Assembly (NCBI GenBank): GCA_951406725.2 | Contig: OX597833.1 | Span: 23,312,001 to 23,376,000 of the forward strand | DNA from: Octopus vulgaris | Lineage: Eukaryota | Reading direction: 5' to 3' | DNA length: 64,000 bases | Shown: positions 1 to 64,000 of the stretch, in pieces | Numbering within the stretch: position 1 is the first letter of the stretch | Layout of the letters: the number at the start of each line of letters is the position of its first letter | Notes under the pieces: model-generated | What the model was told of the DNA's origin: nothing | Seen by the model: only the letters and a program-made list of their open reading frames with translations | Database searches by the model: none | Translations under genes and position numbers: made by a program

Positions 1-81
1 TACACATAATATATATATACACATATATATATTATACACATAATATATATATACACATATATATATACACATATATATATT

Positions 82-120
<39 letters not shown>

Positions 121-135
121 TATATTATACACATA

Positions 136-173
<38 letters not shown>

Positions 174-312
174 ATATATTATACACATAATATATATATA
201 CAATATATATATATATATACACATATATATATTAAACACATAATATATATATACATATATATATACATATATATATACACATATATATATTATACACATA
301 ATATATATATAC

Positions 313-350
<38 letters not shown>

Positions 351-482
351 ATATATTATACACATAATATATATATAACACATATATATATTATACACAT
401 AATATATATATACATACATATATACATAATATATACATACACACACACACACATATATATTTATATACACATATATATACAC
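1..482. repeat. Compound (TA)n/TACACA micro/minisatellite
   Basis: Recurring TATATTATACACATAATATATATA units. Confidence 0.95.
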
Positions 483-873
483 GATACAGAGGATGCATAC
501 CTAGACAACACTCATGATTCTCAGAATTGTCTAAACATGGATTAAAGTCCCTGTGTTAGTTGTTTGGACACTGCATTCTTCAACAATTTCCTTCTCGTAA
601 TTCACCAACACAACTCCTGGCCTCTCTAGAAACGCCCTTTCCCCTTTGTGACTCTTTTAATGTCTCCTTTTCTGCCTTATTATCTTCTAATCTGTCTGCT
701 TTACCATCTTTCTTCACTTGACTTACGTGTCTGCTTTTTGTCTCTTCACTTAACCATTTCTGAAGAGTTGCAGGGGCACCTGAGCACTGGAGACAATAAA
801 CAGAAATGTTAGCAAACCAGATATAATGCAGAGAAGAAAGACGTCTTCTGGCTTTATGTTCTGAATTCAAATT

Positions 874-1354
874 CTTATTTCTTTATTGCTCACAAGGGGC
901 TAAACATAGAGGGGACAAACTAAGACAGACAAAGGGATTAAGTCGATTACATGGACCCCAGTATGTAACTGGTACTTAATTTACTAAATATAAGGCGGCG
1001 AGCTGGCAGAAACGTTAGCACGCCGGGCGTGCTGTATTTCGTCAGCCGCTACGTTCTGAGATCGTATTCCGCCGAGGTCGACTTTACCTTTCATCCTTTC
1101 GGGGTCGATAAATTAAGTACCAGTTACGCACTGGGGCCGATGTAATCGGCTTAAACCGTTTGTCTGTCCTTGTTTGCCCCCTCTGTGTTTAGTTCCTTGT
1201 GGGTAGTAAAGAAATAGGTACTTAATTTATCAACCCCGAAAGGATGAAAGGCTAAGTCGACTTCGGCGGAATTTGAACTCAGAACGTAATGCCAGACGAA
1301 ATACCGCTAAGCATTTTGCCCGGCGTGCTAACATTTCTGCCAGCTCGCCGCCTT
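874..1354 (-). mobile_element. tRNA-derived SINE (family 1), interrupted by a second copy
   Basis: Reverse complement of AAGGCGGCGAGCTGGCAGAAA...GTTCAAATTCCGCC...CCTTTCATCCTTTCGGGGT...AAAGAAATA; matches 984-1216 and 63493-63729. Confidence 0.85.
984..1216 (+). mobile_element. tRNA-derived SINE (family 1) nested in an opposite-strand copy
   Basis: 13-bp target-site duplication GGTACTTAATTTA at 971-983 and 1217-1229. Confidence 0.9.
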
Positions 1355-2857
1355 TAGTGTTCAAATCTGAGTTCAAATTCTGCCATGGTTGACTTTACTT
1401 TTCATTCTTTTGGGATCAATAAAATAAGTATCAGTTAATGTAATTAATTAGTCCCCCCCCCGCTCTCTTGTGCCAAAAGTAGAAAGAATTATTAGTATTA
1501 TATACATTCTATATTTATTATGTATGTGTTTATATACATACGCACATAAATGTGTGTGTGTCTAATTATACATATACATGTGTGTGTGTATGTGTATAAA
1601 TATATATATGGATGTGTAGATGTACATACAGATGAGTAGTAACTCTTGACGCACAGATGGAAGTTCTGGGTTCAAACCCCGGTAAGGTTTAAATCCAGAA
1701 CAAAAGATACATAACTACAAAGTACCATTTCTTGTGAAGTTTGTTCGGGTTCACCCTGGTCCCACTATCAACAGGATCTTGTTAAATGTGAAGTAAAGGA
1801 AGTCATGTGACTTGACTTGATTTTACTCCAGCTTGGACCACAGAGAGCCACTGGACTTTGGAGTAGATCTCTATAAGCTTTTAGTAAGGTTTTCTCTGAT
1901 TCTGCATCCTATCGTTAGTCATCAACCCTCTGTAGGTTTCACTTGTCCTTTTAACACCCCCTCATTTTGTCTGTGGAGTTTCTTGCTACTCTCCTAACTA
2001 GATTAATCTACCTGGTGGATGAACTATTGATGCAACCACTCTACAACCACCCGTGTAACCAGAATTACAATCATTTCAGGACCAACATCCATGTACATCA
2101 CTGCTGCTTTCTTTACCCTCAAGGGTCGCCCAGTTCCACCATAGATAGCTTTTTTTTCTTGTTTTCTTTTTTCTTGGGTCATTTTGATATGCATTTCAAA
2201 TTCCATGTTAGATCTAGAATTAACACCACTAATTCTTTTCAGTGCCACAGCTGGCAATGTTGCCTCAGATGTGCCATTAACCAGGCGAGAAAATTAACAA
2301 AGGCTGCCATTAAACCTCAACGATGCCAGTTCAATTACTGGCTGGATGTCATCAGGTTCAACCTTTAACAGGGGATAAACATCATTCAGTGGATAATAGG
2401 GATTATTTGGGTCTATCTTCAGTGGATATATGCAAAACTCACCCAGTGATCTGTCAACTATTTTAGATTGACATTACCCTGATTAAAGGAGTGGAGATGT
2501 TTTATAAAAACTGTTTTAACAGCAAGAGATGGGGACAGACGTTGGGACAAAGGTGTACAGGTACCCCAGGATGGTGTATTAAAGATTGGGAGGGTCAGTA
2601 AATATTGTGGAATTTCTTAAAGGCTCTGTGGCATGCACTGATTGAAAATAATTACTCTTTGGGGCAGCCACACCTGTGGAAATAGCAATCATCCTACTGT
2701 CTGTCTGTATGTATGTATGTGGGAAATCTCTACATGATAGCTAGAACTGGTAGAAATAGTAGCCAAATCTCCCTCAAATCATACCCTATGTACACATACA
2801 CATTTTGGCTGTTATTTCTAGCAGGTCTAGGTACCATGCAGAGATCTCCCTTACTGA

Positions 2858-2902
<45 letters not shown>

Positions 2903-3295
2903 ATGTCTGAGTCATTTAGAGATTTCTACATGGTAGCCAGGCCTTGTAGAAGTAGCAGCCAAATCTCACTCAAACCACAACCTACTATTAGATGACTGAC
3001 AACCATCTCGTCCCTGTTGCATATCACAGATCTCATTGCCCAACGTATCCAGCCATTGAGACAGTAGAGGGTTGTTTGATTGCTATTTCTAGCGAATCGT
3101 TTGACCAGTAGAAGCATCTTTCTATTGCTTTACTGGAGTAGGAAGGCAAGAAAAATATGTACACACATACTTCCATCACCCACAAACATGATCATCGCTT
3201 ACTCTGTACACATCCACAGCTTTTGGCTGGTCTAATCTCTGTCTGTCTCTTTATGTATGTATCTCTCTCTCTCTGTCTCTCTCTCTCTGTCTCTG

Positions 3296-3343
<48 letters not shown>

Positions 3344-3649
3344 CCACTATAAAGCTAGCTCCTCCTCCCCATATTCTATGAAATTTCTTGCATTCTCCAA
3401 CCATAAATATATTTGTGTGTGTGTACATGTGTATCACTGAATCTGTCCCTGTGTGCGTGTCTTCTCTATCCCATTTCTACGACTTACAACCATCCTATTT
3501 TCAGTTTATGACAAACAACAGCCATAATAATATTGCTCTTTTATTCTTGATTTATAAATGCCAGCTATATACTGGGGTTCACATAGACATCTTTCCTTGT
3601 GTCTAATCAGTTGTTATAGAATTGTTAAAATGTTGGAGTGAACGTTTTG

Positions 3650-3793
3650 TGTTTTGAGTTCAAATCGCACCAAGGTCATCTTTGCCTTTCATCTTTCTGG
3701 GATCAATAAAATAAAGTAACAGTCAAATACTGGTGTCAATAGTATTGACTAAACCTTATCTCTGAAACTGCTGGCCTTGTGTCTAAGAAATAC

Positions 3794-3841
<48 letters not shown>

Positions 3842-4060
3842 AAGGTGGTGAGTTGACAGAATCCTGAGCATGCTGGGCAAAATGCTAAATGGCATTTTGT
3901 CTGTCTTTGCATTTTGAGTTCAAATTCTGCTGAGGTCAACTTTACCTTTCATTCTTTAAAGGTCGATTAAATAAGTACCAGTCACGCACTGGGGTTGATG
4001 TAATCACTTTACCCCTCCTTTCCACCAAAATTGATGGCCTTATACCAAAGTTTGAAGCCA
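3650..4060 (+). mobile_element. Two degenerate family-1 SINE copies separated by (ATT)n
   Basis: GAGTTCAAAT box B-like motif and CTTTCATYYTTT..GGTCGA/GGATCAATAAAATAAGTA core at ~3655-3790 and ~3841-4060. Confidence 0.7.
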
Positions 4061-4507
4061 TTATCAATTTCATGATTATTTTGGCAGAATTAGTTGAGTA
4101 TCAAACAAAACACTGTGCTGTTCTGGTCCTTTTCTTGCTGAGGCCAACTTGATAAAGTACCTTCCTGGGGCTGTTGATTGACAGAATTGGTAGAGTATCT
4201 GATGACATGCTTTGCGGTATTTGTTCTGGCTCTGTGTATAATCCTGTCTGTTGTCTCGAGGGAAGGGGGGCGTGATGGTGGTGGGGATTCTGTCACATTT
4301 TATAACTGACTGAAGTGGAAAAAATCAATTGAATCTTTGGTTCAGATGGAGAATTGGTTGGCAATACCCCCCCCCATCACTTTACTCCTTGTTGTGCCCC
4401 TCCCCCAATTCTCCTACACACACTAACTACAAATAGCATTACATAAAACAGGGTACTATGTATCATAAAAAGGGGCACACCACTCATACTACATCTGTAT
4501 AATTCTT

Positions 4508-4620
4508 AAGCAAGAATGTTGTTGACAGTGACTTTGAAGTTTTGGTTGGTTAAGCCATTGTTGGACTGCTGAAAATGACTGGTCAAAACTTCAGAGTCAC
4601 TGTCAGCAACATTCTTGTTT
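4508..4620 (+). repeat. 45-bp uninterrupted hairpin (37 Watson-Crick + 8 G-U pairs, 23-nt loop)
   Basis: Arms 4508-4552 and 4576-4620 paired by hand. Confidence 0.85.
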
Positions 4621-5564
4621 ATGGACAATGAATTTGTACTCTACACAAGTACAGGGTAACCCATCAGATTAATGTAAAATTGGTTTTATTAAAACTGAAC
4701 ATAAAAACAAACATTGATATATATACATACATCATCATCATCATTTAACATCCATTTTCCATGTTGGCATGGATTGAAAGGTTCGACTGAGAACTGGTAA
4801 ACTGGGGAGCTGTCATTACCTTTGAGACAGTACTTCTTGATACACCAAACATTTCGGCTGCTTTCATTACACTATTGCCTGCCATACAAGCACCAAAAAT
4901 TTGACCTCATTGAAAGTACAATAGATCTGTCATTTTAATGAATTTTAATTACCTTTTTCTGATGATATCTGAAAAGAAACAGCAATTTTAGCAAAACCTA
5001 TTTAGCAACACTAATAATAAATCAATAAACATAAAAATAAACAAGCCTTTGGTAGTTTTATAGCTATTTCAAAATTATGATGCTATGATGCTAGGCGTTT
5101 CCATTATTTTGTCCAGCCCCTGTATATATGTATGTGTGGTGATATATTCTCCACATTTTGTGAATGGTGTATCACTCAAGGTGGTGCTGGAAAGGATATG
5201 TATATACTCTCTCACATCCACACATACTCACACTCAGATACAAGGTTAGTCTAAAATTGTTGAGTAATTATAAATTTGTGTAATTTCAGTTCTAAAAATA
5301 TGAAACAATTAATCTGTAAAAGAAGATAGATTCAGTGCAGAGATTGTTAATTAGCATTTAGTTTGTCCTCAAGTCCACCAAGGCGTTCAGTTGTGAAAAT
5401 TACCTGGCAACAACAGGATACTCAGCTAATACATATAGGTGTGTGTGTGTCTGTTTGTCCCCCACCACTGCTTGACAACCAGTGTTGGTGTGTTTGTGGC
5501 CCCGTAACTCAGCAGTTTAACCAAAGAGACTGACATCAGGCTTTGAAAAAAAGTCCTGGGATCA

Positions 5565-6010
5565 ATTCATCATCATTTAACGTCCATTTTCCATAATGGC
5601 ATGGGTTGGACAGTTTGGCAGGAGCTGCCCAGGTTCTGGTCATGTGTTTTGCCATGGTTTCTACAGCCGGATGCCCTTCCTAATACCAACCACTTTACAG
5701 ATTGTACTGGGTGCTTTTATGCTGCCCCGGCATAGGTGCATTTCTACAGCACTGGGACAGGTGCTTTTTACCTGGCACTAGTATCCACGAGATTAGCAAT
5801 ACCCAGCTGATGGGGGATGCAGGGGACAGGCCTGTATGCAAGAGCAACCATGCTTTTACTTAACTTGACATGTCTTTTTGAACTGCCAGGAGTCTCGGTG
5901 TCCCCCCCCCCCCTGTAAGTTCCAATGTCTGTAGATCCTTTCTCACCACTTCGTCCTATGTCTTCCTGGGTTTATCCCTTCCACATGTTCCCGCTACTAT
6001 TAGCGGTTGG
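5565..6010 (-). mobile_element. 3' end of RTE-type LINE (C-terminal coding remnant + 3' UTR with (ATG)n tail)
   Basis: Same tail as 61405-62060; minus-strand GTCGRDKPRKT*DEVVRKDL near 5930-5995. Confidence 0.65.
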
Positions 6011-6289
6011 TACCTTCAAAATAAGAAGTTTTCAATGGGGTGCCCCAGCATGGCCACAGTTTAATGACTGAAGTAAGTAAAAGATTACTTGGTTATGAGA
6101 TAAAGCTGATGATAACAAAAAAACACACACACACACACACATATGTAATATATACACAAACATATGCATACATTAGGTATATAATATAGATATATATTAT
6201 ATATGTATATATATAATAGATACATACACACACACACACTATAGTTATTGTACATTATCATATGTCAACTACACTCCTATATATATATA

Positions 6290-6588
6290 TGCACGTAAAA
6301 GCACCATCCGCTCGTGTCCGTTGCCAGCCTCGCCTGGCCCCCGTGCCGGTGGCACGTAAAAATACCATCCGTTCGTGGCCATTTGCCAGCTCTGTCTGGC
6401 ACCTGTGCAGGTGGCACGTAAAAAGCACCCACTACACTCACGGAGTGGTTGGCGTTAGGAAGGGCATCCAGCTGTAGAAACACTGCCAAATCTGACTGGG
6501 CCTGATGAAGCCTTCCGGCTTCACAGACCCCAGTTAAACCGTCCAACCCATGCTAGCATGGAAAGCGGACGCTGAATGGTGATGATGA
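6290..6588 (+). mobile_element. RTE-tail repeat (family 2)
   Basis: GTGGTTGGCGTTAGGAAGGGCATCCAGCTGTAGAAA...CCCATGCTAGCATGGAAAGCGGACG...GATGATGAT; further copies on the minus strand near 4730, 8845, 58088, 58872, 59733, 60070. Confidence 0.8.
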
Positions 6589-8844
6589 TATATATATATA
6601 TATATACACTGTTACATACCGTTGTACATCTCATATACACACAACACATATTCATCGTACACACCCCTGTCTTAGGATGTTCATTTAGCCATGGCGGTAG
6701 AAGCAAGCTCCCCTGCTTCCATCGTGCTACAGTTGGGGTCCCCAGCTAAAACAAAATGAAATCGCGTCTTTAATACAATTCATGTGAAACCACTCACTAT
6801 ATAATGAACATATTTCATTTGTACTTTTAATTTGATGTGGCCTGATTAGAATGAGTAACGAAGGCTTGGCTCATCCTCTTTCACCATTTGCAACAAAGTC
6901 GTTATTCGCTGTTGTTGGATTGCCATAACTGGCTTCAGTCATGACAAAAGCCTGGCTGTATTGGAACCCCTTGCTTCTAACACATCTCTTGCATTTACTA
7001 GCAGACCTTACATCATGGATATTCTATCCATGACCATCCCATCTGATATTCAGACATAGTGTATCTGGGACTACATTAATGTCTCCTTCCTTATTGCCGC
7101 TTAGTCCCAGGTCAGTCCTGATTCTACAGACTTATGATCCACGATGTTCCAGCCATGGCCATTCAGACATACTGTATCTAGGACTACATTATCTGATTTG
7201 TCCTTCTTTTTTTCAAGATTAAAAGGTGTGAGATGAAGGAAGTTTGGCTGTTATTTTTAGCAAGTTGAATGACCTTATAAGTTCTACTTCATTAACTTGT
7301 TGCTATCATTTTCCTAATTAGTTTAATTAATGCAGAAGCTTTATTGCTGTTGCTGTGAGGACTGCCACTGATTGGAGACAAGTTTGGATGTCATTAATGA
7401 CAATGAAAGGCCTTCATTAGTGAGGAGAACTATTGTAATATTTATTAGATATTTAGGTGGAATTCTGCTTCAAGCACCCTGTCTCAACTTTTTAATCCTT
7501 TGTAATTTTCAGAAAATTTTGGCAAATTTTTTTTCTTCATATGGGAATTCATATGATTATGAAAAAAAGATTATTTTCTTGTGATCTAATGGTGATTTAG
7601 CTGTTATTTTAAGCATAACTTGCGACCACCTGATGCCTTCCTCATTTCATTGTCATCTGACATGTATTGATGTTTTTCAATATTTTTCTCCCCATAAACA
7701 CATTTAATGGACCAGAGGTCGTTTGTTGCTGGGATTTAAGCAAAAGATTTAGACTCTCTGTAGTTTAAACTCTGATTTTAAGAAAAAAAAAAAGTTAGAA
7801 AAAAGATTGGAACTTTTAGGATTTAAGAATGGCAGGGGTTAAAAACATTTTCTTTGTTTTCAGAATCCTGAATTCCTGGATGTAGAAAACTAATTCCAAA
7901 AACTGAACAAGTTATGAGAGGTTACATCGGGATTCTGCTGATATTTCTATATTAGAACAGTGATCCAAATGACCCCTGGAGGGCCATTGAAGAGTTTCTT
8001 GTTAAAATTTATCTGCAATAGCTTGCTTATACTTCAATAATATATGAAATATTTTAACAATTTTTGTAATACAATTCTTAATAATATTTAATTATAAAAA
8101 TATAATTTTTTAAAATATTGAATAGTTTTGGAGTTCCAACCGAGTAAATTAGGGATCAAAGGTGTCCACAAGTATAAAATGGTTGAGAAACAATGTATAG
8201 AAATATAAGAGATACTAGGGCTGCTGGCACTGCAGGTCGGTCCCTGGTATCCTGCTTTTTGTTTACATCCCCATGACCCTTCTCATCTGACAATGAAAGG
8301 CAGCTGTTCAAGGTTCCCTATATAAACATCCCTAAACATTTCTTGCTGACAAAACCCACCATTTGTTTCATCTCAGACCCTAATTTAATTAAGATATCAC
8401 TTCCCTAATTAATTTTACTGTACTCCTGTCTATGTTGACCATATCTTATTGAGAATTAAAAAAATGCAATATTCAAATTTAATTTTTACTTGAAGACATG
8501 ACGATGGAAATGATAGTAAAATAATTAAAATAATAATTTTAAAAAATTAATAATGATAGTGAGTGTTCGATGATGTGTTTTTAATTGAATTAATTTATCA
8601 AATTTAATGAATAACAGTGCATGTGTGTGTGACTGTGAGAGAACCTCTCTGATGACTGCTACGTTATGGTTTAATTAAAATTTTATCTAATTTTTCTACC
8701 CTACATCAATATTATGCACACACCACACATATATTCCTCTCTCTATATATATATATACACTGGTACACTCTATCGCATATCTCATATTTACACACACACT
8801 GTAATAAACTAAACACAGTTACTGATTTGGTCATACAATCATCT

Positions 8845-9130
8845 TCATCATTTGATGTCCGTTTTCCATGCTGGCATGGGTTGGACAGTTTGACAGGAGG
8901 TGGCAAGGCCAGGAGTCAGACCAGGTTCTCTTGTCTGCTTTGGCTTGGTCTCTAGAGCTGGATGCCCTTCCTAACACCAACCACTTTACAGAGTGAACTA
9001 GGTGCTTTTTGTGTGGCACCAGCACTGACAGTCACCAAGTACCTTGCATGAGAAAAATCTCTCGGCGAGTGGAGGGGGTGGGTAGTATTGAGGGGTGTGT
9101 GGCTTTGTGCCAGTTGAGATTTAAGATATA
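8845..9130 (-). mobile_element. RTE-tail repeat (family 2)
   Basis: CATCATTTGATGTCCGTTTTCCATGCTGGCATGGGTTGGA...GGATGCCCTTCCTAACACCAACCAC. Confidence 0.75.
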
Positions 9131-9548
9131 GAGGGGATGGATATAAGTATCTTGTAGATACATGGATACCCCAGATGGGAAACAATGGTGAGAGGGAGCA
9201 GTTGCTGGGTATATATTGAACAAAACTGTTGCTGATTTAGCCTCACTCAATATGTGACCCTGTGAGGCCCTGTATATCTACTCATAGTTGTGTGAGGGAT
9301 ATGGAGGGAAGGGAGGGGTTAGCCTGTTGGATTCTCTCTGGGTGTTGCTTCTGTTACAGATAGCTCAGTGATGGAGTATGTGGGTTCAAGTCTCAGACAG
9401 TAGATTTTAGTAGGCTGTTCTATTATAGTAAAGGGGTGTGAAGGTTCAGTTGACAGTTGCTATATATAGATCCTACCTCAGACACGTTATCTTTGTTGAC
9501 CACCAATTTGCCACCATATCTTATCTCAGCCACCACCACCTTTCCTTG

Positions 9549-9580
<32 letters not shown>

Positions 9581-9835
9581 GTTTACACTGATTAAAACAC
9601 AAATAATTGAACAACAGAAATATTTCTGTTGGTTTCACTTTTCTTTCTATTTTTGATATTTTTATCAAGGGTGATGGTGGGAGAATCAGTCTAGATTTGT
9701 CACTTGTATGTGTGTGTGTGTGTGTGTGCGTGCATGCATGCGTGTGTGTGCGTGCGTGTGTGTGGCTATAAAATAGTCGATATATATTTGTATATAATTA
9801 GAGAAGGTATGTGTCTCTCTCTCTCCCTCTATATG

Positions 9836-9867
<32 letters not shown>

Positions 9868-9999
9868 GGCACACACACACACTGTATGTGTTGTATATCA
9901 GAGGAAACAGAATCGAAGGAGACAGGTAGTGGTGATCTACGTCAGCAAATCTTGTATTATTTTGGAGCTATATGGCCCTTTTTATTCCAATAGGATACT

Positions 10000-12900
10000 T
10001 TATTACTGGAAAAAATCGGTTAATTAAATCATGTGGCACACATAGCAAACCGATTTGTGTATTTAACACAAACCACAGACTGTCTAGGGGACGCAACTCG
10101 ACCTTTTTAACTCTTACACTCTGAAATAACTATCAAACAGTTATCGATAATTCAACCCAACCAATTCCTACCAGGAAGAAATTACATTCGAGACTTTACC
10201 CCCAACACCGCCACTTCTTCTGCTAATAGCTGCTGCAGCCACAAGTTATTCGAATACCTTTTTTGTTTAAACTTTCTTTATAACTACCACCCCAAACGTT
10301 TTACCTTAAATTTTTGACATATCCCTAAGGGTCCTCGGACGCTACTTGCAAACTCTTGGTTTATTATAAGCCGCTTTTGTCGTATGCACCAAAAAACCTT
10401 TTCTATTCGTTTGTTCAGTTTGGTCACTTTTCGCTTTTTCGTTGTTGTCACTTACATTGCTGCCCGTTTTTTTTGCCGTTTTTGTACATTTTTATACATT
10501 TTGGGATACTTACCCCACGTGTTCCTTTTTATTACACCTTTGCCAAACACATTGCTATCCACCAAAATGCCACCCAAGAAGAGAAGGACCCTCCTCAGCC
10601 CTCAGACGGCCAAGGCATCGGCTGCTAGGGCAAGAAGGGCACGCGAGACCCACGAGGAAACCACCTTGCGCCTCTCACAAAAAGCTTGCCGTTCTGCCGC
10701 TGCTCAGGAATCTGAGACTACTAGCGACTGTTCTACCCGACTTGCAAGGGCCGCAACGTATAGATCTTCCCTCCGCTCGAGGTTGACAAAAGAGCAACAG
10801 TTCAGCCAAAACATGCGGGCTTCTTCCTGTGCTTCCATCCGCAGAGCCCGCGAGAACCCCGAACAATGGGCCATTCGGAATGCGGCTAACGCCGCTAGCA
10901 CCGCCAGGACACGATCTGTCGAAACCTCACAGCAGAGGAGAACTCGCCAAGCTGCTAACGCCGCAAACATAGCCATGGCCCGATCTGCCGAAACACCTCA
11001 ACAGAAGAGAGCTCGCCAAGCTGCTGACGCCGCAAACACAGCCAAAACTGCCAAAACTCCAGACCAACGAACTATTCAGACATCCAGAGATACCATTAAC
11101 ATTGCTTCTGCTAGGGCTTCAGAGGGTGCTGAGGTGAGAGCTGAAAGGCTTTCAAAGGATGCCACTGCTACCACTGTTGCACGCGCATCTCAATCTGCTG
11201 AGGCACGGCGCACTCGACATGAGAGTATCAACCAACGTCGGGATATCATTCGTGGTGTACGTATCCCTGCCCCCGCTTTCTGGTCGTCACTAGCATTCAA
11301 CTACGACGCCACAATTAACTTCTCCTTGCGTGACGACATCAAGATAGGGTCAATGACAATTGTATGCCAGTTTTGCAAAGCCAAGAAATGGCCCGGAGAG
11401 CCACCTGGTTTGTGCTGCTCTGGTGGCAAAGTGGACCTGCCACCCCTACGGGAACCACCTCAACTACTGAAGGATCTCGCGGTGGGTTTAACCCCCGAAT
11501 TGTCACAATTCCTTGAAATCATTCGAAAGTACAACTGCTCATTCCAAATGACCTCTTTCGGGGCCAAAATTCCTCCTAGAGAAGGCTGGATGCCTACTTT
11601 CAAAGTGCAGGGACAGGTCTACCATCTTATTGGGTCACTTCTGCCAGACGAGATTCAGCAGTCTTCTTTCCTCCAAATCTACTTCATTGCCAACTACAAC
11701 CAGCAGGTTGATGCACGCCTTGGAATAATACTGGGTACATGCTATGTTCCCCGCAAAGACGTTCTTCTCCGTCTCCAAACCATGCTTCATGATATCAACA
11801 TCTACGTCTGCAGCTTCAGGTATGGCTTGGACAGTGCTCCGTCTCCAAACTTCACCGTTGTCATTGATGCTGATAAACGACCCCACAGGGAGCACGAACG
11901 CCGTTTCAACGCACCTGCGTGCAATGAAATTGCCGCAGTCATACATGGAGAGCAACACAACAGCCGTGACATAATCATCTCCTCCCGTGGTAACAGCCTA
12001 CGCAGGATCAGCGAGACTCACATATCTTATGACGCGCTTCAGTATCCATTGCTTTTCCCTTATGGGGAAGACGGCTACCACTTCAGAATTCCTTTACGGC
12101 AGCCCTCCAATCAAACTACTGCGGCATCAAAGACGGTTTCCTGCAGGGCGTTCTACTCATACCAGTTCATGGTCAGGGAGGGTGAGTTCAGCTTATTGCC
12201 CCGTTGTCATCAGCTATTCAACCAGTTCGCCGTCGACATGGCCGCCAAAATGGAATCGGAAAGGCTGCTATACATTAAACTTCATCAGACCAAACTTCGC
12301 TCCGACTCCTACATTCATCTCCGTGACGGCTTGCAACAAGAAAATGACCCTCGCAACATCGGCAAGCCATGCATTCTACCCTCCACCTTCACGGGAGGAC
12401 CGCGATATATGCGTGAAAGGACCCAAGACGCCTTGACCTACGTGCGCATTTACGGCCGGCCGGACCTCTTTATCACCTATATGTGCAATCCCAACTGCGA
12501 AGAAATCACTCGCGAACTCCTCCCGGGTCAGTCTCACACCCATCGACACGACATCATTGCTAGGGTTTTCCGTCTGAATTTGGGCAAAATGATGGATTTG
12601 ATAGTTAAGGGTCAGATTTTTGGGCATGTCAGGTGCCACATGCTTTCGGTTGAGTGGCAAAAGAGGGGTTTGCCACATGCTCACATCTTAATTTGGCTAA
12701 CTAATAAAATCGAGACTAATGACATTGACAAATTCATTTCCGCCGAGATTCCTGACCCCGATGAGGACCCTGAACTGTACGAAATTGTCCGCACTACCAT
12801 GGTACACGGGCCCTGTGGACCAAATTAACGCCAACACACCATGCTGCAAAAACGGATTAGCCTGCTCAAAGGGATTCCCTAAACGGTTCACTTTGGAGAC

Positions 12901-15521
12901 TCAAACAGGCGGCGATGGGTATCCGTTGTACAAACGAAGGAGTCCAGCCAATGGAGGCCGCAAGATTACGGTTGGGCGACAAGTGGACAACAGCTACATT
13001 GTCCCCTTCTGTCCTCTCCTGTCGAAGATATTCAAAGCCCACGTCAACGTTGAGTTCTGCAGCTCCATCAGGTCAATACAATATGTCTGCAAATATATCA
13101 ACAAGGGCAGCGATGCTGACATGTTCAGCATCCAGAGGACCACCAGTCGCGACGAAGTGTCCAACTACTTGGCATGCCGGTACCTCAGCAGCAACGAAGC
13201 GTTTTGGCGCATTTACGGCTTTCCGCTCCATCAGAGACACCCGGCTGTGGTGCAGCTTGCTGTACACTTGGAAAATGAACAGCAGATTTACTTCACAGAG
13301 GAAAGTGCTGCGCAGGTAGCCACCAACCCTAAAGACACAACGTTGACCGGTTTCTTCAAATTATGCCAACGTGATGACTTTGCACGAACGCCTTTGTACC
13401 CACAGGTCCCATCGTACTTCGTGTGGTCTAACAACACATGGGTTCGACGGAAATCCGGCAAAAACGTCGAAGGCTTCCCAGGCGTCAAGTTTGACTCCTG
13501 CCTGGGTCGAGTTTACAACATCCCACCAAACCAGCAAGAATGCTTCTACCTCCGTCTCTTTCTACATGAGGTCACTGGTCCAACAGGTTTCGGCAATAGA
13601 CGTACCGTCAATGGGGTTCTGTGCGACACCTTCAGGGAAGCATGTATGAGACTTGGCCTTCTAGAGGATGACTCCCAGTGGGTCGCCACTATGGCAGAGG
13701 GCGCTTTACTGCAAACGCCTTCGGCCCTACGACATCCTTCTTCAAAAATGTCAGCTTAGTGACCTACTAAGTCTCTGGATGAAATACAGGGATGACATGT
13801 CGCAGGACTTCTTACGTACGGCTCAGCAACACTGCCTTTCCGCCGAGATCACGTTCACCAACTTCATTTACAATTTTGCGTTTATTCAACTCGAAGACGC
13901 TGTCATCGATATGGGTGGCTCTGCTTTAACAGAGTACGGCCTTCCACCACCCACACGTGAACACGCCAATGTTATGTCTGCTGAATTGTTACGCGAAACT
14001 TCCTACTGCATTGAGGAACTGCACCAGTACATCCAAGATAATGAACCACGACTGCTTCCAGACCAGCGCATAGCTTACAACACCATCGTAGACTCTGTCA
14101 GACAGCAACGTGGGGGGATTTACTTCCTTGACGCACCTGGCGGCACTGGCAAAACCTTCATCACGAAACTAATTCTGGCGGAGGTCAGACGCAACACGGA
14201 CATTGCCCTGGCTGTAGCTTCCTCTGGTATCACGGCCACGTTGCTTCCGGGTGGCAGAACCGCCCACTCTGCTTTCAGACTCCCGCTCGATCTGGCAAAG
14301 TCCGAGTCACCTATCTGCAACATCGCCAAGAACTCAGAACAGGCCGACATTCTGCGCAGATGCAAACTCATCGTATGGTATGAGTCCACTATGGCACACA
14401 AAGGCACCCTTGAGGCACTGGACAGGTCCCTGCAAGACATCAGAGACTCTACGGCCCCCATGGGAGGATTGACTTTACTTCTTTCAGGAGACTTCAGGTA
14501 GACTCTACCTGTTATTCCAAAAGGAACCCGTGCTGATGTCGTCAGCTCTTTGGGCACATGTGCGGCCCTTGCACCTCCAAACTAACATGCGCACGCAGTT
14601 GATTGGTGACAGCGGATCCACTGCATTCTCCAGGGACCTTTTATCGCTCGGTGAAAATAGGATGCCAGCTGATGCAGATGGCTGCGTTCAATTAGACTCA
14701 CTTTGCATCACTGTCGACACCCCTGCTAGCCTCCGGGACGCTGTCTTCCACGACCTACAAAACAATTTACGCGACCTAAAATGGCTGGCAGGCAGAGCTA
14801 TTCTCGCACGCAAAAATACAACCGTCAACTCCATCAATATCCAGCTACTTGAAGCTATTCCTGATGATGTCCACGTCTACAAATCTATAGATAGGACAGC
14901 AGACCCCGCCAAGCTTGCCGATTATCCTGTTGAATTTCCGAATTCACTTGAACCGCCAGGCCTGCCGCCACACATCCTGAAGTTAAAAGTCGGTGCGCCC
15001 ATTATGCTCATCAGGAATTTGGTTCCACCTAAACAGTGCAACGGCACACGTCTGGTTGTGAAACATTTGCCACCACATTTAATAACGGCCACAATACTTA
15101 CCGGTTGTGGGAAGGGAGAAGACGTCTTCATTCCACGCATGCACCTTCAACCGTCGGGCGCTGACCTACCAATCCATTTCAGGCGTTCTCAGTTTCCTGT
15201 TAAACTCTGCTTCGCAATGTCCATCAATAAATGCCAAGGCCAAACGCTACAAGTCGCTGGGTTACAGTTGGGCGAACAGTGCTTCGTCCACGGTCAACTT
15301 TATGTGGGCTGTTCAAGCGTTGGGAGGCACAATGATGTTTTCATGTTTTCGCCCAAAGGGACAGCTAGGAACATCGTATACACAGAAGTATTTGAGTGAA
15401 GAGAAGACATTGCAACCTACACATGCGCCTTCGTTCCCTAGAGGGAAAGGACTAGATTGGGATTAGTCGTTGCCTACTAGGGGCTCTTACATACCCGGGC
15501 AACGCCGGGCTATGCTGCTAG
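10000..15521 (+). mobile_element. Helitron rolling-circle transposon (5' end approximate)
   Basis: RepHel coding region; 3' hairpin CCCGG-GCAACG-CCGGG at 15494-15509; terminal CTAG at 15518-15521 followed by T. Confidence 0.93.
10567..15399 (+). pseudogene. Helitron RepHel (HUH Rep + Pif1-type SF1B helicase), broken into 4 frames
   Basis: MPPKKRR start; [35 protein letters not shown] (HUH motifs); DAPGGTGKT, TAHSAFRLP, GDFR*, CNGTRL, QFPVKLCFAMSINKCQGQTL, HGQLYVG (helicase); breaks near 12825, 13740, 14500. Confidence 0.93.
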
Positions 15522-15576
<55 letters not shown>

Positions 15577-15980
15577 CTATATTAATCTGTTATTTACACA
15601 AATGGTATGCGTATATATCTGTGTGCGTCTGAGTGTGTGAATGTCTATACGTGCACCATCCCCGTAACACACACACATACTCACTCACACAATAACTTTT
15701 ACAGACATTCACCACACACTCGCACCAACACACACGCACCGACACACATATACACACAACACTCTCACGCACACTCACACTCACTCACCCACATACACAC
15801 ACACACGTATACACAGACTCAATCACACTCACTTACACACATGGATGTGTCAGCTCGGACGTTTAGTCGTCTGCCAGGGATGACCTGTCTTGAACACTAA
15901 CTATCCGTGTGGACATAAGTGCGTTTCTCTCCGTGTGTGTATTCTTTAAAACTTGGTGCGATTGTGTTTATGCACGTTCG

Positions 15981-16412
<432 letters not shown>

Positions 16413-16413
16413 C

Positions 16414-16461
<48 letters not shown>

Positions 16462-16889
16462 ATGAATATATATATGTACACATGTATGTATGTATGTATG
16501 CATGTAGGGTGAGTATATTTGTGCCCTAGATATGTATGCATACGAAGTGTGCGTACGAAACTACGCAGTGTATAAATGCGTACTTGTATGTGTAGTGGGA
16601 GTGTGTCTATTTATATGTATGCATATGTAGGACCTATACACAAAACGCACACACGCGTTCGCATACACATTTACATATAGATACACACGCATATATATGC
16701 ATATTTGCACGTATACATTCACACGCGTTCATGCATTAGCATGCACCCACACGGATAGACACACACACACACAACCGTCTGTAATGTAGACAGTTATGTA
16801 GACTCTACACACCTCCGTTAACGAAACGACCACATCGTATTAGTCATACACACATATGCGCCGAAACACACGCATGCATGCCCCACCAC

Positions 16890-18467
16890 CATTTGTGATA
16901 GCAAGGGGAAACTTTCTGGGTTGGAAATTTGTGGTTGCATGGCGCTTACCTCCCCTAGTCCGTAAAGAATTTATTTTACGTACAGGGTTGCTGGCACTAT
17001 TAGAATTGAAATCATTATTCCTATTACGAGTAACTTTACTATCTGCAGAAGCAGATGCTGGTTTAGAATGAGCTGAGTCGAGCATGACACTTTCTCCCCA
17101 TAACCGGCTCCCAACAAGGCGGCGTCACAGAAGTCCGCCCCTTGGCCAAAGATGCCGACACCAGCAGACAACCTGGACAGTCTCAGAGACACGTTTTCAA
17201 CTAAACCATCGGCAACTGGTCTGGCATGACCACTGAAAATGCCAACACACCCAAGACGTGCGGAAGGTCCACGACAAGGGAAGCATGAGTCACTCTGCAA
17301 ACCGAGGGCAATGTCCAAGAAGTTGGCCCTAGCCAATTCATCGTTGAAAACCAATGCGCAAGCCCACTCCACTAAAAAACCCAACCAATCTGTTCTTAAC
17401 CTTCTGTATTTTTTGGTTCGAAACGTTTTGGAGGTAAAGCAGACAATCGTCGCGATAAAGACCTCCACAGATGTCCGGGAATTGGTCGGCCATTTCACAA
17501 AGAATATAAATTCCGACCAAACCGGCTATCTGGGCGCTGTCTGTACTTCCCATTAGTACATCAAACGCATTAGGGGCATCTCTACCGAACCACAATTTGC
17601 TATCGAACTGGATGAAAGACTTCCTAGCAGTCAATATCACACCAATTTCCCCCCTGGAGAGGCCTGCCCCACTGTGCGCGTGCCATAGGGCCTTATTAAG
17701 TACAACAGGGTTGATTGAAGAATAGAAACCAGATACACCGAATTGGACAAATTTAGTGTTGGCCCCATCAGTAATAGAAGTAAACCAATCTACGACTTGA
17801 ACAGAATTGGACCATAAGCTAAGTTTTAATTTATTAATTAATATAGGGATATACTTATCTAATATGTATTTACTAAGGATACCGATGTCTGAACTGGAAG
17901 GGCATATGAGCCGCAATGCTGGGCCAGTATGAAAGTTCTGTTTGTGGTCCTTTAAGATGAATCTGGGTTGCCTAGGGTTTAATGGTTCCGTCTTCATCTT
18001 TAATCCGTAAGTCTCCATAATCTGCTTAGTTTCTAAGTTGGCCCGCCTGAGAGCACTCCCACCGGTGGTCCTGTAATTCTTATGTATCTCCTTTTCGAGC
18101 AGTTCTAAATAATGGCTCTTGGTAAGCCTAAAGATGTTGCCGGTTTCATCCGACCGGACAAGGACAGAATCCAAGCCGTCCATATCCCCAGAGACGTCAT
18201 CGAGGCACCTGACGTGCTCATTCCTGAGGGGTGATTTATGAAATTTAATATTATTTACGATGTCCCAAAGATCATCTTCGAATTTCTTCAATCTAGGATT
18301 AGGTGGAGAAGTTCCCCTCGACTTAAATAGTCTTTTACACCCAAGGGAGACGTCGTTACTGGTCCGTTTTAGGTCCTCATTATCGTGGAAGAAGGCGAGC
18401 CATCTGATGCGGATGATAAATGCATTGGTCTTGTTAATAATTTCCTTAAGGAAGGCTTTTTTCGGTG
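16890..18467 (-). pseudogene. PLE partial copy (RT region), head-to-head with copy A
   Basis: Reverse complement of 18808-20382. Confidence 0.92.
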
Positions 18468-18761
18468 AATGAAAACATGCTGTCTTCGAAACATGAGTCG
18501 AGAGTAAAGGAATTTTGTTAACATCTTCGTTCGACTCCATTCTTTCATTTATTCATATACAACACACAGATTTCTACACATGAACCCGGAGTTTCTACCC
18601 TTGACAGGTCGCTTCAACCGTGTTTCTGACGTGAATTTGCTACCCAGGTTTCGGTTAAACGAATTTTCCATGCTGACGATAAACATAGGATAATTCATTC
18701 ACCTACTTAAATATTCTTATACAGTTTCCCTGAGAACCTGCTAACATAACCGATACCGCAA

Positions 18762-21327
18762 ATGGAGTTGTTCAATATTAACGCCTCCCTTAAGGATATC
18801 CCTATACCACCGAAAAAGCCTTCCTTAAGGAAATTATTAACAAGACCAATGCATTTATCATCCGCATCAGATGGCTCGCCTTCTTCCACGATAATGAGGA
18901 CCTAAAACGGACCAGTAACGACGTCTCCCTTGGGTGTAAAAGACTATTTAAGTCGAGGGGAACTCCTCCACCTAATCCTAGATTGAAGAAATTCGAAGAT
19001 GATCTTTAGGACATCGTAAAGAATATTAAATTTCATAAATCACCCCTCAGGAATGAGCACCTCAGGTGCCTCGATGACGTCTCTGGGGATATGGACGGCT
19101 TGGATTCTGTCCTGGTCCGGTCGGATGAAACCGGCAACATCTATAAGCTTACCAAGAGCCATTATTTAGAACTGCTCGAAAAGGAGATACATAAGAATTA
19201 CAGGACCACCGGTGGGAGTGCCCTCAAGCGGGCCAACTTAGAAACTAAGCAGATTATGGAGACTTACGGATTACAGATGAAGACGGAACCATTAAACCTA
19301 GGCAACCCAGATTCATCTTAAAGGACCACAAACAGAACTTTCATACTGGCCCAGCATTGCGGCTCATATGCCCTTCCAGATCAGACATCGGTACCCTTAG
19401 TAAATACATATTAGATAAGTACATCCCTATATTAATTAATAAATTAAAACTTAGCTTATGGTCCAATTCTGTTCAAGTCGTAGATTGGTTTACTTCTATT
19501 ACTGATGGGGCCAACACTAAATTTGTCCAATTCGGTGTATCTGGTTTCTATTCTTCAATCAACCCTGTTGTACTTAATAAGGCCCTATGGCACGCGCACA
19601 GTGGGGCAGGCCTCTCCAGGGGGAAATTGGTGTGATATTGACTGCTAGGAAATCTTTCATCCAGTTCGATAGCAAATTGTGGTTCGGTAGAGATGCCCCT
19701 AATGCGTTTATGTATTAATGGGAAGTACAGACAGCGCCCAGATAGCCGGTTTGGTCGGAATTTATATTCTTTGTGAAATGGCCGACCAATTCCCGGACAT
19801 CTGTGGAGGTCTTTATCGCGACGATTGTCTGCTTTACCTCCAAAACGTTTTGAACCAAAAAATACAGAAGGTTAAGAACAGATTGGTTGGGTTTTTTAGT
19901 GGAGTGGGCTTGCGCATTGGTTTTTGACGATGAATTGGCTAGGGCCAACTTCTTGGACATTGCCCTCGGTTTGCAGAGTGACTCATGCTTCCCTTGTCGT
20001 GGACCTTCCGCACGTCTTGGGTGTGTTGGCATTTTCAGTGGTCATGCCAGACCAGTTGCCGATGGTTTAGTTGAAAACGTGTCTCTGAGACTGTCCAGGT
20101 TGTCTGCTGGTGTCGGCATCTTTGGCTAAGGGGCGGACTTCTGTGGCGCCGCCTTGTTGGGAGCCGGTTATGGGGAGAAAGTGTCATGCGTCGACTCAGC
20201 TCATTCTAAACCAGCATCTGCTTCTCCAAATAGTAAAGTTACTCGTAATAGGAATAATGATTTCAATTCTAATAGTGCCAGCAACCCTGTACGTAAAATA
20301 AATTCTTTACGGACTAGGGGAGGTAAGCGCCATGCAACCACAAATTTCCAACCCAGAAATTTTCTCCTTGCTATCACAAATGACACTGGGAACAATTCAA
20401 GGGCCACAGAAAACTGTATCTGGTTTGTAATACCTTTCGGAAAACAAATTAAATCGAACCTTCCCTTACAGTTCCGTGAAGCCGTTGCTGGGAGCTTTCC
20501 CAGAAATTCTGGATGTCATTCTGTTGTCGATTCACACGGGGTCAGAGTCGCTTTCTCTGGCACTAGGGGTCTTTCGCAAATTGTGTCTTCCCAATACCAA
20601 ACTGCTAGACGGGAATTCTTCACCCGGCAGTTCCAACACTAATCTTGCTAATTCCAACCCATCATACAATCATGGTGATAGGAGTAGTGTTGATGGTGAC
20701 AGTATTGGTGGCGCTGAAAGTGTTGACAATGATGGTGTTGATAATGGTATTGGTCGTGTTGATAGTGGCGGCAGTGGCGGTGTTGTTGTCGGGGGTATTG
20801 CTGGTTGTAATGCCGTTGGTAATACTAATGGTGGTGGAGGTGGTGTAGTTGTTGGCGCTAATGGTAATGGTGACAACGGTCATGACGGTAGAGGCTTCGT
20901 TTCGATCTCGGAGGACAGGCCCAGCAGAATTGGATTTTTGTCTGGTGGTTCTGGGATTTGGAATTCTGTTTGCCAGTGTGGAGTTTCTTCCGGTGCCGGT
21001 GTCTTCTTCTGTGTGGGAGCGTCCACTTCCCAGTTGTCCAGGAGAGTTTCAGACCACTGCTCAACATTCAGGGATAGTAAGGGGCGACATAGTGCAGGGC
21101 TAAGTGAATTGGTTTGGCGTCTTAAGGACAACAATATAGTTTTCAAGTTGGATTGGTTCATACTGTATGTGTCCTTTCCTTTTGATGTGGGCGGGAGATT
21201 TTGTAACATTTGTGACTCTGAATTCTTCCGTGTTCTTTTCTCTAGGGTTCCCCTGGTGGACACACTGATAGAGGGATCATACAGCTGTAAACACTGGCAG
21301 AGGCACACTTTCTGCTCATATAAATGA
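18762..21327 (+). pseudogene. PLE copy A: RT + GIY-YIG ORF (~850 codons), frameshifted and hypermutated
   Basis: MELFNIN start; PRFILKDHK, LRLICP, FGVSGFYSSI, YRDD, FLDIAL, VC..CVG, CNIC..CKH, TGA at 21325. Confidence 0.9.
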
Positions 21328-21592
21328 TAACGATAGTCACTGTGGTTTGAACAATTGGCTTTACGTCCACCCCACTTCTATAAAAATTCTTTCCTAAGCC
21401 TTCGAACATTCTTTCAATCAACGTGCCCTTCCCTCTCCACTTGTTCCCTGCCTGTTATTGCTTTTTCCCTTCTCTTCCTACTATCTATTTTTGACGTCAA
21501 TTCTTCTAATGTTTTTTTAAAAAAAACACTCATTATCGCTTTGTTTGCCGTGTGGGCAATCATCAAAATTTTTGTTTGTCTTGTCGAGAGAG

Positions 21593-21690
21593 TTCCCTTT
21601 CTTTCCTGGTGAGAAGATTGCATGGTGCACCCTTTATTCCTTTGGAATGAAAACATGCTGTCTTCGAAACATGAGTCGAGAGTAAAGGAA
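21593..21690 (+). ncRNA. Type I hammerhead ribozyme of the PLE pLTR with variant core CUGGUGA
   Basis: Stem I CTTTC/GAGAG extended by TTCCCTTT/AAAGGAA; core CTGGTGA 21606-21612; stem II GAAGA..TCTTC; GAAAC-ATGA-GTC. Same motif with core at 25341, 28497, 32209, 35363, 38511 (+) and at 24452-24549, 31319-31416, 42825-42922 (-). Confidence 0.85.
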
Positions 21691-21939
21691 TTTTGTTAAC
21701 ATCTTCGTTCGACTCCATTCTTTCATTTATTCATATACAACACACAGATTTCTACACATGAACCCGGAGTTTCTACCCTTGACAGGTCGCTTCAACCGTG
21801 TTTCTGACGTGAATTTGCTACCCAGGTTTCGGTTAAACGAATTTTCCATGCTGACGATAAACATAGGATAATTCATTCACCTACTTAAATATTCTTATAC
21901 AGTTTCCCTGAGAACCTGCTAACATAACCGATACCGCAA

Positions 21940-24900
21940 ATGGAGTTGTTCAATATTAACGCCTCCCTTAAGGATATCCCTATACCACCGAAAAAAGCCT
22001 TCCTTAAGGAAATTATTAACAAGACCAATGCATTTATCATCCGCATCAGATGGCTCGCCTTCTTCCACGATAATGAGGACCTAAAACGGACCAGTAACGA
22101 CGTCTCCCTTGGGTGTAAAAGACTATTTAAGTCGAGGGAACTCCTCCACCTAATCCTAGATTGAAGAAATTCGAAGATGATCTTTGGGACATCGTAAAGA
22201 ATATTAAATTTCATAAATCACCCCTCAGGAATGAGCACGTCAGGTGCCTCGATGACGTCTCTGGGGATATGGACGGCTTGGATTCTGTCCTGGTCCGGTC
22301 GGATGAAACCGGCAACATCTATAAGATTACCAAGAGCCATTATTTAGAACTGCTCGAAAAGGAGATACATAAGAATTACAGGACCACCGGTGGGAGTGCT
22401 CTCAGGCGGGCCAACTTAGAAACTAAGCAGATTATGGAGACTTACGGATTACAGATGAAGACGGAACCATTAAACCCTAGGCAACCCAGATTCATCTTAA
22501 AGGACCACAAACAGAACTTTCATACTGGCCCAGCATTGCGGCTCATATGCCCTTCCAGTTCAGACATCGGTACCCTTAGTAAATACATATTAGATAAGTA
22601 TATCCCTATATTAATTAATAAATTAAAACTTAGCTTATGGTCCAATTCTGTTCAAGTCGTAGATTGGTTTACTTCTATTACTGATGGGGCCAACACTAAA
22701 TTTGTCCAATTCGGTGTATCTGGTTTCTATTCTTCAATCAACCCTGTTGTACTTAATAAGGCCCTATGGCACGCGCACAGTGGGCAGGCCTCTCCAGGGG
22801 GAAATCGGTGTGATATTGACTGCTAAGAAGTCTTTCATCCAGTTCGATAGCATTGTGGTTCGGTAGAGATGCCCCTAATGCGTTTGATGTACTAATGGGA
22901 AGTACAGACAGCGCCCAGATAGCCGGTTTGGTCGGAATTTATATTCTTTGTGAAATGGCCGACCAATTCCCGGACATCTGTGGAGGTCTTTATCGCGACG
23001 ATTGTCTGCTTTACCTCCAAAACGTTTCGAACCAAAAAATACAGAAGGTTAAGAACAGATTGGTTGGGTTTTTTAGTGGAGTGGGCTTGCGCATTGGTTT
23101 TTGACGATGAATTGGCTAGGGCCAACTTCTTGGACATTGCCCTCGGTTTGCAGAGTGACTCATGCTTCCCTTGTCGTGGACCTTCCGCAGATCTTGGGTG
23201 TGTTGGCATTTTCAGTGGTCATGCCAGACCAGTTGCCGATGGTTTAGTTGAAAACGTGTCTCTGAGACTGTCCAGGTTGTCTGCTGGTGTCGGCATCTTT
23301 GGCCAAGGGGCGGACTTCTGTGGCGCCGCCTTGTTGGGAGCCGGTTATGGGGAGAAAGTGTCATGCGTCGACTCAGCTCATTCTAAACCAGCATCTGCTT
23401 CTCCAAATAGTAAAGTTACTCGTAATAGGAATAATGATTTCAATTCTAATAGTGCCAGCAACCCTGTACGTAAAATAAATTCTTTACGGACTAGGGGAGG
23501 TAAGCGCCATGCAACCACAAATTTCCAACCCAGAAATTTTCCCCTTGCTATCACAAATGACACTGGGAACAATTCAAGGGCCACAGAAAACTGTATCTGG
23601 TTTGTAATACCTTTCAGAAAACAAATTAAATCGAACCTTCCCTTACAGTTCCGTGAAGCCGTTGCTGGGAGCTTTCCCAGAAATTCTGGATGTCATTCTG
23701 TTGTCGATTCACACGGGGTCAGAGTCGCTTTCTCTGGCACTAGGGGTCTTTCGCAAATTGTGTCTTCCCAATACCAAACTGCTAGACGGGAATTCTTCAC
23801 CCGGCAGTTCCAACACTAATCTTGCTAATTCCAACCCATCATACAATCATGGTGATAGGAGTAGTGTTGATGGTGACAGTATTGGTGGCGGCGAAAGTGT
23901 TGACGATGATGGTGTTGATAATGGTATTGGTCGTGTTGATAGTGGCGGCAGTGGCGGTGTTGTTGTCGGTGGTATTGCTGGTTGTAATGCCGTTGGTAAT
24001 ACTAATGGTGGTGGAGGTGGTGTAGTTGTTGGCGCTAATGGTAATGGAGACAACGGTCATGACGGTAGAGGCTTCGTTTCGATCTCGGAGAACAGCCCCA
24101 GCAGAATTGGATTTTTGTCTGGTGGTTCTGGGATTGGGAATTCTGTTTGCCAGTGTGGAGTTTCTTCCGGTGCCGGTGTCTTCTCCTGTGTGGGAGCGTC
24201 CACTTCCCAGTTGTCCAGGAGAGTTTCAGACCACTGCTCAACATTCAGGGATAGTAAGGGGCGACATAGTGCAGGGCTAAGTGAATTGGTTTGGCGTCTT
24301 AAGGACAACAATATAGTTTTCAAGTTGGATTGGTTCATACTGTCTGTGTCCTTTCCTTTTGTGGTATAGAAACTCCGGGTTCATGTGTAGAAATCTGTGT
24401 GTTGTATATGAATAATTGAAAGAATGGAGTCGATCGAAGATGTTAACAATATTCCTTTACTCTCGACTCATGTTTCGAAGACAGCATGTTTTCATTCCAA
24501 AGGAATAAAGGGTGCACCATGCAATCTTCTCACCAGGAAAGAAAGGGAACCTCTCTCGACAACAAGACAAACAAAATTTTGATGATTGCCCACACGGCAA
24601 ACAAAGCGATAATAAGTGTTTTTTTTAAAAAACATTGGAAGAATTGACGTCAAAAATAGATAGTAGGAAGAGAAGGGACAAAGCAATAACAGGCAGGGAA
24701 CAAGTGGGAAGGGAAGGGCACGTTGATTGAAAGAATGTTCGAAGGCTTATGAAAGAATTTCTTTATAGAAGTGGGGTGGGCGTAAAGCCAATTGTTCAAA
24801 CCACAGGATAGTAAGGGGCGACATAGTGCAGGGCTAAGTGAATTGGTTTGGCGTCTTAAGGACAACAATATAGTTTTCAAGTTGGATTGGTTCATACTCT

Positions 24901-25059
24901 CTGTGTCCTTTCCTTTTGATGGGGGCGGGAGATTTTGTAACATTGGTGACTCTGAATTCTTCCGTGTTCTTTTCTCTAGGGTTCCCCTGGTGGACACCGA
25001 TAGAGGGATCATACAGCTGTAAACACTGGCAGAGGCACACTTTCTGCTAATATAAATGA
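21940..25059 (+). pseudogene. PLE copy B, with inverted pLTR segment 24367-24806 inside the endonuclease region
   Basis: Repeat of copy A at ~3177 bp offset; ~110 bp of EN sequence is duplicated across the inversion. Confidence 0.9.
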
Positions 25060-25674
25060 TAACGATAGTCACTGTGGTTTGAACAATTGGCTTTACGCCC
25101 ACCCCACTTCTATAAAGTAATTCTTTCATAAGCCTTCGAACATTCTTTCAATCAACGTGCCCTTCCCTCTCCACTTGTTCCCTGCCTGTTATTGCTTTTT
25201 CCCTTCTCTTCCTACTATCTATTTTTGACGTCAATTCTTCTAATGTTTTTTTTAAAAAAACACTCATTATCGCTTTGTTTGCCGTGTGGGCAATCATCAA
25301 AATTTTTGTTTGTCTTGTCGAGAGAGTTTCCCTTTCTTTCCTGGTGAGAAGATTGCATGGTGCACCCTTTATTCCTTTGGAATGAAAACATGCTGTCTTC
25401 GAAACATGAGTCGAGAGTAAAGGAATTTTGTTAACATCTTCGTTCGACTCCATTCTTTCATTTATTTATATACAACACACAGATTTCTACACATGAACCC
25501 GGAGTTTCTACCCTTGACAGGTCGCTTCAACCGTGTTTCTGACGTGAATTTGCTACCCAGGTTTCGGTTAAACGAATTTTCCATGCTGACGATAAACATA
25601 GGATAATTCATTCACCTACTTAAATATTCTTATACAGTTTCCCTGAGAACCTGCTAACATAACCGATACCGCAA

Positions 25675-28215
25675 ATGGAGTTGTTCAATGTTAACGCCTC
25701 CCTTAAGGATATCCCTATACCACCGAAAAAAGCCTTCCTTAAGGAAATTATTAACAAGACCAATGCATTTATCATCCGCATCAGATGGCTCGCCTTCTTC
25801 CACGATAATGAGGACCTAAAACGGACCAGTAACGACGTCTCCCTTGGGTGTAAAAGACTATTTAAGTCGAGGTGAACTCCTCCACCTAATCCTAGATTGA
25901 AGAAATTCGAAGATGATCTTTGGGACATCGTAAAGAATATTAAATTTCAAAAATCACCCCTCAGGAATGAGCACGTCAGGTGCCTCGATGACGTCTCTGG
26001 GGATATGGACGGCTTGGATTCTGTCGTGGTCCGGTCGGATGAAACCGGCAACATCTATAGGCTTACCAAGAGCCATTATTTAGAACTGCTCGAAAAGGAG
26101 ATACATAAGAATTACAGGACCACCGGTGGGAGTGCCCTCAGGCGGGCCAACTTAGAAACTAAGCAGAGTATGGAGACTTACGGATTACAGATGAAGACGG
26201 AACCATTAAACCCTAGGCAATCCAGATTCATCTTAAAGGACCACAAACAGAACTTTCATACTGGCCCAGCATTGCGGCTCATATGCCCTTCCAGTTCAGA
26301 CATCGGTACCCTTAGTAAATACATATTAGATAAGTATATCCCTGTATTAATTAATAAATTAAAACTTAGCTTATGGTCCAATTCTGTTCAAGTCGTAGAT
26401 TGGGTTACTTCTATTACTGATGGGGCCAACACTAATTCGGTGTATCTGGTTTCTATTCTTCAATCAACCCTGTTGTACTTAATAAGGCCCTATGGCACGC
26501 GCACAGTGGGGCAGGCCTCTCCAGGGGGGAAATCGGTGTGATATTGACTGCTAGGAAGTTTTTCATCCAGTTCGGTAGAGATGCCCCTAATGCGTTTGAT
26601 GTACTAATGGGAAGTACAGACAGCGCCCAGATAGCCGGTTTGGTCGGAATTTATATTCTTTGTGAAATGGCCGACCAATTCCCGGACATCTGTGGAGGTC
26701 TTTATCGCGACGATTGTCTGCTTTACCTCCAAAACGTTTCGAACCAAAAAATACAGAAGGTTAAGAACAGATTGGTTGGGTTTTTTTAGTGGAGTGGGCT
26801 TGCGCATTGGTTTTTGACGATGAATTGGCTAGGGCCAACTTCTTGGACATTGCCCTCGGTTTGCAGAGTGACTCATGCTTCCCTTGTCGTGGACCTTCCG
26901 CAGATCTTGGGTGTGTTGGCATTTTCAGTGGTCATGCCAGACCAGTTGCCGATGGTTTAGTTGAAAACGTGTCTCTGAGACTGTCCAGGTTGTCTGCTGG
27001 TGTCGGCATCTTTGGCCAAGGGGCGGACTTCTGTGGCGCCGCCTTGTTGGGAGCCGGTTATGGGGAGAAAGTGTCATGCGTCGACTCAGCTCATTCTAAA
27101 CCAGCATCTGCTTCTCCAAATAGTAAAGTTACTCGTAATAGGAATAATGATTTCAATTCTAATAGTGCCAGCAACCCTGTACGTAAAATAAATTCTTTAC
27201 GGACTAGGGGAGGTAAGCGCCATGCAACCACAAATTTCCAACCCAGAAATTTTCCCCTTGCTATCACAAATGACACTGGGAACAATTCAAGGGCCACAGA
27301 AAACTGTATCTGGTTTGTAATACCTTTCAGAAAACAAATTAAATCGAACCTTCCCTTACAGTTCCGTGAAGCCGTTGCTGGGAGCTTTCCCAGAAATTCT
27401 GGATGTCATTCTGTTGTCGATTCACACGGGGTCAGAGTCGCTTTCTCTGGCACTAGGGGTCTTTCGCAAATTGTGTCTTCCCAATACCAAACTGCTAGAC
27501 GGGAATTCTTCACCCGGCAGTTCCAACACTAATCTTGCTAATTCCAACCCATCATACAATCATGGTGATAGGAGTAGTGTTGATGGTGACAGTATTGGTG
27601 GCGGCGAAAGTGTTGACGATGATGGTGTTGATAATGGTATTGGTCGTGTTGATAGTGGCGGCAGTGGCGGTGTTGTTGTCGGTGGTATTGCTGGTTGTAA
27701 TGCCGTTGGTAATACTAATGGTGGTGGAGGTGGTGTAGTTGTTGGCGCTAATGGTAATGGTGACAACGGTCATGACGGTAGAGGCTTCGTTTCGATCTCG
27801 GAGGACAGGCCCAGCAGAATTGGATTTTTGTCTGGTGGTTCTGGGTTTGGAAATTCTGTTTGCCAGTGTGGAGTTTCTTCCGGTGCCGGTGTCTTCTTCT
27901 GTGGGGGCGTCCACTTCCCAGTTGTCCAGGAGAGTTTCAGACCACTGCTCAACATTCAGGGATAGTAAGGGGCGACATAGTGCAGGGCTAAGTGAATTGG
28001 TTTGGCGTCTTAAGGACAACAATATAGTTTTCAAGTTGGATTGGTTCATACTGTCTGTGTCCTTTCCTTTTGATGGGGGCGGGAGATTTTGTAACATTTG
28101 TGACTCTGAATTCTTCCGTGTTCTTTTCTCTAGGGTTCCCCTGGTGGACACACTGATAGAGGGATCATACAGCTGTAAACACTGGCAGAGGCACACTTTC
28201 TGCTCATATAAATGA
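25675..28215 (+). pseudogene. PLE copy C
   Basis: Same sequence with small deletions near 26433 and 26572. Confidence 0.9.
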
Positions 28216-28831
28216 TAACGATAGTCACTGTGGTTTGAACAATTGGCTTTACGCCCACCCCACTTCTATAAAGTAATTCTTTCATAAGCCTTCGAACATT
28301 CTTTCAATCAACGTGCCCTTCCCTCTCCACTTGTTCCCTGCCTGTTATTGCTTTTTCCCTTCTCTTCCTACTATCTATTTTTGACGTCAATTCTTCTAAT
28401 GTTTTTTTAAAAAAAACACTCATTATCGCTTTGTTTGCCGTGTGGGCAATCATCAAAATTTTTGTTTGTCTTGTCGAGAGAGTTTCCCTTTCTTTCCTGG
28501 TGAGAAGATTGCATGGTGCACCCTTTATTCCTTTGGAATGAAAACATGCTGTCTTCGAAACATGAGTCGAGAGTAAAGGAATTTTGTTAACATCTTCGTT
28601 CGACTCCATTCTTTCATTTATTTATATACAACACACAGATTTCTACACATGAACCCGGAGTTTCTACCCTTGACAGGTCGCTTCAACCGTGTTTCTGACG
28701 TGAATTTGCTACCCAGGTTTCGGTTTTAACGAATTTTGCATGCTGACGATAAACATAGGATAATTCATTCACCTACTTAAATATTCTTATACAGTTTCCC
28801 TGAGAACCTGCTAACATAACCGATACCGCAA

Positions 28832-31800
28832 ATGGAGTTGTTCAATGTTAACGCCTCCCTTAAGGATATCCCTATACCACCGAAAAAAGCCTTCCTTAAG
28901 GAAATTATTAACAAGACCAATGCATTTATCATCCGCATCAGATGGCTCGCCTTCTTCCACGATAATGAGGACCTAAAACGGACCAGTAACGACGTCTCCC
29001 TTGGGTGTAAAAGACTATTTAAGTCGAGGTGAACTCCTCCACCTAATCCTAGATTGAAGAAATTCGAAGATGATCTTTGGGACATCGTAAAGAATATTAA
29101 ATTTCATAAATCACCCCTCAGGAATGAGCACGTCAGGTGCCTCGATGACGTCTCTGGGGATATGGACGGCTTGGATTCTGTCGTGGTCCGGTCGGATGAA
29201 ACCGGCAACATCTATAAGTTTACCAAGAGCCATTATTTAGAACTGCTCGAAAAGGAGATACATAAGAATTACAGGACCACCGGTGGGAGTGCCCTCAGGC
29301 GGGCCAACTTAGAAACTAAGCAGAGTATGGAGACTTACGGATTACAGATGAAGACGGAACCATTAAACCCTAGGCAACCCAGATTCATCTTAAAGGACCA
29401 CAAACAGAACTTTCATACTGGCCCAGCATTGCGGCTCATATGCCCTTCCAGTTCAGACATCGGTACCCTTAGTAAATACATATTAGATAAGTATATCCCT
29501 ATATTAATTAATAAATTAAAACTTAGCTTATGGTCCAATTCTGTTCAAGTCGTAGATTGGTTTACTTCTATTACTGATGGGGCCAACACTAATTCGGTGT
29601 ATCTGGTTTCTATTCTTCAATCAACCCTGTTGTACTTAATAAGGCCCTATGGCACGCGCACAGTGGGGCAGGCCTCTCCAGGGGAAATCGGTGTGATATT
29701 GACTGCTAAGAAGTTTTTCATCCAGTTCGGTAGAGATGCCCCTAATGCGTTTGATGTACTAATGGGAAGTACAGACAGCGCCCAGAAAGCCGGTTTGGTC
29801 GGAATTTATATTCTTTGTGAAATGGCCGACCAATTCCCGGACATCTGTGGAGGTCTTTATCGCGACGATTGTCTGCTTTACCTCCAAAACGTTTCGAACC
29901 AAAAAATACAGAAGGTTAAGAACAGATTGGTTGGGTTTTTTAGTGGAGTGGGCTTGCGCATTGGTTTTTGACGATGAATTGGCTAGGGCCAACTTCTTGG
30001 ACATTGCCCTCGGTTTGCAGAGTGACTCATGCTTCCCTTGTCGTGGACCTTCCGCAGATCTTGGGTGTGTTGGCATTTTCAGTGGTCATGCCAGACCAGT
30101 TGCCGATGGTTTAGTTGAAAACGTGTCTCTGAGACTGTCCAGGTTGTCTGCTGGTGTCGGCATCTTTGGCCAAGGGGCGGACTTCTGTGGCGCCGCCTTG
30201 TTGGGAGCCGGTTATGGGGAGAAAGTGTCATGCGTCGACTCAGCTCATTCTAAACCAGCATCTGCTTCTCCAAATAGTAAAGTTACTCGTAATAGGAATA
30301 ATGATTTCAATTCTAATAGTGCCAGCAACCCTGTACGTAAAATAAATTCTTTACGGACTAGGGGAGGTAAGCGCCATGCAACCACAAATTTCCAACCCAG
30401 AAATTTTCCCCTTGCTATCACAAATGACACTGGGAACAATTCAAGGGCCACAGAAAACTGTATCTGGTTTGTAATACCTTTCAGAAAACAAATTAAATCG
30501 AACCTTCCCTTACAGTTCCGTGAAGCCGTTGCTGGGAGCTTTCCCAGAAATTCTGGATGTCATTCTGTTGTCGATTCACACGGGGTCAGAGTCGCTTTCT
30601 CTGGCACTAGGGGTCTTTCGCAAATTGTGTCTTCCCAATACCAAACTGCTAGACGGGAATTCTTCACCCGGCAGTTCCAACACTAATCTTGCTAATTCCA
30701 ACCCATCATACAATCATGGTGATAGGAGTAGTGTTGATGGTGACAGTATTGGTGGCGGCGAAAGTGTTGACGATGATGGTGTTGATAATGGTATTGGTCG
30801 TGTTGATAGTGGCGGCAGTGGCGGTGTTGTTGTCGGTGGTATTGCTGGTTGTAATGCCGTTGGTAATACTAATGGTGGTGGAGGTGGTGTAGTTGTTGGC
30901 GCTAATGGTAATGGAGACAACGGTCATGACGGTAGAGGCTTCGTTTCGATCTCGGAGAACAGCCCCAGCAGAATTGGATTTTTGTCTGGTGGTTCTGGGA
31001 TTGGGAATTCTGTTTGCCAGTGTGGAGTTTCTTCCGGTGCCGGTGTCTTCTTCTGTGTGGGGGCGTCCACTTCCCAGTTGTCCAGGAGAGTTTCAGACCA
31101 CTGCTCAACATTCAGGGATAGTAAGGGGCGACATAGTGCAGGGCTAAGTGAATTGGTTTGGCGTCTTAAGGACAACAATATAGTTTTCAAGTTGGATTGG
31201 TTCATACTGTCTGTGTCCTTTCCTTTTGTGGTATAGAAACTCCGGGTTCATGTGTAGAAATCTGTGTGTTGTATATGAATAATTGAAAGAATGGAGTCGA
31301 TCGAAGATGTTAACAATATTCCTTTACTCTCGACTCATGTTTCGAAGACAGCATGTTTTCATTCCAAAGGAATAAAGGGTGCACCATGCAATCTTCTCAC
31401 CAGGAAAGAAAGGGAACCTCTCTCGACAACAAGACAAACAAAATTTTGATGATTGCCCACACGGCAAACAAAGCGATAATAAGTGTTTTTTTTAAAAAAA
31501 CATTGGAAGAATTGACGTCAAAAATAGATAGTAGGAAGAGAAGGGACAAAGCAATAACAGGCAGGGAACAAGTGGGAAGGGAAGGGCACGTTGATTGAAA
31601 GAATGTTCGAAGGCTTATGAAAGAATTTCTTTATAGAAGTGGGGTGGGCGTAAAGCCAATTGTTCAAACCACAGGATAGTAAGGGGCGACATAGTGCAGG
31701 GCTAAGTGAATTGGTTTGGCGTCTTAAGGACAACAATATAGTTTTCAAGTTGGATTGGTTCATACTCTCTGTGTCCTTTCCTTTTGATGGGGGCGGGAGA

Positions 31801-31927
31801 TTTTGTAACATTGGTGACTCTGAATTCTTCCGTGTTCTTTTCTCTAGGGTTCCCCTGGTGGACACCGATAGAGGGATCATACAGCTGTAAACACTGGCAG
31901 AGGCACACTTTCTGCTAATATAAATGA
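28832..31927 (+). pseudogene. PLE copy D, with inverted pLTR segment 31234-31674
   Basis: 3' part duplicates copy B at 6867-6868 bp offset. Confidence 0.9.
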
Positions 31928-32542
31928 TAACGATAGTCACTGTGGTTTGAACAATTGGCTTTACGCCCACCCCACTTCTATAAAGTAATTCTTTCATAAG
32001 CCTTCGAACATTCTTTCAATCAACGTGCCCTTCCCTCTCCACTTGTTCCCTGCCTGTTATTGCTTTTTCCCTTCTCTTCCTACTATCTATTTTTGACGTC
32101 AATTCTTCTAATGTTTTTTTTAAAAAAACACTCATTATCGCTTTGTTTGCCGTGTGGGCAATCATCAAAATTTTTGTTTGTCTTGTCGAGAGAGTTTCCC
32201 TTTCTTTCCTGGTGAGAAGATTGCATGGTGCACCCTTTATTCCTTTGGAATGAAAACATGCTGTCTTCGAAACATGAGTCGAGAGTAAAGGAATTTTGTT
32301 AACATCTTCGTTCGACTCCATTCTTTCATTTATTTATATACAACACACAGATTTCTACACATGAACCCGGAGTTTCTACCCTTGACAGGTCGCTTCAACC
32401 GTGTTTCTGACGTGAATTTGCTACCCAGGTTTCGGTTAAACGAATTTTCCATGCTGACGATAAACATAGGATAATTCATTCACCTACTTAAATATTCTTA
32501 TACAGTTTCCCTGAGAACCTGCTAACATAACCGATACCGCAA

Positions 32543-35081
32543 ATGGAGTTGTTCAATGTTAACGCCTCCCTTAAGGATATCCCTATACCACCGAAAAAAG
32601 CCTTCCTTAAGGAAATTATTAACAAGACCAATGCATTTATCATCCGCATCAGATGGCTCGCCTTCTTCCACGATAATGAGGACCTAAAACGGACCAGTAA
32701 CGACGTCTCCCTTGGGTGTAAAAGACTATTTAAGTCGAGGTGAACTCCTCCACCTAATCCTAGATTGAAGAAATTCGAAGATGATCTTTGGGACATCGTA
32801 AAGAATATTAAATTTCAAAAATCACCCCTCAGGAATGAGCACGTCAGGTGCCTCGATGACGTCTCTGGGGATATGGACGGCTTGGATTCTGTCGTGGTCC
32901 GGTCGGATGAAACCGGCAACATCTATAGGCTTACCAAGAGCCATTATTTAGAACTGCTCGAAAAGGAGATACATAAGAATTACAGGACCACCGGTGGGAG
33001 TGCCCTCAGGCGGGCCAACTTAGAAACTAAGCAGAGTATGGAGACTTACGGATTACAGATGAAGACGGAACCATTAAACCCTAGGCAATCCAGATTCATC
33101 TTAAAGGACCACAAACAGAACTTTCATACTGGCCCAGCATTGCGGCTCATATGCCCTTCCAGTTCAGACATCGGTACCCTTAGTAAATACATATTAGATA
33201 AGTATATCCCTGTATTAATTAATAAATTAAAACTTAGCTTATGGTCCAATTCTGTTCAAGTCGTAGATTGGGTTACTTCTATTACTGATGGGGCCAACAC
33301 TAATTCGGTGTATCTGGTTTCTATTCTTCAATCAACCCTGTTGTACTTAATAAGGCCCTATGGCACGCGCACAGTGGGGCAGGCCTCTCCAGGGGGAAAT
33401 CGGTGTGATATTGACTGCTAGGAAGTTTTTCATCCAGTTCGGTAGAGATGCCCCTAATGCGTTTGATGTACTAATGGGAAGTACAGACAGCGCCCAGATA
33501 GCCGGTTTGGTCGGAATTTATATTCTTTGTGAAATGGCCGACCAATTCCCGGACATCTGTGGAGGTCTTTATCGCGACGATTGTCTGCTTTACCTCCAAA
33601 ACGTTTCGAACCAAAAAATACAGAAGGTTAAGAACAGATTGGTTGGGTTTTTTAGTGGAGTGGGCTTGCGCATTGGTTTTTGACGATGAATTGGCTAGGG
33701 CCAACTTCTTGGACATTGCCCTCGGTTTGCAGAGTGACTCATGCTTCCCTTGTCGTGGACCTTCCGCAGATCTTGGGTGTGTTGGCATTTTCAGTGGTCA
33801 TGCCAGACCAGTTGCCGATGGTTTAGTTGAAAACGTGTCTCTGAGACTGTCCAGGTTGTCTGCTGGTGTCGGCATCTTTGGCCAAGGGGCGGACTTCTGT
33901 GGCGCCGCCTTGTTGGGAGCCGGTTATGGGGAGAAAGTGTCATGCGTCGACTCAGCTCATTCTAAACCAGCATCTGCTTCTCCAAATAGTAAAGTTACTC
34001 GTAATAGGAATAATGATTTCAATTCTAATAGTGCCAGCAACCCTGTACGTAAAATAAATTCTTTACGGACTAGGGGAGGTAAGCGCCATGCAACCACAAA
34101 TTTCCAACCCAGAAATTTTCCCCTTGCTATCACAAATGACACTGGGAACAATTCAAGGGCCACAGAAAACTGTATCTGGTTTGTAATACCTTTCAGAAAA
34201 CAAATTAAATCGAACCTTCCCTTACAGTTCCGTGAAGCCGTTGCTGGGAGCTTTCCCAGAAATTCTGGATGTCATTCTGTTGTCGATTCACACGGGGTCA
34301 GAGTCGCTTTCTCTGGCACTAGGGGTCTTTCGCAAATTGTGTCTTCCCAATACCAAACTGCTAGACGGGAATTCTTCACCCGGCAGTTCCAACACTAATC
34401 TTGCTAATTCCAACCCATCATACAATCATGGTGATAGGAGTAGTGTTGATGGTGACAGTATTGGTGGCGGCGAAAGTGTTGACGATGATGGTGTTGATAA
34501 TGGTATTGGTCGTGTTGATAGTGGCGGCAGTGGCGGTGTTGTTGTCGGTGGTATTGCTGGTTGTAATGCCGTTGGTAATACTAATGGTGGTGGAGGTGGT
34601 GTAGTTGTTGGCGCTAATGGTAATGGTGACAACGGTCATGACGGTAGAGGCTTCGTTTCGATCTCGGAGGACAGGCCCAGCAGAATTGGATTTTTGTCTG
34701 GTGGTTCTGGGTTTGGAAATTCTGTTTGCCAGTGTGGAGTTTCTTCCGGTGCCGGTGTCTTCTTCTGTGGGGGCGTCCACTTCCCAGTTGTCCAGGAGAG
34801 TTTCAGACCACTGCTCAACATTCAGGGATAGTAAGGGGCGACATAGTGCAGGGCTAAGTGAATTGGTTTGGCGTCTTAAGGACAACAATATAGTTTTCAA
34901 GTTGGATTGGTTCATACTGTCTGTGTCCTTTCCTTTTGATGGGGGCGGGAGATTTTGTAACATTTGTGACTCTGAATTCTTCCGTGTTCTTTTCTCTAGG
35001 GTTCCCCTGGTGGACACACTGATAGAGGGATCATACAGCTGTAAACACTGGCAGAGGCACACTTTCTGCTCATATAAATGA
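32543..35081 (+). pseudogene. PLE copy E
   Basis: Nearly identical to copy C at 6866-6868 bp offset. Confidence 0.9.
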
Positions 35082-35697
35082 TAACGATAGTCACTGTGGT
35101 TTGAACAATTGGCTTTACGCCCACCCCACTTCTATAAAGTAATTCTTTCATAAGCCTTCGAACATTCTTTCAATCAACGTGCCCTTCCCTCTCCACTTGT
35201 TCCCTGCCTGTTATTGCTTTTTCCCTTCTCTTCCTACTATCTATTTTTGACGTCAATTCTTCTAATGTTTTTTTAAAAAAAACACTCATTATCGCTTTGT
35301 TTGCCGTGTGGGCAATCATCAAAATTTTTGTTTGTCTTGTCGAGAGAGTTTCCCTTTCTTTCCTGGTGAGAAGATTGCATGGTGCACCCTTTATTCCTTT
35401 GGAATGAAAACATGCTGTCTTCGAAACATGAGTCGAGAGTAAAGGAATTTTGTTAACATCTTCGTTCGACTCCATTCTTTCATTTATTTATATACAACAC
35501 ACAGATTTCTACACATGAACCCGGAGTTTCTACCCTTGACAGGTCGCTTCAACCGTGTTTCTGACGTGAATTTGCTACCCAGGTTTCGGTTTTAACGAAT
35601 TTTGCATGCTGACGATAAACATAGGATAATTCATTCACCTACTTAAATATTCTTATACAGTTTCCCTGAGAACCTGCTAACATAACCGATACCGCAA

Positions 35698-38227
35698 ATG
35701 GAGTTGTTCAATGTTAACGCCTCCCTTAAGGATATCCCTATACCACCGAAAAAAGCCTTCCTTAAGGAAATTATTAACAAGACCAATGCATTTATCATCC
35801 GCATCAGATGGCTCGCCTTCTTCCACGATAATGAGGACCTAAAACGGACCAGTAACGACGTCTCCCTTGGGTGTAAAAGACTATTTAAGTCGAGGTGAAC
35901 TCCTCCACCTAATCCTAGATTGAAGAAATTCGAAGATGATCTTTGGGACATCGTAAAGAATATTAAATTTCATAAATCACCCCTCAGGAATGAGCACGTC
36001 AGGTGCCTCGATGACGTCTCTGGGGATATGGACGGCTTGGATTCTGTCGTGGTCCGGTCGGATGAAACCGGCAACATCTATAAGTTTACCAAGAGCCATT
36101 ATTTAGAACTGCTCGAAAAGGAGATACATAAGAATTACAGGACCACCGGTGGGAGTGCCCTCAGGCGGGCCAACTTAGAAACTAAGCAGAGTATGGAGAC
36201 TTACGGATTACAGATGAAGACGGAACCATTAAACCCTAGGCAACCCAGATTCATCTTAAAGGACCACAAACAGAACTTTCATACTGGCCCAGCATTGCGG
36301 CTCATATGCCCTTCCAGTTCAGACATCGGTACCCTTAGTAAATACATATTAGATAAGTATATCCCTATATTAATTAATAAATTAAAACTTAGCTTATGGT
36401 CCAATTCTGTTCAAGTCGTAGATTGGTTTACTTCTATTACTGATGGGGCCAACACTAATTCGGTGTATCTGGTTTCTATTCTTCAATCAACCCTGTTGTA
36501 CTTAATAAGGCCCTATGGCACGCGCACAGTGGGGCAGGCCTCTCCAGGGGGGAAATCGGTGTGATATTGACTGCTAAGAAGTTTTTCATCCAGTTCGGTA
36601 GAGATGCCCCTAATGCGTTTGATGTACTAATGGGAAGTACAGACAGCGCCCAGATAGCCGGTTTGGTCGGAATTTATATTCTTTGTGAAATGGCCGACCA
36701 ATTCCCGGACATCTGTGGAGGTCTTTATCGCGACGATTGTCTGCTTTACCTCCAAAACGTTTCGAACCAAAAAATACAGAAGGTTAAGAACAGATTGGTT
36801 GGGTTTTTTAGTGGAGTGGGCTTGCGCATTGGTTTTTGACGATGAATTGGCTAGGGCCAACTTCTTGGACATTGCCCTCGGTTTGCAGAGTGACTCATGC
36901 TTCCCTTGTCGTGGACCTTCCGCAGATCTTGGGTGTGTTGGCATTTTCAGTGGTCATGCCAGACCAGTTGCCGATGGTTTAGTTGAAAACGTGTCTCTGA
37001 GACTGTCCAGGTTGTCTGCTGGTGTCGGCATCTTTGGCCAAGGGGCGGACTTCTGTGGCGCCGCCTTGTTGGGAGCCGGTTATGGGAGAAAGTGTCATGC
37101 GTCGACTCAGCTCATTCTAAACCAGCATCTGCTTCTCCAAATAGTAAAGTTACTCGTAATAGGAATAATGATTTCAATTCTAATAGTGCCAGCAACCCTG
37201 AACGTAAAATGAATTCTTTACGGACTAGGGGAGGTAAGCGCCATGCAACCACAAATTTCCAACCCAGAAATTTTCCCCTTGCTATCACAAATGACACTGG
37301 GAACAATTCAAGGGCCACAGAAAACTGTATCTGGTTTGTAATACCTTTCAGAAAACAAATTAAATCGAACCTTCCCTTACAGTTCCGTGAAGTCGTTGCT
37401 GGGAGCTTTCCCAGAAATTCTGGATGTCATTCTGTTGTCGATTCACACGGGGTCAGAGTCGCTTTCTCTGGCACTAGGGGTCTTTCGCAAATTGTGTCTT
37501 CCCAATACCAAACTGCTAGACGGGAAATCTTCACCCGGCAGTTCCAACACTAATCTTGCTAATTCCAACCAATCATACAATCATGGTGATAGGAGTAGTG
37601 TTGATGGTGACAGTATTGGTGGCGGCGAAAGTGTTGACGATGATGGTGTTGATAATGGTATTGGTCGTGTTGATAGTGGCGGTGTTGTTGTCGGTCGTAT
37701 TGCTGGTTGTAATGCCGTTGGTAATACTAATGGTGGTGGAGGTGGTGTAGTTGTTGGCGCTAATGGTAATGGTGACAACGGTCATGACGGTAGAGGCTTC
37801 GTTTAGATCTCGGAGGACAGCCCCAGCAGAATTGGATTTTTGTCTGGTGGTTCTGGGCTTGGAAATTCTGTTTGCCAGTGTGGAGTTTCTTCCGGTGCCG
37901 GTGTCTTCTTCTGTGGGGGCGTCCACTTCCCAGTTGTCCAGGAGAGTTTCAGACCACTGCTCAACATTCAGGGATAGTAAGGGGCGACATAGTGCAGGGC
38001 TAAGTGAATTGGTTTGGCGTCTTAAGGACAACAATATAGTTTTCAAGTTGGATTGGTTCATACTGTCTGTGTCCTTTCCTTTTGATGGGGGCGGGAGATT
38101 TTGTAACATTTGTGATTCTGAATTCTTCCGTGTTCTTTTCTCTAGGGTTCCCCTGGTGGACACACTGATAGAGGGATCATACAGCTGTAAACACTGGCAG
38201 AGGCACACTTTCTGCTCATATAAATGA
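35698..38227 (+). pseudogene. PLE copy F
   Basis: Same ORF remnants; followed by pLTR to 38680. Confidence 0.9.
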
Positions 38228-38685
38228 TAACGATAGTCACTGTGGTTTGAACAATTGGCTTTACGCCCACCCCACTTCTATAAAGAAATTCTTTCATAAG
38301 CCTTCGAACATTCTTTCAATCAACGTGCCCTTCCCTCTCCACTTGTTCCCTGCCTGTTATTGCTTTGTCCCTTCTCTTCCTACTATCTATTTTTGACGTC
38401 AATTCTTCTAACGTTTTTTTAAAAAAAACACTTATTATCGCTTTGTTTGCCGTGTGGGCAATCATCAAAATTTTGTTTGTCTTGTTGTCGAGGGAGGTTC
38501 CCTTTCTTTCCTGGTGAGAAGATTGCATGGTGCACCCTTTATTTCTTTGGAATGAAAACATGCTGTCTTCGAAACATGAGTCGAGAGTAAAGGAATTTTG
38601 TTAACATCTTCGTTCGACTCCATTCTTTCATTTATTCATATACAACACACAGATTTCTACACATGAACCCGGAGTTTCTATACCA

Positions 38686-41600
38686 CAAAAGGAAAGGACA
38701 CAGACAGTATGAACCAATCCAACTTGAAAACTATATTGTTGTCCTTAAGACGCCAAACCAATTCACTTAGCCCTGCACTATGTCGCCCCTTACTATCCCT
38801 GAATGTTGAGCAGTGGTCTGAAACTCTCCTGAACAACTGGGAAGTGGACGCTCCCACAGAAGAAGACACCTGCACCGGAAGAAACTCCACACTGGCAAAC
38901 AGAATTCCCAATCCCAGAACCACCAGACAAAAATCCAATTCTGCTGGGGCTGTCCTCCGAGATCGAAACGAAGCCTCTACCGTCATGACCGTTGCCTCCA
39001 TTACCATTAGCGCCAACAACTACACCACCTCCACCACCATTAGTATTACCAACGGCATTACAACGAGCAATACCACCGACAACAACACCGCCACTGCCGT
39101 CACTATCAACACGACCAATACCATTATCAACACCATCATTGTCAACACTTTCGCCACCACCAATGCTGTCACCATCAACACTACTCCTATCACCATGATT
39201 GTATGATGGGTTGGAATTAGCAAGATTAGTGTTGGAACTGCCGGGTGAAGAATTCCCGTCTAGCAGTTTGGTATTGGGAAGACACAAGTTGCGAAAGACC
39301 CCTAGTGCCAGAGAAAGCGACTCTGACCCCGTGTGAATCGACAACAGAATGACATCCAGAATTTCTGGGAAAGCTCCCAGCAACGGCTTCACGGAACTGT
39401 AAGGAAAGGTTCGATTTAATTTGTTTTCCGAAATGTATTACAAACCAGATACAGTTTTCTGTGACCCTTGAAATGTTCCCAGTGTCATTTATGAAAGCAA
39501 GGGGAAAATTTCTGGGTTGGAAATTTGTGGTTGCATGGCGCTTACCTCCCCTAGTCCGTAAAGAATTCATTTTACGTTCAGGGTTGCTGGCACTATTAGA
39601 ATTGAAATCATTATTCCTATTACGAGTAACTTTACTATCTGGAGAAGCAGATGCTGGTTTAGAATGAGCTGAGTCGACGCATGACACTTTCTCCGCATAA
39701 CCGGCTCCCAACAAGGCGGCGCCACAGAAGTCCGCCCCTTGGCCAAAGATGCCGACACCAGCAGACAACCTGGACAGTCTCAGAGACACGGTTTCAACTA
39801 AACCATCGGCAACTGGTCTGGCATGACCACTGAAAATGCCAACACACCCAAGACCTGCGGAAGGTCCATGACAAGGGAAGCATGAGTCACTCTGCAAACC
39901 GAGGGCAATGTCCAAGAAGTTGGCCCTAGCCAATTCATCGTCAAAAACCATGCGCAAGCCCACTCCACTAAAAAACCCAACCAATCTGTTCTTAACCTTC
40001 TGTATATTTTGGTTCGAAACGTTTTGGAGGTAAAGCAGACAATCGTCGCGATAAAGACCTCCACAGATGTCCGGGAATTGGTCGGCCATTTCACAAAGAA
40101 TATAAATTCCGACCAAACCGGCTATCTGGGCGCTGTCTGTACTTCCCATTAGTTGTTGGTTGGCATCCTTTCTGTCTCGGGAGACAATGGAGTTGCGCAT
40201 AAAGTAGTCTAGTCCGGCTTTTATATTTCATGTCCTGATACATTTCCTGCTGTGGCTGTGTAGTCCTATCCTGGACAAACACTTCCTCTGGCAGGTACCG
40301 CAAATGTAGCGAAGACTGTTCCTGTCTGGTTGTAATGCCATAGTCTCTTGTTGACGTCCCTTCTTTTCTTTCCATTTCTCCTCTCTCTCTCTCTCTGTCA
40401 CTCCTTTGTATTCCCTCTTTTACGGTACGTCGCCATTCTTCACGGTTGCCGGCAACTGCCTCCCAACCGCTAATATTGATGTTGCAGGACTTCATGTCCC
40501 TTTTGCAAACATCCTTGTAACGTAAGATCGGTCTACCCACAGACCTAGCACCCCTGGCAAGCTCTCCGTAGCGTATGTCCTTGGGGATTCTGCCATCTTT
40601 CATACGGCTAACATGCCCAAGCCATCTCATACGTCTTTGTGTGAGGAGTGCAAACATGCTTGGTATTCCTGCTTGCCTGAGGACATCTTTGTTGGGGATA
40701 TGATTCTGCCATTTGATGCGGAGGATTTTTCGGAGGCAGCGCAGGTGAAAGATGTTTAGGCGACGCTCTTGGCGTGTGTATAGCGTCCAGGTCTCACTTC
40801 CATACAGTAGAGTGCTGAGTACACATGCCTGGTAGATCTTCATTTTCGTGGTCTTGGTCAGCTTATTGTTGTCCCAAGCCCGTTTGGAGAGTTGGGCCAT
40901 CGCAGCAGCTGCCTTGCCAATGCGTATATTGAGCTCAGCGTCAAGGGATAGGTTGTAGGTGACGGTAGAGCCCAGATAGGTAAACTTCTCCACCTCTTGT
41001 AATCTGTGGTCTCCAATATGTATGTTTGGGATGTCCGATGTAGCCTGGCCCATGATGTTGGTCTTCTTAAGGCTGATAGCTAAGCCAAAGTCGTTACATG
41101 CTTGCTCAAAACAGTTAATGAGCCTTTGGAGGGCTTCTTCTGTGTGTGTTACCAGAGCGGCATCATCAGCAAATAACATCTCCTTGATCAGGACGTTTCT
41201 GATTTTGGTCTTGGCACGCAGGCGCGAGAGATTGAACAGTTTCCCGTCACTTCTACTGTGCAGAAACACTCCAGCTTCTGATGTCTGAAAGGCATGTGAA
41301 AGTAAGAGCGAGAAGAAGATGCCAAACAATGTAGGAGCGAGGACACAACCTTGTTTTACCCCGTTTTTTATTTGGAAGGCGGCTGATGTTGAACCGTTGT
41401 GCTGTATGGTGCCTTGCATGTCATCATGGAAAGACTTGATGATCCTCAGCAGCTTTGGTGGACATCCGATTTTTTTGGAGCAGGATGAAGAGGCCTGTTC
41501 TGCTTACCGAGTCAAAAGCCTTTGTTAGATCAATGAAGGCCATATATAATGGCATTTTCTGCTCTCTGGACTTCTCCTGAAGTTGGCGTATGGAGAATAT

Positions 41601-42574
41601 CATATCGATAGTTGATAGTACATCAAACGCATTAGGGGCATCTCTACCGAACCACAATTTGCTATCGAACTGGATGAAAGATTTCCTAGCAGTCAATATC
41701 ACACCAATTTCCCCCTGCAGAGGCCTGCTCCACTGTGCGCGTGCCATAAAGCATTATTAAGTACAACAGGGTTGATTGAAGAATAGAAACCAGATACACC
41801 GAATTGGACAAATTTAGTGTTGGCCCCATCAGTAATAGAAGTAAACCAATCTACGACTTGAACAGAATTGGACCATAAGCTAAGTTTTAATTTATTAATT
41901 AATACAGGGATATACTTATCTAATATGTATTTACTAAGGGTACCGATGTCTGAACTGGAAGGGCATATGAGCCGCAATGCTGGGCCAGTATGAAAGTTCT
42001 GTTTGTGGTCCTTTAAGATGAATCTGGGTTGCCTAGGGTTTAATGGTTCCGTCTTCATCTGTAATCCGTAAGTCTCCATAATCTGCTTAGTTTCTAAGTT
42101 GGCCCGCCTGAGAGCACTCCCACCGGTGGTCCTGTAATTCTTATGTATCTCCTTTTCGAGCAGTTCTAAATAATGGCTCTTGGTAAGCTTATAGATGTTG
42201 CCGGTTTCATCCGACCGGACCAGGACAGAATCCAAGCCGTCCATATCCCCAGAGACGTCATCGAGGCACCTGACGTGCTCATTCCTGAGGGGTGATTTAT
42301 GAAATTTAATATTCTTTACGATGTCCCAAAGATCATCTTCGAATTTCTTCAATCTAGGATTAGGTGGAGGAGTTCACCTCGACTTAAATAGTCTTTTACA
42401 CCCAAGGGAGACGTCGTTACTGGTCCGTTTTAGGTCCTCATTATCGTGGAAGAAGGCGAGCCATCTGATGCGGATGATAAATGCATTGGTCTTGTTAATA
42501 ATTTCCTCAAGGAAGGCTTTTTTCGGTGGTATAGGGATATCCTTAAGGGAGGCGTTAATATTGAACAACTCCAT
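38686..42574 (-). pseudogene. PLE copy G (3'-truncated in EN, interrupted by RTE LINE)
   Basis: Minus-strand ORFs 42374-42574, 41699-42352, 39226-40150, 38793-39392. Confidence 0.9.
40154..41615 (-). mobile_element. 5'-truncated RTE-clade (BovB-like) LINE nested in PLE copy G
   Basis: FIDLTKAFDSVSR, GVKQGCVLAPTLF, LFADDAAL, FTYLGS, LLYGSETW, WLGHVSRM; TAGT on both sides (40150-40153, 41616-41619) is a possible 4-bp TSD. Confidence 0.93.
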
Positions 42575-43191
42575 TTGCGGTATCGGTTATGTTAGCAGGT
42601 TCTCAGGGAAACTGTATAAGAATATTTAAGTAGGTGAATGAATTATCCTATGTTTATCGTCAGCATGCAAAATTCGTTAAAACCGAAACCTGGGTAGCAA
42701 ATTCACGTCAGAAACACGGTTGAAGCGACCTGTCAAGGGTAGAAACTCCGGGTTCATGTGTAGAAATCTGTGTGTTGTATATAAATAAATGAAAGAATGG
42801 AGTCGAACGAAGATGTTAACAAAATTCCTTTACTCTCGACTCATGTTTCGAAGACAGCATGTTTTCATTCCAAAGGAATAAAGGGTGCACCATGCAATCT
42901 TCTCACCAGGAAAGAAAGGGAACCTCTCTCGACAAGACAAACAAAAATTTTGATGATTGCCCACACGGCAAACAAAGCGATGATGAGTGTTTTTTTAAAA
43001 AAAAACATTAGAAGAATTGACGTCAAAAATAGATAGTAGGAAGAGAAGGGAAAAAGCAATAACAGGCAGGGAACAAGTGGAGAGGGAAGGGCACGTTGAT
43101 TGAAAGAATGTTCGAAGGCTTAGGAAAGAATTTCTCTATAGAAGTGGGGTGGACGTAAAGCCAATTGTTCAAACCACAGTGACTATCGTTA

Positions 43192-44407
43192 TCATTTATA
43201 TGAGCAGAAAGTGTGCCTCTGCCAGTGTTTACATCTGTATGATCCCTCTATCAGTATGTCCACCAGGGGAACCCTAGAGAAAAGAACACGGAAGAGTTTA
43301 GAGTCACAAATGTTACAAAATCTCCCGCCCCCATCAAAAGGAAAGGACACAGACAGTATGAACCAATCCAACTTGAAAACTATATTGTTGTCCTTAAGAC
43401 GCCAAACCAATTCACTTAGCCCTGCACTATGTCGCCCCTTACTATCCCTGAATGTTGAGCAGTGGTCTGAAACTCTCCTGGACAACTGGGAAGTGGACGC
43501 TCCCACACAGAAGAAGACACCGGCACCGGAAGAAACTCCACACTGGCAAACAGAATTCCCAATCCCAGAACCACCAGACAAAAATCCAATTCTGCTGGGG
43601 CTGTCCTCCGAGATCGAAACGAAGCCTCTACCGTCATGACCGTTGTCACCATTACCATTAGCGCCAACAACTACACCACCTCCACCACCATTAGTATTAC
43701 CAACGGCATTACAACCAGCAATACGACCGACAACAACACCGCCACTGCCGTCACTATCAACACGACCAATACCATTATCAACACCATCATTGTCAACACT
43801 TTCGCCGCCACCAATGCTATCACCATCAACACTACTCCTATCACTATGATTGTATGATGGGTTGGAATTAGCAAGATTAGTGTTGGAACTGCCGGGTGAA
43901 GAATCCCCGTCTAGCAGCTTGGTATTGGGAAGACACAATTTGCGAAAGACCCCTAGTGCCAGAGAAAGCGACTCTGACCCCGTGTGAATCGACAACAGAA
44001 TGACATCCAGAATTTCTGGGAAAGCTCCCAGCAACGGCTTCACGGAACTGTAAGGGAAGGTTCGATTTAATTTGTTTTCCGAAAGGTATTACAAACCAGA
44101 TACAGTTTTCTGTGGCCCTTGAATTGTTCCCAGTGTCATTTGTGATAGGAAAGGGAAAATTTGTGGTTGCATGGCGCTTACCTCCCCTAGTCCGTAAAGG
44201 GTTGCTGGCACTATTAGTATTGAAGTCATTATTTGTATTACGAGTAACTTTACTATTAGGAGAAGCAGATGCTGGTTTAGAATGAGCTGAGTCGACGCAT
44301 GACACTTTCTCCCCATAACCGGCTCCCAACAAGGCGGCCCCACAGAAGTCCGCCCCTTGGCCAAAGATGCCGACACCAGCAGACAACCTGGACAGTCTCA
44401 GAGACAC

Positions 44408-44408
<1 letters not shown>
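43192..44408 (-). pseudogene. PLE copy H (5'-truncated: thumb, linker, EN), abutting (TA)n
   Basis: Minus-strand ORFs 43877-44407 and 43192-44043; (TA)n from 44409. Confidence 0.9.
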
Positions 44409-44458
<50 letters not shown>

Positions 44459-45046
44459 ATTGTGTCTGGGAAGAGTGGTTTTCTTTTAGTGCGTTATTAA
44501 CACACACACCAGTTCGATTTCCTCTCATTTATTTATTTTTACTAGAATTTTCGTTGCGTCTTGCAATGTTTTCAATAGTCGTTGACTCTATCCGTTATCG
44601 GAGCTGCGTTCTTATGTTTGTGCACATGTGTGTCAATATGCATGTGTATACACATGTGTGTATGCATGTATGTGTGTATCTATGTATGTATGTGTGTGTG
44701 TATGTATGTAGGTATGTGTGTAGGTATGTAGTATGTATGTGTGTGCATGCATGTATGTGTATGAATGTATGCATGCGTGTACGTTTGTTTGTATGTATTA
44801 TGCATATTCATGTGTTTGTGTGTGCATGTATGCGTGTGTACGTCTGTCTCCTTGTGTGTGCATGGTTTGTGTGACTATGTACGTGCATCTGTTATGCATG
44901 GATGTGTCTCCGTGTGTATCTGGTCATGTGATTTCAGTCTTCATTTGCGTGTGTGTGTGTGCGTGATTGTGTGTGTGCTTGTCTGTCCGTATTACCTATG
45001 TACCTGTCTATCTGTTTACTTACATATCCATATTTACCTACATACA

Positions 45047-45093
<47 letters not shown>

Positions 45094-45314
45094 GCACACA
45101 TACGTCTACATAACAGCCTACAACTCTCCCTATGTGTATATAAGATGTGGGTATTGAGGTATGACTACGTTCTACGTATATTTCCTATTTAGTACTGGGG
45201 ATGTTTGGGGGAAATTTCATTTATGCATATATATATGTGTGCGTGTGCGCGCGTATGTGTGTCTGTGTGTCTGTGAGTATCTATTTATGAGTGTGTGCGT
45301 GTGTGTATATGTAT

Positions 45315-45450
45315 ACTCTTTTACTTGTTTGTCATTTGACTGCGGCCATGCTGGAGCACCGCCTTTAATCGAGCAACTCGATCCCGGAACTTATTCTTTT
45401 GTAACCCCAGTACTTATTCTATCGGTCCCTTTTTGCCGAACCGCTAAGTA
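45315..45450 (-). mobile_element. SINE family 3, 3' fragment
   Basis: TCTTTTACTTGTTT..GTCATTTGACTGCGGCCATGCTGGAGCACCGCC, as at 57510. Confidence 0.7.
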
Positions 45451-45546
45451 ATTTTTTTTTCATGCATTTTTTGGCTATAACTCTCTAGAAATGCTTATAT
45501 AGTTATTTCCCTTACAAACCCGAGCAACGCCGGGCGATACTGCTAG
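45450..45546 (+). mobile_element. Isolated Helitron 3' terminus
   Basis: CTTACAAACCCGAGCAACGCCGGGCGATACTGCTAG|T, nearly identical to 15487-15521. Confidence 0.8.
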
Positions 45547-45880
45547 TAATTAATAAATATATTGTTGGATAATAGCAATGAAATGATAGAATAAAACGAA
45601 AACGAACACAGACAGATAGAATTCACCTATTCATGGTGACAGCTCGTGGTAAAGGACCGTTTATATCACGTGGTTGGTCAAAGAAGGGAGGGGAAAGTAT
45701 CAGTTTTAGTGAGAAGTAGATAGACAGATAGAATTGAGAGACGAGGGGGAGCGAAAGGAAGGAAGGGAATAAGGTTAAAGGGGGCTTAAAACTGAGAGAG
45801 TATAAACTAGAACATGAGAGCGTGAGGGTAAAGAATTGGTTAGATTGAGAAGAGAGGCTAAAGGAAGTGAGCAAGGGGCG

Positions 45881-46082
45881 ATCTTTCGTCTCTAGTAGAC
45901 CTTTCCGTCGATGATTTCCGTAAAAAACTTTAATTTTTTTAAACATGGGCTTGCGGGAACATTTGAAGTAATGAGAGCGAAAGAGACTAAGAGGAAGCGA
46001 TTTTATGACAATACATACACACACACATACATGCAGACATACATATACACATACACCGAGTAAAAGATTACACTGAATCGGC

Positions 46083-46116
<34 letters not shown>

Positions 46117-46179
46117 CATACATACATATACACATACACCGAGTAAAAAATTACACTGAATCGGCCATACATACATACA

Positions 46180-46226
<47 letters not shown>

Positions 46227-46685
46227 TTACACATACATACACACACACATACTTACACACACATACATAGATACATACACACACACACATACATAGATAC
46301 ACACACACACACATACATACACACACACACATACATAGATACATACACACACACATACATGCATACACCGAGTAAAAAATTTCAGTTATCTCTCTCTTTC
46401 ACACATTACTCTCTCTGTCTCTTCACACACACTAACAGAAGCACTTCACTTACACAACATACTGTCTGTCTCCCACACCCCATCAACACACACACACACG
46501 CACACAGATGTACATCAATGCGTCCCCTGGACGGTAACTTCAAAAGAACTTCCCTCGTCATAAAATCGCTTCCTCTTAGTCTCTTTCGCTCTCATTACTT
46601 CAAATGTTCCCGCAAGCCCATATGTAAAAAAATAAAAGTTTTTTACGGAAATCATCGACGGAAAGGTCTACTAGAGACGAAAGAT
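45881..46685. repeat. 129-bp inverted repeat around a (CA)n-rich spacer
   Basis: Arms 45881-46009 and 46557-46685 are near-perfect reverse complements. Confidence 0.9.
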
Positions 46686-47951
46686 TGCCGAGGATTTAAC
46701 TTATACTCATATAGAATACATGTAAAATTCTGAGAGAGGAATCGTAGCTTTACAGTTTAATACAAATTCAAAACGGAATGCTAATCGCGAACGAGTTCAC
46801 TATCCGGCCAAAGGATATTTTACCCAAACGCTAATATGTATAATTTCCATTTGAGTCAAATATATATATATACATATATGTGTGTGTGAGAGAGAGAGCA
46901 ACGAAATATGCATCTACATAGTAGCAGAGAGTAGACAGAAGTAACAGCCAAATCTCCCTTAAATCACACCCTCCTGTCGTAGGAAACAAAGGACACATTA
47001 GACAATGCACTCCTAGGTACACAGAGGCTAGGAACCAAAAAAGGATGCTTTTAATCTCATAGATCTGCTAGTATAGGACTGACATGATGCTAAACAACAA
47101 CAACAACAATCTGACCTGCGTGGAAAGGGTTCAGTGACGCTATGGACAATGTCCCCTCTTTCGTTGTCAAACTAATCCCTTTTTTTTAACAAAAAAAAAA
47201 ACAACAGAAACAAATTTTAGCTATCATGAATATAAAAAACAAAACAAATATAAATATCAAAACGTATAAAAGTAGAAATATAAACATAAATAAAAACAAA
47301 AATATATAAAAAATAACAACACAGAACTATCAACAATTGATACCATTGTAAAGATTGTTTCTGTGGAATTGGTTAATCTTGTTGTTATTGGTGTTGCTAT
47401 CGTTGTTGTTGTTGTTGCTGGTGCTGCTGCTGATGTTGTATAAAATACACATTTGGCTGAACATATTGGGGTTTTTGGGAATAGGGAAGGGAAAAAAACG
47501 GAAGTGTCAGATATTGTCAAAATGATAATAGAAATTACAATAGTCGTAGAAGAAGTAATAGTAGTAGTAGTAGTAGTAGTGGTGATGATGATGGTAATTG
47601 TAGTATAGTACTATCAGCAGTGGTTGTGATGGTGATAGTCGTAAATACAACAACAGTACGAGAGACTAGGGGTGGGTGGGAAGTATAAGAGAGATGTCTT
47701 ATATTGGAGAGAGAGAGAAAATGGTTAAAAGTAGGTTGTACAGTGTAGATTGTGTATATTTACAATGATGGTGTTGATGGCGATGGTATCTTTAAATATT
47801 GACTTGGGGACAGCTATTATATCTCAGCTCTAACACAAATCTTGTGAGTATATATATATATGTATAAAGGTTGAAAACTATAGGCCACAAAAGCATGCTG
47901 TAGCAGAACGAAGTGAAACAGCGTTTATCCAATGAGACACCTTTATAAAAC

Positions 47952-48053
47952 CACCTGAAGAGATACATCTGCACCGAGGGATGCGCAGCAACCAGTTGTA
48001 CAGCATCCCACCAGTGAGTAATCGATGCACGATGGGTCGAAACAATTGTCGTG
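47952..48053 (+). ncRNA. Type I hammerhead ribozyme with canonical core
   Basis: CAC-CTGAAGA-[long stem II]-GAAAC-AATT-GTC-GTG. Confidence 0.8.
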
Positions 48054-48124
48054 ATAAATAAAGATTCTTATACTCCATCTTCCATCTCTTTCATTTATTG
48101 TATATAGATATATATGTGTGTGTG

Positions 48125-50620
48125 TAGGCAAGTGCTCTACATCAGATAGAGCATCAGCAGAACTGCTCTTTAATCTGATGGATGAGTATTTCCTGACTCA
48201 GCTAGTGCTTGAACCAACGAGACAGAATAAAACGATCTTGGATCTGGTATTGACCAATCACTCTAGCTACGTTCACAGTATTTCAGTCGAAAAAACTCTC
48301 CTCTCAGACCACGACATGGTACTCTGCAATCTTAATTCCCGACATATAAAAACCAAACTAGCCAATCCCACTCCATGGCACCCATTTGATAACATAAACT
48401 TCCACAAAGCGGACTGGGGAACAATCAGAAAGGATCTGTCTTCCATCAACTGGTCTTTTACTCTCAATTCCTCTCATATTGAGACCGCGTGGCAGCACTT
48501 TGAAAACATTGTCACCTATACATGCTCTAAACACGCTCCCAAGAAATCTACTAACACAAACAGAAACCGGCTCCCTAAAAAGAAAAAAACACTCATCAGG
48601 CGCATCAAAAGACTCAACAAAAAAATCAACCAATTAAAATATTCCCACACACAACATCCACATTCAACAACAATGAAAAGACTAGAGCTGGAAAAACTTC
48701 ATCTGCAGACCAACATGAAAACCTCCATTGAAAATCAAAGAGCTGTGGAGGAACAATGGGTAATCAAAAACATCAAACAGAACCCAAAAGTGTTCTATTC
48801 TTATGCAAATAAGCATAGAACCACTGTCTCACCCATTGGGCCATTGATTGATGATAACGGCATTCCCCAACACGATGCTAAAGAAATGGCAGAAATACTG
48901 CAGAAACAATACTGCTCTGTCTTTAGTGTCCCCACTGATATTGACGTAAGAGAAACGAACAAAGTTGACTCCCAACACAAAATCTCAGACATAACCTTCA
49001 CTGCCACTGACATCGTAGCAGCAATAAATGAGGTCAAACATTACTCTGCTGTAGGCCCTGATGGATTTCCCGCTAGTCTCCTGAAGGAATGTAGATACCA
49101 ACTTGCAGTCTCTCTGACCAACCTCTGGAGAAATTCGTTAGACGCAGGTTATATACCGAAACAGTTTCTATCCCAGTCGGTCATCCCGGTTTTCAAACAG
49201 GGAAACAAATCCCTCGCAGTCAACTATCGCCCAATCTCACTCACCTCCCACATCATTAAAGTGTTTGAAAGAGTGTTAAGATCAAGGATAGCTGACTTCC
49301 TGGAGACCCACAAACTCCTAAATGCAAATCAGCATGGCTTTCGCTGTGGCAGGGACTGCCTAACACAGCTCTTACACCACATTGAAGATGTACTCAAAGC
49401 CTTGGGAACAGGTTTGAACTCTGACGTCATATATCTTGACTTCAGTAAAGCGTTCGACAGGGTAGACCATAATATCCTACTCTCAAAATTGGCAAATGTT
49501 GGAATCCGTGGAAAAGTTCTACACGGGATTAAGTATTTCCTGGCGAATAGAACACAACATGTTGTAGTTGATGGAGTCCACTCAAACCCAGCAAAAGTCA
49601 CCAGCGGTGTTCCCCAGGGAACTGTTTTGGGTCCGCTACTCTTCATAATTTACATAAACGACCTTTCCAGTGTCGTACATTACTGCAAATCGTCAATGAA
49701 GAAGCAGACCGAACTCAACTCCAGTCTGATCTATATGCTGTGAGTCAATGGGCAGACAGAAACAAAATGCAACTGAATGAGGGAAAATTTGAGCTGATGC
49801 ATTTTGGAAGAAATTCCTCACTAAAACAACCATACTCCCTTCCTTCAGGGGAACCGCTCACAGCCTCTAACAATATCAGAGACCTGGGTGTAATTGTTGA
49901 TGACGATCTCAGTTGGAGTGCACACATCAACAAGAAGGTCGATATAGCTCGTAGGATGAGTTCCTGGATCTTAAGAACTTTCCGGTCCAGAGAATAAGGT
50001 GTCATCATACCACTTTTTTCCTCCTTTGTACAGCCACACCTTGAATACTGCTGCCCACTGTGGTCTCCTCACACAAGACAAAACATCTCCAGAATTGAGT
50101 CACCCCAGAGGGCACTCACTAAACAAATTGAAGGCATGGCTGCTCTCAATTATTGGGATCGCCTTAAAGCCTTGAAACTTTACTCCCTCCAGCGTCGCCG
50201 TGAGCGGTACATCATTTGTACGATGTGGAAAATATACCGCCAACTTTGCCCAAACGACCTAAACATTAGCTTCAAGGTTCATCCAAGACTTGGACCACGG
50301 GCTATACGTCCCCTGCCCAATTCAAGATCACAACATACATGTACACTGCAACATAATTTCTTTTCCTCAACAGGCCCTGCCCTATTTAACATTGTCCCGA
50401 GGGAGATCAAAGAGGAAAGGATCCCATCAACTTTAAACAGAGTCTGGATAGATTCCTTCAAAGAATACCAGATAAGCCACCCATAATTGGATACAACTCA
50501 CCCAACAAGAACTCACTACTTGAACAAAACTTGACTTAAACAGGATTCGAATAATCCTATCAGGTGGTGCTATTAAGTTAGACATGGCCTGGACCAATCT
50601 TTGGTCGAAACATATCTAAG
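48125..50620 (+). mobile_element. CR1-type LINE ORF2, 5'-truncated and degenerate
   Basis: ILDLVLTN, LSDH (APE endonuclease end); NYRPISLTS, QHGFR, YLDFSKAFDRVDH, SGVPQGTVLGPLLF, RDLGVIVD, LEYCCPLWSP, SLQRRRER; 3' hairpin GACCAA-TCT-TTGGTC. Confidence 0.9.
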
Positions 50621-50664
50621 TTTATATATATATATTTATCAGTAAACTGTTACGGTTGTTCAGT

Positions 50665-50723
50665 AGATGACCATTGGTTTCGTACACATAGGCACAATGC
50701 CATACGCGCACATCTTCAAATCT
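50665..50723 (-). ncRNA. Hammerhead-like motif (UUGAAGA core variant)
   Basis: Minus strand AGAT-TTGAAGA-T-GTGCGCGTATGGC..GCCTATGTGTAC-GAAACC-AAT-GGTC-ATCT. Confidence 0.6.
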
Positions 50724-52150
50724 TTAGACGGGTATATGATCCACTGACGAACTATATATATACATACATACATATATATAGTAGAATAAGAAATAGAAAG
50801 TCCTTGGTACAGTATTATATATTTGAAAAAATGAATAGGAATGGCTGTTTTGATATTTTATCCACTTTAATAATTAGATGTTTATAAATGTTTATAAATG
50901 TCACAAAGAGTGACTCTGATACGAGTTTCGCGCCTTAGAGCGGTCTTCAAAACTAAAATTTTGTCATTCACTGTTTACTTACACATACACACGCACACAC
51001 ACACATAGGGGCAAGGAGGAATTTAACAGGTCAAGAATAAAGAAATAAGAACTTTTTTCTTGATGAAATGGTCATAAAAGGTTATATGTGAGAATATATG
51101 TGTATGCATTACAAATAATATATACATGTATGTTTATGTATATAGAATTATGTATGTCTGTATATATGTGAGCGGGTGTATCTACGTATATATGTGTATG
51201 TATACAGATATATGTATATATGTGTATAAATGTATGTATGTGTTCATATGCATATATAGGTGTGTGTATATATATATATATATATATTAAGAAAAAGTAG
51301 GTAGTCAGAATTTTGGATAATTTTTTATTACTATTTACTAGCGCTTTCGTTCGTTTAACCGAACCCTTCAAGAAAATAAATTTAAGATATGGTAAGTCTT
51401 GTAACTAACTGTGTTCGTGACGATAGGTAGTGCTGTCGTCAGTTGTTCAGGGGGAGATAATTGTCCCATGTCACTAGAAGAAATAGAACAGAAAGTCACT
51501 TCGTCTTTTTACATGAATCGAAGAGCGGCTGTTGTTTTGTTTTTGTTTCCTTAGAAACCGTTAGACGCCAGTGCATCACTACACACACACACATGTATAT
51601 ATGTAAGTATATATACACACATAAATATATATGTATGTATATATGTATACACATATGTATAGAGTGTTTGAAGTGGTGTACAGATATTGTACAATTCAAG
51701 ATGTTATATATATAATAATTGGTAGAAAGAATTGATCAGAAAGATTTCCAATCACCTCACTGCATGGAATAAACAAAAAGAGCTGGAGCAGAATTATCAA
51801 AATTATTGTGTAGCAGGAAATGTTAACACTTCAAACTGCAGACAATGTAGAATTCTACTTTGATTGGAAATACATTTTAAAACTTATTTTAGTTCTGAAA
51901 ATATTAATACCAATTATCTTATTATAGTTATAATAATGGCACAAAGTCTCTTAAATACTGTAATGTGCTATCCATCACCATCTTTTATACAATAATAACT
52001 GTAAGACACAAATAAAAGTATGACCCCCCTCCCATCAAGCATAATCTATTTCATTTGAAGGGGTGTTTATGCATATTGTCACTGTTTCTCTTTCCAACTT
52101 TTAGTTTTGGAGGGAACTTTTTGACAAAAGGCAGTTCCTCTGCTTCTCTT

Positions 52151-53590
52151 TCAAACATTTAGATTTAGAGAGATTCTTTTGATGAAATGCAGCTCTGCCT
52201 TACTGTAGTTTGGGTCATCTCTTAAACATTTGTAGAAGAGAAAGATTTTGAATTTTCCTCCACCACATACTTCTAGATGCTTACTTAGTGGAATCATGCG
52301 CAGTTCCTCTTGTCGGATGTGTTGTCTGTGGATTCTTGCACGTTGGCAAAGGAAATTGTTTCGCCAATATAATTTTCCTTGCAGCTGGGGCAAGTAATGC
52401 AGTATATGAGATTCCGTGTCTTGCAGTTCATATCTGCATTTACTTTGAACAAGAATCCACCCTTGAATTTTATGTGGGAACCACTTTCTAAATATTTGAA
52501 GCTGTTGTTGTTGTTGTTGTTGCATGTTCCACATTTGCTATCTCCACATTCCTTTACCGAGAAATCTGATTTATTCTCTGATGTGAATTTTGCCCTTGTG
52601 AGATATGTTTTGAGATTTTTTGGTTGGCGTCTACTGTTTCGTAAGAGGTTTTCATCAACCAGATTTTTGATTTTGGGGCTTTGTAGAAGTATTGGTAGGT
52701 TTGATTTGATGATGTGAAAAATGTTGGTTACTCCAGGATTGTGCGTATTGATAAATGGAATAGTACGTTGTTCAATCTTTTCCTTTGGTGACCTTAGTTG
52801 TGTGATATTCAGTTTCATCGCCTTTTTAATTCCATCATTTATTAATTCTAAGGAGTAATATTCTTTTGTTAGAAAACCTTTGAGCTCATTAAGTCGCATT
52901 TGACATATTTTTGGGTCAATTACTGTATGAGATGTTCCTTTTGATGTGTGAGGGATGGCAAGAGTAGAAATTCAAATATTGGTGCGTGTCCGTTTTCTTG
53001 TAAAATATGTCTTGTGACTGTGGAGTCGTATATTTTTATGTGATTGTCAAGGAAAAGTAATTCATTGTAACTAGTTTATGTCGTGAATTTGATAGATGGG
53101 TGAAGTGTGTTGAGCATGTTATTAAATATTTGCTGGTCTTAATTTGATCTGTCCCAAAGAATGAAGCAGTCATCAAGGAAGCGTTTCCACTTTTTAATGA
53201 CGTATTCTTTGTAATCATGATTAAAAGCTCTCTCTACTTCCTCGTAAAGCTTTTCTTCTAAGTACCCCATGACTAGGTTAGCATATGAGGGTGCAAACCT
53301 CGTCCCCATAGCCGTGCCCTTGAACTGTCGATATATTTTATTATCGAATCTAAAAGTGTTTTCTTCTAGTACCAGGTGTGTGGCCTTGGTAATGAAGTCC
53401 ATTTTAAAGCATTCGTTTATCCATCCTCTATGCTTTTCTACCCAGTGTTTGACTGCTTCTAGGCCCAAACTGTGAGGTATGTTGGTATAAAGACTAGTGA
53501 CGTCAAAGCTTGTAAGTATAGTACCTTCTGGGACAGTGGGTGGAATGTGTTTGAGGAAATCCATGTCATCTCGTATATAGCTGGGTATAT
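52151..53590 (-). mobile_element. Neptune-type Penelope-like element, 5'-truncated and frameshifted
   Basis: FDVTSLYTNIPH, GTAMGTRFAPSYANL, RFLDDCF; linker CGDSKCGTC; NLIYCITCPSCKENYIGET (GIY-YIG). Confidence 0.88.
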
Positions 53591-53701
53591 ATGAGAATGG
53601 ATGTGTTTATATTTGTTGTGTGCGTATATACGTGAATGTGTATGTATGTGCACGTGTGTATGTATGCGCATGTGTGTATATATATATGTGTGTGTGTGTA
53701 T

Positions 53702-53735
<34 letters not shown>

Positions 53736-54026
53736 AGGTAACTGACAATAAAAAACAAGTCAAATGGACGTACATATAGAATGTATTGGATTCACGCTCT
53801 AATAGGGAAAAAAAAAGGACGTTTTATGTTTCGCGCATGGCTCTTCGTCGGAAAGAGGAGAGGGAAGAAATCCGGTGAGAATGGAAGCAACTCCGTGGAC
53901 CTCGTGTGTCTACATGGCGAATAATGGTGGAGTGAAGAAGATGGAGAAAACAGTTATTTAAAGACAGGAGAGTGTGTGACTGTATAGTGTGTATCATCTA
54001 TGTGAGTGATGTATGCGCGTGGTTGT

Positions 54027-54069
<43 letters not shown>

Positions 54070-54819
54070 ATCTCATCCCTTTAAAATTATTTTAATGGAA
54101 ACTCGTTGCCGTTTGGGTTAGGTGTTCATTTCATGGTTGTTGAGACAGATTTCGCCTTCAAGTTAATCGAATAGATTTAGATTGATAATAGTAGTAATTC
54201 TGTGTACCATATCTTTTCCTCCTCCCTTTTTTTCACTCTACCATTCCCCTACTCCATACTTACTTATCCTTTTAATCGCTCTATTCTCTAATTACACTTT
54301 TTACTCTAGACTAACATTGCACATCCAACAGACCATACTAGCTTTGTTCTTCTCTAGGCTTCAGTTGTCCTCTGCATCTAGGGCCTATGTCTCACTACCA
54401 TGTAGCATTGTTGTTCATACACAAGCATCATACAGTCTTTCAGTCACTCATAGAGAAGGAGTGAGAGAGAGAGAGAGGGACCTTAAGTTGGCAAAAGAGG
54501 TAAAAGCTCTCTGATTTTTCTCAATCCTATTCTTATTCTAGTAACTACACCTTCAGAACTTCCTCCTCCACTGCTAATTAGGTCACCTAGGTAACAGAAA
54601 CTATCTACTACCCCTAGAGATCCTTCAAAGCGTTTGAGAGAATCAATTTCCTGTGTATCTGTAGTCTTTATGGTATATTATGAATTTCAATAAAATTTGA
54701 AAGACTGGAATGTTGTCCTGTTTCCAAACATGTAGACCTATTGACACCCAAGACATTTGGTTAGTTGGTTATGTTTGTTTGTAACACAGGTACAATGCCT
54801 CAAATTTTAGGGAAGGTGG

Positions 54820-54980
54820 TTAATTGATTAAATTAATCCTATTACTTGGCTGGTCATTTTTTTTATTTACCCCGAAAGGATGAAAGGCAAAGTTGGTCTT
54901 GGTAGGTTTTGAAACCAGAACATAAAGAACTGGAACAAATACGGGAAGGTATTTTCCTAATGTTCTAACAATTTTGCCAG
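54820..54980 (-). mobile_element. Degenerate family-1 SINE
   Basis: ACCCCGAAAGGATGAAAGGCAAAGT core. Confidence 0.6.
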
Positions 54981-55799
54981 TCAAAAAGCTATGTATTTTG
55001 ATGAATTTCTTGTGTAGCTTTCATCATTTAAGCTAGTCTCACACATTTAGACATGGCCTTCATTACTATCTTTTCTCATGTAAACTATTGCAATTTTGTA
55101 ATACTTGGATATAATATAAATTGGTTTACCGAAAGAACGTTTACTTATCACTTCAAATAAGCAGCATTGTATTGATATTAGAGTAAAATGATAAAAATTT
55201 TCTTATCTCTAATGTTAGGAATGTTTTTCATTTTTACTTTTAGGGCTAGAAAATACTTCTTGCCTGAACTGTTCTTTATGAATGTGGATTTTACCAAACA
55301 AGTAACTCAGTGCTATTATTCACAAGTGAGTACAATAATTTCTTTTAAATTTATTAATTTTTGTATTATTTAACTTGAGCTATTAATAAATTTAACATCT
55401 GTCTCTGTGTATATATTGAACAACTTCTCTTAGTCGTATATGTTTAAAAGCCTAAAATATGTTCATGTCACAACCCCATGGTTTGGGGTTCAGTCCTACT
55501 GTGTGGTACCTTGGGCAAGTGTCTTCAACTTATAGGCAGGGACCAACTAATGCATTTTTTGTGGAATTGTTTGATGGAAACTATATGAAGCCTGTTGCAT
55601 GTGAATATATATATACCATCTCTATTATGTGATGCATGCTATGGCTGACTATGAAGAAAGAGTGCAAAATACTCATTAAAAATCACAATAATTTACAGAG
55701 TAATGGCAATAAGGGCTGTGGAATGGATAGTGAAAGGGTCTGGCCTGGCAGGTGTCTTAGGGTACTGCAGCCTGGGCCCAGCCATTACCTTGCTACTGC

Positions 55800-56800
55800 A
55801 AGAAAGTTCAGACCATTGAATATTTCTGGAATATTTGCACCTCATTAGATTATGAATCCACTTCGACATTCCCTGAAAGAAGATCAGTCCTTGTAGCATA
55901 GGAGCTGCAGAGATATAACATTGAAGTAATGGTATTGTCTGAAATGAGGGACTCTGAAAAGGGTCACTTTACAGAGCATTGTGGTGGCTATATGTTTTAT
56001 TAGAGGGAGGAGGAGTAGACATTGCAAATGGGTGGCTGGTGTAATGTTTGTAAAAGAATTTCATAGCCTCTAGGCTGGAAGAATTTCCATGTGGATTTAC
56101 AGATCACTTGATGTCAGTGATGTTACCATTGTCAAACAGCAGATTTGTTAGTCTAGTGAGTGTCTACCCTCCAACCATGTATTCCTCTGAAGAGGAAAAA
56201 TTAGCATTTTGTCTTTCATTAAAGGAGCTTATATGCAATGTTCCTTGTACTGATTATAGCATCATACTTGGTGATTTCAATACTAGTGTTGGCAAGGCTG
56301 ACCATATTTGGTGCATAATTGGATAACATGGAGTTGGAAAATGCAATAGTAATGGCTTGCTACTTCTGTAAATGTGTTAGAAAGTTGATTTGTGCATATA
56401 CTTGTTATCTAATGGTGAATAAAAGTGATGTTAAGCCCTCGAACACTGTCGATCTACCAGCATAGAGTCTGCAGTATTTCAGCACCAGTTATGTTAGAGT
56501 GGTTATATGGTTAGGATGGAAGGTAATTAGGTCCCTTACCAATTTCTATAGAGTAAGTTAGCCCTGGGTAAAAACTTAGTGAACAAATTGAAATTAAGGT
56601 GTGAGGACTACATCTAGAATGCACTAGAGATGGTCAAAATCTTGGGAAATGAATGTGGAAACATCACTGTAGATTGTTCATTGTGGAAGAAAGTGGTGCA
56701 TGATAGGAGGAGTGATTTTGAATAAAATCATATTGAGCATGAAAAGCTCAAGAGAGATTTTTGTTAGGGTCTTAATAGTAATTTGCCTGTGAATGTTTCT
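55800..56800 (+). mobile_element. Old, internally deleted RTE-type LINE (APE endonuclease remnant)
   Basis: VLSEMR, LVSVYPPT..EEEK, IILGDFNTSVG, HGVGKCNSNGLLLL. Confidence 0.7.
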
Positions 56801-57509
56801 ATTATGTGTTTTGCATATTAAAACTACAAACAGTGAAGTTTGTTGTCATTCCCTGTCAATGAACCATCTGTTAAGACGGCTCTTTCAAAGACATACAATA
56901 AAAAAAAACCTTTCTAGAAAAACCAGCTAAGATTAGCAACAGCAGGAAACTCAAAAGAGGGCAGCAGTGTTGAACTCCTTCCTTCACCAAAAGCCAATCG
57001 CATAAGATTGGCCATTGAAAAGGTTATTACACTGGCAGTGCTCCAGCATGGCCACAGCCTTTGGGCTGAAACGTATAAAAGAATGTGTGTGTGTGTGTGT
57101 AGTCAACAGATGAGATCTTCAATGTAGAAAACACTTAGTGCTCAAATGATTTGAACTTACACTCTGGAATGTTTATTGAGGACTAAGTCGATGGTGGTAA
57201 ATAGTGACTATAAGAGGAATCCACAAGAGCTGATATGAAGATAATGATATAAATAAACAAATAAACATGCTTCGGCTTGATATCTAATATATACATATAT
57301 ATATATACATGTAAATATATGTAGGATATATATATATATAGTGAAAGAAAAACTGAAATATTACATGCCCTCTCCCCTTAGTTTTCTGTATCTTTTGTAT
57401 TCCGTGTAAATCTGTTCTGTATAACTATCTATATGCCTGTTCATCTTCTGAATATTTACAGTTTTTCTTTCTCTCTATATATATATTCCTATATATATTT
57501 ACATGTATA

Positions 57510-57975
57510 TTCTTTTATTCGTTTAGTCATCAGACTATGGCCATGCTGGGGCACCGCCTTGAATTTTTAGTCGAATGACTTGACTCCAGTACCTATTTTT
57601 TAATCCCTTGATGACGGTATATTTACGCCAACCGATTTAAAGCAAGTGTGCGTAAATTTACATCAACCGTTTTCAAGGGGTTAAAGCCTGGTACTTATTC
57701 TATTGCCAAACCGCTATGTTACGGGGACATAAACACACCAACACCAGTTGTCAAGCGGTGGTGGTGGACAAACACAGACACAAGGACACACACACATAGA
57801 TATATACATCTATATATATACAACAGGCTTCTTTCTGTTTCTGTCTACCAAACCCACTCACAAGGCTTTGGTCGGCCTGAGGCTATAGTAGAAGACACTT
57901 GCCCAAGGTGCCATGCAGTGGGACTGAACCCGGAACCATGTGGTTGAGAAGCAAGCTTCTTACTACACAGCCACG
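57510..57975 (-). mobile_element. tRNA-derived SINE family 3
   Basis: Minus-strand head GTGGCTGTGTAGTAAGAAGCTTGCTT..GGTTCCGGGTTCAGTCCCACTG..CCTTGGGCAAGTGTCTT; a + fragment lies at ~55470-55600. Confidence 0.8.
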
Positions 57976-58043
57976 CCTGTGCCTATGTATGTATATTTTA
58001 TATATCAAGCCCAAACAAGTTTATTTGTTTATTTGCATCATTG

Positions 58044-58088
<45 letters not shown>

Positions 58089-58299
58089 CATCATCATTTA
58101 GCGTCTGCTTTCCATACTGGTATGGGTTAGATGATTTGACTGGAACTGGCAAGCCGGAGAGCTGCACCAGACTCCAGTCCGTTTTAGCTTGGTTTCTACG
58201 GCTGGATGCCTTTCCTAACGCCAACCACTCCAGAGAGTGTACCGGGTGCCTTTAATGTGTCACTGGCATGGGTGCTTTTAACATGGCATATATATATAT

Positions 58300-58852
58300 T
58301 TACCTGCCTCTTTCCAATCTAAAAATAGAATTGTTATTGTACCTTAACAGGCTGGAGTGTTTTGTCTCCTATTTCTAGTAATACCGGCTCTCTTTGAGAG
58401 CCCTTAATCATAATTTATGATAAGTTTAAATTCCTTGTTGGTATCATATTACAGCCTGTAGCTTCACAGTTCTATATTATTTTGAAAGTATAAATTTATA
58501 TTTAACAATATCATCCAACTATTTAATCGGAATCTTCTATATCTGTTGGCAAGAAGGTAGCTGCTTATTGGACTGAGAGACATTGAGGAGGCGTTGATAA
58601 CGGGTCAGTCCCAGAAACCGAGGGTCCAACATACGCTCATGTCAGCTCATCCAGTAGGGGTTACCTGTCACTTGCCAATCTAAAAATAGAATTGTTATTG
58701 TACCTTAACAGGCTGGAGTGTTTTGTCTCCTATTTCTAGTAATACCGGCTCTCTTTGAGAGCCCTTAATCATAATTTATGATAAGTTTTAATTCCTTGTT
58801 GGTATCGTATGACAGCCTGTAGCTTCACGGCTCTGTATTATTTTGAAAGTAT
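58300..58852. repeat. ~190-bp direct repeat at ~361 bp period
   Basis: 58300-58491 is nearly identical to 58661-58852. Confidence 0.9.
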
Positions 58853-58871
58853 ATATATATATGTATATATA

Positions 58872-59105
58872 TCATCATCATCATCATCGTTTAACGTCCG
58901 TTTTCCGCGCTAGCACGGGTTGGACGGTTTCGACCGGGGTCTGGGGAGCTAGGTACTGCCCCAGGCTCCAGTCTAGTCTGGCAGTGTTTCTACAGCTGGA
59001 TGCCCTTCCTAACGCCAACCACTCCGCGAGTGTAGTGGGTGTTTTTTACGTGCCACCTGCACAGGTGCCAGAGGGGTCTGGCATCGGCCACGTTCGGATG
59101 GTGCT
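58872..59105 (-). mobile_element. RTE-tail repeat (family 2)
   Basis: (ATC)n GTTTAACGTCCGTTTTCC...GGATGCCCTTCCTAACGCCAACCAC. Confidence 0.8.
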
Positions 59106-59540
59106 TTTTTTTTTTTATTTTATGTGGGGGGGGCAGAAATATATAGGGGAGCACCAGTGGGGAGGGGTGGTTCAGAGAAATGATGACTGGTTCTAGGCAA
59201 GTAGAACGTAGGATATCAAGAGAGGGGTAATGCATGGTGAAATAGCGTATTGAAGAGGGGGTTCGAAGAGTAGACACCTATAATGGTGGTGGGAGAAGCG
59301 ACATCCGGTATAGATGGAGCAAAAATATAGAGATATCCGGTATTGGTGGTGGGGGTGGGCAAGGGCGGGTGCACCGGGAATATACGAAGGTTGAACTGAC
59401 GGGCTGGCTTAAAAAATGCTCTTAGCAATGGAAGGGGGGGAATGGCAGACAACGTGAGAAAGGGAGAGAGAGAGATAGATAGAGAAGAACAGTGGAACCC
59501 CGCGAAAATGGGCCGCCATTGAAAAAAAAAAAAACCCTGT
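59105..59540 (-). mobile_element. Probable polyadenylated LINE 3' UTR fragment
   Basis: Minus strand is pyrimidine-rich and ends CCCCCCCCACATAAAATAAAAAAAAAAAA. Confidence 0.4.
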
Positions 59541-60829
59541 ATGGAGAAATAATATGCAATACGAGGCGAAGCTGAAAATAGTAATAATAATAATTATAAT
59601 AATAATAAGCAAACTGTCGACCAGGGGATCAAAAGGACAATACTAGTACTAATAATAGTAATAATAATAATAATAACTAATAAACAAAATATATATATAT
59701 ATATATATTGGTGTATATATATATATATATATATCATCATCATCATCATTTATCATCCGTTTTCCATGCTGGCATGGGTTTGATGGTTCGACTGGAGACT
59801 GGCAAGCCTAGGAGCTGCACCAGACTCCAGTCCGTTTTGTCTTTGCTTCAACGGCTGGATGCCCTTTCTAACACCAACCACTCCAGAGAGTGTACCGGGT
59901 GCCTTTAACGTGTCACGAGCACAAGTGTTTTTAACGTGTCACCGGCACGGGATATATATATATATATGTATATACGTGTGTATATATATGTGTGTCTCTA
60001 TACCTCTCTCACTGACTGTCTCTATTTCTTTCTCTGTCTCTCTCTCTCACTCTATATATATTTATATATATATCATCCTATAACTTCTTCCTTCCATGCT
60101 GGCATGGGTTGGATGGTTTGACAGCAACTGGTAAGTCGACTGCGCCAAGCTCTATTATCTGTTTTGTCATCGTTTCTATGGCTGGATGCCCTTCCTTATG
60201 CCAACGACTTAAAAGAGTGTACTGGGTGCTGTTTATGTGGTACCAGCACCATTAAGGTCACCAAGTAACTTGCAAGACAAAGATCCTTCGACCGAGAGGA
60301 GGAGGAGTATTGAGGGAAGTGGCTTTGTGCTAGTTTGTAGGTTAGAGTATAATTGACGGATAGAGATAGGTGTGTTACTATAGAGGAGATTCATGACTAC
60401 CCCAGTTTGAAAAGAAAGAGAGAGAGAGAGAGAAAAAGAGATAGATGAATGGTGATGTGTTGGGACATACTCTCAAGGTACAGAGTGGGGTGAATATAAG
60501 TGGTTACAGAGGATTGAAGAGGGTGAGTGGTCTGGAGAGATAGAGAGGGAAGTTTCATAAGGAGAGATGGGGTAGAGGTGACTAGCTAGAGATGGTGAAT
60601 AATATTGGAGTGGCTCAGAAGGTGCTATGGTAGATATGTGGAGGCATTGAGTGATAGCAGATAAGAGAGGTGTTAAGGAAGAGTATAGTAGTTGGGAGAG
60701 AGCAATGGCTGAAGGTACAGAAAGGAGGTGATTGTTGGGAATTGTGAGCCAGGAAGATAATGAGAAATGCATGTGGTTCCTGGAGGAGTAGGAGGAAGGT
60801 AACCAAAGAGAGGATGAAACCAATAAACT

Positions 60830-61300
60830 GTCCACAGTCTGTCTAACCTATGTGAAAGGCCGATCCAAAATGATGCAAAAGCTATGTGGCCCGTATGGCA
60901 TCAGGACAGTATTCAAGAGTATTACAACACTTAGCAAATATCTCCTTCAAGTAAAACCACCAATAGAAGAGAATATGACCAAAGACTGCATGTACTCCAT
61001 CCCATGCAGTTGTGGTGGGTTATACAAAGGCAAAACATGCCACCCACCTCAAAATAAGGGTAGACGAACATCGCAAAGCTGTGACACGAGGAGATATTGA
61101 TAAATCGGGTATAGCTGATCATGTATGGAAAACTGGAGACCAGCTCCCCCTGTGGGATGAAGTTAAAATAATAGAGAACACCACTGGAAAATACAAAAAC
61201 ACATATGCTAGGAGACAACAACCTCCTAAGCAGACTGAGTGCAGATATGAGTAGCATATGGGAACTGGTATTCAGGAAGGATAGGAAAATATTAGATTTA
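60830..61300 (+). mobile_element. Penelope/Poseidon-type GIY-YIG endonuclease fragment
   Basis: YGIRTVFK, CMYSIPCSCGGLYKGKT, LKIRVDEHRKA, SGIADHVW. Confidence 0.8.
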
Positions 61301-61404
61301 TAAACCCTAAAATTCACTCCATAATTGCCCATGGGCATATGGCATGGTGGTTAAAAGTGCGGGCTACTAACCCCAAGGTTCCAAGTTCAATTCCGGGCAG
61401 TAAA

Positions 61405-62060
61405 AATGTCCGTTTTCCATGCTAGCATGGGTTGGATGGTTCGACTGGGTTCTGGGAAGTCAGGAGGCTGCACCAGGCTCTAGTCTGATCTGGCAGTGGT
61501 TTCTACAGCTGGATGCCCTCCCTAATGCCAACCACTCCGTGAGTATAGTGGGAATTTTTTATGTACCAGCGGCACAGGGGCCAGAGAAGGCTGGCAACGG
61601 TCACGATCGGTTGGTGCATTTTACATGCCACCGGCACGGGTGTCACAACTACAATTTCCATTTGATTTTCATTTTCATGTTGATGTTGATGTACTTGACT
61701 CAATAGGTCTCCTCAAGCACAGCAGGTTGCTCTACGATCCAAGGTACTTTGAATGAGCTGGGACTGGATATGCAAAACTAGTGTAGGATACAGTCATGAA
61801 CTCACTTTATTTGCCAGGTCTTCGCAGTCACAGCATATCTCCCGAGGTCTTGGTCTTTCGTCATTGCCTCTGTGAGGCCCAATGTTTAAAGGTTATGCTT
61901 CATTACCTCATCCCATGTCTTCCTGGGTCTACCTCTACCCCAGATTCCTTCAACTGTTTGGGAATGGCACTTCTTCACACAGCTCTCCTCATCCATCTGT
62001 AGTACATGACCATACCAGTGCAAACGTCTCTCTTGTATGACACATCCTGTGACATCACAA
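61405..62060 (-). mobile_element. RTE-type LINE 3' end
   Basis: ERRLHWYGHV..GRGRPRKTWDEV followed by the family-2 tail. Confidence 0.8.
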
Positions 62061-62223
62061 TTTTCTCTCACATGCTGTCTTGCAATCCAATCGAGAAATA
62101 CCATAGGAATGAGAACCCAGGTTTGAAATTTCTGCAAGACACATGATGAAGGCTGGAGGGTATATCAGCCAAAACGTATTAACAAACAAGATGAGAACAA
62201 ATATCCGTCAAATGTAAATAATG

Positions 62224-63496
62224 TTCCCAGACAAGTTTTGTTGTTCACCAACATATGGCAGCACACAGTTGCATGTGCAGTGAGAGCTAGAAGTGACCTT
62301 CATGAGGCAGTGTGCCATGTGACATTGCTGTGTTTACTCCGCAAGCTGAAATTTGCATTTTTGTGATCATGTGTAGGCTGTATTCTGCAATTTTGCCAAA
62401 GACTGGAGCAAAAAGCCAATGTGAAAGTTTGTGTTAAATTTGGGAAGTGTGCTACAGAGATATTGAGCATGCTTCAGCAAGCTTATGGCAACAAGGCAAT
62501 GGGTTGTACACAATGTTTAGAGTGGCATGGGTACTTCAAAAGACACTTTGCCTCCCCAAAATCCATCCCCTCCTCACCGTGGTGGGGATGCTGGCAACGG
62601 GTAGTGTCAGAGCTATGCCGTCGGGAACTTCAGTTCCTGGTAGGGCCACCCAAGGCGGATTGGTCTGCTGACACCAAGTGGTATTAGGGCCACAACCCGG
62701 CAGACGGGGCTCTGGTGAAATCCTCGGAGTGTCTGTTTCGGCAACTGGTGGCTCCTTGGTCGTTCTGTCCCTGCATCTGTGGACAATCTGCGGCAAACAG
62801 GATTTCTCTACATGCAGGATTGTTGGGGACCGCTTGTGAAATCCACATATTCCCACGAAACTTCTTCCAAAGAAGAAGCCGATTCAACCCACCCAGGGTG
62901 AATGGCGCCACAAGTACAAGAAATTCAAAAGTAGAAGAACATCCTGGGAAGATGATGAGCGATCTGGAAGACATGCAACAAGTGTCACCCCGGAAATGTG
63001 GTATTGTGCATCAAGAATTCATCCAAGGCCAGACCATCAATCCTGAGTTCTACTGCAATGGTTCCAAGCATCTGAAGGAGAACATTTGGCGAAAGCGACT
63101 GGATCTGTGGGACGCGAATAATTGGATTCTTCATGTCAACAATGCACCCTGTCACTGAGCTCTCCTCACTCATGAGTTTCTCACCCAAAACAACAGGGTA
63201 TCACTTCCACACTCACCCTATTCACCAGACTTAGCACCTGTGGACTTCCGTCTCTTCTCGAAAATGACAATGCAGCTCAAAGGTCGCTGTTGTCAAGATC
63301 CAAGTGAATTGCAGAAGGTCCTCAACCCACTTGTGGAAAACGACTTCCAGACTACATTCCAAAAGTGACAGGAATGCTGGGACTGGTGTACTGCAGCACA
63401 AGATGTCTATTTAAAAGGAAATGATGTTAAAACTTACATAAATAGCCCATTTGTTTGATTAAACATAACTAGTTTTGATAGGAATGTTTTGATACC
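62224..63496 (+). mobile_element. Tc1/mariner remnant, internally deleted, with an insertion
   Basis: CVKFGKCATE..LQQAYG, EDDERSGR, GQTIN..FYC, WILHVNNAPCH, YSPDLAP; ends approximate. Confidence 0.85.
62543..62923. mobile_element. 381-bp GC-rich insertion with 8-bp TSD
   Basis: TTCAAAAG at 62535-62542 and 62924-62931; mariner reading frame resumes after it. Confidence 0.8.
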
Positions 63497-63729
63497 TATT
63501 TCTTTACTGCCCACAAGGGGCTAAACACAGAGAGGACAAACAAGGACAGACAAATGGATTAAGTCGATTATATTGACCCCAGTGCGTAACTGGTCCTTAA
63601 TTTATCGACCCCGAAAGGATGAAAGGCAAAGTCAACCTCGGCGGAATTTGAACTCAGAACGTAACAGCAGACGAAATACTGCTCAGCATTTCGCCTGGCG
63701 TGCTAATGTTTCTACCAGCTCGCCACCTT
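63493..63729 (-). mobile_element. tRNA-derived SINE (family 1), full length
   Basis: Reverse complement of 992-1220. Confidence 0.9.
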
Positions 63730-64000
63730 ATACATATGGCGGAGGGTAAAGACAATGGACCCCCACTTTGGGATATTTTGGGTTTTTTTTTTTACAGGAA
63801 CCCACTATATCGAGTGCGGAGATTCCGAATCAGCATTTCAAAATTTTAATTCCACCCCCCCACCACTTCTTAAAATTTTTTTTAGCGAAATACACAGAAA
63901 AATAAGATTAGGATTCTGAAAAGAAAAAAAATTTGTAAAATATTCAATTTTTCACAATAAATAAACCTATATATATATATATATATATAAACATTCACAA

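Follow-up and report, generated by a model that had tools for sequence, protein, structure and literature searches.

How has an array of Penelope retroelements in the genome of Octopus vulgaris come to carry G at so many positions where the rest of its family carries A? The array lies in a 64,000-nucleotide stretch of contig OX597833.1 (assembly GCA_951406725.2, positions 23,312,001 to 23,376,000), referred to here as the window, whose numbering is used throughout. A sequence-only reading had attributed the G-rich motifs to hyper-editing of an element RNA by ADAR. The codons that it quoted are all present (FGVSGFY at 19531-19551, GTT TGC at 20968, and TGT GTG GGA at 21010), as is the scarcity of A at 20941-21020 (6 A in 80 bases; the family majority has 22 there).

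Array architecture and family classification

Nine long tandem or inverted Penelope units of a Hydra-clade-like type fill positions 16890-44409 of the window, with the following features:

16890..18467, minus strand: inv1, partial inverted unit that covers element positions 18808-20382 and faces unit A head-to-head; of the 98 edits of this stretch, 96 are present in element orientation
18467..21644, plus strand: unit A, a 3178-bp monomer with RT, linker, C-terminal GIY-YIG, and 3' UTR/pseudo-LTR
19531..19551, plus strand: RT motif A, FDISSFY in the family and FGVSGFY here (D195G)
19870..20170, plus strand: editing hot zone 1, RT thumb
20670..21070, plus strand: editing hot zone 2, Asn-rich linker and GIY-YIG hairpin (Y681C, Y694C)
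21596..21688, plus strand: type I hammerhead-like motif of the pseudo-LTR, recognized by motif and stem complementarity, without Rfam support
21645..24361, plus strand: unit B, head-to-tail behind A, stopping at element position 21184 (junction J1)
24367..24806, minus strand: inverted pseudo-LTR piece (element 21340-21775), with a second occurrence at 31234-31674
24806..38680, plus strand: units C, D, E, and F, together with 3' pieces; duplications of later date are nested here (6.87-kb higher-order repeat)
38686..42870, minus strand: inverted unit H (38686-40153 and 41616-42870), interrupted by a later LINE insertion
40154..41615, minus strand: unrelated LINE (RVT_1), 3' portion, which many dispersed copies match at 98%
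42871..44409, minus strand: inverted unit I, 5'-truncated (element 20077-21644), adjoining (TA)23 at 44409-44455

The units fall into five lineages (inv1, A, B-F, H, and I) that diverge by 1.1-2.8% at non-edit sites, and a 2-nt frameshift is common to all units. The LINE entered after array formation. Neither end of the array coincides with the 3' end typical of the family, which adjoins (TA)n, so the original insertion product has been rearranged since.

The family has the features of EN+ Penelope-like elements, namely a single ORF with RT and GIY-YIG (785 aa in locus L009 and 899 aa in L034) and pseudo-LTRs, and its monomer measures 3.2 kb; a Pfam search of the element protein gave no match. 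As in the Hydra clade described by Craig et al. (PMC8557442), the GIY-YIG domain is C-terminal and has no CCHH between GIY and YIG, CxxC and CxH flank its E and N (CNLC..E..N..CPH in L034), and DKT replaces DKG (in L009, L034, and 120/120 homologues). Further shared traits are a (TA)n target (among the listed 3' ends, 12 of 22 enter TA repeats and the remainder tandem element sequence), a hammerhead-like pseudo-LTR, and partial tandem and inverted pieces among family insertions. At the RWK motif, both local families read RWL, against R[WM]K in 89 of the 120 nearest homologues. The family differs from that clade (PMC8557442) in its long Asn-rich linker and in the loss of the CxCx5C linker cysteines, which are missing from L009 and L034 and present in 106 of 120 homologues, hence the designation "Hydra-clade-like, derived". 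Membership in Naiad is ruled out by the C-terminal position of the endonuclease. The hammerhead core CTGATGA..GAAA occurs in 4/4 family loci examined and reads CTGGTGA in unit A (A>G at 21609); an Rfam search of the edited copy did not find a hammerhead, nor did the minimum-energy fold of the unedited copy L014 contain one.

Strand, context, and distribution of the A>G substitutions

Unit A (18467-21775) was compared with the majority base (at least 70%) of 22 dispersed copies (L008-L029), with 3124 of 3309 positions callable. Sense A>G affects 236 of 1019 A (from 18569 to 21747), compared to 43 changes of every other type combined (G>A, 12/480; C>T, 9; T>C, 3/955 T; transversions, 19). Tabulated by strand, as the sequence-only reading had called for, the substitutions thus form a clustered sense A>G excess (Fisher p=3e-69 against T>C) that is depleted after 5' G, and the symmetric A>G/T>C spectrum that it had named beforehand as speaking against editing is not seen. 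The low G>A count also rules out APOBEC-type editing of the array.

The share of edited As depends strongly on the 5' neighbor (chi-square p=1e-21), falling from T (115/276, 42%) through A (85/334, 25%) and C (22/208, 11%) to G (9/164, 5%); the 3'-neighbor effect is weak (edited share 0.18-0.28). Taken together, the two hot zones have 63 of 81 TA, 47 of 80 AA, 10 of 42 CA, and 2 of 30 GA sites edited. In 100-nt stretches, the edited share of As runs from 0 to 65%, a clustering reached by 0/2000 context-preserving shuffles. By codon position, 120/339, 74/282, and 30/165 As are edited, with 151 non-synonymous and 19 synonymous codon hits; the edits follow no codon-position or coding logic. The full order of the ADAR 5' preference is U>A>C>G. 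According to the hyper-editing results in PMC5625713, 5'-G depletion was found in all animals tested and the 3'-G preference is reduced in octopus; unit A agrees on both counts with this published hyper-editing, which, and not the species' own editome, is the comparator.

A patchy, single-event sense A>G pattern common to all descendants could likewise be produced without a deaminase, if C was inserted opposite A of the template during a single round of cDNA synthesis (with a skewed nucleotide pool or a low-fidelity RT). The A-to-N infidelity of diversity-generating retroelements is of a different kind, as unit A has only 2 A>C and 3 A>T next to its 236 A>G. Besides, the strong effect of the 5' neighbor, G being almost barred in the hot zones, is the ADAR preference published in PMC5625713, the excess of TA over AA excludes a run-of-A effect, and 80 dispersed copies made by the same enzymes carry no such A>G. 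RT error is therefore regarded as very improbable.

The direction of change was assessed from relatives. At the edited sites, the sister family shows A in 147 of 236 cases, which resembles unedited A sites (472 of 778) and not ordinary G sites (112 of 465). Among 29 informative cases at conserved columns of the protein, the family has the conserved residue in 25. A is thus the ancestral state at edited sites.

Every unit, inverted ones included, carries the same edit pattern in element orientation, which implies that the array was founded by one edited RNA. An alternative is adenine deamination at the DNA level, either as TpA-directed hypermutation of repeats after insertion or through ADAR deaminating the DNA strand in an RNA:DNA hybrid. 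TA as the most edited context speaks for it, as does the large inverted and tandem repeat at the locus, a possible target of a repeat-sensing process. However, a TpA process on double-stranded DNA should yield TG and CA equally, whereas T>C totals 3 and direct and inverted units are edited at the same sites; this version is ruled out. AA is edited too, the LINE within the array is unaffected (it has no A>G excess), and the identity of units on both strands places the change before amplification. Deamination of first-strand cDNA would be expected to give sense T>C, which is absent. Only a version in which the sense DNA strand was paired with antisense RNA before amplification keeps some probability, and DNA-level deamination overall is considered highly unlikely.

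The long inverted arms of the array could themselves form dsRNA, so that a transcript of the array might have been edited by ADAR and its cDNA might have overwritten the locus by recombination. Such a read-through hairpin would be edited on both arms and should leave element-sense T>C in the inverted units, but only 0-3 were observed; these units instead share their A>G sites with the direct ones, and the five lineages still have one pattern despite their divergence at non-edit sites. Conversion in place thus has very little probability. G sites vary among units at 11 of 244 edited and 21 of 456 ordinary positions; edited G sites being no more variable than ordinary ones, no sign was seen of repeated reverse-transcription passes via ambiguous reading of inosine.

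Since units C and E show 0 substitutions over 3 kb, the assembly may inflate the copy number. As a source of the G alleles themselves, however, a sequencing or assembly artefact is ruled out by contigs from independent runs, and its probability is negligible: the G-rich haplotype recurs in contigs of four other runs, among which are three organism labels in addition to the commonest, and the contigs of runs X6, X7, and X12 carry the G alleles over 380-406 nt with 1-6 other letters. Among the listed runs, 20 from 9 studies contain array words and nine contain half or more; the shares in these nine reach 0.77, against only 8.5% of the 31-mers that unedited copies contain. The G alleles, whose absence from genomic DNA would have spoken against the sequence-only reading, are thus inherited DNA and not an assembly error. 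Among the runs with array words, none is listed as RNA; run X10, which may be an RNA run, has one contig that mixes family and array alleles.

Clusters of A>G or T>C were found at 0/60 dispersed family loci and 0/20 sister-family loci, all picked by similarity and so leaning towards unedited copies. ADAR as a heritable transposon mutator is therefore shown for one event, amplified locally, and not for a family-wide or demonstrably recurrent process or a defence pathway. In motif censuses, each covering one 29-30-nt site, the RT-thumb motif gave 210 exact degenerate matches, 8 of which have at least 2 G at five chosen sites; all 8 are in the array, and no edited copy was seen among the about 200 others. 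The linker motif gave 69 matches with 7 G-rich ones, all within the array; 2 further matches look unrelated. The sister-family census had 0 G-rich matches (the total number of motif matches being uncounted), the antisense (T>C) census had 2 matches, neither similar to the element, and the LINE census had 3 of 747 G-rich, put down to common variants and free of any A>G excess. The event is rare in the genome, and a second edited copy is absent from the loci and motifs surveyed.

Protein consequences and proposed origin

Intact family members have the A-rich motifs (FDISSFY, IYQC, and YIGES in the 785-aa frame of L009), so that the third observation named beforehand as speaking against editing, the same G-rich motifs in such members, is not seen either. 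The Asp of RT motif A, invariant in 80/80 homologues, is Gly in unit A, and both GIY-YIG tyrosines are altered; the proposed loss of catalytic residues holds for these three positions, whereas YRDD is intact. Because invariant residues are changed, and with the frameshift in every unit besides, the edited RNA is shown, at the level of its predicted protein, to be unable to encode a working RT/endonuclease.

Strand, direction, clustering, 5' context, recovery in independent runs, and the altered invariant residues are all in agreement with the original proposal that a hyper-edited RNA was reverse transcribed into the germ line. We consider it very probable that Penelope RNA was hyper-edited as dsRNA and then reverse transcribed by protein from an unedited transcript. 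A Hydra-clade-like transcript would have been double-stranded over most of its 3.2 kb, its partner presumably being the inverted arm of a donor locus or else an antisense transcript from a different copy of the family. ADAR, the enzyme suggested by the signature, would have deaminated about a quarter of the adenosines and up to 65% in patches. As the edited RNA could not supply a working enzyme, it would have been copied by protein translated either from an unedited message or from this very message ahead of its editing. That inosine is read as G on reverse transcription is established chemistry. That the cDNA was inserted in a germ-line cell is shown by alleles which several individuals and organism labels have in common. 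The founder would then have multiplied in place, in tandem and inverted orientation, which would explain the one edit pattern in all units, with the five lineages arising at or soon after insertion and C-F through later DNA duplication.

No long inverted repeat lies within the monomer. Editing is weakly linked to predicted structure (unpaired probability, 0.56 at edited versus 0.63 at unedited sites, p=0.003; per-bin rho between editing and predicted local pairing, -0.36, p=0.046). Inverted overlaps of at least 100 nt occur at 17 of 60 dispersed loci and are a ready source of dsRNA. No donor locus was found, in that no dispersed copy has more than 2 of 15 non-edit founder alleles; the founder is further marked by a 2-nt and an 18-nt deletion. 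A_deamin matches occur at 4 places in the genome, and the best PDB matches of C6 and C5 are ADAR2 and ADAR1, respectively; the host thus has ADAR2-like and ADAR1-like genes. Penelope RNA of a lizard is a known target of heavy hyper-editing (PMC5625713).

A more specific and rather doubtful version is that one hyper-edited RNA, possibly a hammerhead-released circle, was copied at least 5 times in both orientations during one insertion, the pattern being a single-molecule barcode.

Relation to known systems and significance

In A-to-G hypermutated retroviral proviruses and RNA viruses, template inosines are fixed as G by the polymerase. These genomes are somatic or come from cell culture, with proviruses reaching DNA by reverse transcription, whereas the array is a germ-line host insertion common to individuals. 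The APOBEC DNA-editing work (Knisbacher & Levanon, PMC4866542; Zaranek et al., PMC2873906) offers a similar form: a dense, inherited, strand- and context-biased cluster of one substitution, left by a host deaminase in a retroelement copy and revealed by comparing the copy with its family. There, C-to-U on minus-strand cDNA gives sense G>A in LTR elements of vertebrates, and the same sources call other mismatch types "very rare", with 19 invertebrates having none. The array, unlike these cases, has sense A>G in ADAR context, pointing to the RNA itself as substrate, in a Penelope-like element and with no stop codons created.

In ADAR hyper-editing of repeat-derived dsRNA, as presented by Porath et al. 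(PMC4365171, PMC5625713), RNA-versus-genome differences are lost with the transcript; here, the pattern sits in the genomic DNA of several individuals. The restriction of LINE-1 by ADAR1 likewise has ADAR encountering a non-LTR retroelement RNA, but in PMC5224506 more than 2.5 kb of L1 RNA proved free of editing and the block was editing-independent, whereas the RNA behind the array was massively edited and retrotransposed nonetheless. A search of mostly open-access full texts returned RNA hyper-editing and APOBEC G>A fossils, and no germline ADAR fossil of a retroelement. How new the finding is may also depend on the data for other mismatch types in the supplements of PMC4866542.

The array is direct genomic evidence that A-to-I RNA editing can enter inherited DNA via retrotransposition, at hundreds of sites at once, an ADAR counterpart to APOBEC fossils in an invertebrate and in an element class outside the published LTR screen. 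It indicates that RNA with about 240 inosines remains a usable template and that Penelope proteins copy RNA that is not coding-competent, and it records past germ-line ADAR specificity in one molecule. Being so rare, with one event for roughly 200 copies compared at a single motif, it has limited weight for evolution. Any genome can be screened simply by aligning copies to their family majority with A and G collapsed. The origin of Penelope tandem and inverted arrays is called undefined by Craig et al. (PMC8557442), and the shared pattern is a means to test it. If the barcode version is true, such structures would arise by repeated copying of one template, and fossils of ADAR-edited RNA would make up a general class of inherited mutation clusters, so far overlooked, in which the editome of an ancient germ cell survives.

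Array architecture and substitution spectrum

A single Penelope-like element builds the whole array at 16890-44409 in the window (23312001-23376000 on a contig of the 2.8-Gb genome), with 95-99% identity among the units:

16890-18467, minus strand: inverted partial unit (inv1)
18467-38680, plus strand: direct units A to F (monomer 3178 bp), with two interruptions by an inverted piece of the pseudo-LTR
38686-44409, minus strand: inverted units H and I, H split by a later LINE insertion
40154-41615: 3' part of that LINE, within unit H

The LINE, which we take to be RTE-type, carries a 3' motif with 747 exact degenerate matches genome-wide. Elsewhere in the window lie several pieces of Helitron-like Rep/Pif1-helicase frames (10318-15399, GC ∼50%, with a Pif1_2B_dom match) and a 561-aa frame with an RVT_1 domain from another retroelement (48058-49743). 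A tail-to-tail junction of element positions 21184 and 21775 is found at 24361, 31228, and 38680, once in reverse orientation; its recurrence in both orientations implies that, once the junction existed, DNA- or cDNA-level copying duplicated a portion of the array. The nested duplications that gave units C to F came later. Units C (25380-28535) and E (32248-35401) have no substitutions between them over 3 kb, reflecting a very recent duplication, conversion, or assembly duplication.

A search with the reverse transcriptase (RT) region retrieved dispersed family copies of 83-90% identity, and the majority base of 22 of these served as the reference at 3124 callable positions. Unit A (18467-21775) differs from it by 236 A>G changes versus 43 of all eleven other types (12 G>A, 9 C>T, 3 T>C, and 19 transversions; p=3e-69 for A>G versus T>C); no A>G bias was seen in the 22 dispersed loci themselves. 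How often an adenosine is edited varies with its 5' neighbour (T, 115/276; A, 85/334; C, 22/208; G, 9/164; p=1e-21) and little with its 3' neighbour (0.18-0.28). For the two hot zones taken together, the counts by 5' neighbour are 63/81, 47/80, 10/42, and 2/30, respectively. Editing is patchy, affecting 0-65% of adenosines per 100 nt and exceeding all 2000 context-preserving shuffles. The codons and base counts from which the sequence-only reading had deduced A-to-G hyper-editing are exact, and both the clustered, sense-strand excess and the depletion after 5' G that it anticipated are borne out. According to one survey, upstream G is strongly depleted at hyper-edited sites in all animals tested, octopus hyper-editing combines a reduced downstream-G preference with an exceptionally high rate, and Penelope RNA is massively edited in a lizard (PMC5625713).

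Ancestral state and coding capacity

A is the ancestral base at the edited sites. Of these 236 sites, 147 also carry A in a sister family, a share equal to that at unedited A sites (472/778) and unlike that at ordinary G sites (112/465). The sister family is younger and has ∼59% aligned identity to the edited one. One motif counts roughly 150 copies of it or more, some of the loci form tandem or head-to-head pairs, and 5 of the 20 loci compared retain an uninterrupted 899-aa frame; it has probably been active recently.

In the dispersed copy L009, a frame of 785 aa is preserved that contains FDISSFY, YRDD, IYQC, and YIGES, so that the A-rich motifs assumed by the earlier reading do exist in an intact relative. 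Relative to L009, the edits alter the residue in 151 codons and are synonymous in 19, with no preference for third positions. Among 45 changed residues at conserved columns (scored in 80 of 120 aligned homologues), the conserved residue is that of the family in 25, of the array in 4, and of neither in 16. Among the residues lost are D195, K351, N527 (80/80), Y358, Y398, Y681, and Y694. Deletions of 2 nt and 18 nt are common to all array units covering that region. With these lesions, the founder, once edited, cannot have been the source of a functional enzyme. A relative in Argonauta hians, P0024, bears the source annotation "GATA zinc finger domain-containing protein 14-like" and is apparently a misnamed Penelope protein. 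In the pseudo-LTR, the core CTGATGA of a hammerhead-like motif, so assigned from motif and stems, reads CTGGTGA at 21609; an Rfam search gave no hammerhead match, and folding of an unedited copy did not recover the structure.

The element may be called Hydra-clade-like (our label). As in that clade, described by Craig et al. (PMC8557442), its C-terminal endonuclease lacks CCHH, and its family has DKT, terminal CxxC/CxH, a (TA)n target, and a hammerhead-like motif; it differs in lacking the CxCx5C linker and in having RWL. The linker is missing in both local families (L009 and the sister copy L034) and present in 106 of the 120 nearest homologues. Both families still insert at (TA)n despite its loss.

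A single founder carried by several individuals

Every unit carries the same edited sites in element orientation (for example, 96/98 in inv1, 166/170 in the first part of H, 159/163 in I), with 0-3 T>C changes in the inverted units. This excludes a double-stranded process acting after insertion, and likewise editing of the array's own read-through hairpin, in which the arms would be marked on opposite strands. Conversion of the array in place is very improbable. Deamination at the DNA level is just as improbable, its TpA double-stranded form being rejected by the strand test at this array.

The array is monophyletic (support of 0.97 for the RT region and 0.77 for a second region), with a near-star base of five lineages having 0.2-1.25% private changes versus 15 shared non-edit changes; for dispersed copies, the median divergence from their family majority is 1.8%. 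This shape and low private divergence imply that the multi-unit state is about as old as the insertion. For the early units, a single RNA may have been reverse-transcribed several times, or DNA may have been rearranged shortly afterwards. A test for inosines being read differently from one copying pass to the next was negative, with variation among units at 11 of 244 edited and 21 of 456 ordinary G sites. The family's usual 3' end was found at neither array end. Array formation at insertion is somewhat less likely than not; its single-template version, joined to a generality of ADAR-type fossils, is slightly less likely still.

The 22 unedited loci share only 125 of the 1471 31-mers of 19850-21350. 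Nine runs nevertheless contain at least half of the words sampled from the edited haplotype, the best possibly being the assembly's own source, and some of the words are present in 20 listed runs, which represent 9 studies and carry four organism labels, with run types partly guessed. The G alleles that the sequence-only reading expected in independent data were recovered in contigs, rather than raw reads, from three runs (X6, X7, and X12, with organism labels B, C, and D): single pieces of 380-406 nt span 19855-20259 with 1, 3, and 6 other letters, and pieces of 285-567 nt cover 20652-21344 with 3-7. A sequencing or assembly artefact is hardly conceivable given this reproduction. The edited haplotype is thus inherited DNA found in several individuals, and it descends from a single founder with one-strand, context-biased, clustered A>G change.

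Fixation of such a copy was clearly a rare event in this genome. Clusters of A>G or T>C were found in none of 60 dispersed family loci and none of 20 sister-family loci. At the 210 places with a motif common to both families, at least two of five chosen Gs occur only in array units; a second motif is G-rich in 7 of 69 places, all inside the array. A sister-family motif search gave no G-rich match, the antisense version gave two matches unrelated to the element, and the LINE motif is G-rich in 3 of 747 places, without A>G excess. No daughters of the edited haplotype were found among 40 scored of 341 candidates. These checks cover single sites or similarity-ranked loci, and a few other edited copies could escape them. 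The proposal of ADAR as a heritable transposon mutator is supported by one founder in germ-line DNA and not by the family and sister loci scored.

Origin of the edited copy

ADAR deaminates long double-stranded RNA, and inosine is copied as G during reverse transcription. The genome has ADAR2-like and ADAR1-like genes, and ADAR probably deaminated the element RNA. The duplex could have come from an inverted arm or an antisense copy. Of 60 family loci, 17 have inverted overlaps of at least 100 nt; within the monomer itself there is no long repeat, and edits are weakly linked to predicted local pairing. The copying enzyme would have been made from an unedited message. A search for the donor locus did not find it. 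Misincorporation by the reverse transcriptase is an improbable source of the A>G changes.

A>G hypermutated retroviral genomes provide a precedent. APOBEC DNA editing of LTR elements works alike, yet the array is not a member: a screen of that editing describes G>A, with mismatches of other types very rare, and reports none in 19 invertebrates (PMC4866542). ADAR1 reportedly does not edit L1 RNA (PMC5224506). Searches of full-text literature, largely outside subscription journals, found no retroelement copy described as an ADAR fossil of the germ line. Fossilization of a retroelement RNA with ADAR-type hyper-editing in germ-line DNA is well supported, and the shared edit pattern serves as a barcode that may be informative about the formation of Penelope arrays.

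Follow-up and report, generated by a model that had tools for sequence, protein, structure and literature searches.

A tandem and inverted Penelope-like element array in Octopus vulgaris, a probable germline fossil of hyper-edited RNA

A stretch of 64,000 nucleotides from Octopus vulgaris (contig OX597833.1, here referred to as the window and numbered from its first letter) contains nine full copies of a hammerhead ribozyme motif, and in all of them the core reads CUGGUGA, where the consensus calls for CUGANGA. The locus raises the question of whether this change, and others like it in the same element, were made in RNA and then written into DNA. Our main reading, to which we give a probability of roughly 0.85, is that the locus would descend from the RNA of a Penelope-like element (PLE) that was hyper-edited by ADAR, reverse-transcribed, inserted in the germline and multiplied.

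A sequence-only reading had described a complete type I hammerhead at 21593-21690 with a predicted cut after 21677, and its parts were found as described. In the reference copy, stem I is formed by CTTTC (21601-21605) and GAGAG (21678-21682), the core CTGGTGA occupies 21606-21612 with G at core position 6 (21609), and the long stem II (21613-21665) includes an inner ATTCC-TTT-GGAAT hairpin. Then follow GAAAC (21666-21670), loop 3 ATGA (21671-21674) and GTC (21675-21677), so that GAAA, the A15.1-U16.1 pair and the NUH triplet are present at 21666-21677, together with stems I and II and the G10.1-C11.1 pair. Folding of the region gave z = -3.09, and 2 of 200 shuffles were equally good. The 58 Rfam matches in the window at E<=1 do not include the hammerhead model, for which the long stem II is a likely cause. 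With 21593-21690 as a query, we obtained nine full copies in the window, eight identical and one with a single change, which confirmed CUGGUGA in all nine. The CUGANGA core is present in none of these copies and in 1121 copies of the family: a 21-mer with CTGATGA has this number of exact matches across the 2.8-Gb genome, and CUGAUGA is the family norm. The hammerhead family as such has the consensus core, and the window motif is a damaged member of it.

Table 1. Hammerhead copies, array segments and related features of the window.
Feature	Position	Strand	Basis
Type I PLE hammerhead, reference copy	21601..21682	+	motif parts, folding
Core position 6, A>G	21609	+	A in 49/49 aligned segments of relatives
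Two more A>G at stem II end	21624..21625	+	comparison with relatives
T>A in loop 3, non-editing change	21674	+	in 0/49 relative segments
Hammerhead copy 1 (reference)	21593..21690	+	window self-search
Hammerhead copy 2, in inverted segment D	24452..24549	-	window self-search
Hammerhead copy 3	25328..25425	+	window self-search
Hammerhead copy 4	28484..28581	+	window self-search
Hammerhead copy 5, in inverted segment G	31319..31416	-	window self-search
Hammerhead copy 6	32196..32293	+	window self-search
Hammerhead copy 7	35350..35447	+	window self-search
Hammerhead copy 8, one private change	38498..38595	+	window self-search
Hammerhead copy 9	42825..42922	-	window self-search
Partial hammerhead, 3' half without core, at segment B start	18467..18512	+	window self-search
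Whole tandem/inverted array, hyper-edited PLE (most likely by ADAR), period 3180 bp	16890..44409	.	alignment
Segment A, inverted ORF fragment, unit 21986-23559; 98 A>G versus 1 T>C in element sense	16890..18467	-	
Segments B and C, 1.86 seamless head-to-tail units	18467..24364	+	alignment
Dead RT and GIY-YIG ORF remnant in unit C, frameshifted	21940..24364	+	translation comparison
Segment D, inverted pLTR piece, unit 21340-21775, same edits	24367..24806	-	
Segments e, E, F, 2.04 units	24806..31231	+	alignment
Second copy of 6.87-kb block 24365-31231, 99.6% identical	31232..38098	+	alignment
Segment G, 0/434 substitutions versus D	31234..31674	-	
Segments h, H, I, J, 2.2 units, end at unit 21775	31674..38680	+	
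Segments K, L, M, 1.35 inverted units, split by LINE fragment	38683..44409	-	
(TA)n tract at right end, family's usual target	44409..44455	.	
Dispersed SINE-/MITE-like repeat	989-1220, 6340-6609, 8831-9115, 58046-61640, 63493-63736		

The copies belong to an array of about 27 kb, in which we aligned 15 direct and inverted segments (Table 1). A tail-to-tail junction from unit 24364 to unit 21775 occurs at 24365, 31232 and 38682, with one of its three occurrences inverted relative to the other two, and microhomology of 1-3 nt is present at each of the three junction types. The array has a canonical 3' end at neither of its outer limits, so later rearrangement is part of its history. A LINE reverse transcriptase fragment (RVT_1, 40153-41615, minus strand) lies between segments K and L and, as it interrupts the array, should be younger than it. 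Just left of the array is a Helitron remnant (10318-15399, plus strand) with Helitron_like_N, PIF1, Pif1_2B and STPR repeats. The window also holds a 561-aa ORF with RVT_1 (48058-49743, plus strand) and a dispersed SINE- or MITE-like repeat of about 200-250 bp with 74-93% identity. At window positions 22135, 22796 and 23068 an extra base is present in contigs of other runs, so some of the frameshifts in unit C may be private or homopolymer assembly slips.

We aligned 21072-24364 to 43 dispersed loci and kept the columns with at least four rows and 70% agreement. As a result, 276 differences from the majority of these loci were found, namely 246 A>G, 2 T>C and 28 others; since the aligned span repeats 113 bases, we also counted one exact period (segment C, 21185-24364), where 238 of 268 differences are A>G. 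About 240 A>G changes thus fall in each 3.18-kb unit, 24% of the adenosines in the aligned unit are changed, and A>T and A>C together total 4. In the pooled relatives (66 loci, 90,753 bases), the rates are 387/28120 (1.4%) for A>G and 499/29728 (1.7%) for T>C, and the longest A>G run is 4, compared with 34 in the window. An A>G excess was seen in none of these 66 loci, and none of the 68 dispersed loci inspected is hyper-edited. The direction of change is fixed by the relatives, which hold intact motifs: L063 has an open 785-aa frame with DKTG, FDISSFY, YRDD and YIG, and in unit C these read DETG, FGVSGFY and CVG, with YRDD retained. The density is patchy, reaching about 40-60% in 23072-23371 and 23872-24271 and falling to 10% or less around the ribozyme.

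A preference for a 3' G is a feature of ADAR hyper-editing; in the unit, 50 of 170 adenosines with a 3' G are changed, which is not significant (p=0.076). Sorted by the 5' neighbour, the changed adenosines are 118/284 after T, 88/333 after A, 23/212 after C and 9/161 after G, and the depletion after G is marked (9/161 versus 229/829, Fisher p=4e-11). Dense strand-specific A>G with such a 5'-G depletion is the motif reported for ADAR hyper-editing (PMC4365171). Judged from this spectrum, the case for A>G editing of the element is strong, and ADAR most likely made the changes.

Folding revealed no long hairpin inside the unit, so the partner strand was probably an antisense RNA or the inverted arm of a donor; inverted arms are common in the dispersed loci of the family. 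Among the relatives we found neither a donor or antisense partner copy nor a donor with the 14 non-editing changes that all segments have in common. Among the sequencing runs on record, none of RNA contains the edited stretch; matching pieces occur in run X10, whose RNA nature is a guess, and are no evidence of transcription. We then probed the genome for other hyper-edited copies. The probe at unit 24115 matched only four copies, all in the window, and the probe at unit 21547 matched nine copies in the window and two outside loci, neither hyper-edited; each probe depends on one chosen edit, which a hyper-edited copy could escape. Judged from these two probes and the 68 loci, hyper-edited copies are rare in the Octopus vulgaris genome.

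Across the segments, 249 edited sites were compared; at 234 of them no segment keeps the A, and the 15 variable ones resemble the outcome of later mutation or conversion. In the inverted segments the edits follow the element's own (sense) polarity, and all ten pLTR copies, including the terminal ones, have one edit pattern. The template was accordingly limited to a single unit-length stretch, and the nine ribozymes represent one event in one edited RNA and are not independent. All segments descend from one edited stretch of unit length. The segments are 0-3% apart. Seven of the 14 common non-editing changes occur in no aligned relative, while private changes number 6-15 in each of segments A, B, D, K, L and M (1-3% apart), so many against so short a shared stem that these segments seem to have separated early. 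Two pairs of segments are identical in substitutions (E/H 0/3147, D/G 0/434). Unit F is a hybrid whose left part is I and whose right part is C, which shows that the 6.87-kb block was duplicated later at the DNA level by unequal crossover.

The protein of the family is that of a Penelope-like element with a C-terminal endonuclease, as a reverse transcriptase (RT) and a GIY-YIG part lie in a single ORF. The RT motifs DKT, LKDHK, FIQFDI, GLYRDD and NFLD of L063 are common to four homologs; RVT_1 of Pfam matched only below the cut-off (E 0.0074), and the whole protein had no match. The endonuclease residues (IYQC..YIG, R..NH, C..C, E, N, C.H) were aligned by eye with those of homologs, whereas the Pfam GIY-YIG model gave no match on the family protein and the PLE RT model none above the cut-off. 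Further PLE traits are present, namely the tandem/inverted pLTR structure, the hammerhead in the pLTR and the tail. The best named homolog is from Argonauta hians. Homologs P0002-P0004 have a cysteine linker between RT and endonuclease, a mark of the Neptune clade of PLEs, where the family has a long Asn-rich stretch (L063:3155-5512 and L062:5043-6089); the family nonetheless inserts into (TA)n.

The 3' ends of the relatives cluster at unit 21737 (n=26), an AC-rich stretch, and at unit 21892 (n=31), which is 60 and 215 nt beyond the cut site; (TA)n adjoins 54 of the 57 ends. We regard the two points as candidate internal RT start sites. They are 155 nt apart, more than the 30-40 bp tail of other PLEs. 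Poseidon PAc of Anolis (PMC11167929; Frangieh 2024) likewise has two internal RT starts downstream of the cut; there, reverse transcription starts internally on uncleaved RNA, hammerhead mutants insert normally in vitro, and, as in our family, the targets are AT-rich. Insertion there is from uncleaved RNA, as the 3' ends suggest for the family too. Differences from PAc are the spacing of the end points and the ORF of the family, which starts well downstream of the ribozyme; unlike Poseidon, the family protein resembles PLEs with the cysteine linker.

The hammerheads of the relatives were gathered as 53 distinct motifs, by a pattern that demands the core letters and so cannot test them. A15.1-U16.1 is A-T in 53/53, letters that the pattern also demands, and G10.1-C11.1 is G-C in 50/53. 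Core position 7 varies and stem pairing is retained, with variation that keeps the pairs in stem I (U-G/U-A) and stem II (G-C/G-U); double compensatory changes are few because the copies are closely related. Loop 3 is ATAT in 33/53 and ATGT in 18/53, both self-pairing. A divergent hammerhead with a CUGAAGA core, another stem II and the same GAAAC-ATGT-GTC occurs at L009:211-294 and L014:2949-3032. The minimal type I hammerheads of metazoan PLEs (PMC4209133; Cervera and de la Pena 2014) also lie in the pLTR and, as in our family, have a long helix II, a short helix I, G10.1-C11.1 and a palindromic loop 3. They are described as likely dimer-dependent, and the family fits this dimer type. Compared with them, helix II of the family is longer (11 positions plus the inner hairpin), an extra base between positions 9 and 10.1 is absent, and in the window copies position 6 is G and the palindrome is disrupted.

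Several changes bear on whether the window ribozyme can cleave. The T>A at 21674 destroys the self-complementarity of the helix III strand, whose predicted homodimer is -3.4 kcal/mol with ATGA and -6.0 and -7.0 kcal/mol in relatives, and the predicted gap between the active and the best fold grows from about 2 to 5.5 kcal/mol. The A>G at 21624 converts an A-C mismatch, found in most relatives, into a G-C pair, to which the outermost stem II pair CATG/CATG owes its existence. Hammerheads with A6C are slow in magnesium (PMC3088659, PMC7151607); a literature search of partial coverage returned no kinetics for A6G or A6-inosine, and in the template RNA an edited position 6 would have been inosine rather than G. 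By analogy, impaired self-cleavage is plausible, and the ribozyme was probably crippled by G6 together with the loop 3 change.

We further focused on position 6 across the genome. The comparison with unedited relatives that the sequence-only reading had proposed came out in two ways. The relatives carry A in all 49 aligned segments, drawn from 38 dispersed loci; the G6 form nevertheless has 39 matches genome-wide, 9 in the window and 30 elsewhere, or 30 of the 1151 copies outside the window (2.6%). None of the 25 fetched (L067-L091) is hyper-edited, so G6 could predate the editing. These copies are spread over several haplotypes of two subfamilies, which excludes a single G6 sublineage, and in the older subfamily 5 of the first 100 copies listed have it. 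Four other adenosines of the motif, A9 included, give 25 variants together (0.55%), about one fifth of the A6>G rate (p ~1e-8, assuming independent sites). A6>G is also about three times the T>C rate (77 variants at seven thymines); T7>C occurs in 8 copies and A6>C or T in 8. That any core-killing edit is enriched can be rejected, given the few variants at those four adenosines and the absence of G at A13, A14 or A15.1 among the first 100 listed of 782 matches. G6 is found in both arms of two of the seven two-arm loci (L067/L068 and L081/L082), pointing to a G6 that is sometimes template-borne, and in one arm of the other five. Position A6 is thus a recurrent hot spot, by site-selective editing, RT error or DNA mutation.

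It has then to be asked whether the changes are indeed edits of RNA. DNA hypermutation (for example TpA-directed) or an error-prone RT could be put forward in place of ADAR, as TA is the most changed context and we know of no measurement of PLE RT fidelity. Mutation of double-stranded DNA should yield equal numbers of T>C and A>G, where the counts are 2-3 and about 240, and the inverted segments keep the polarity of the element and not that of the chromosome. The near absence of A>T and A>C does not resemble DGR-type A>N, and the 68 dispersed loci, served by the same RT family, are free of such changes; we consider this explanation improbable. An assembly or sequencing artefact might be suspected from homopolymer indels that vary between copies and from the identical E/H and D/G pairs, and assembly could be the source of the 6.87-kb duplication, though of that only. 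For the edits this is refuted, as at least half of the words sampled from the edited stretch are present in 11 of the 24 listed runs, and edited-form contigs (285-476 nt, 2-6 differences) span zones of heavy editing in runs that bear the labels of three other organisms, B, C and D (4 of the 24 runs compared; the labels may be synonyms). An artefact is very unlikely.

Granted hyper-editing of the array, two further points are less one-sided. G6 might not be part of it, coming instead from the donor or from a hot spot at position 6 (RT misincorporation or DNA mutation). Its presence outside the window on several haplotypes of both subfamilies, including the older one, and in one arm only of most two-arm loci speaks for this, as does its context, since A6 follows a G, the least edited context, within a lightly edited zone, and is the only edited GA site among 34 in 21372-22071. 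Against it, GA sites (5.6%) and GAT sites (5/46) of the unit are edited above the 2.6% family background, and two neighbouring adenosines of the same ribozyme are changed too. An origin of G6 outside the editing is therefore possible, yet the weaker choice, and on these rates we would favour derivation of the window G6 from the hyper-editing event at about two to one. As the non-coding support for editing for which it had first been proposed, G6 alone is weak evidence; the element-wide pattern is strong. The other point is how the tandem units arose. Recombination between short terminal repeats of a single edited insertion, or rolling-circle copying of a DNA circle, would make them purely at the DNA level, in line with the one proven duplication, the junction present in both orientations, the non-canonical outer ends and the 14 common changes of which relatives lack seven. 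The private changes of A, B, D, K, L and M relative to that 14-site stem do not fit well with such an origin. Nor does the single pattern of ten pLTRs, since the two pLTRs of a linear RNA should differ, and inverted arms are typical of fresh insertions in the family. We put the purely DNA-level origin slightly short of an even chance. Between repeated reverse transcription of one circular or re-used RNA and DNA-level events the seamless multimers leave the balance about even, and the one pLTR pattern and the early separation of segments would favour the former.

The history that we propose is as follows. A transcript of a (TA)n-targeting PLE would have been double-stranded over most of its length, its partner probably an antisense or inverted copy, and roughly one adenosine in four would have been deaminated by ADAR. 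The edited RNA may then have been reverse-transcribed, with inosine read as G, by an intact PLE protein that either came in trans or had been translated before the editing took place, and the product would have been inserted in the germline. At or soon after insertion the edited stretch would have multiplied into seamless tandem and inverted copies, and later the 6.87-kb block was duplicated by unequal crossover. The CUGGUGA core is most likely one of the edits and, with the loop 3 change, probably left a crippled ribozyme. Insertion in spite of a core mutation fits reverse transcription that begins downstream of the cut, on RNA left uncleaved, and the array offers one case of insertion in vivo bearing on the need for hammerhead cleavage. 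A more speculative extension, which we hold to be rather unlikely, is that the PLE RT circled one unit-length, probably circular RNA several times, and that A6 is a recurrent ribozyme off-switch operated by ADAR. If so, the 234 shared edits would be a single-molecule barcode for the building of tandem/inverted arrays in vivo. Editing at A6 would enrich uncleaved RNA, the form needed for reverse transcription, among new insertions, which would account for the roughly fivefold excess of A6>G over A>G at nearby adenosines across the family.

Precedents exist for parts of this history. In avian retroviral sequences (Felder 1994; Hajjar and Linial 1995; cited in PMC12925331), ADAR-type A>G clusters were likewise carried into DNA by reverse transcription; those are retroviruses changed in the LTR or an inverted-repeat region, whereas here a 3.2-kb unit of a non-viral PLE is edited, fixed in the germline and found across organism labels. 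APOBEC footprints in LTR retroelements (PMC4866542; Knisbacher and Levanon 2016) are also fossilised strand-specific deaminase clusters in genomic copies, polarised by the family consensus, with the opposite change, G>A, on cDNA; as reported there, the survey was of LTR elements, retained alignments dominated by G>A and gave none above noise in 19 invertebrates. The hyper-edited RNA clusters of Porath 2014 (PMC4365171) consist of dense A>G runs that avoid a 5' G and lie in repeats, as here, in RNA reads and not in genomic DNA. Our full-text literature search, of partial coverage, returned no ADAR-edited copies in PLEs or invertebrate germlines.

Octopods are a group with very high RNA editing. 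Judged from its sequence, the array appears to be a real germline fossil of hyper-edited retroelement RNA and would be an ADAR counterpart of the APOBEC footprints. It may serve as a test case for the formation of PLE tandem arrays and bears on questions raised for PLEs (PMC8557442, PMC11167929), namely by what route tandem/inverted arrays arise and whether the hammerhead has to cleave. In this octopus, RNA editing would have been written back into an animal germline via a retroelement, an RNA-level defence leaving a heritable scar in DNA.
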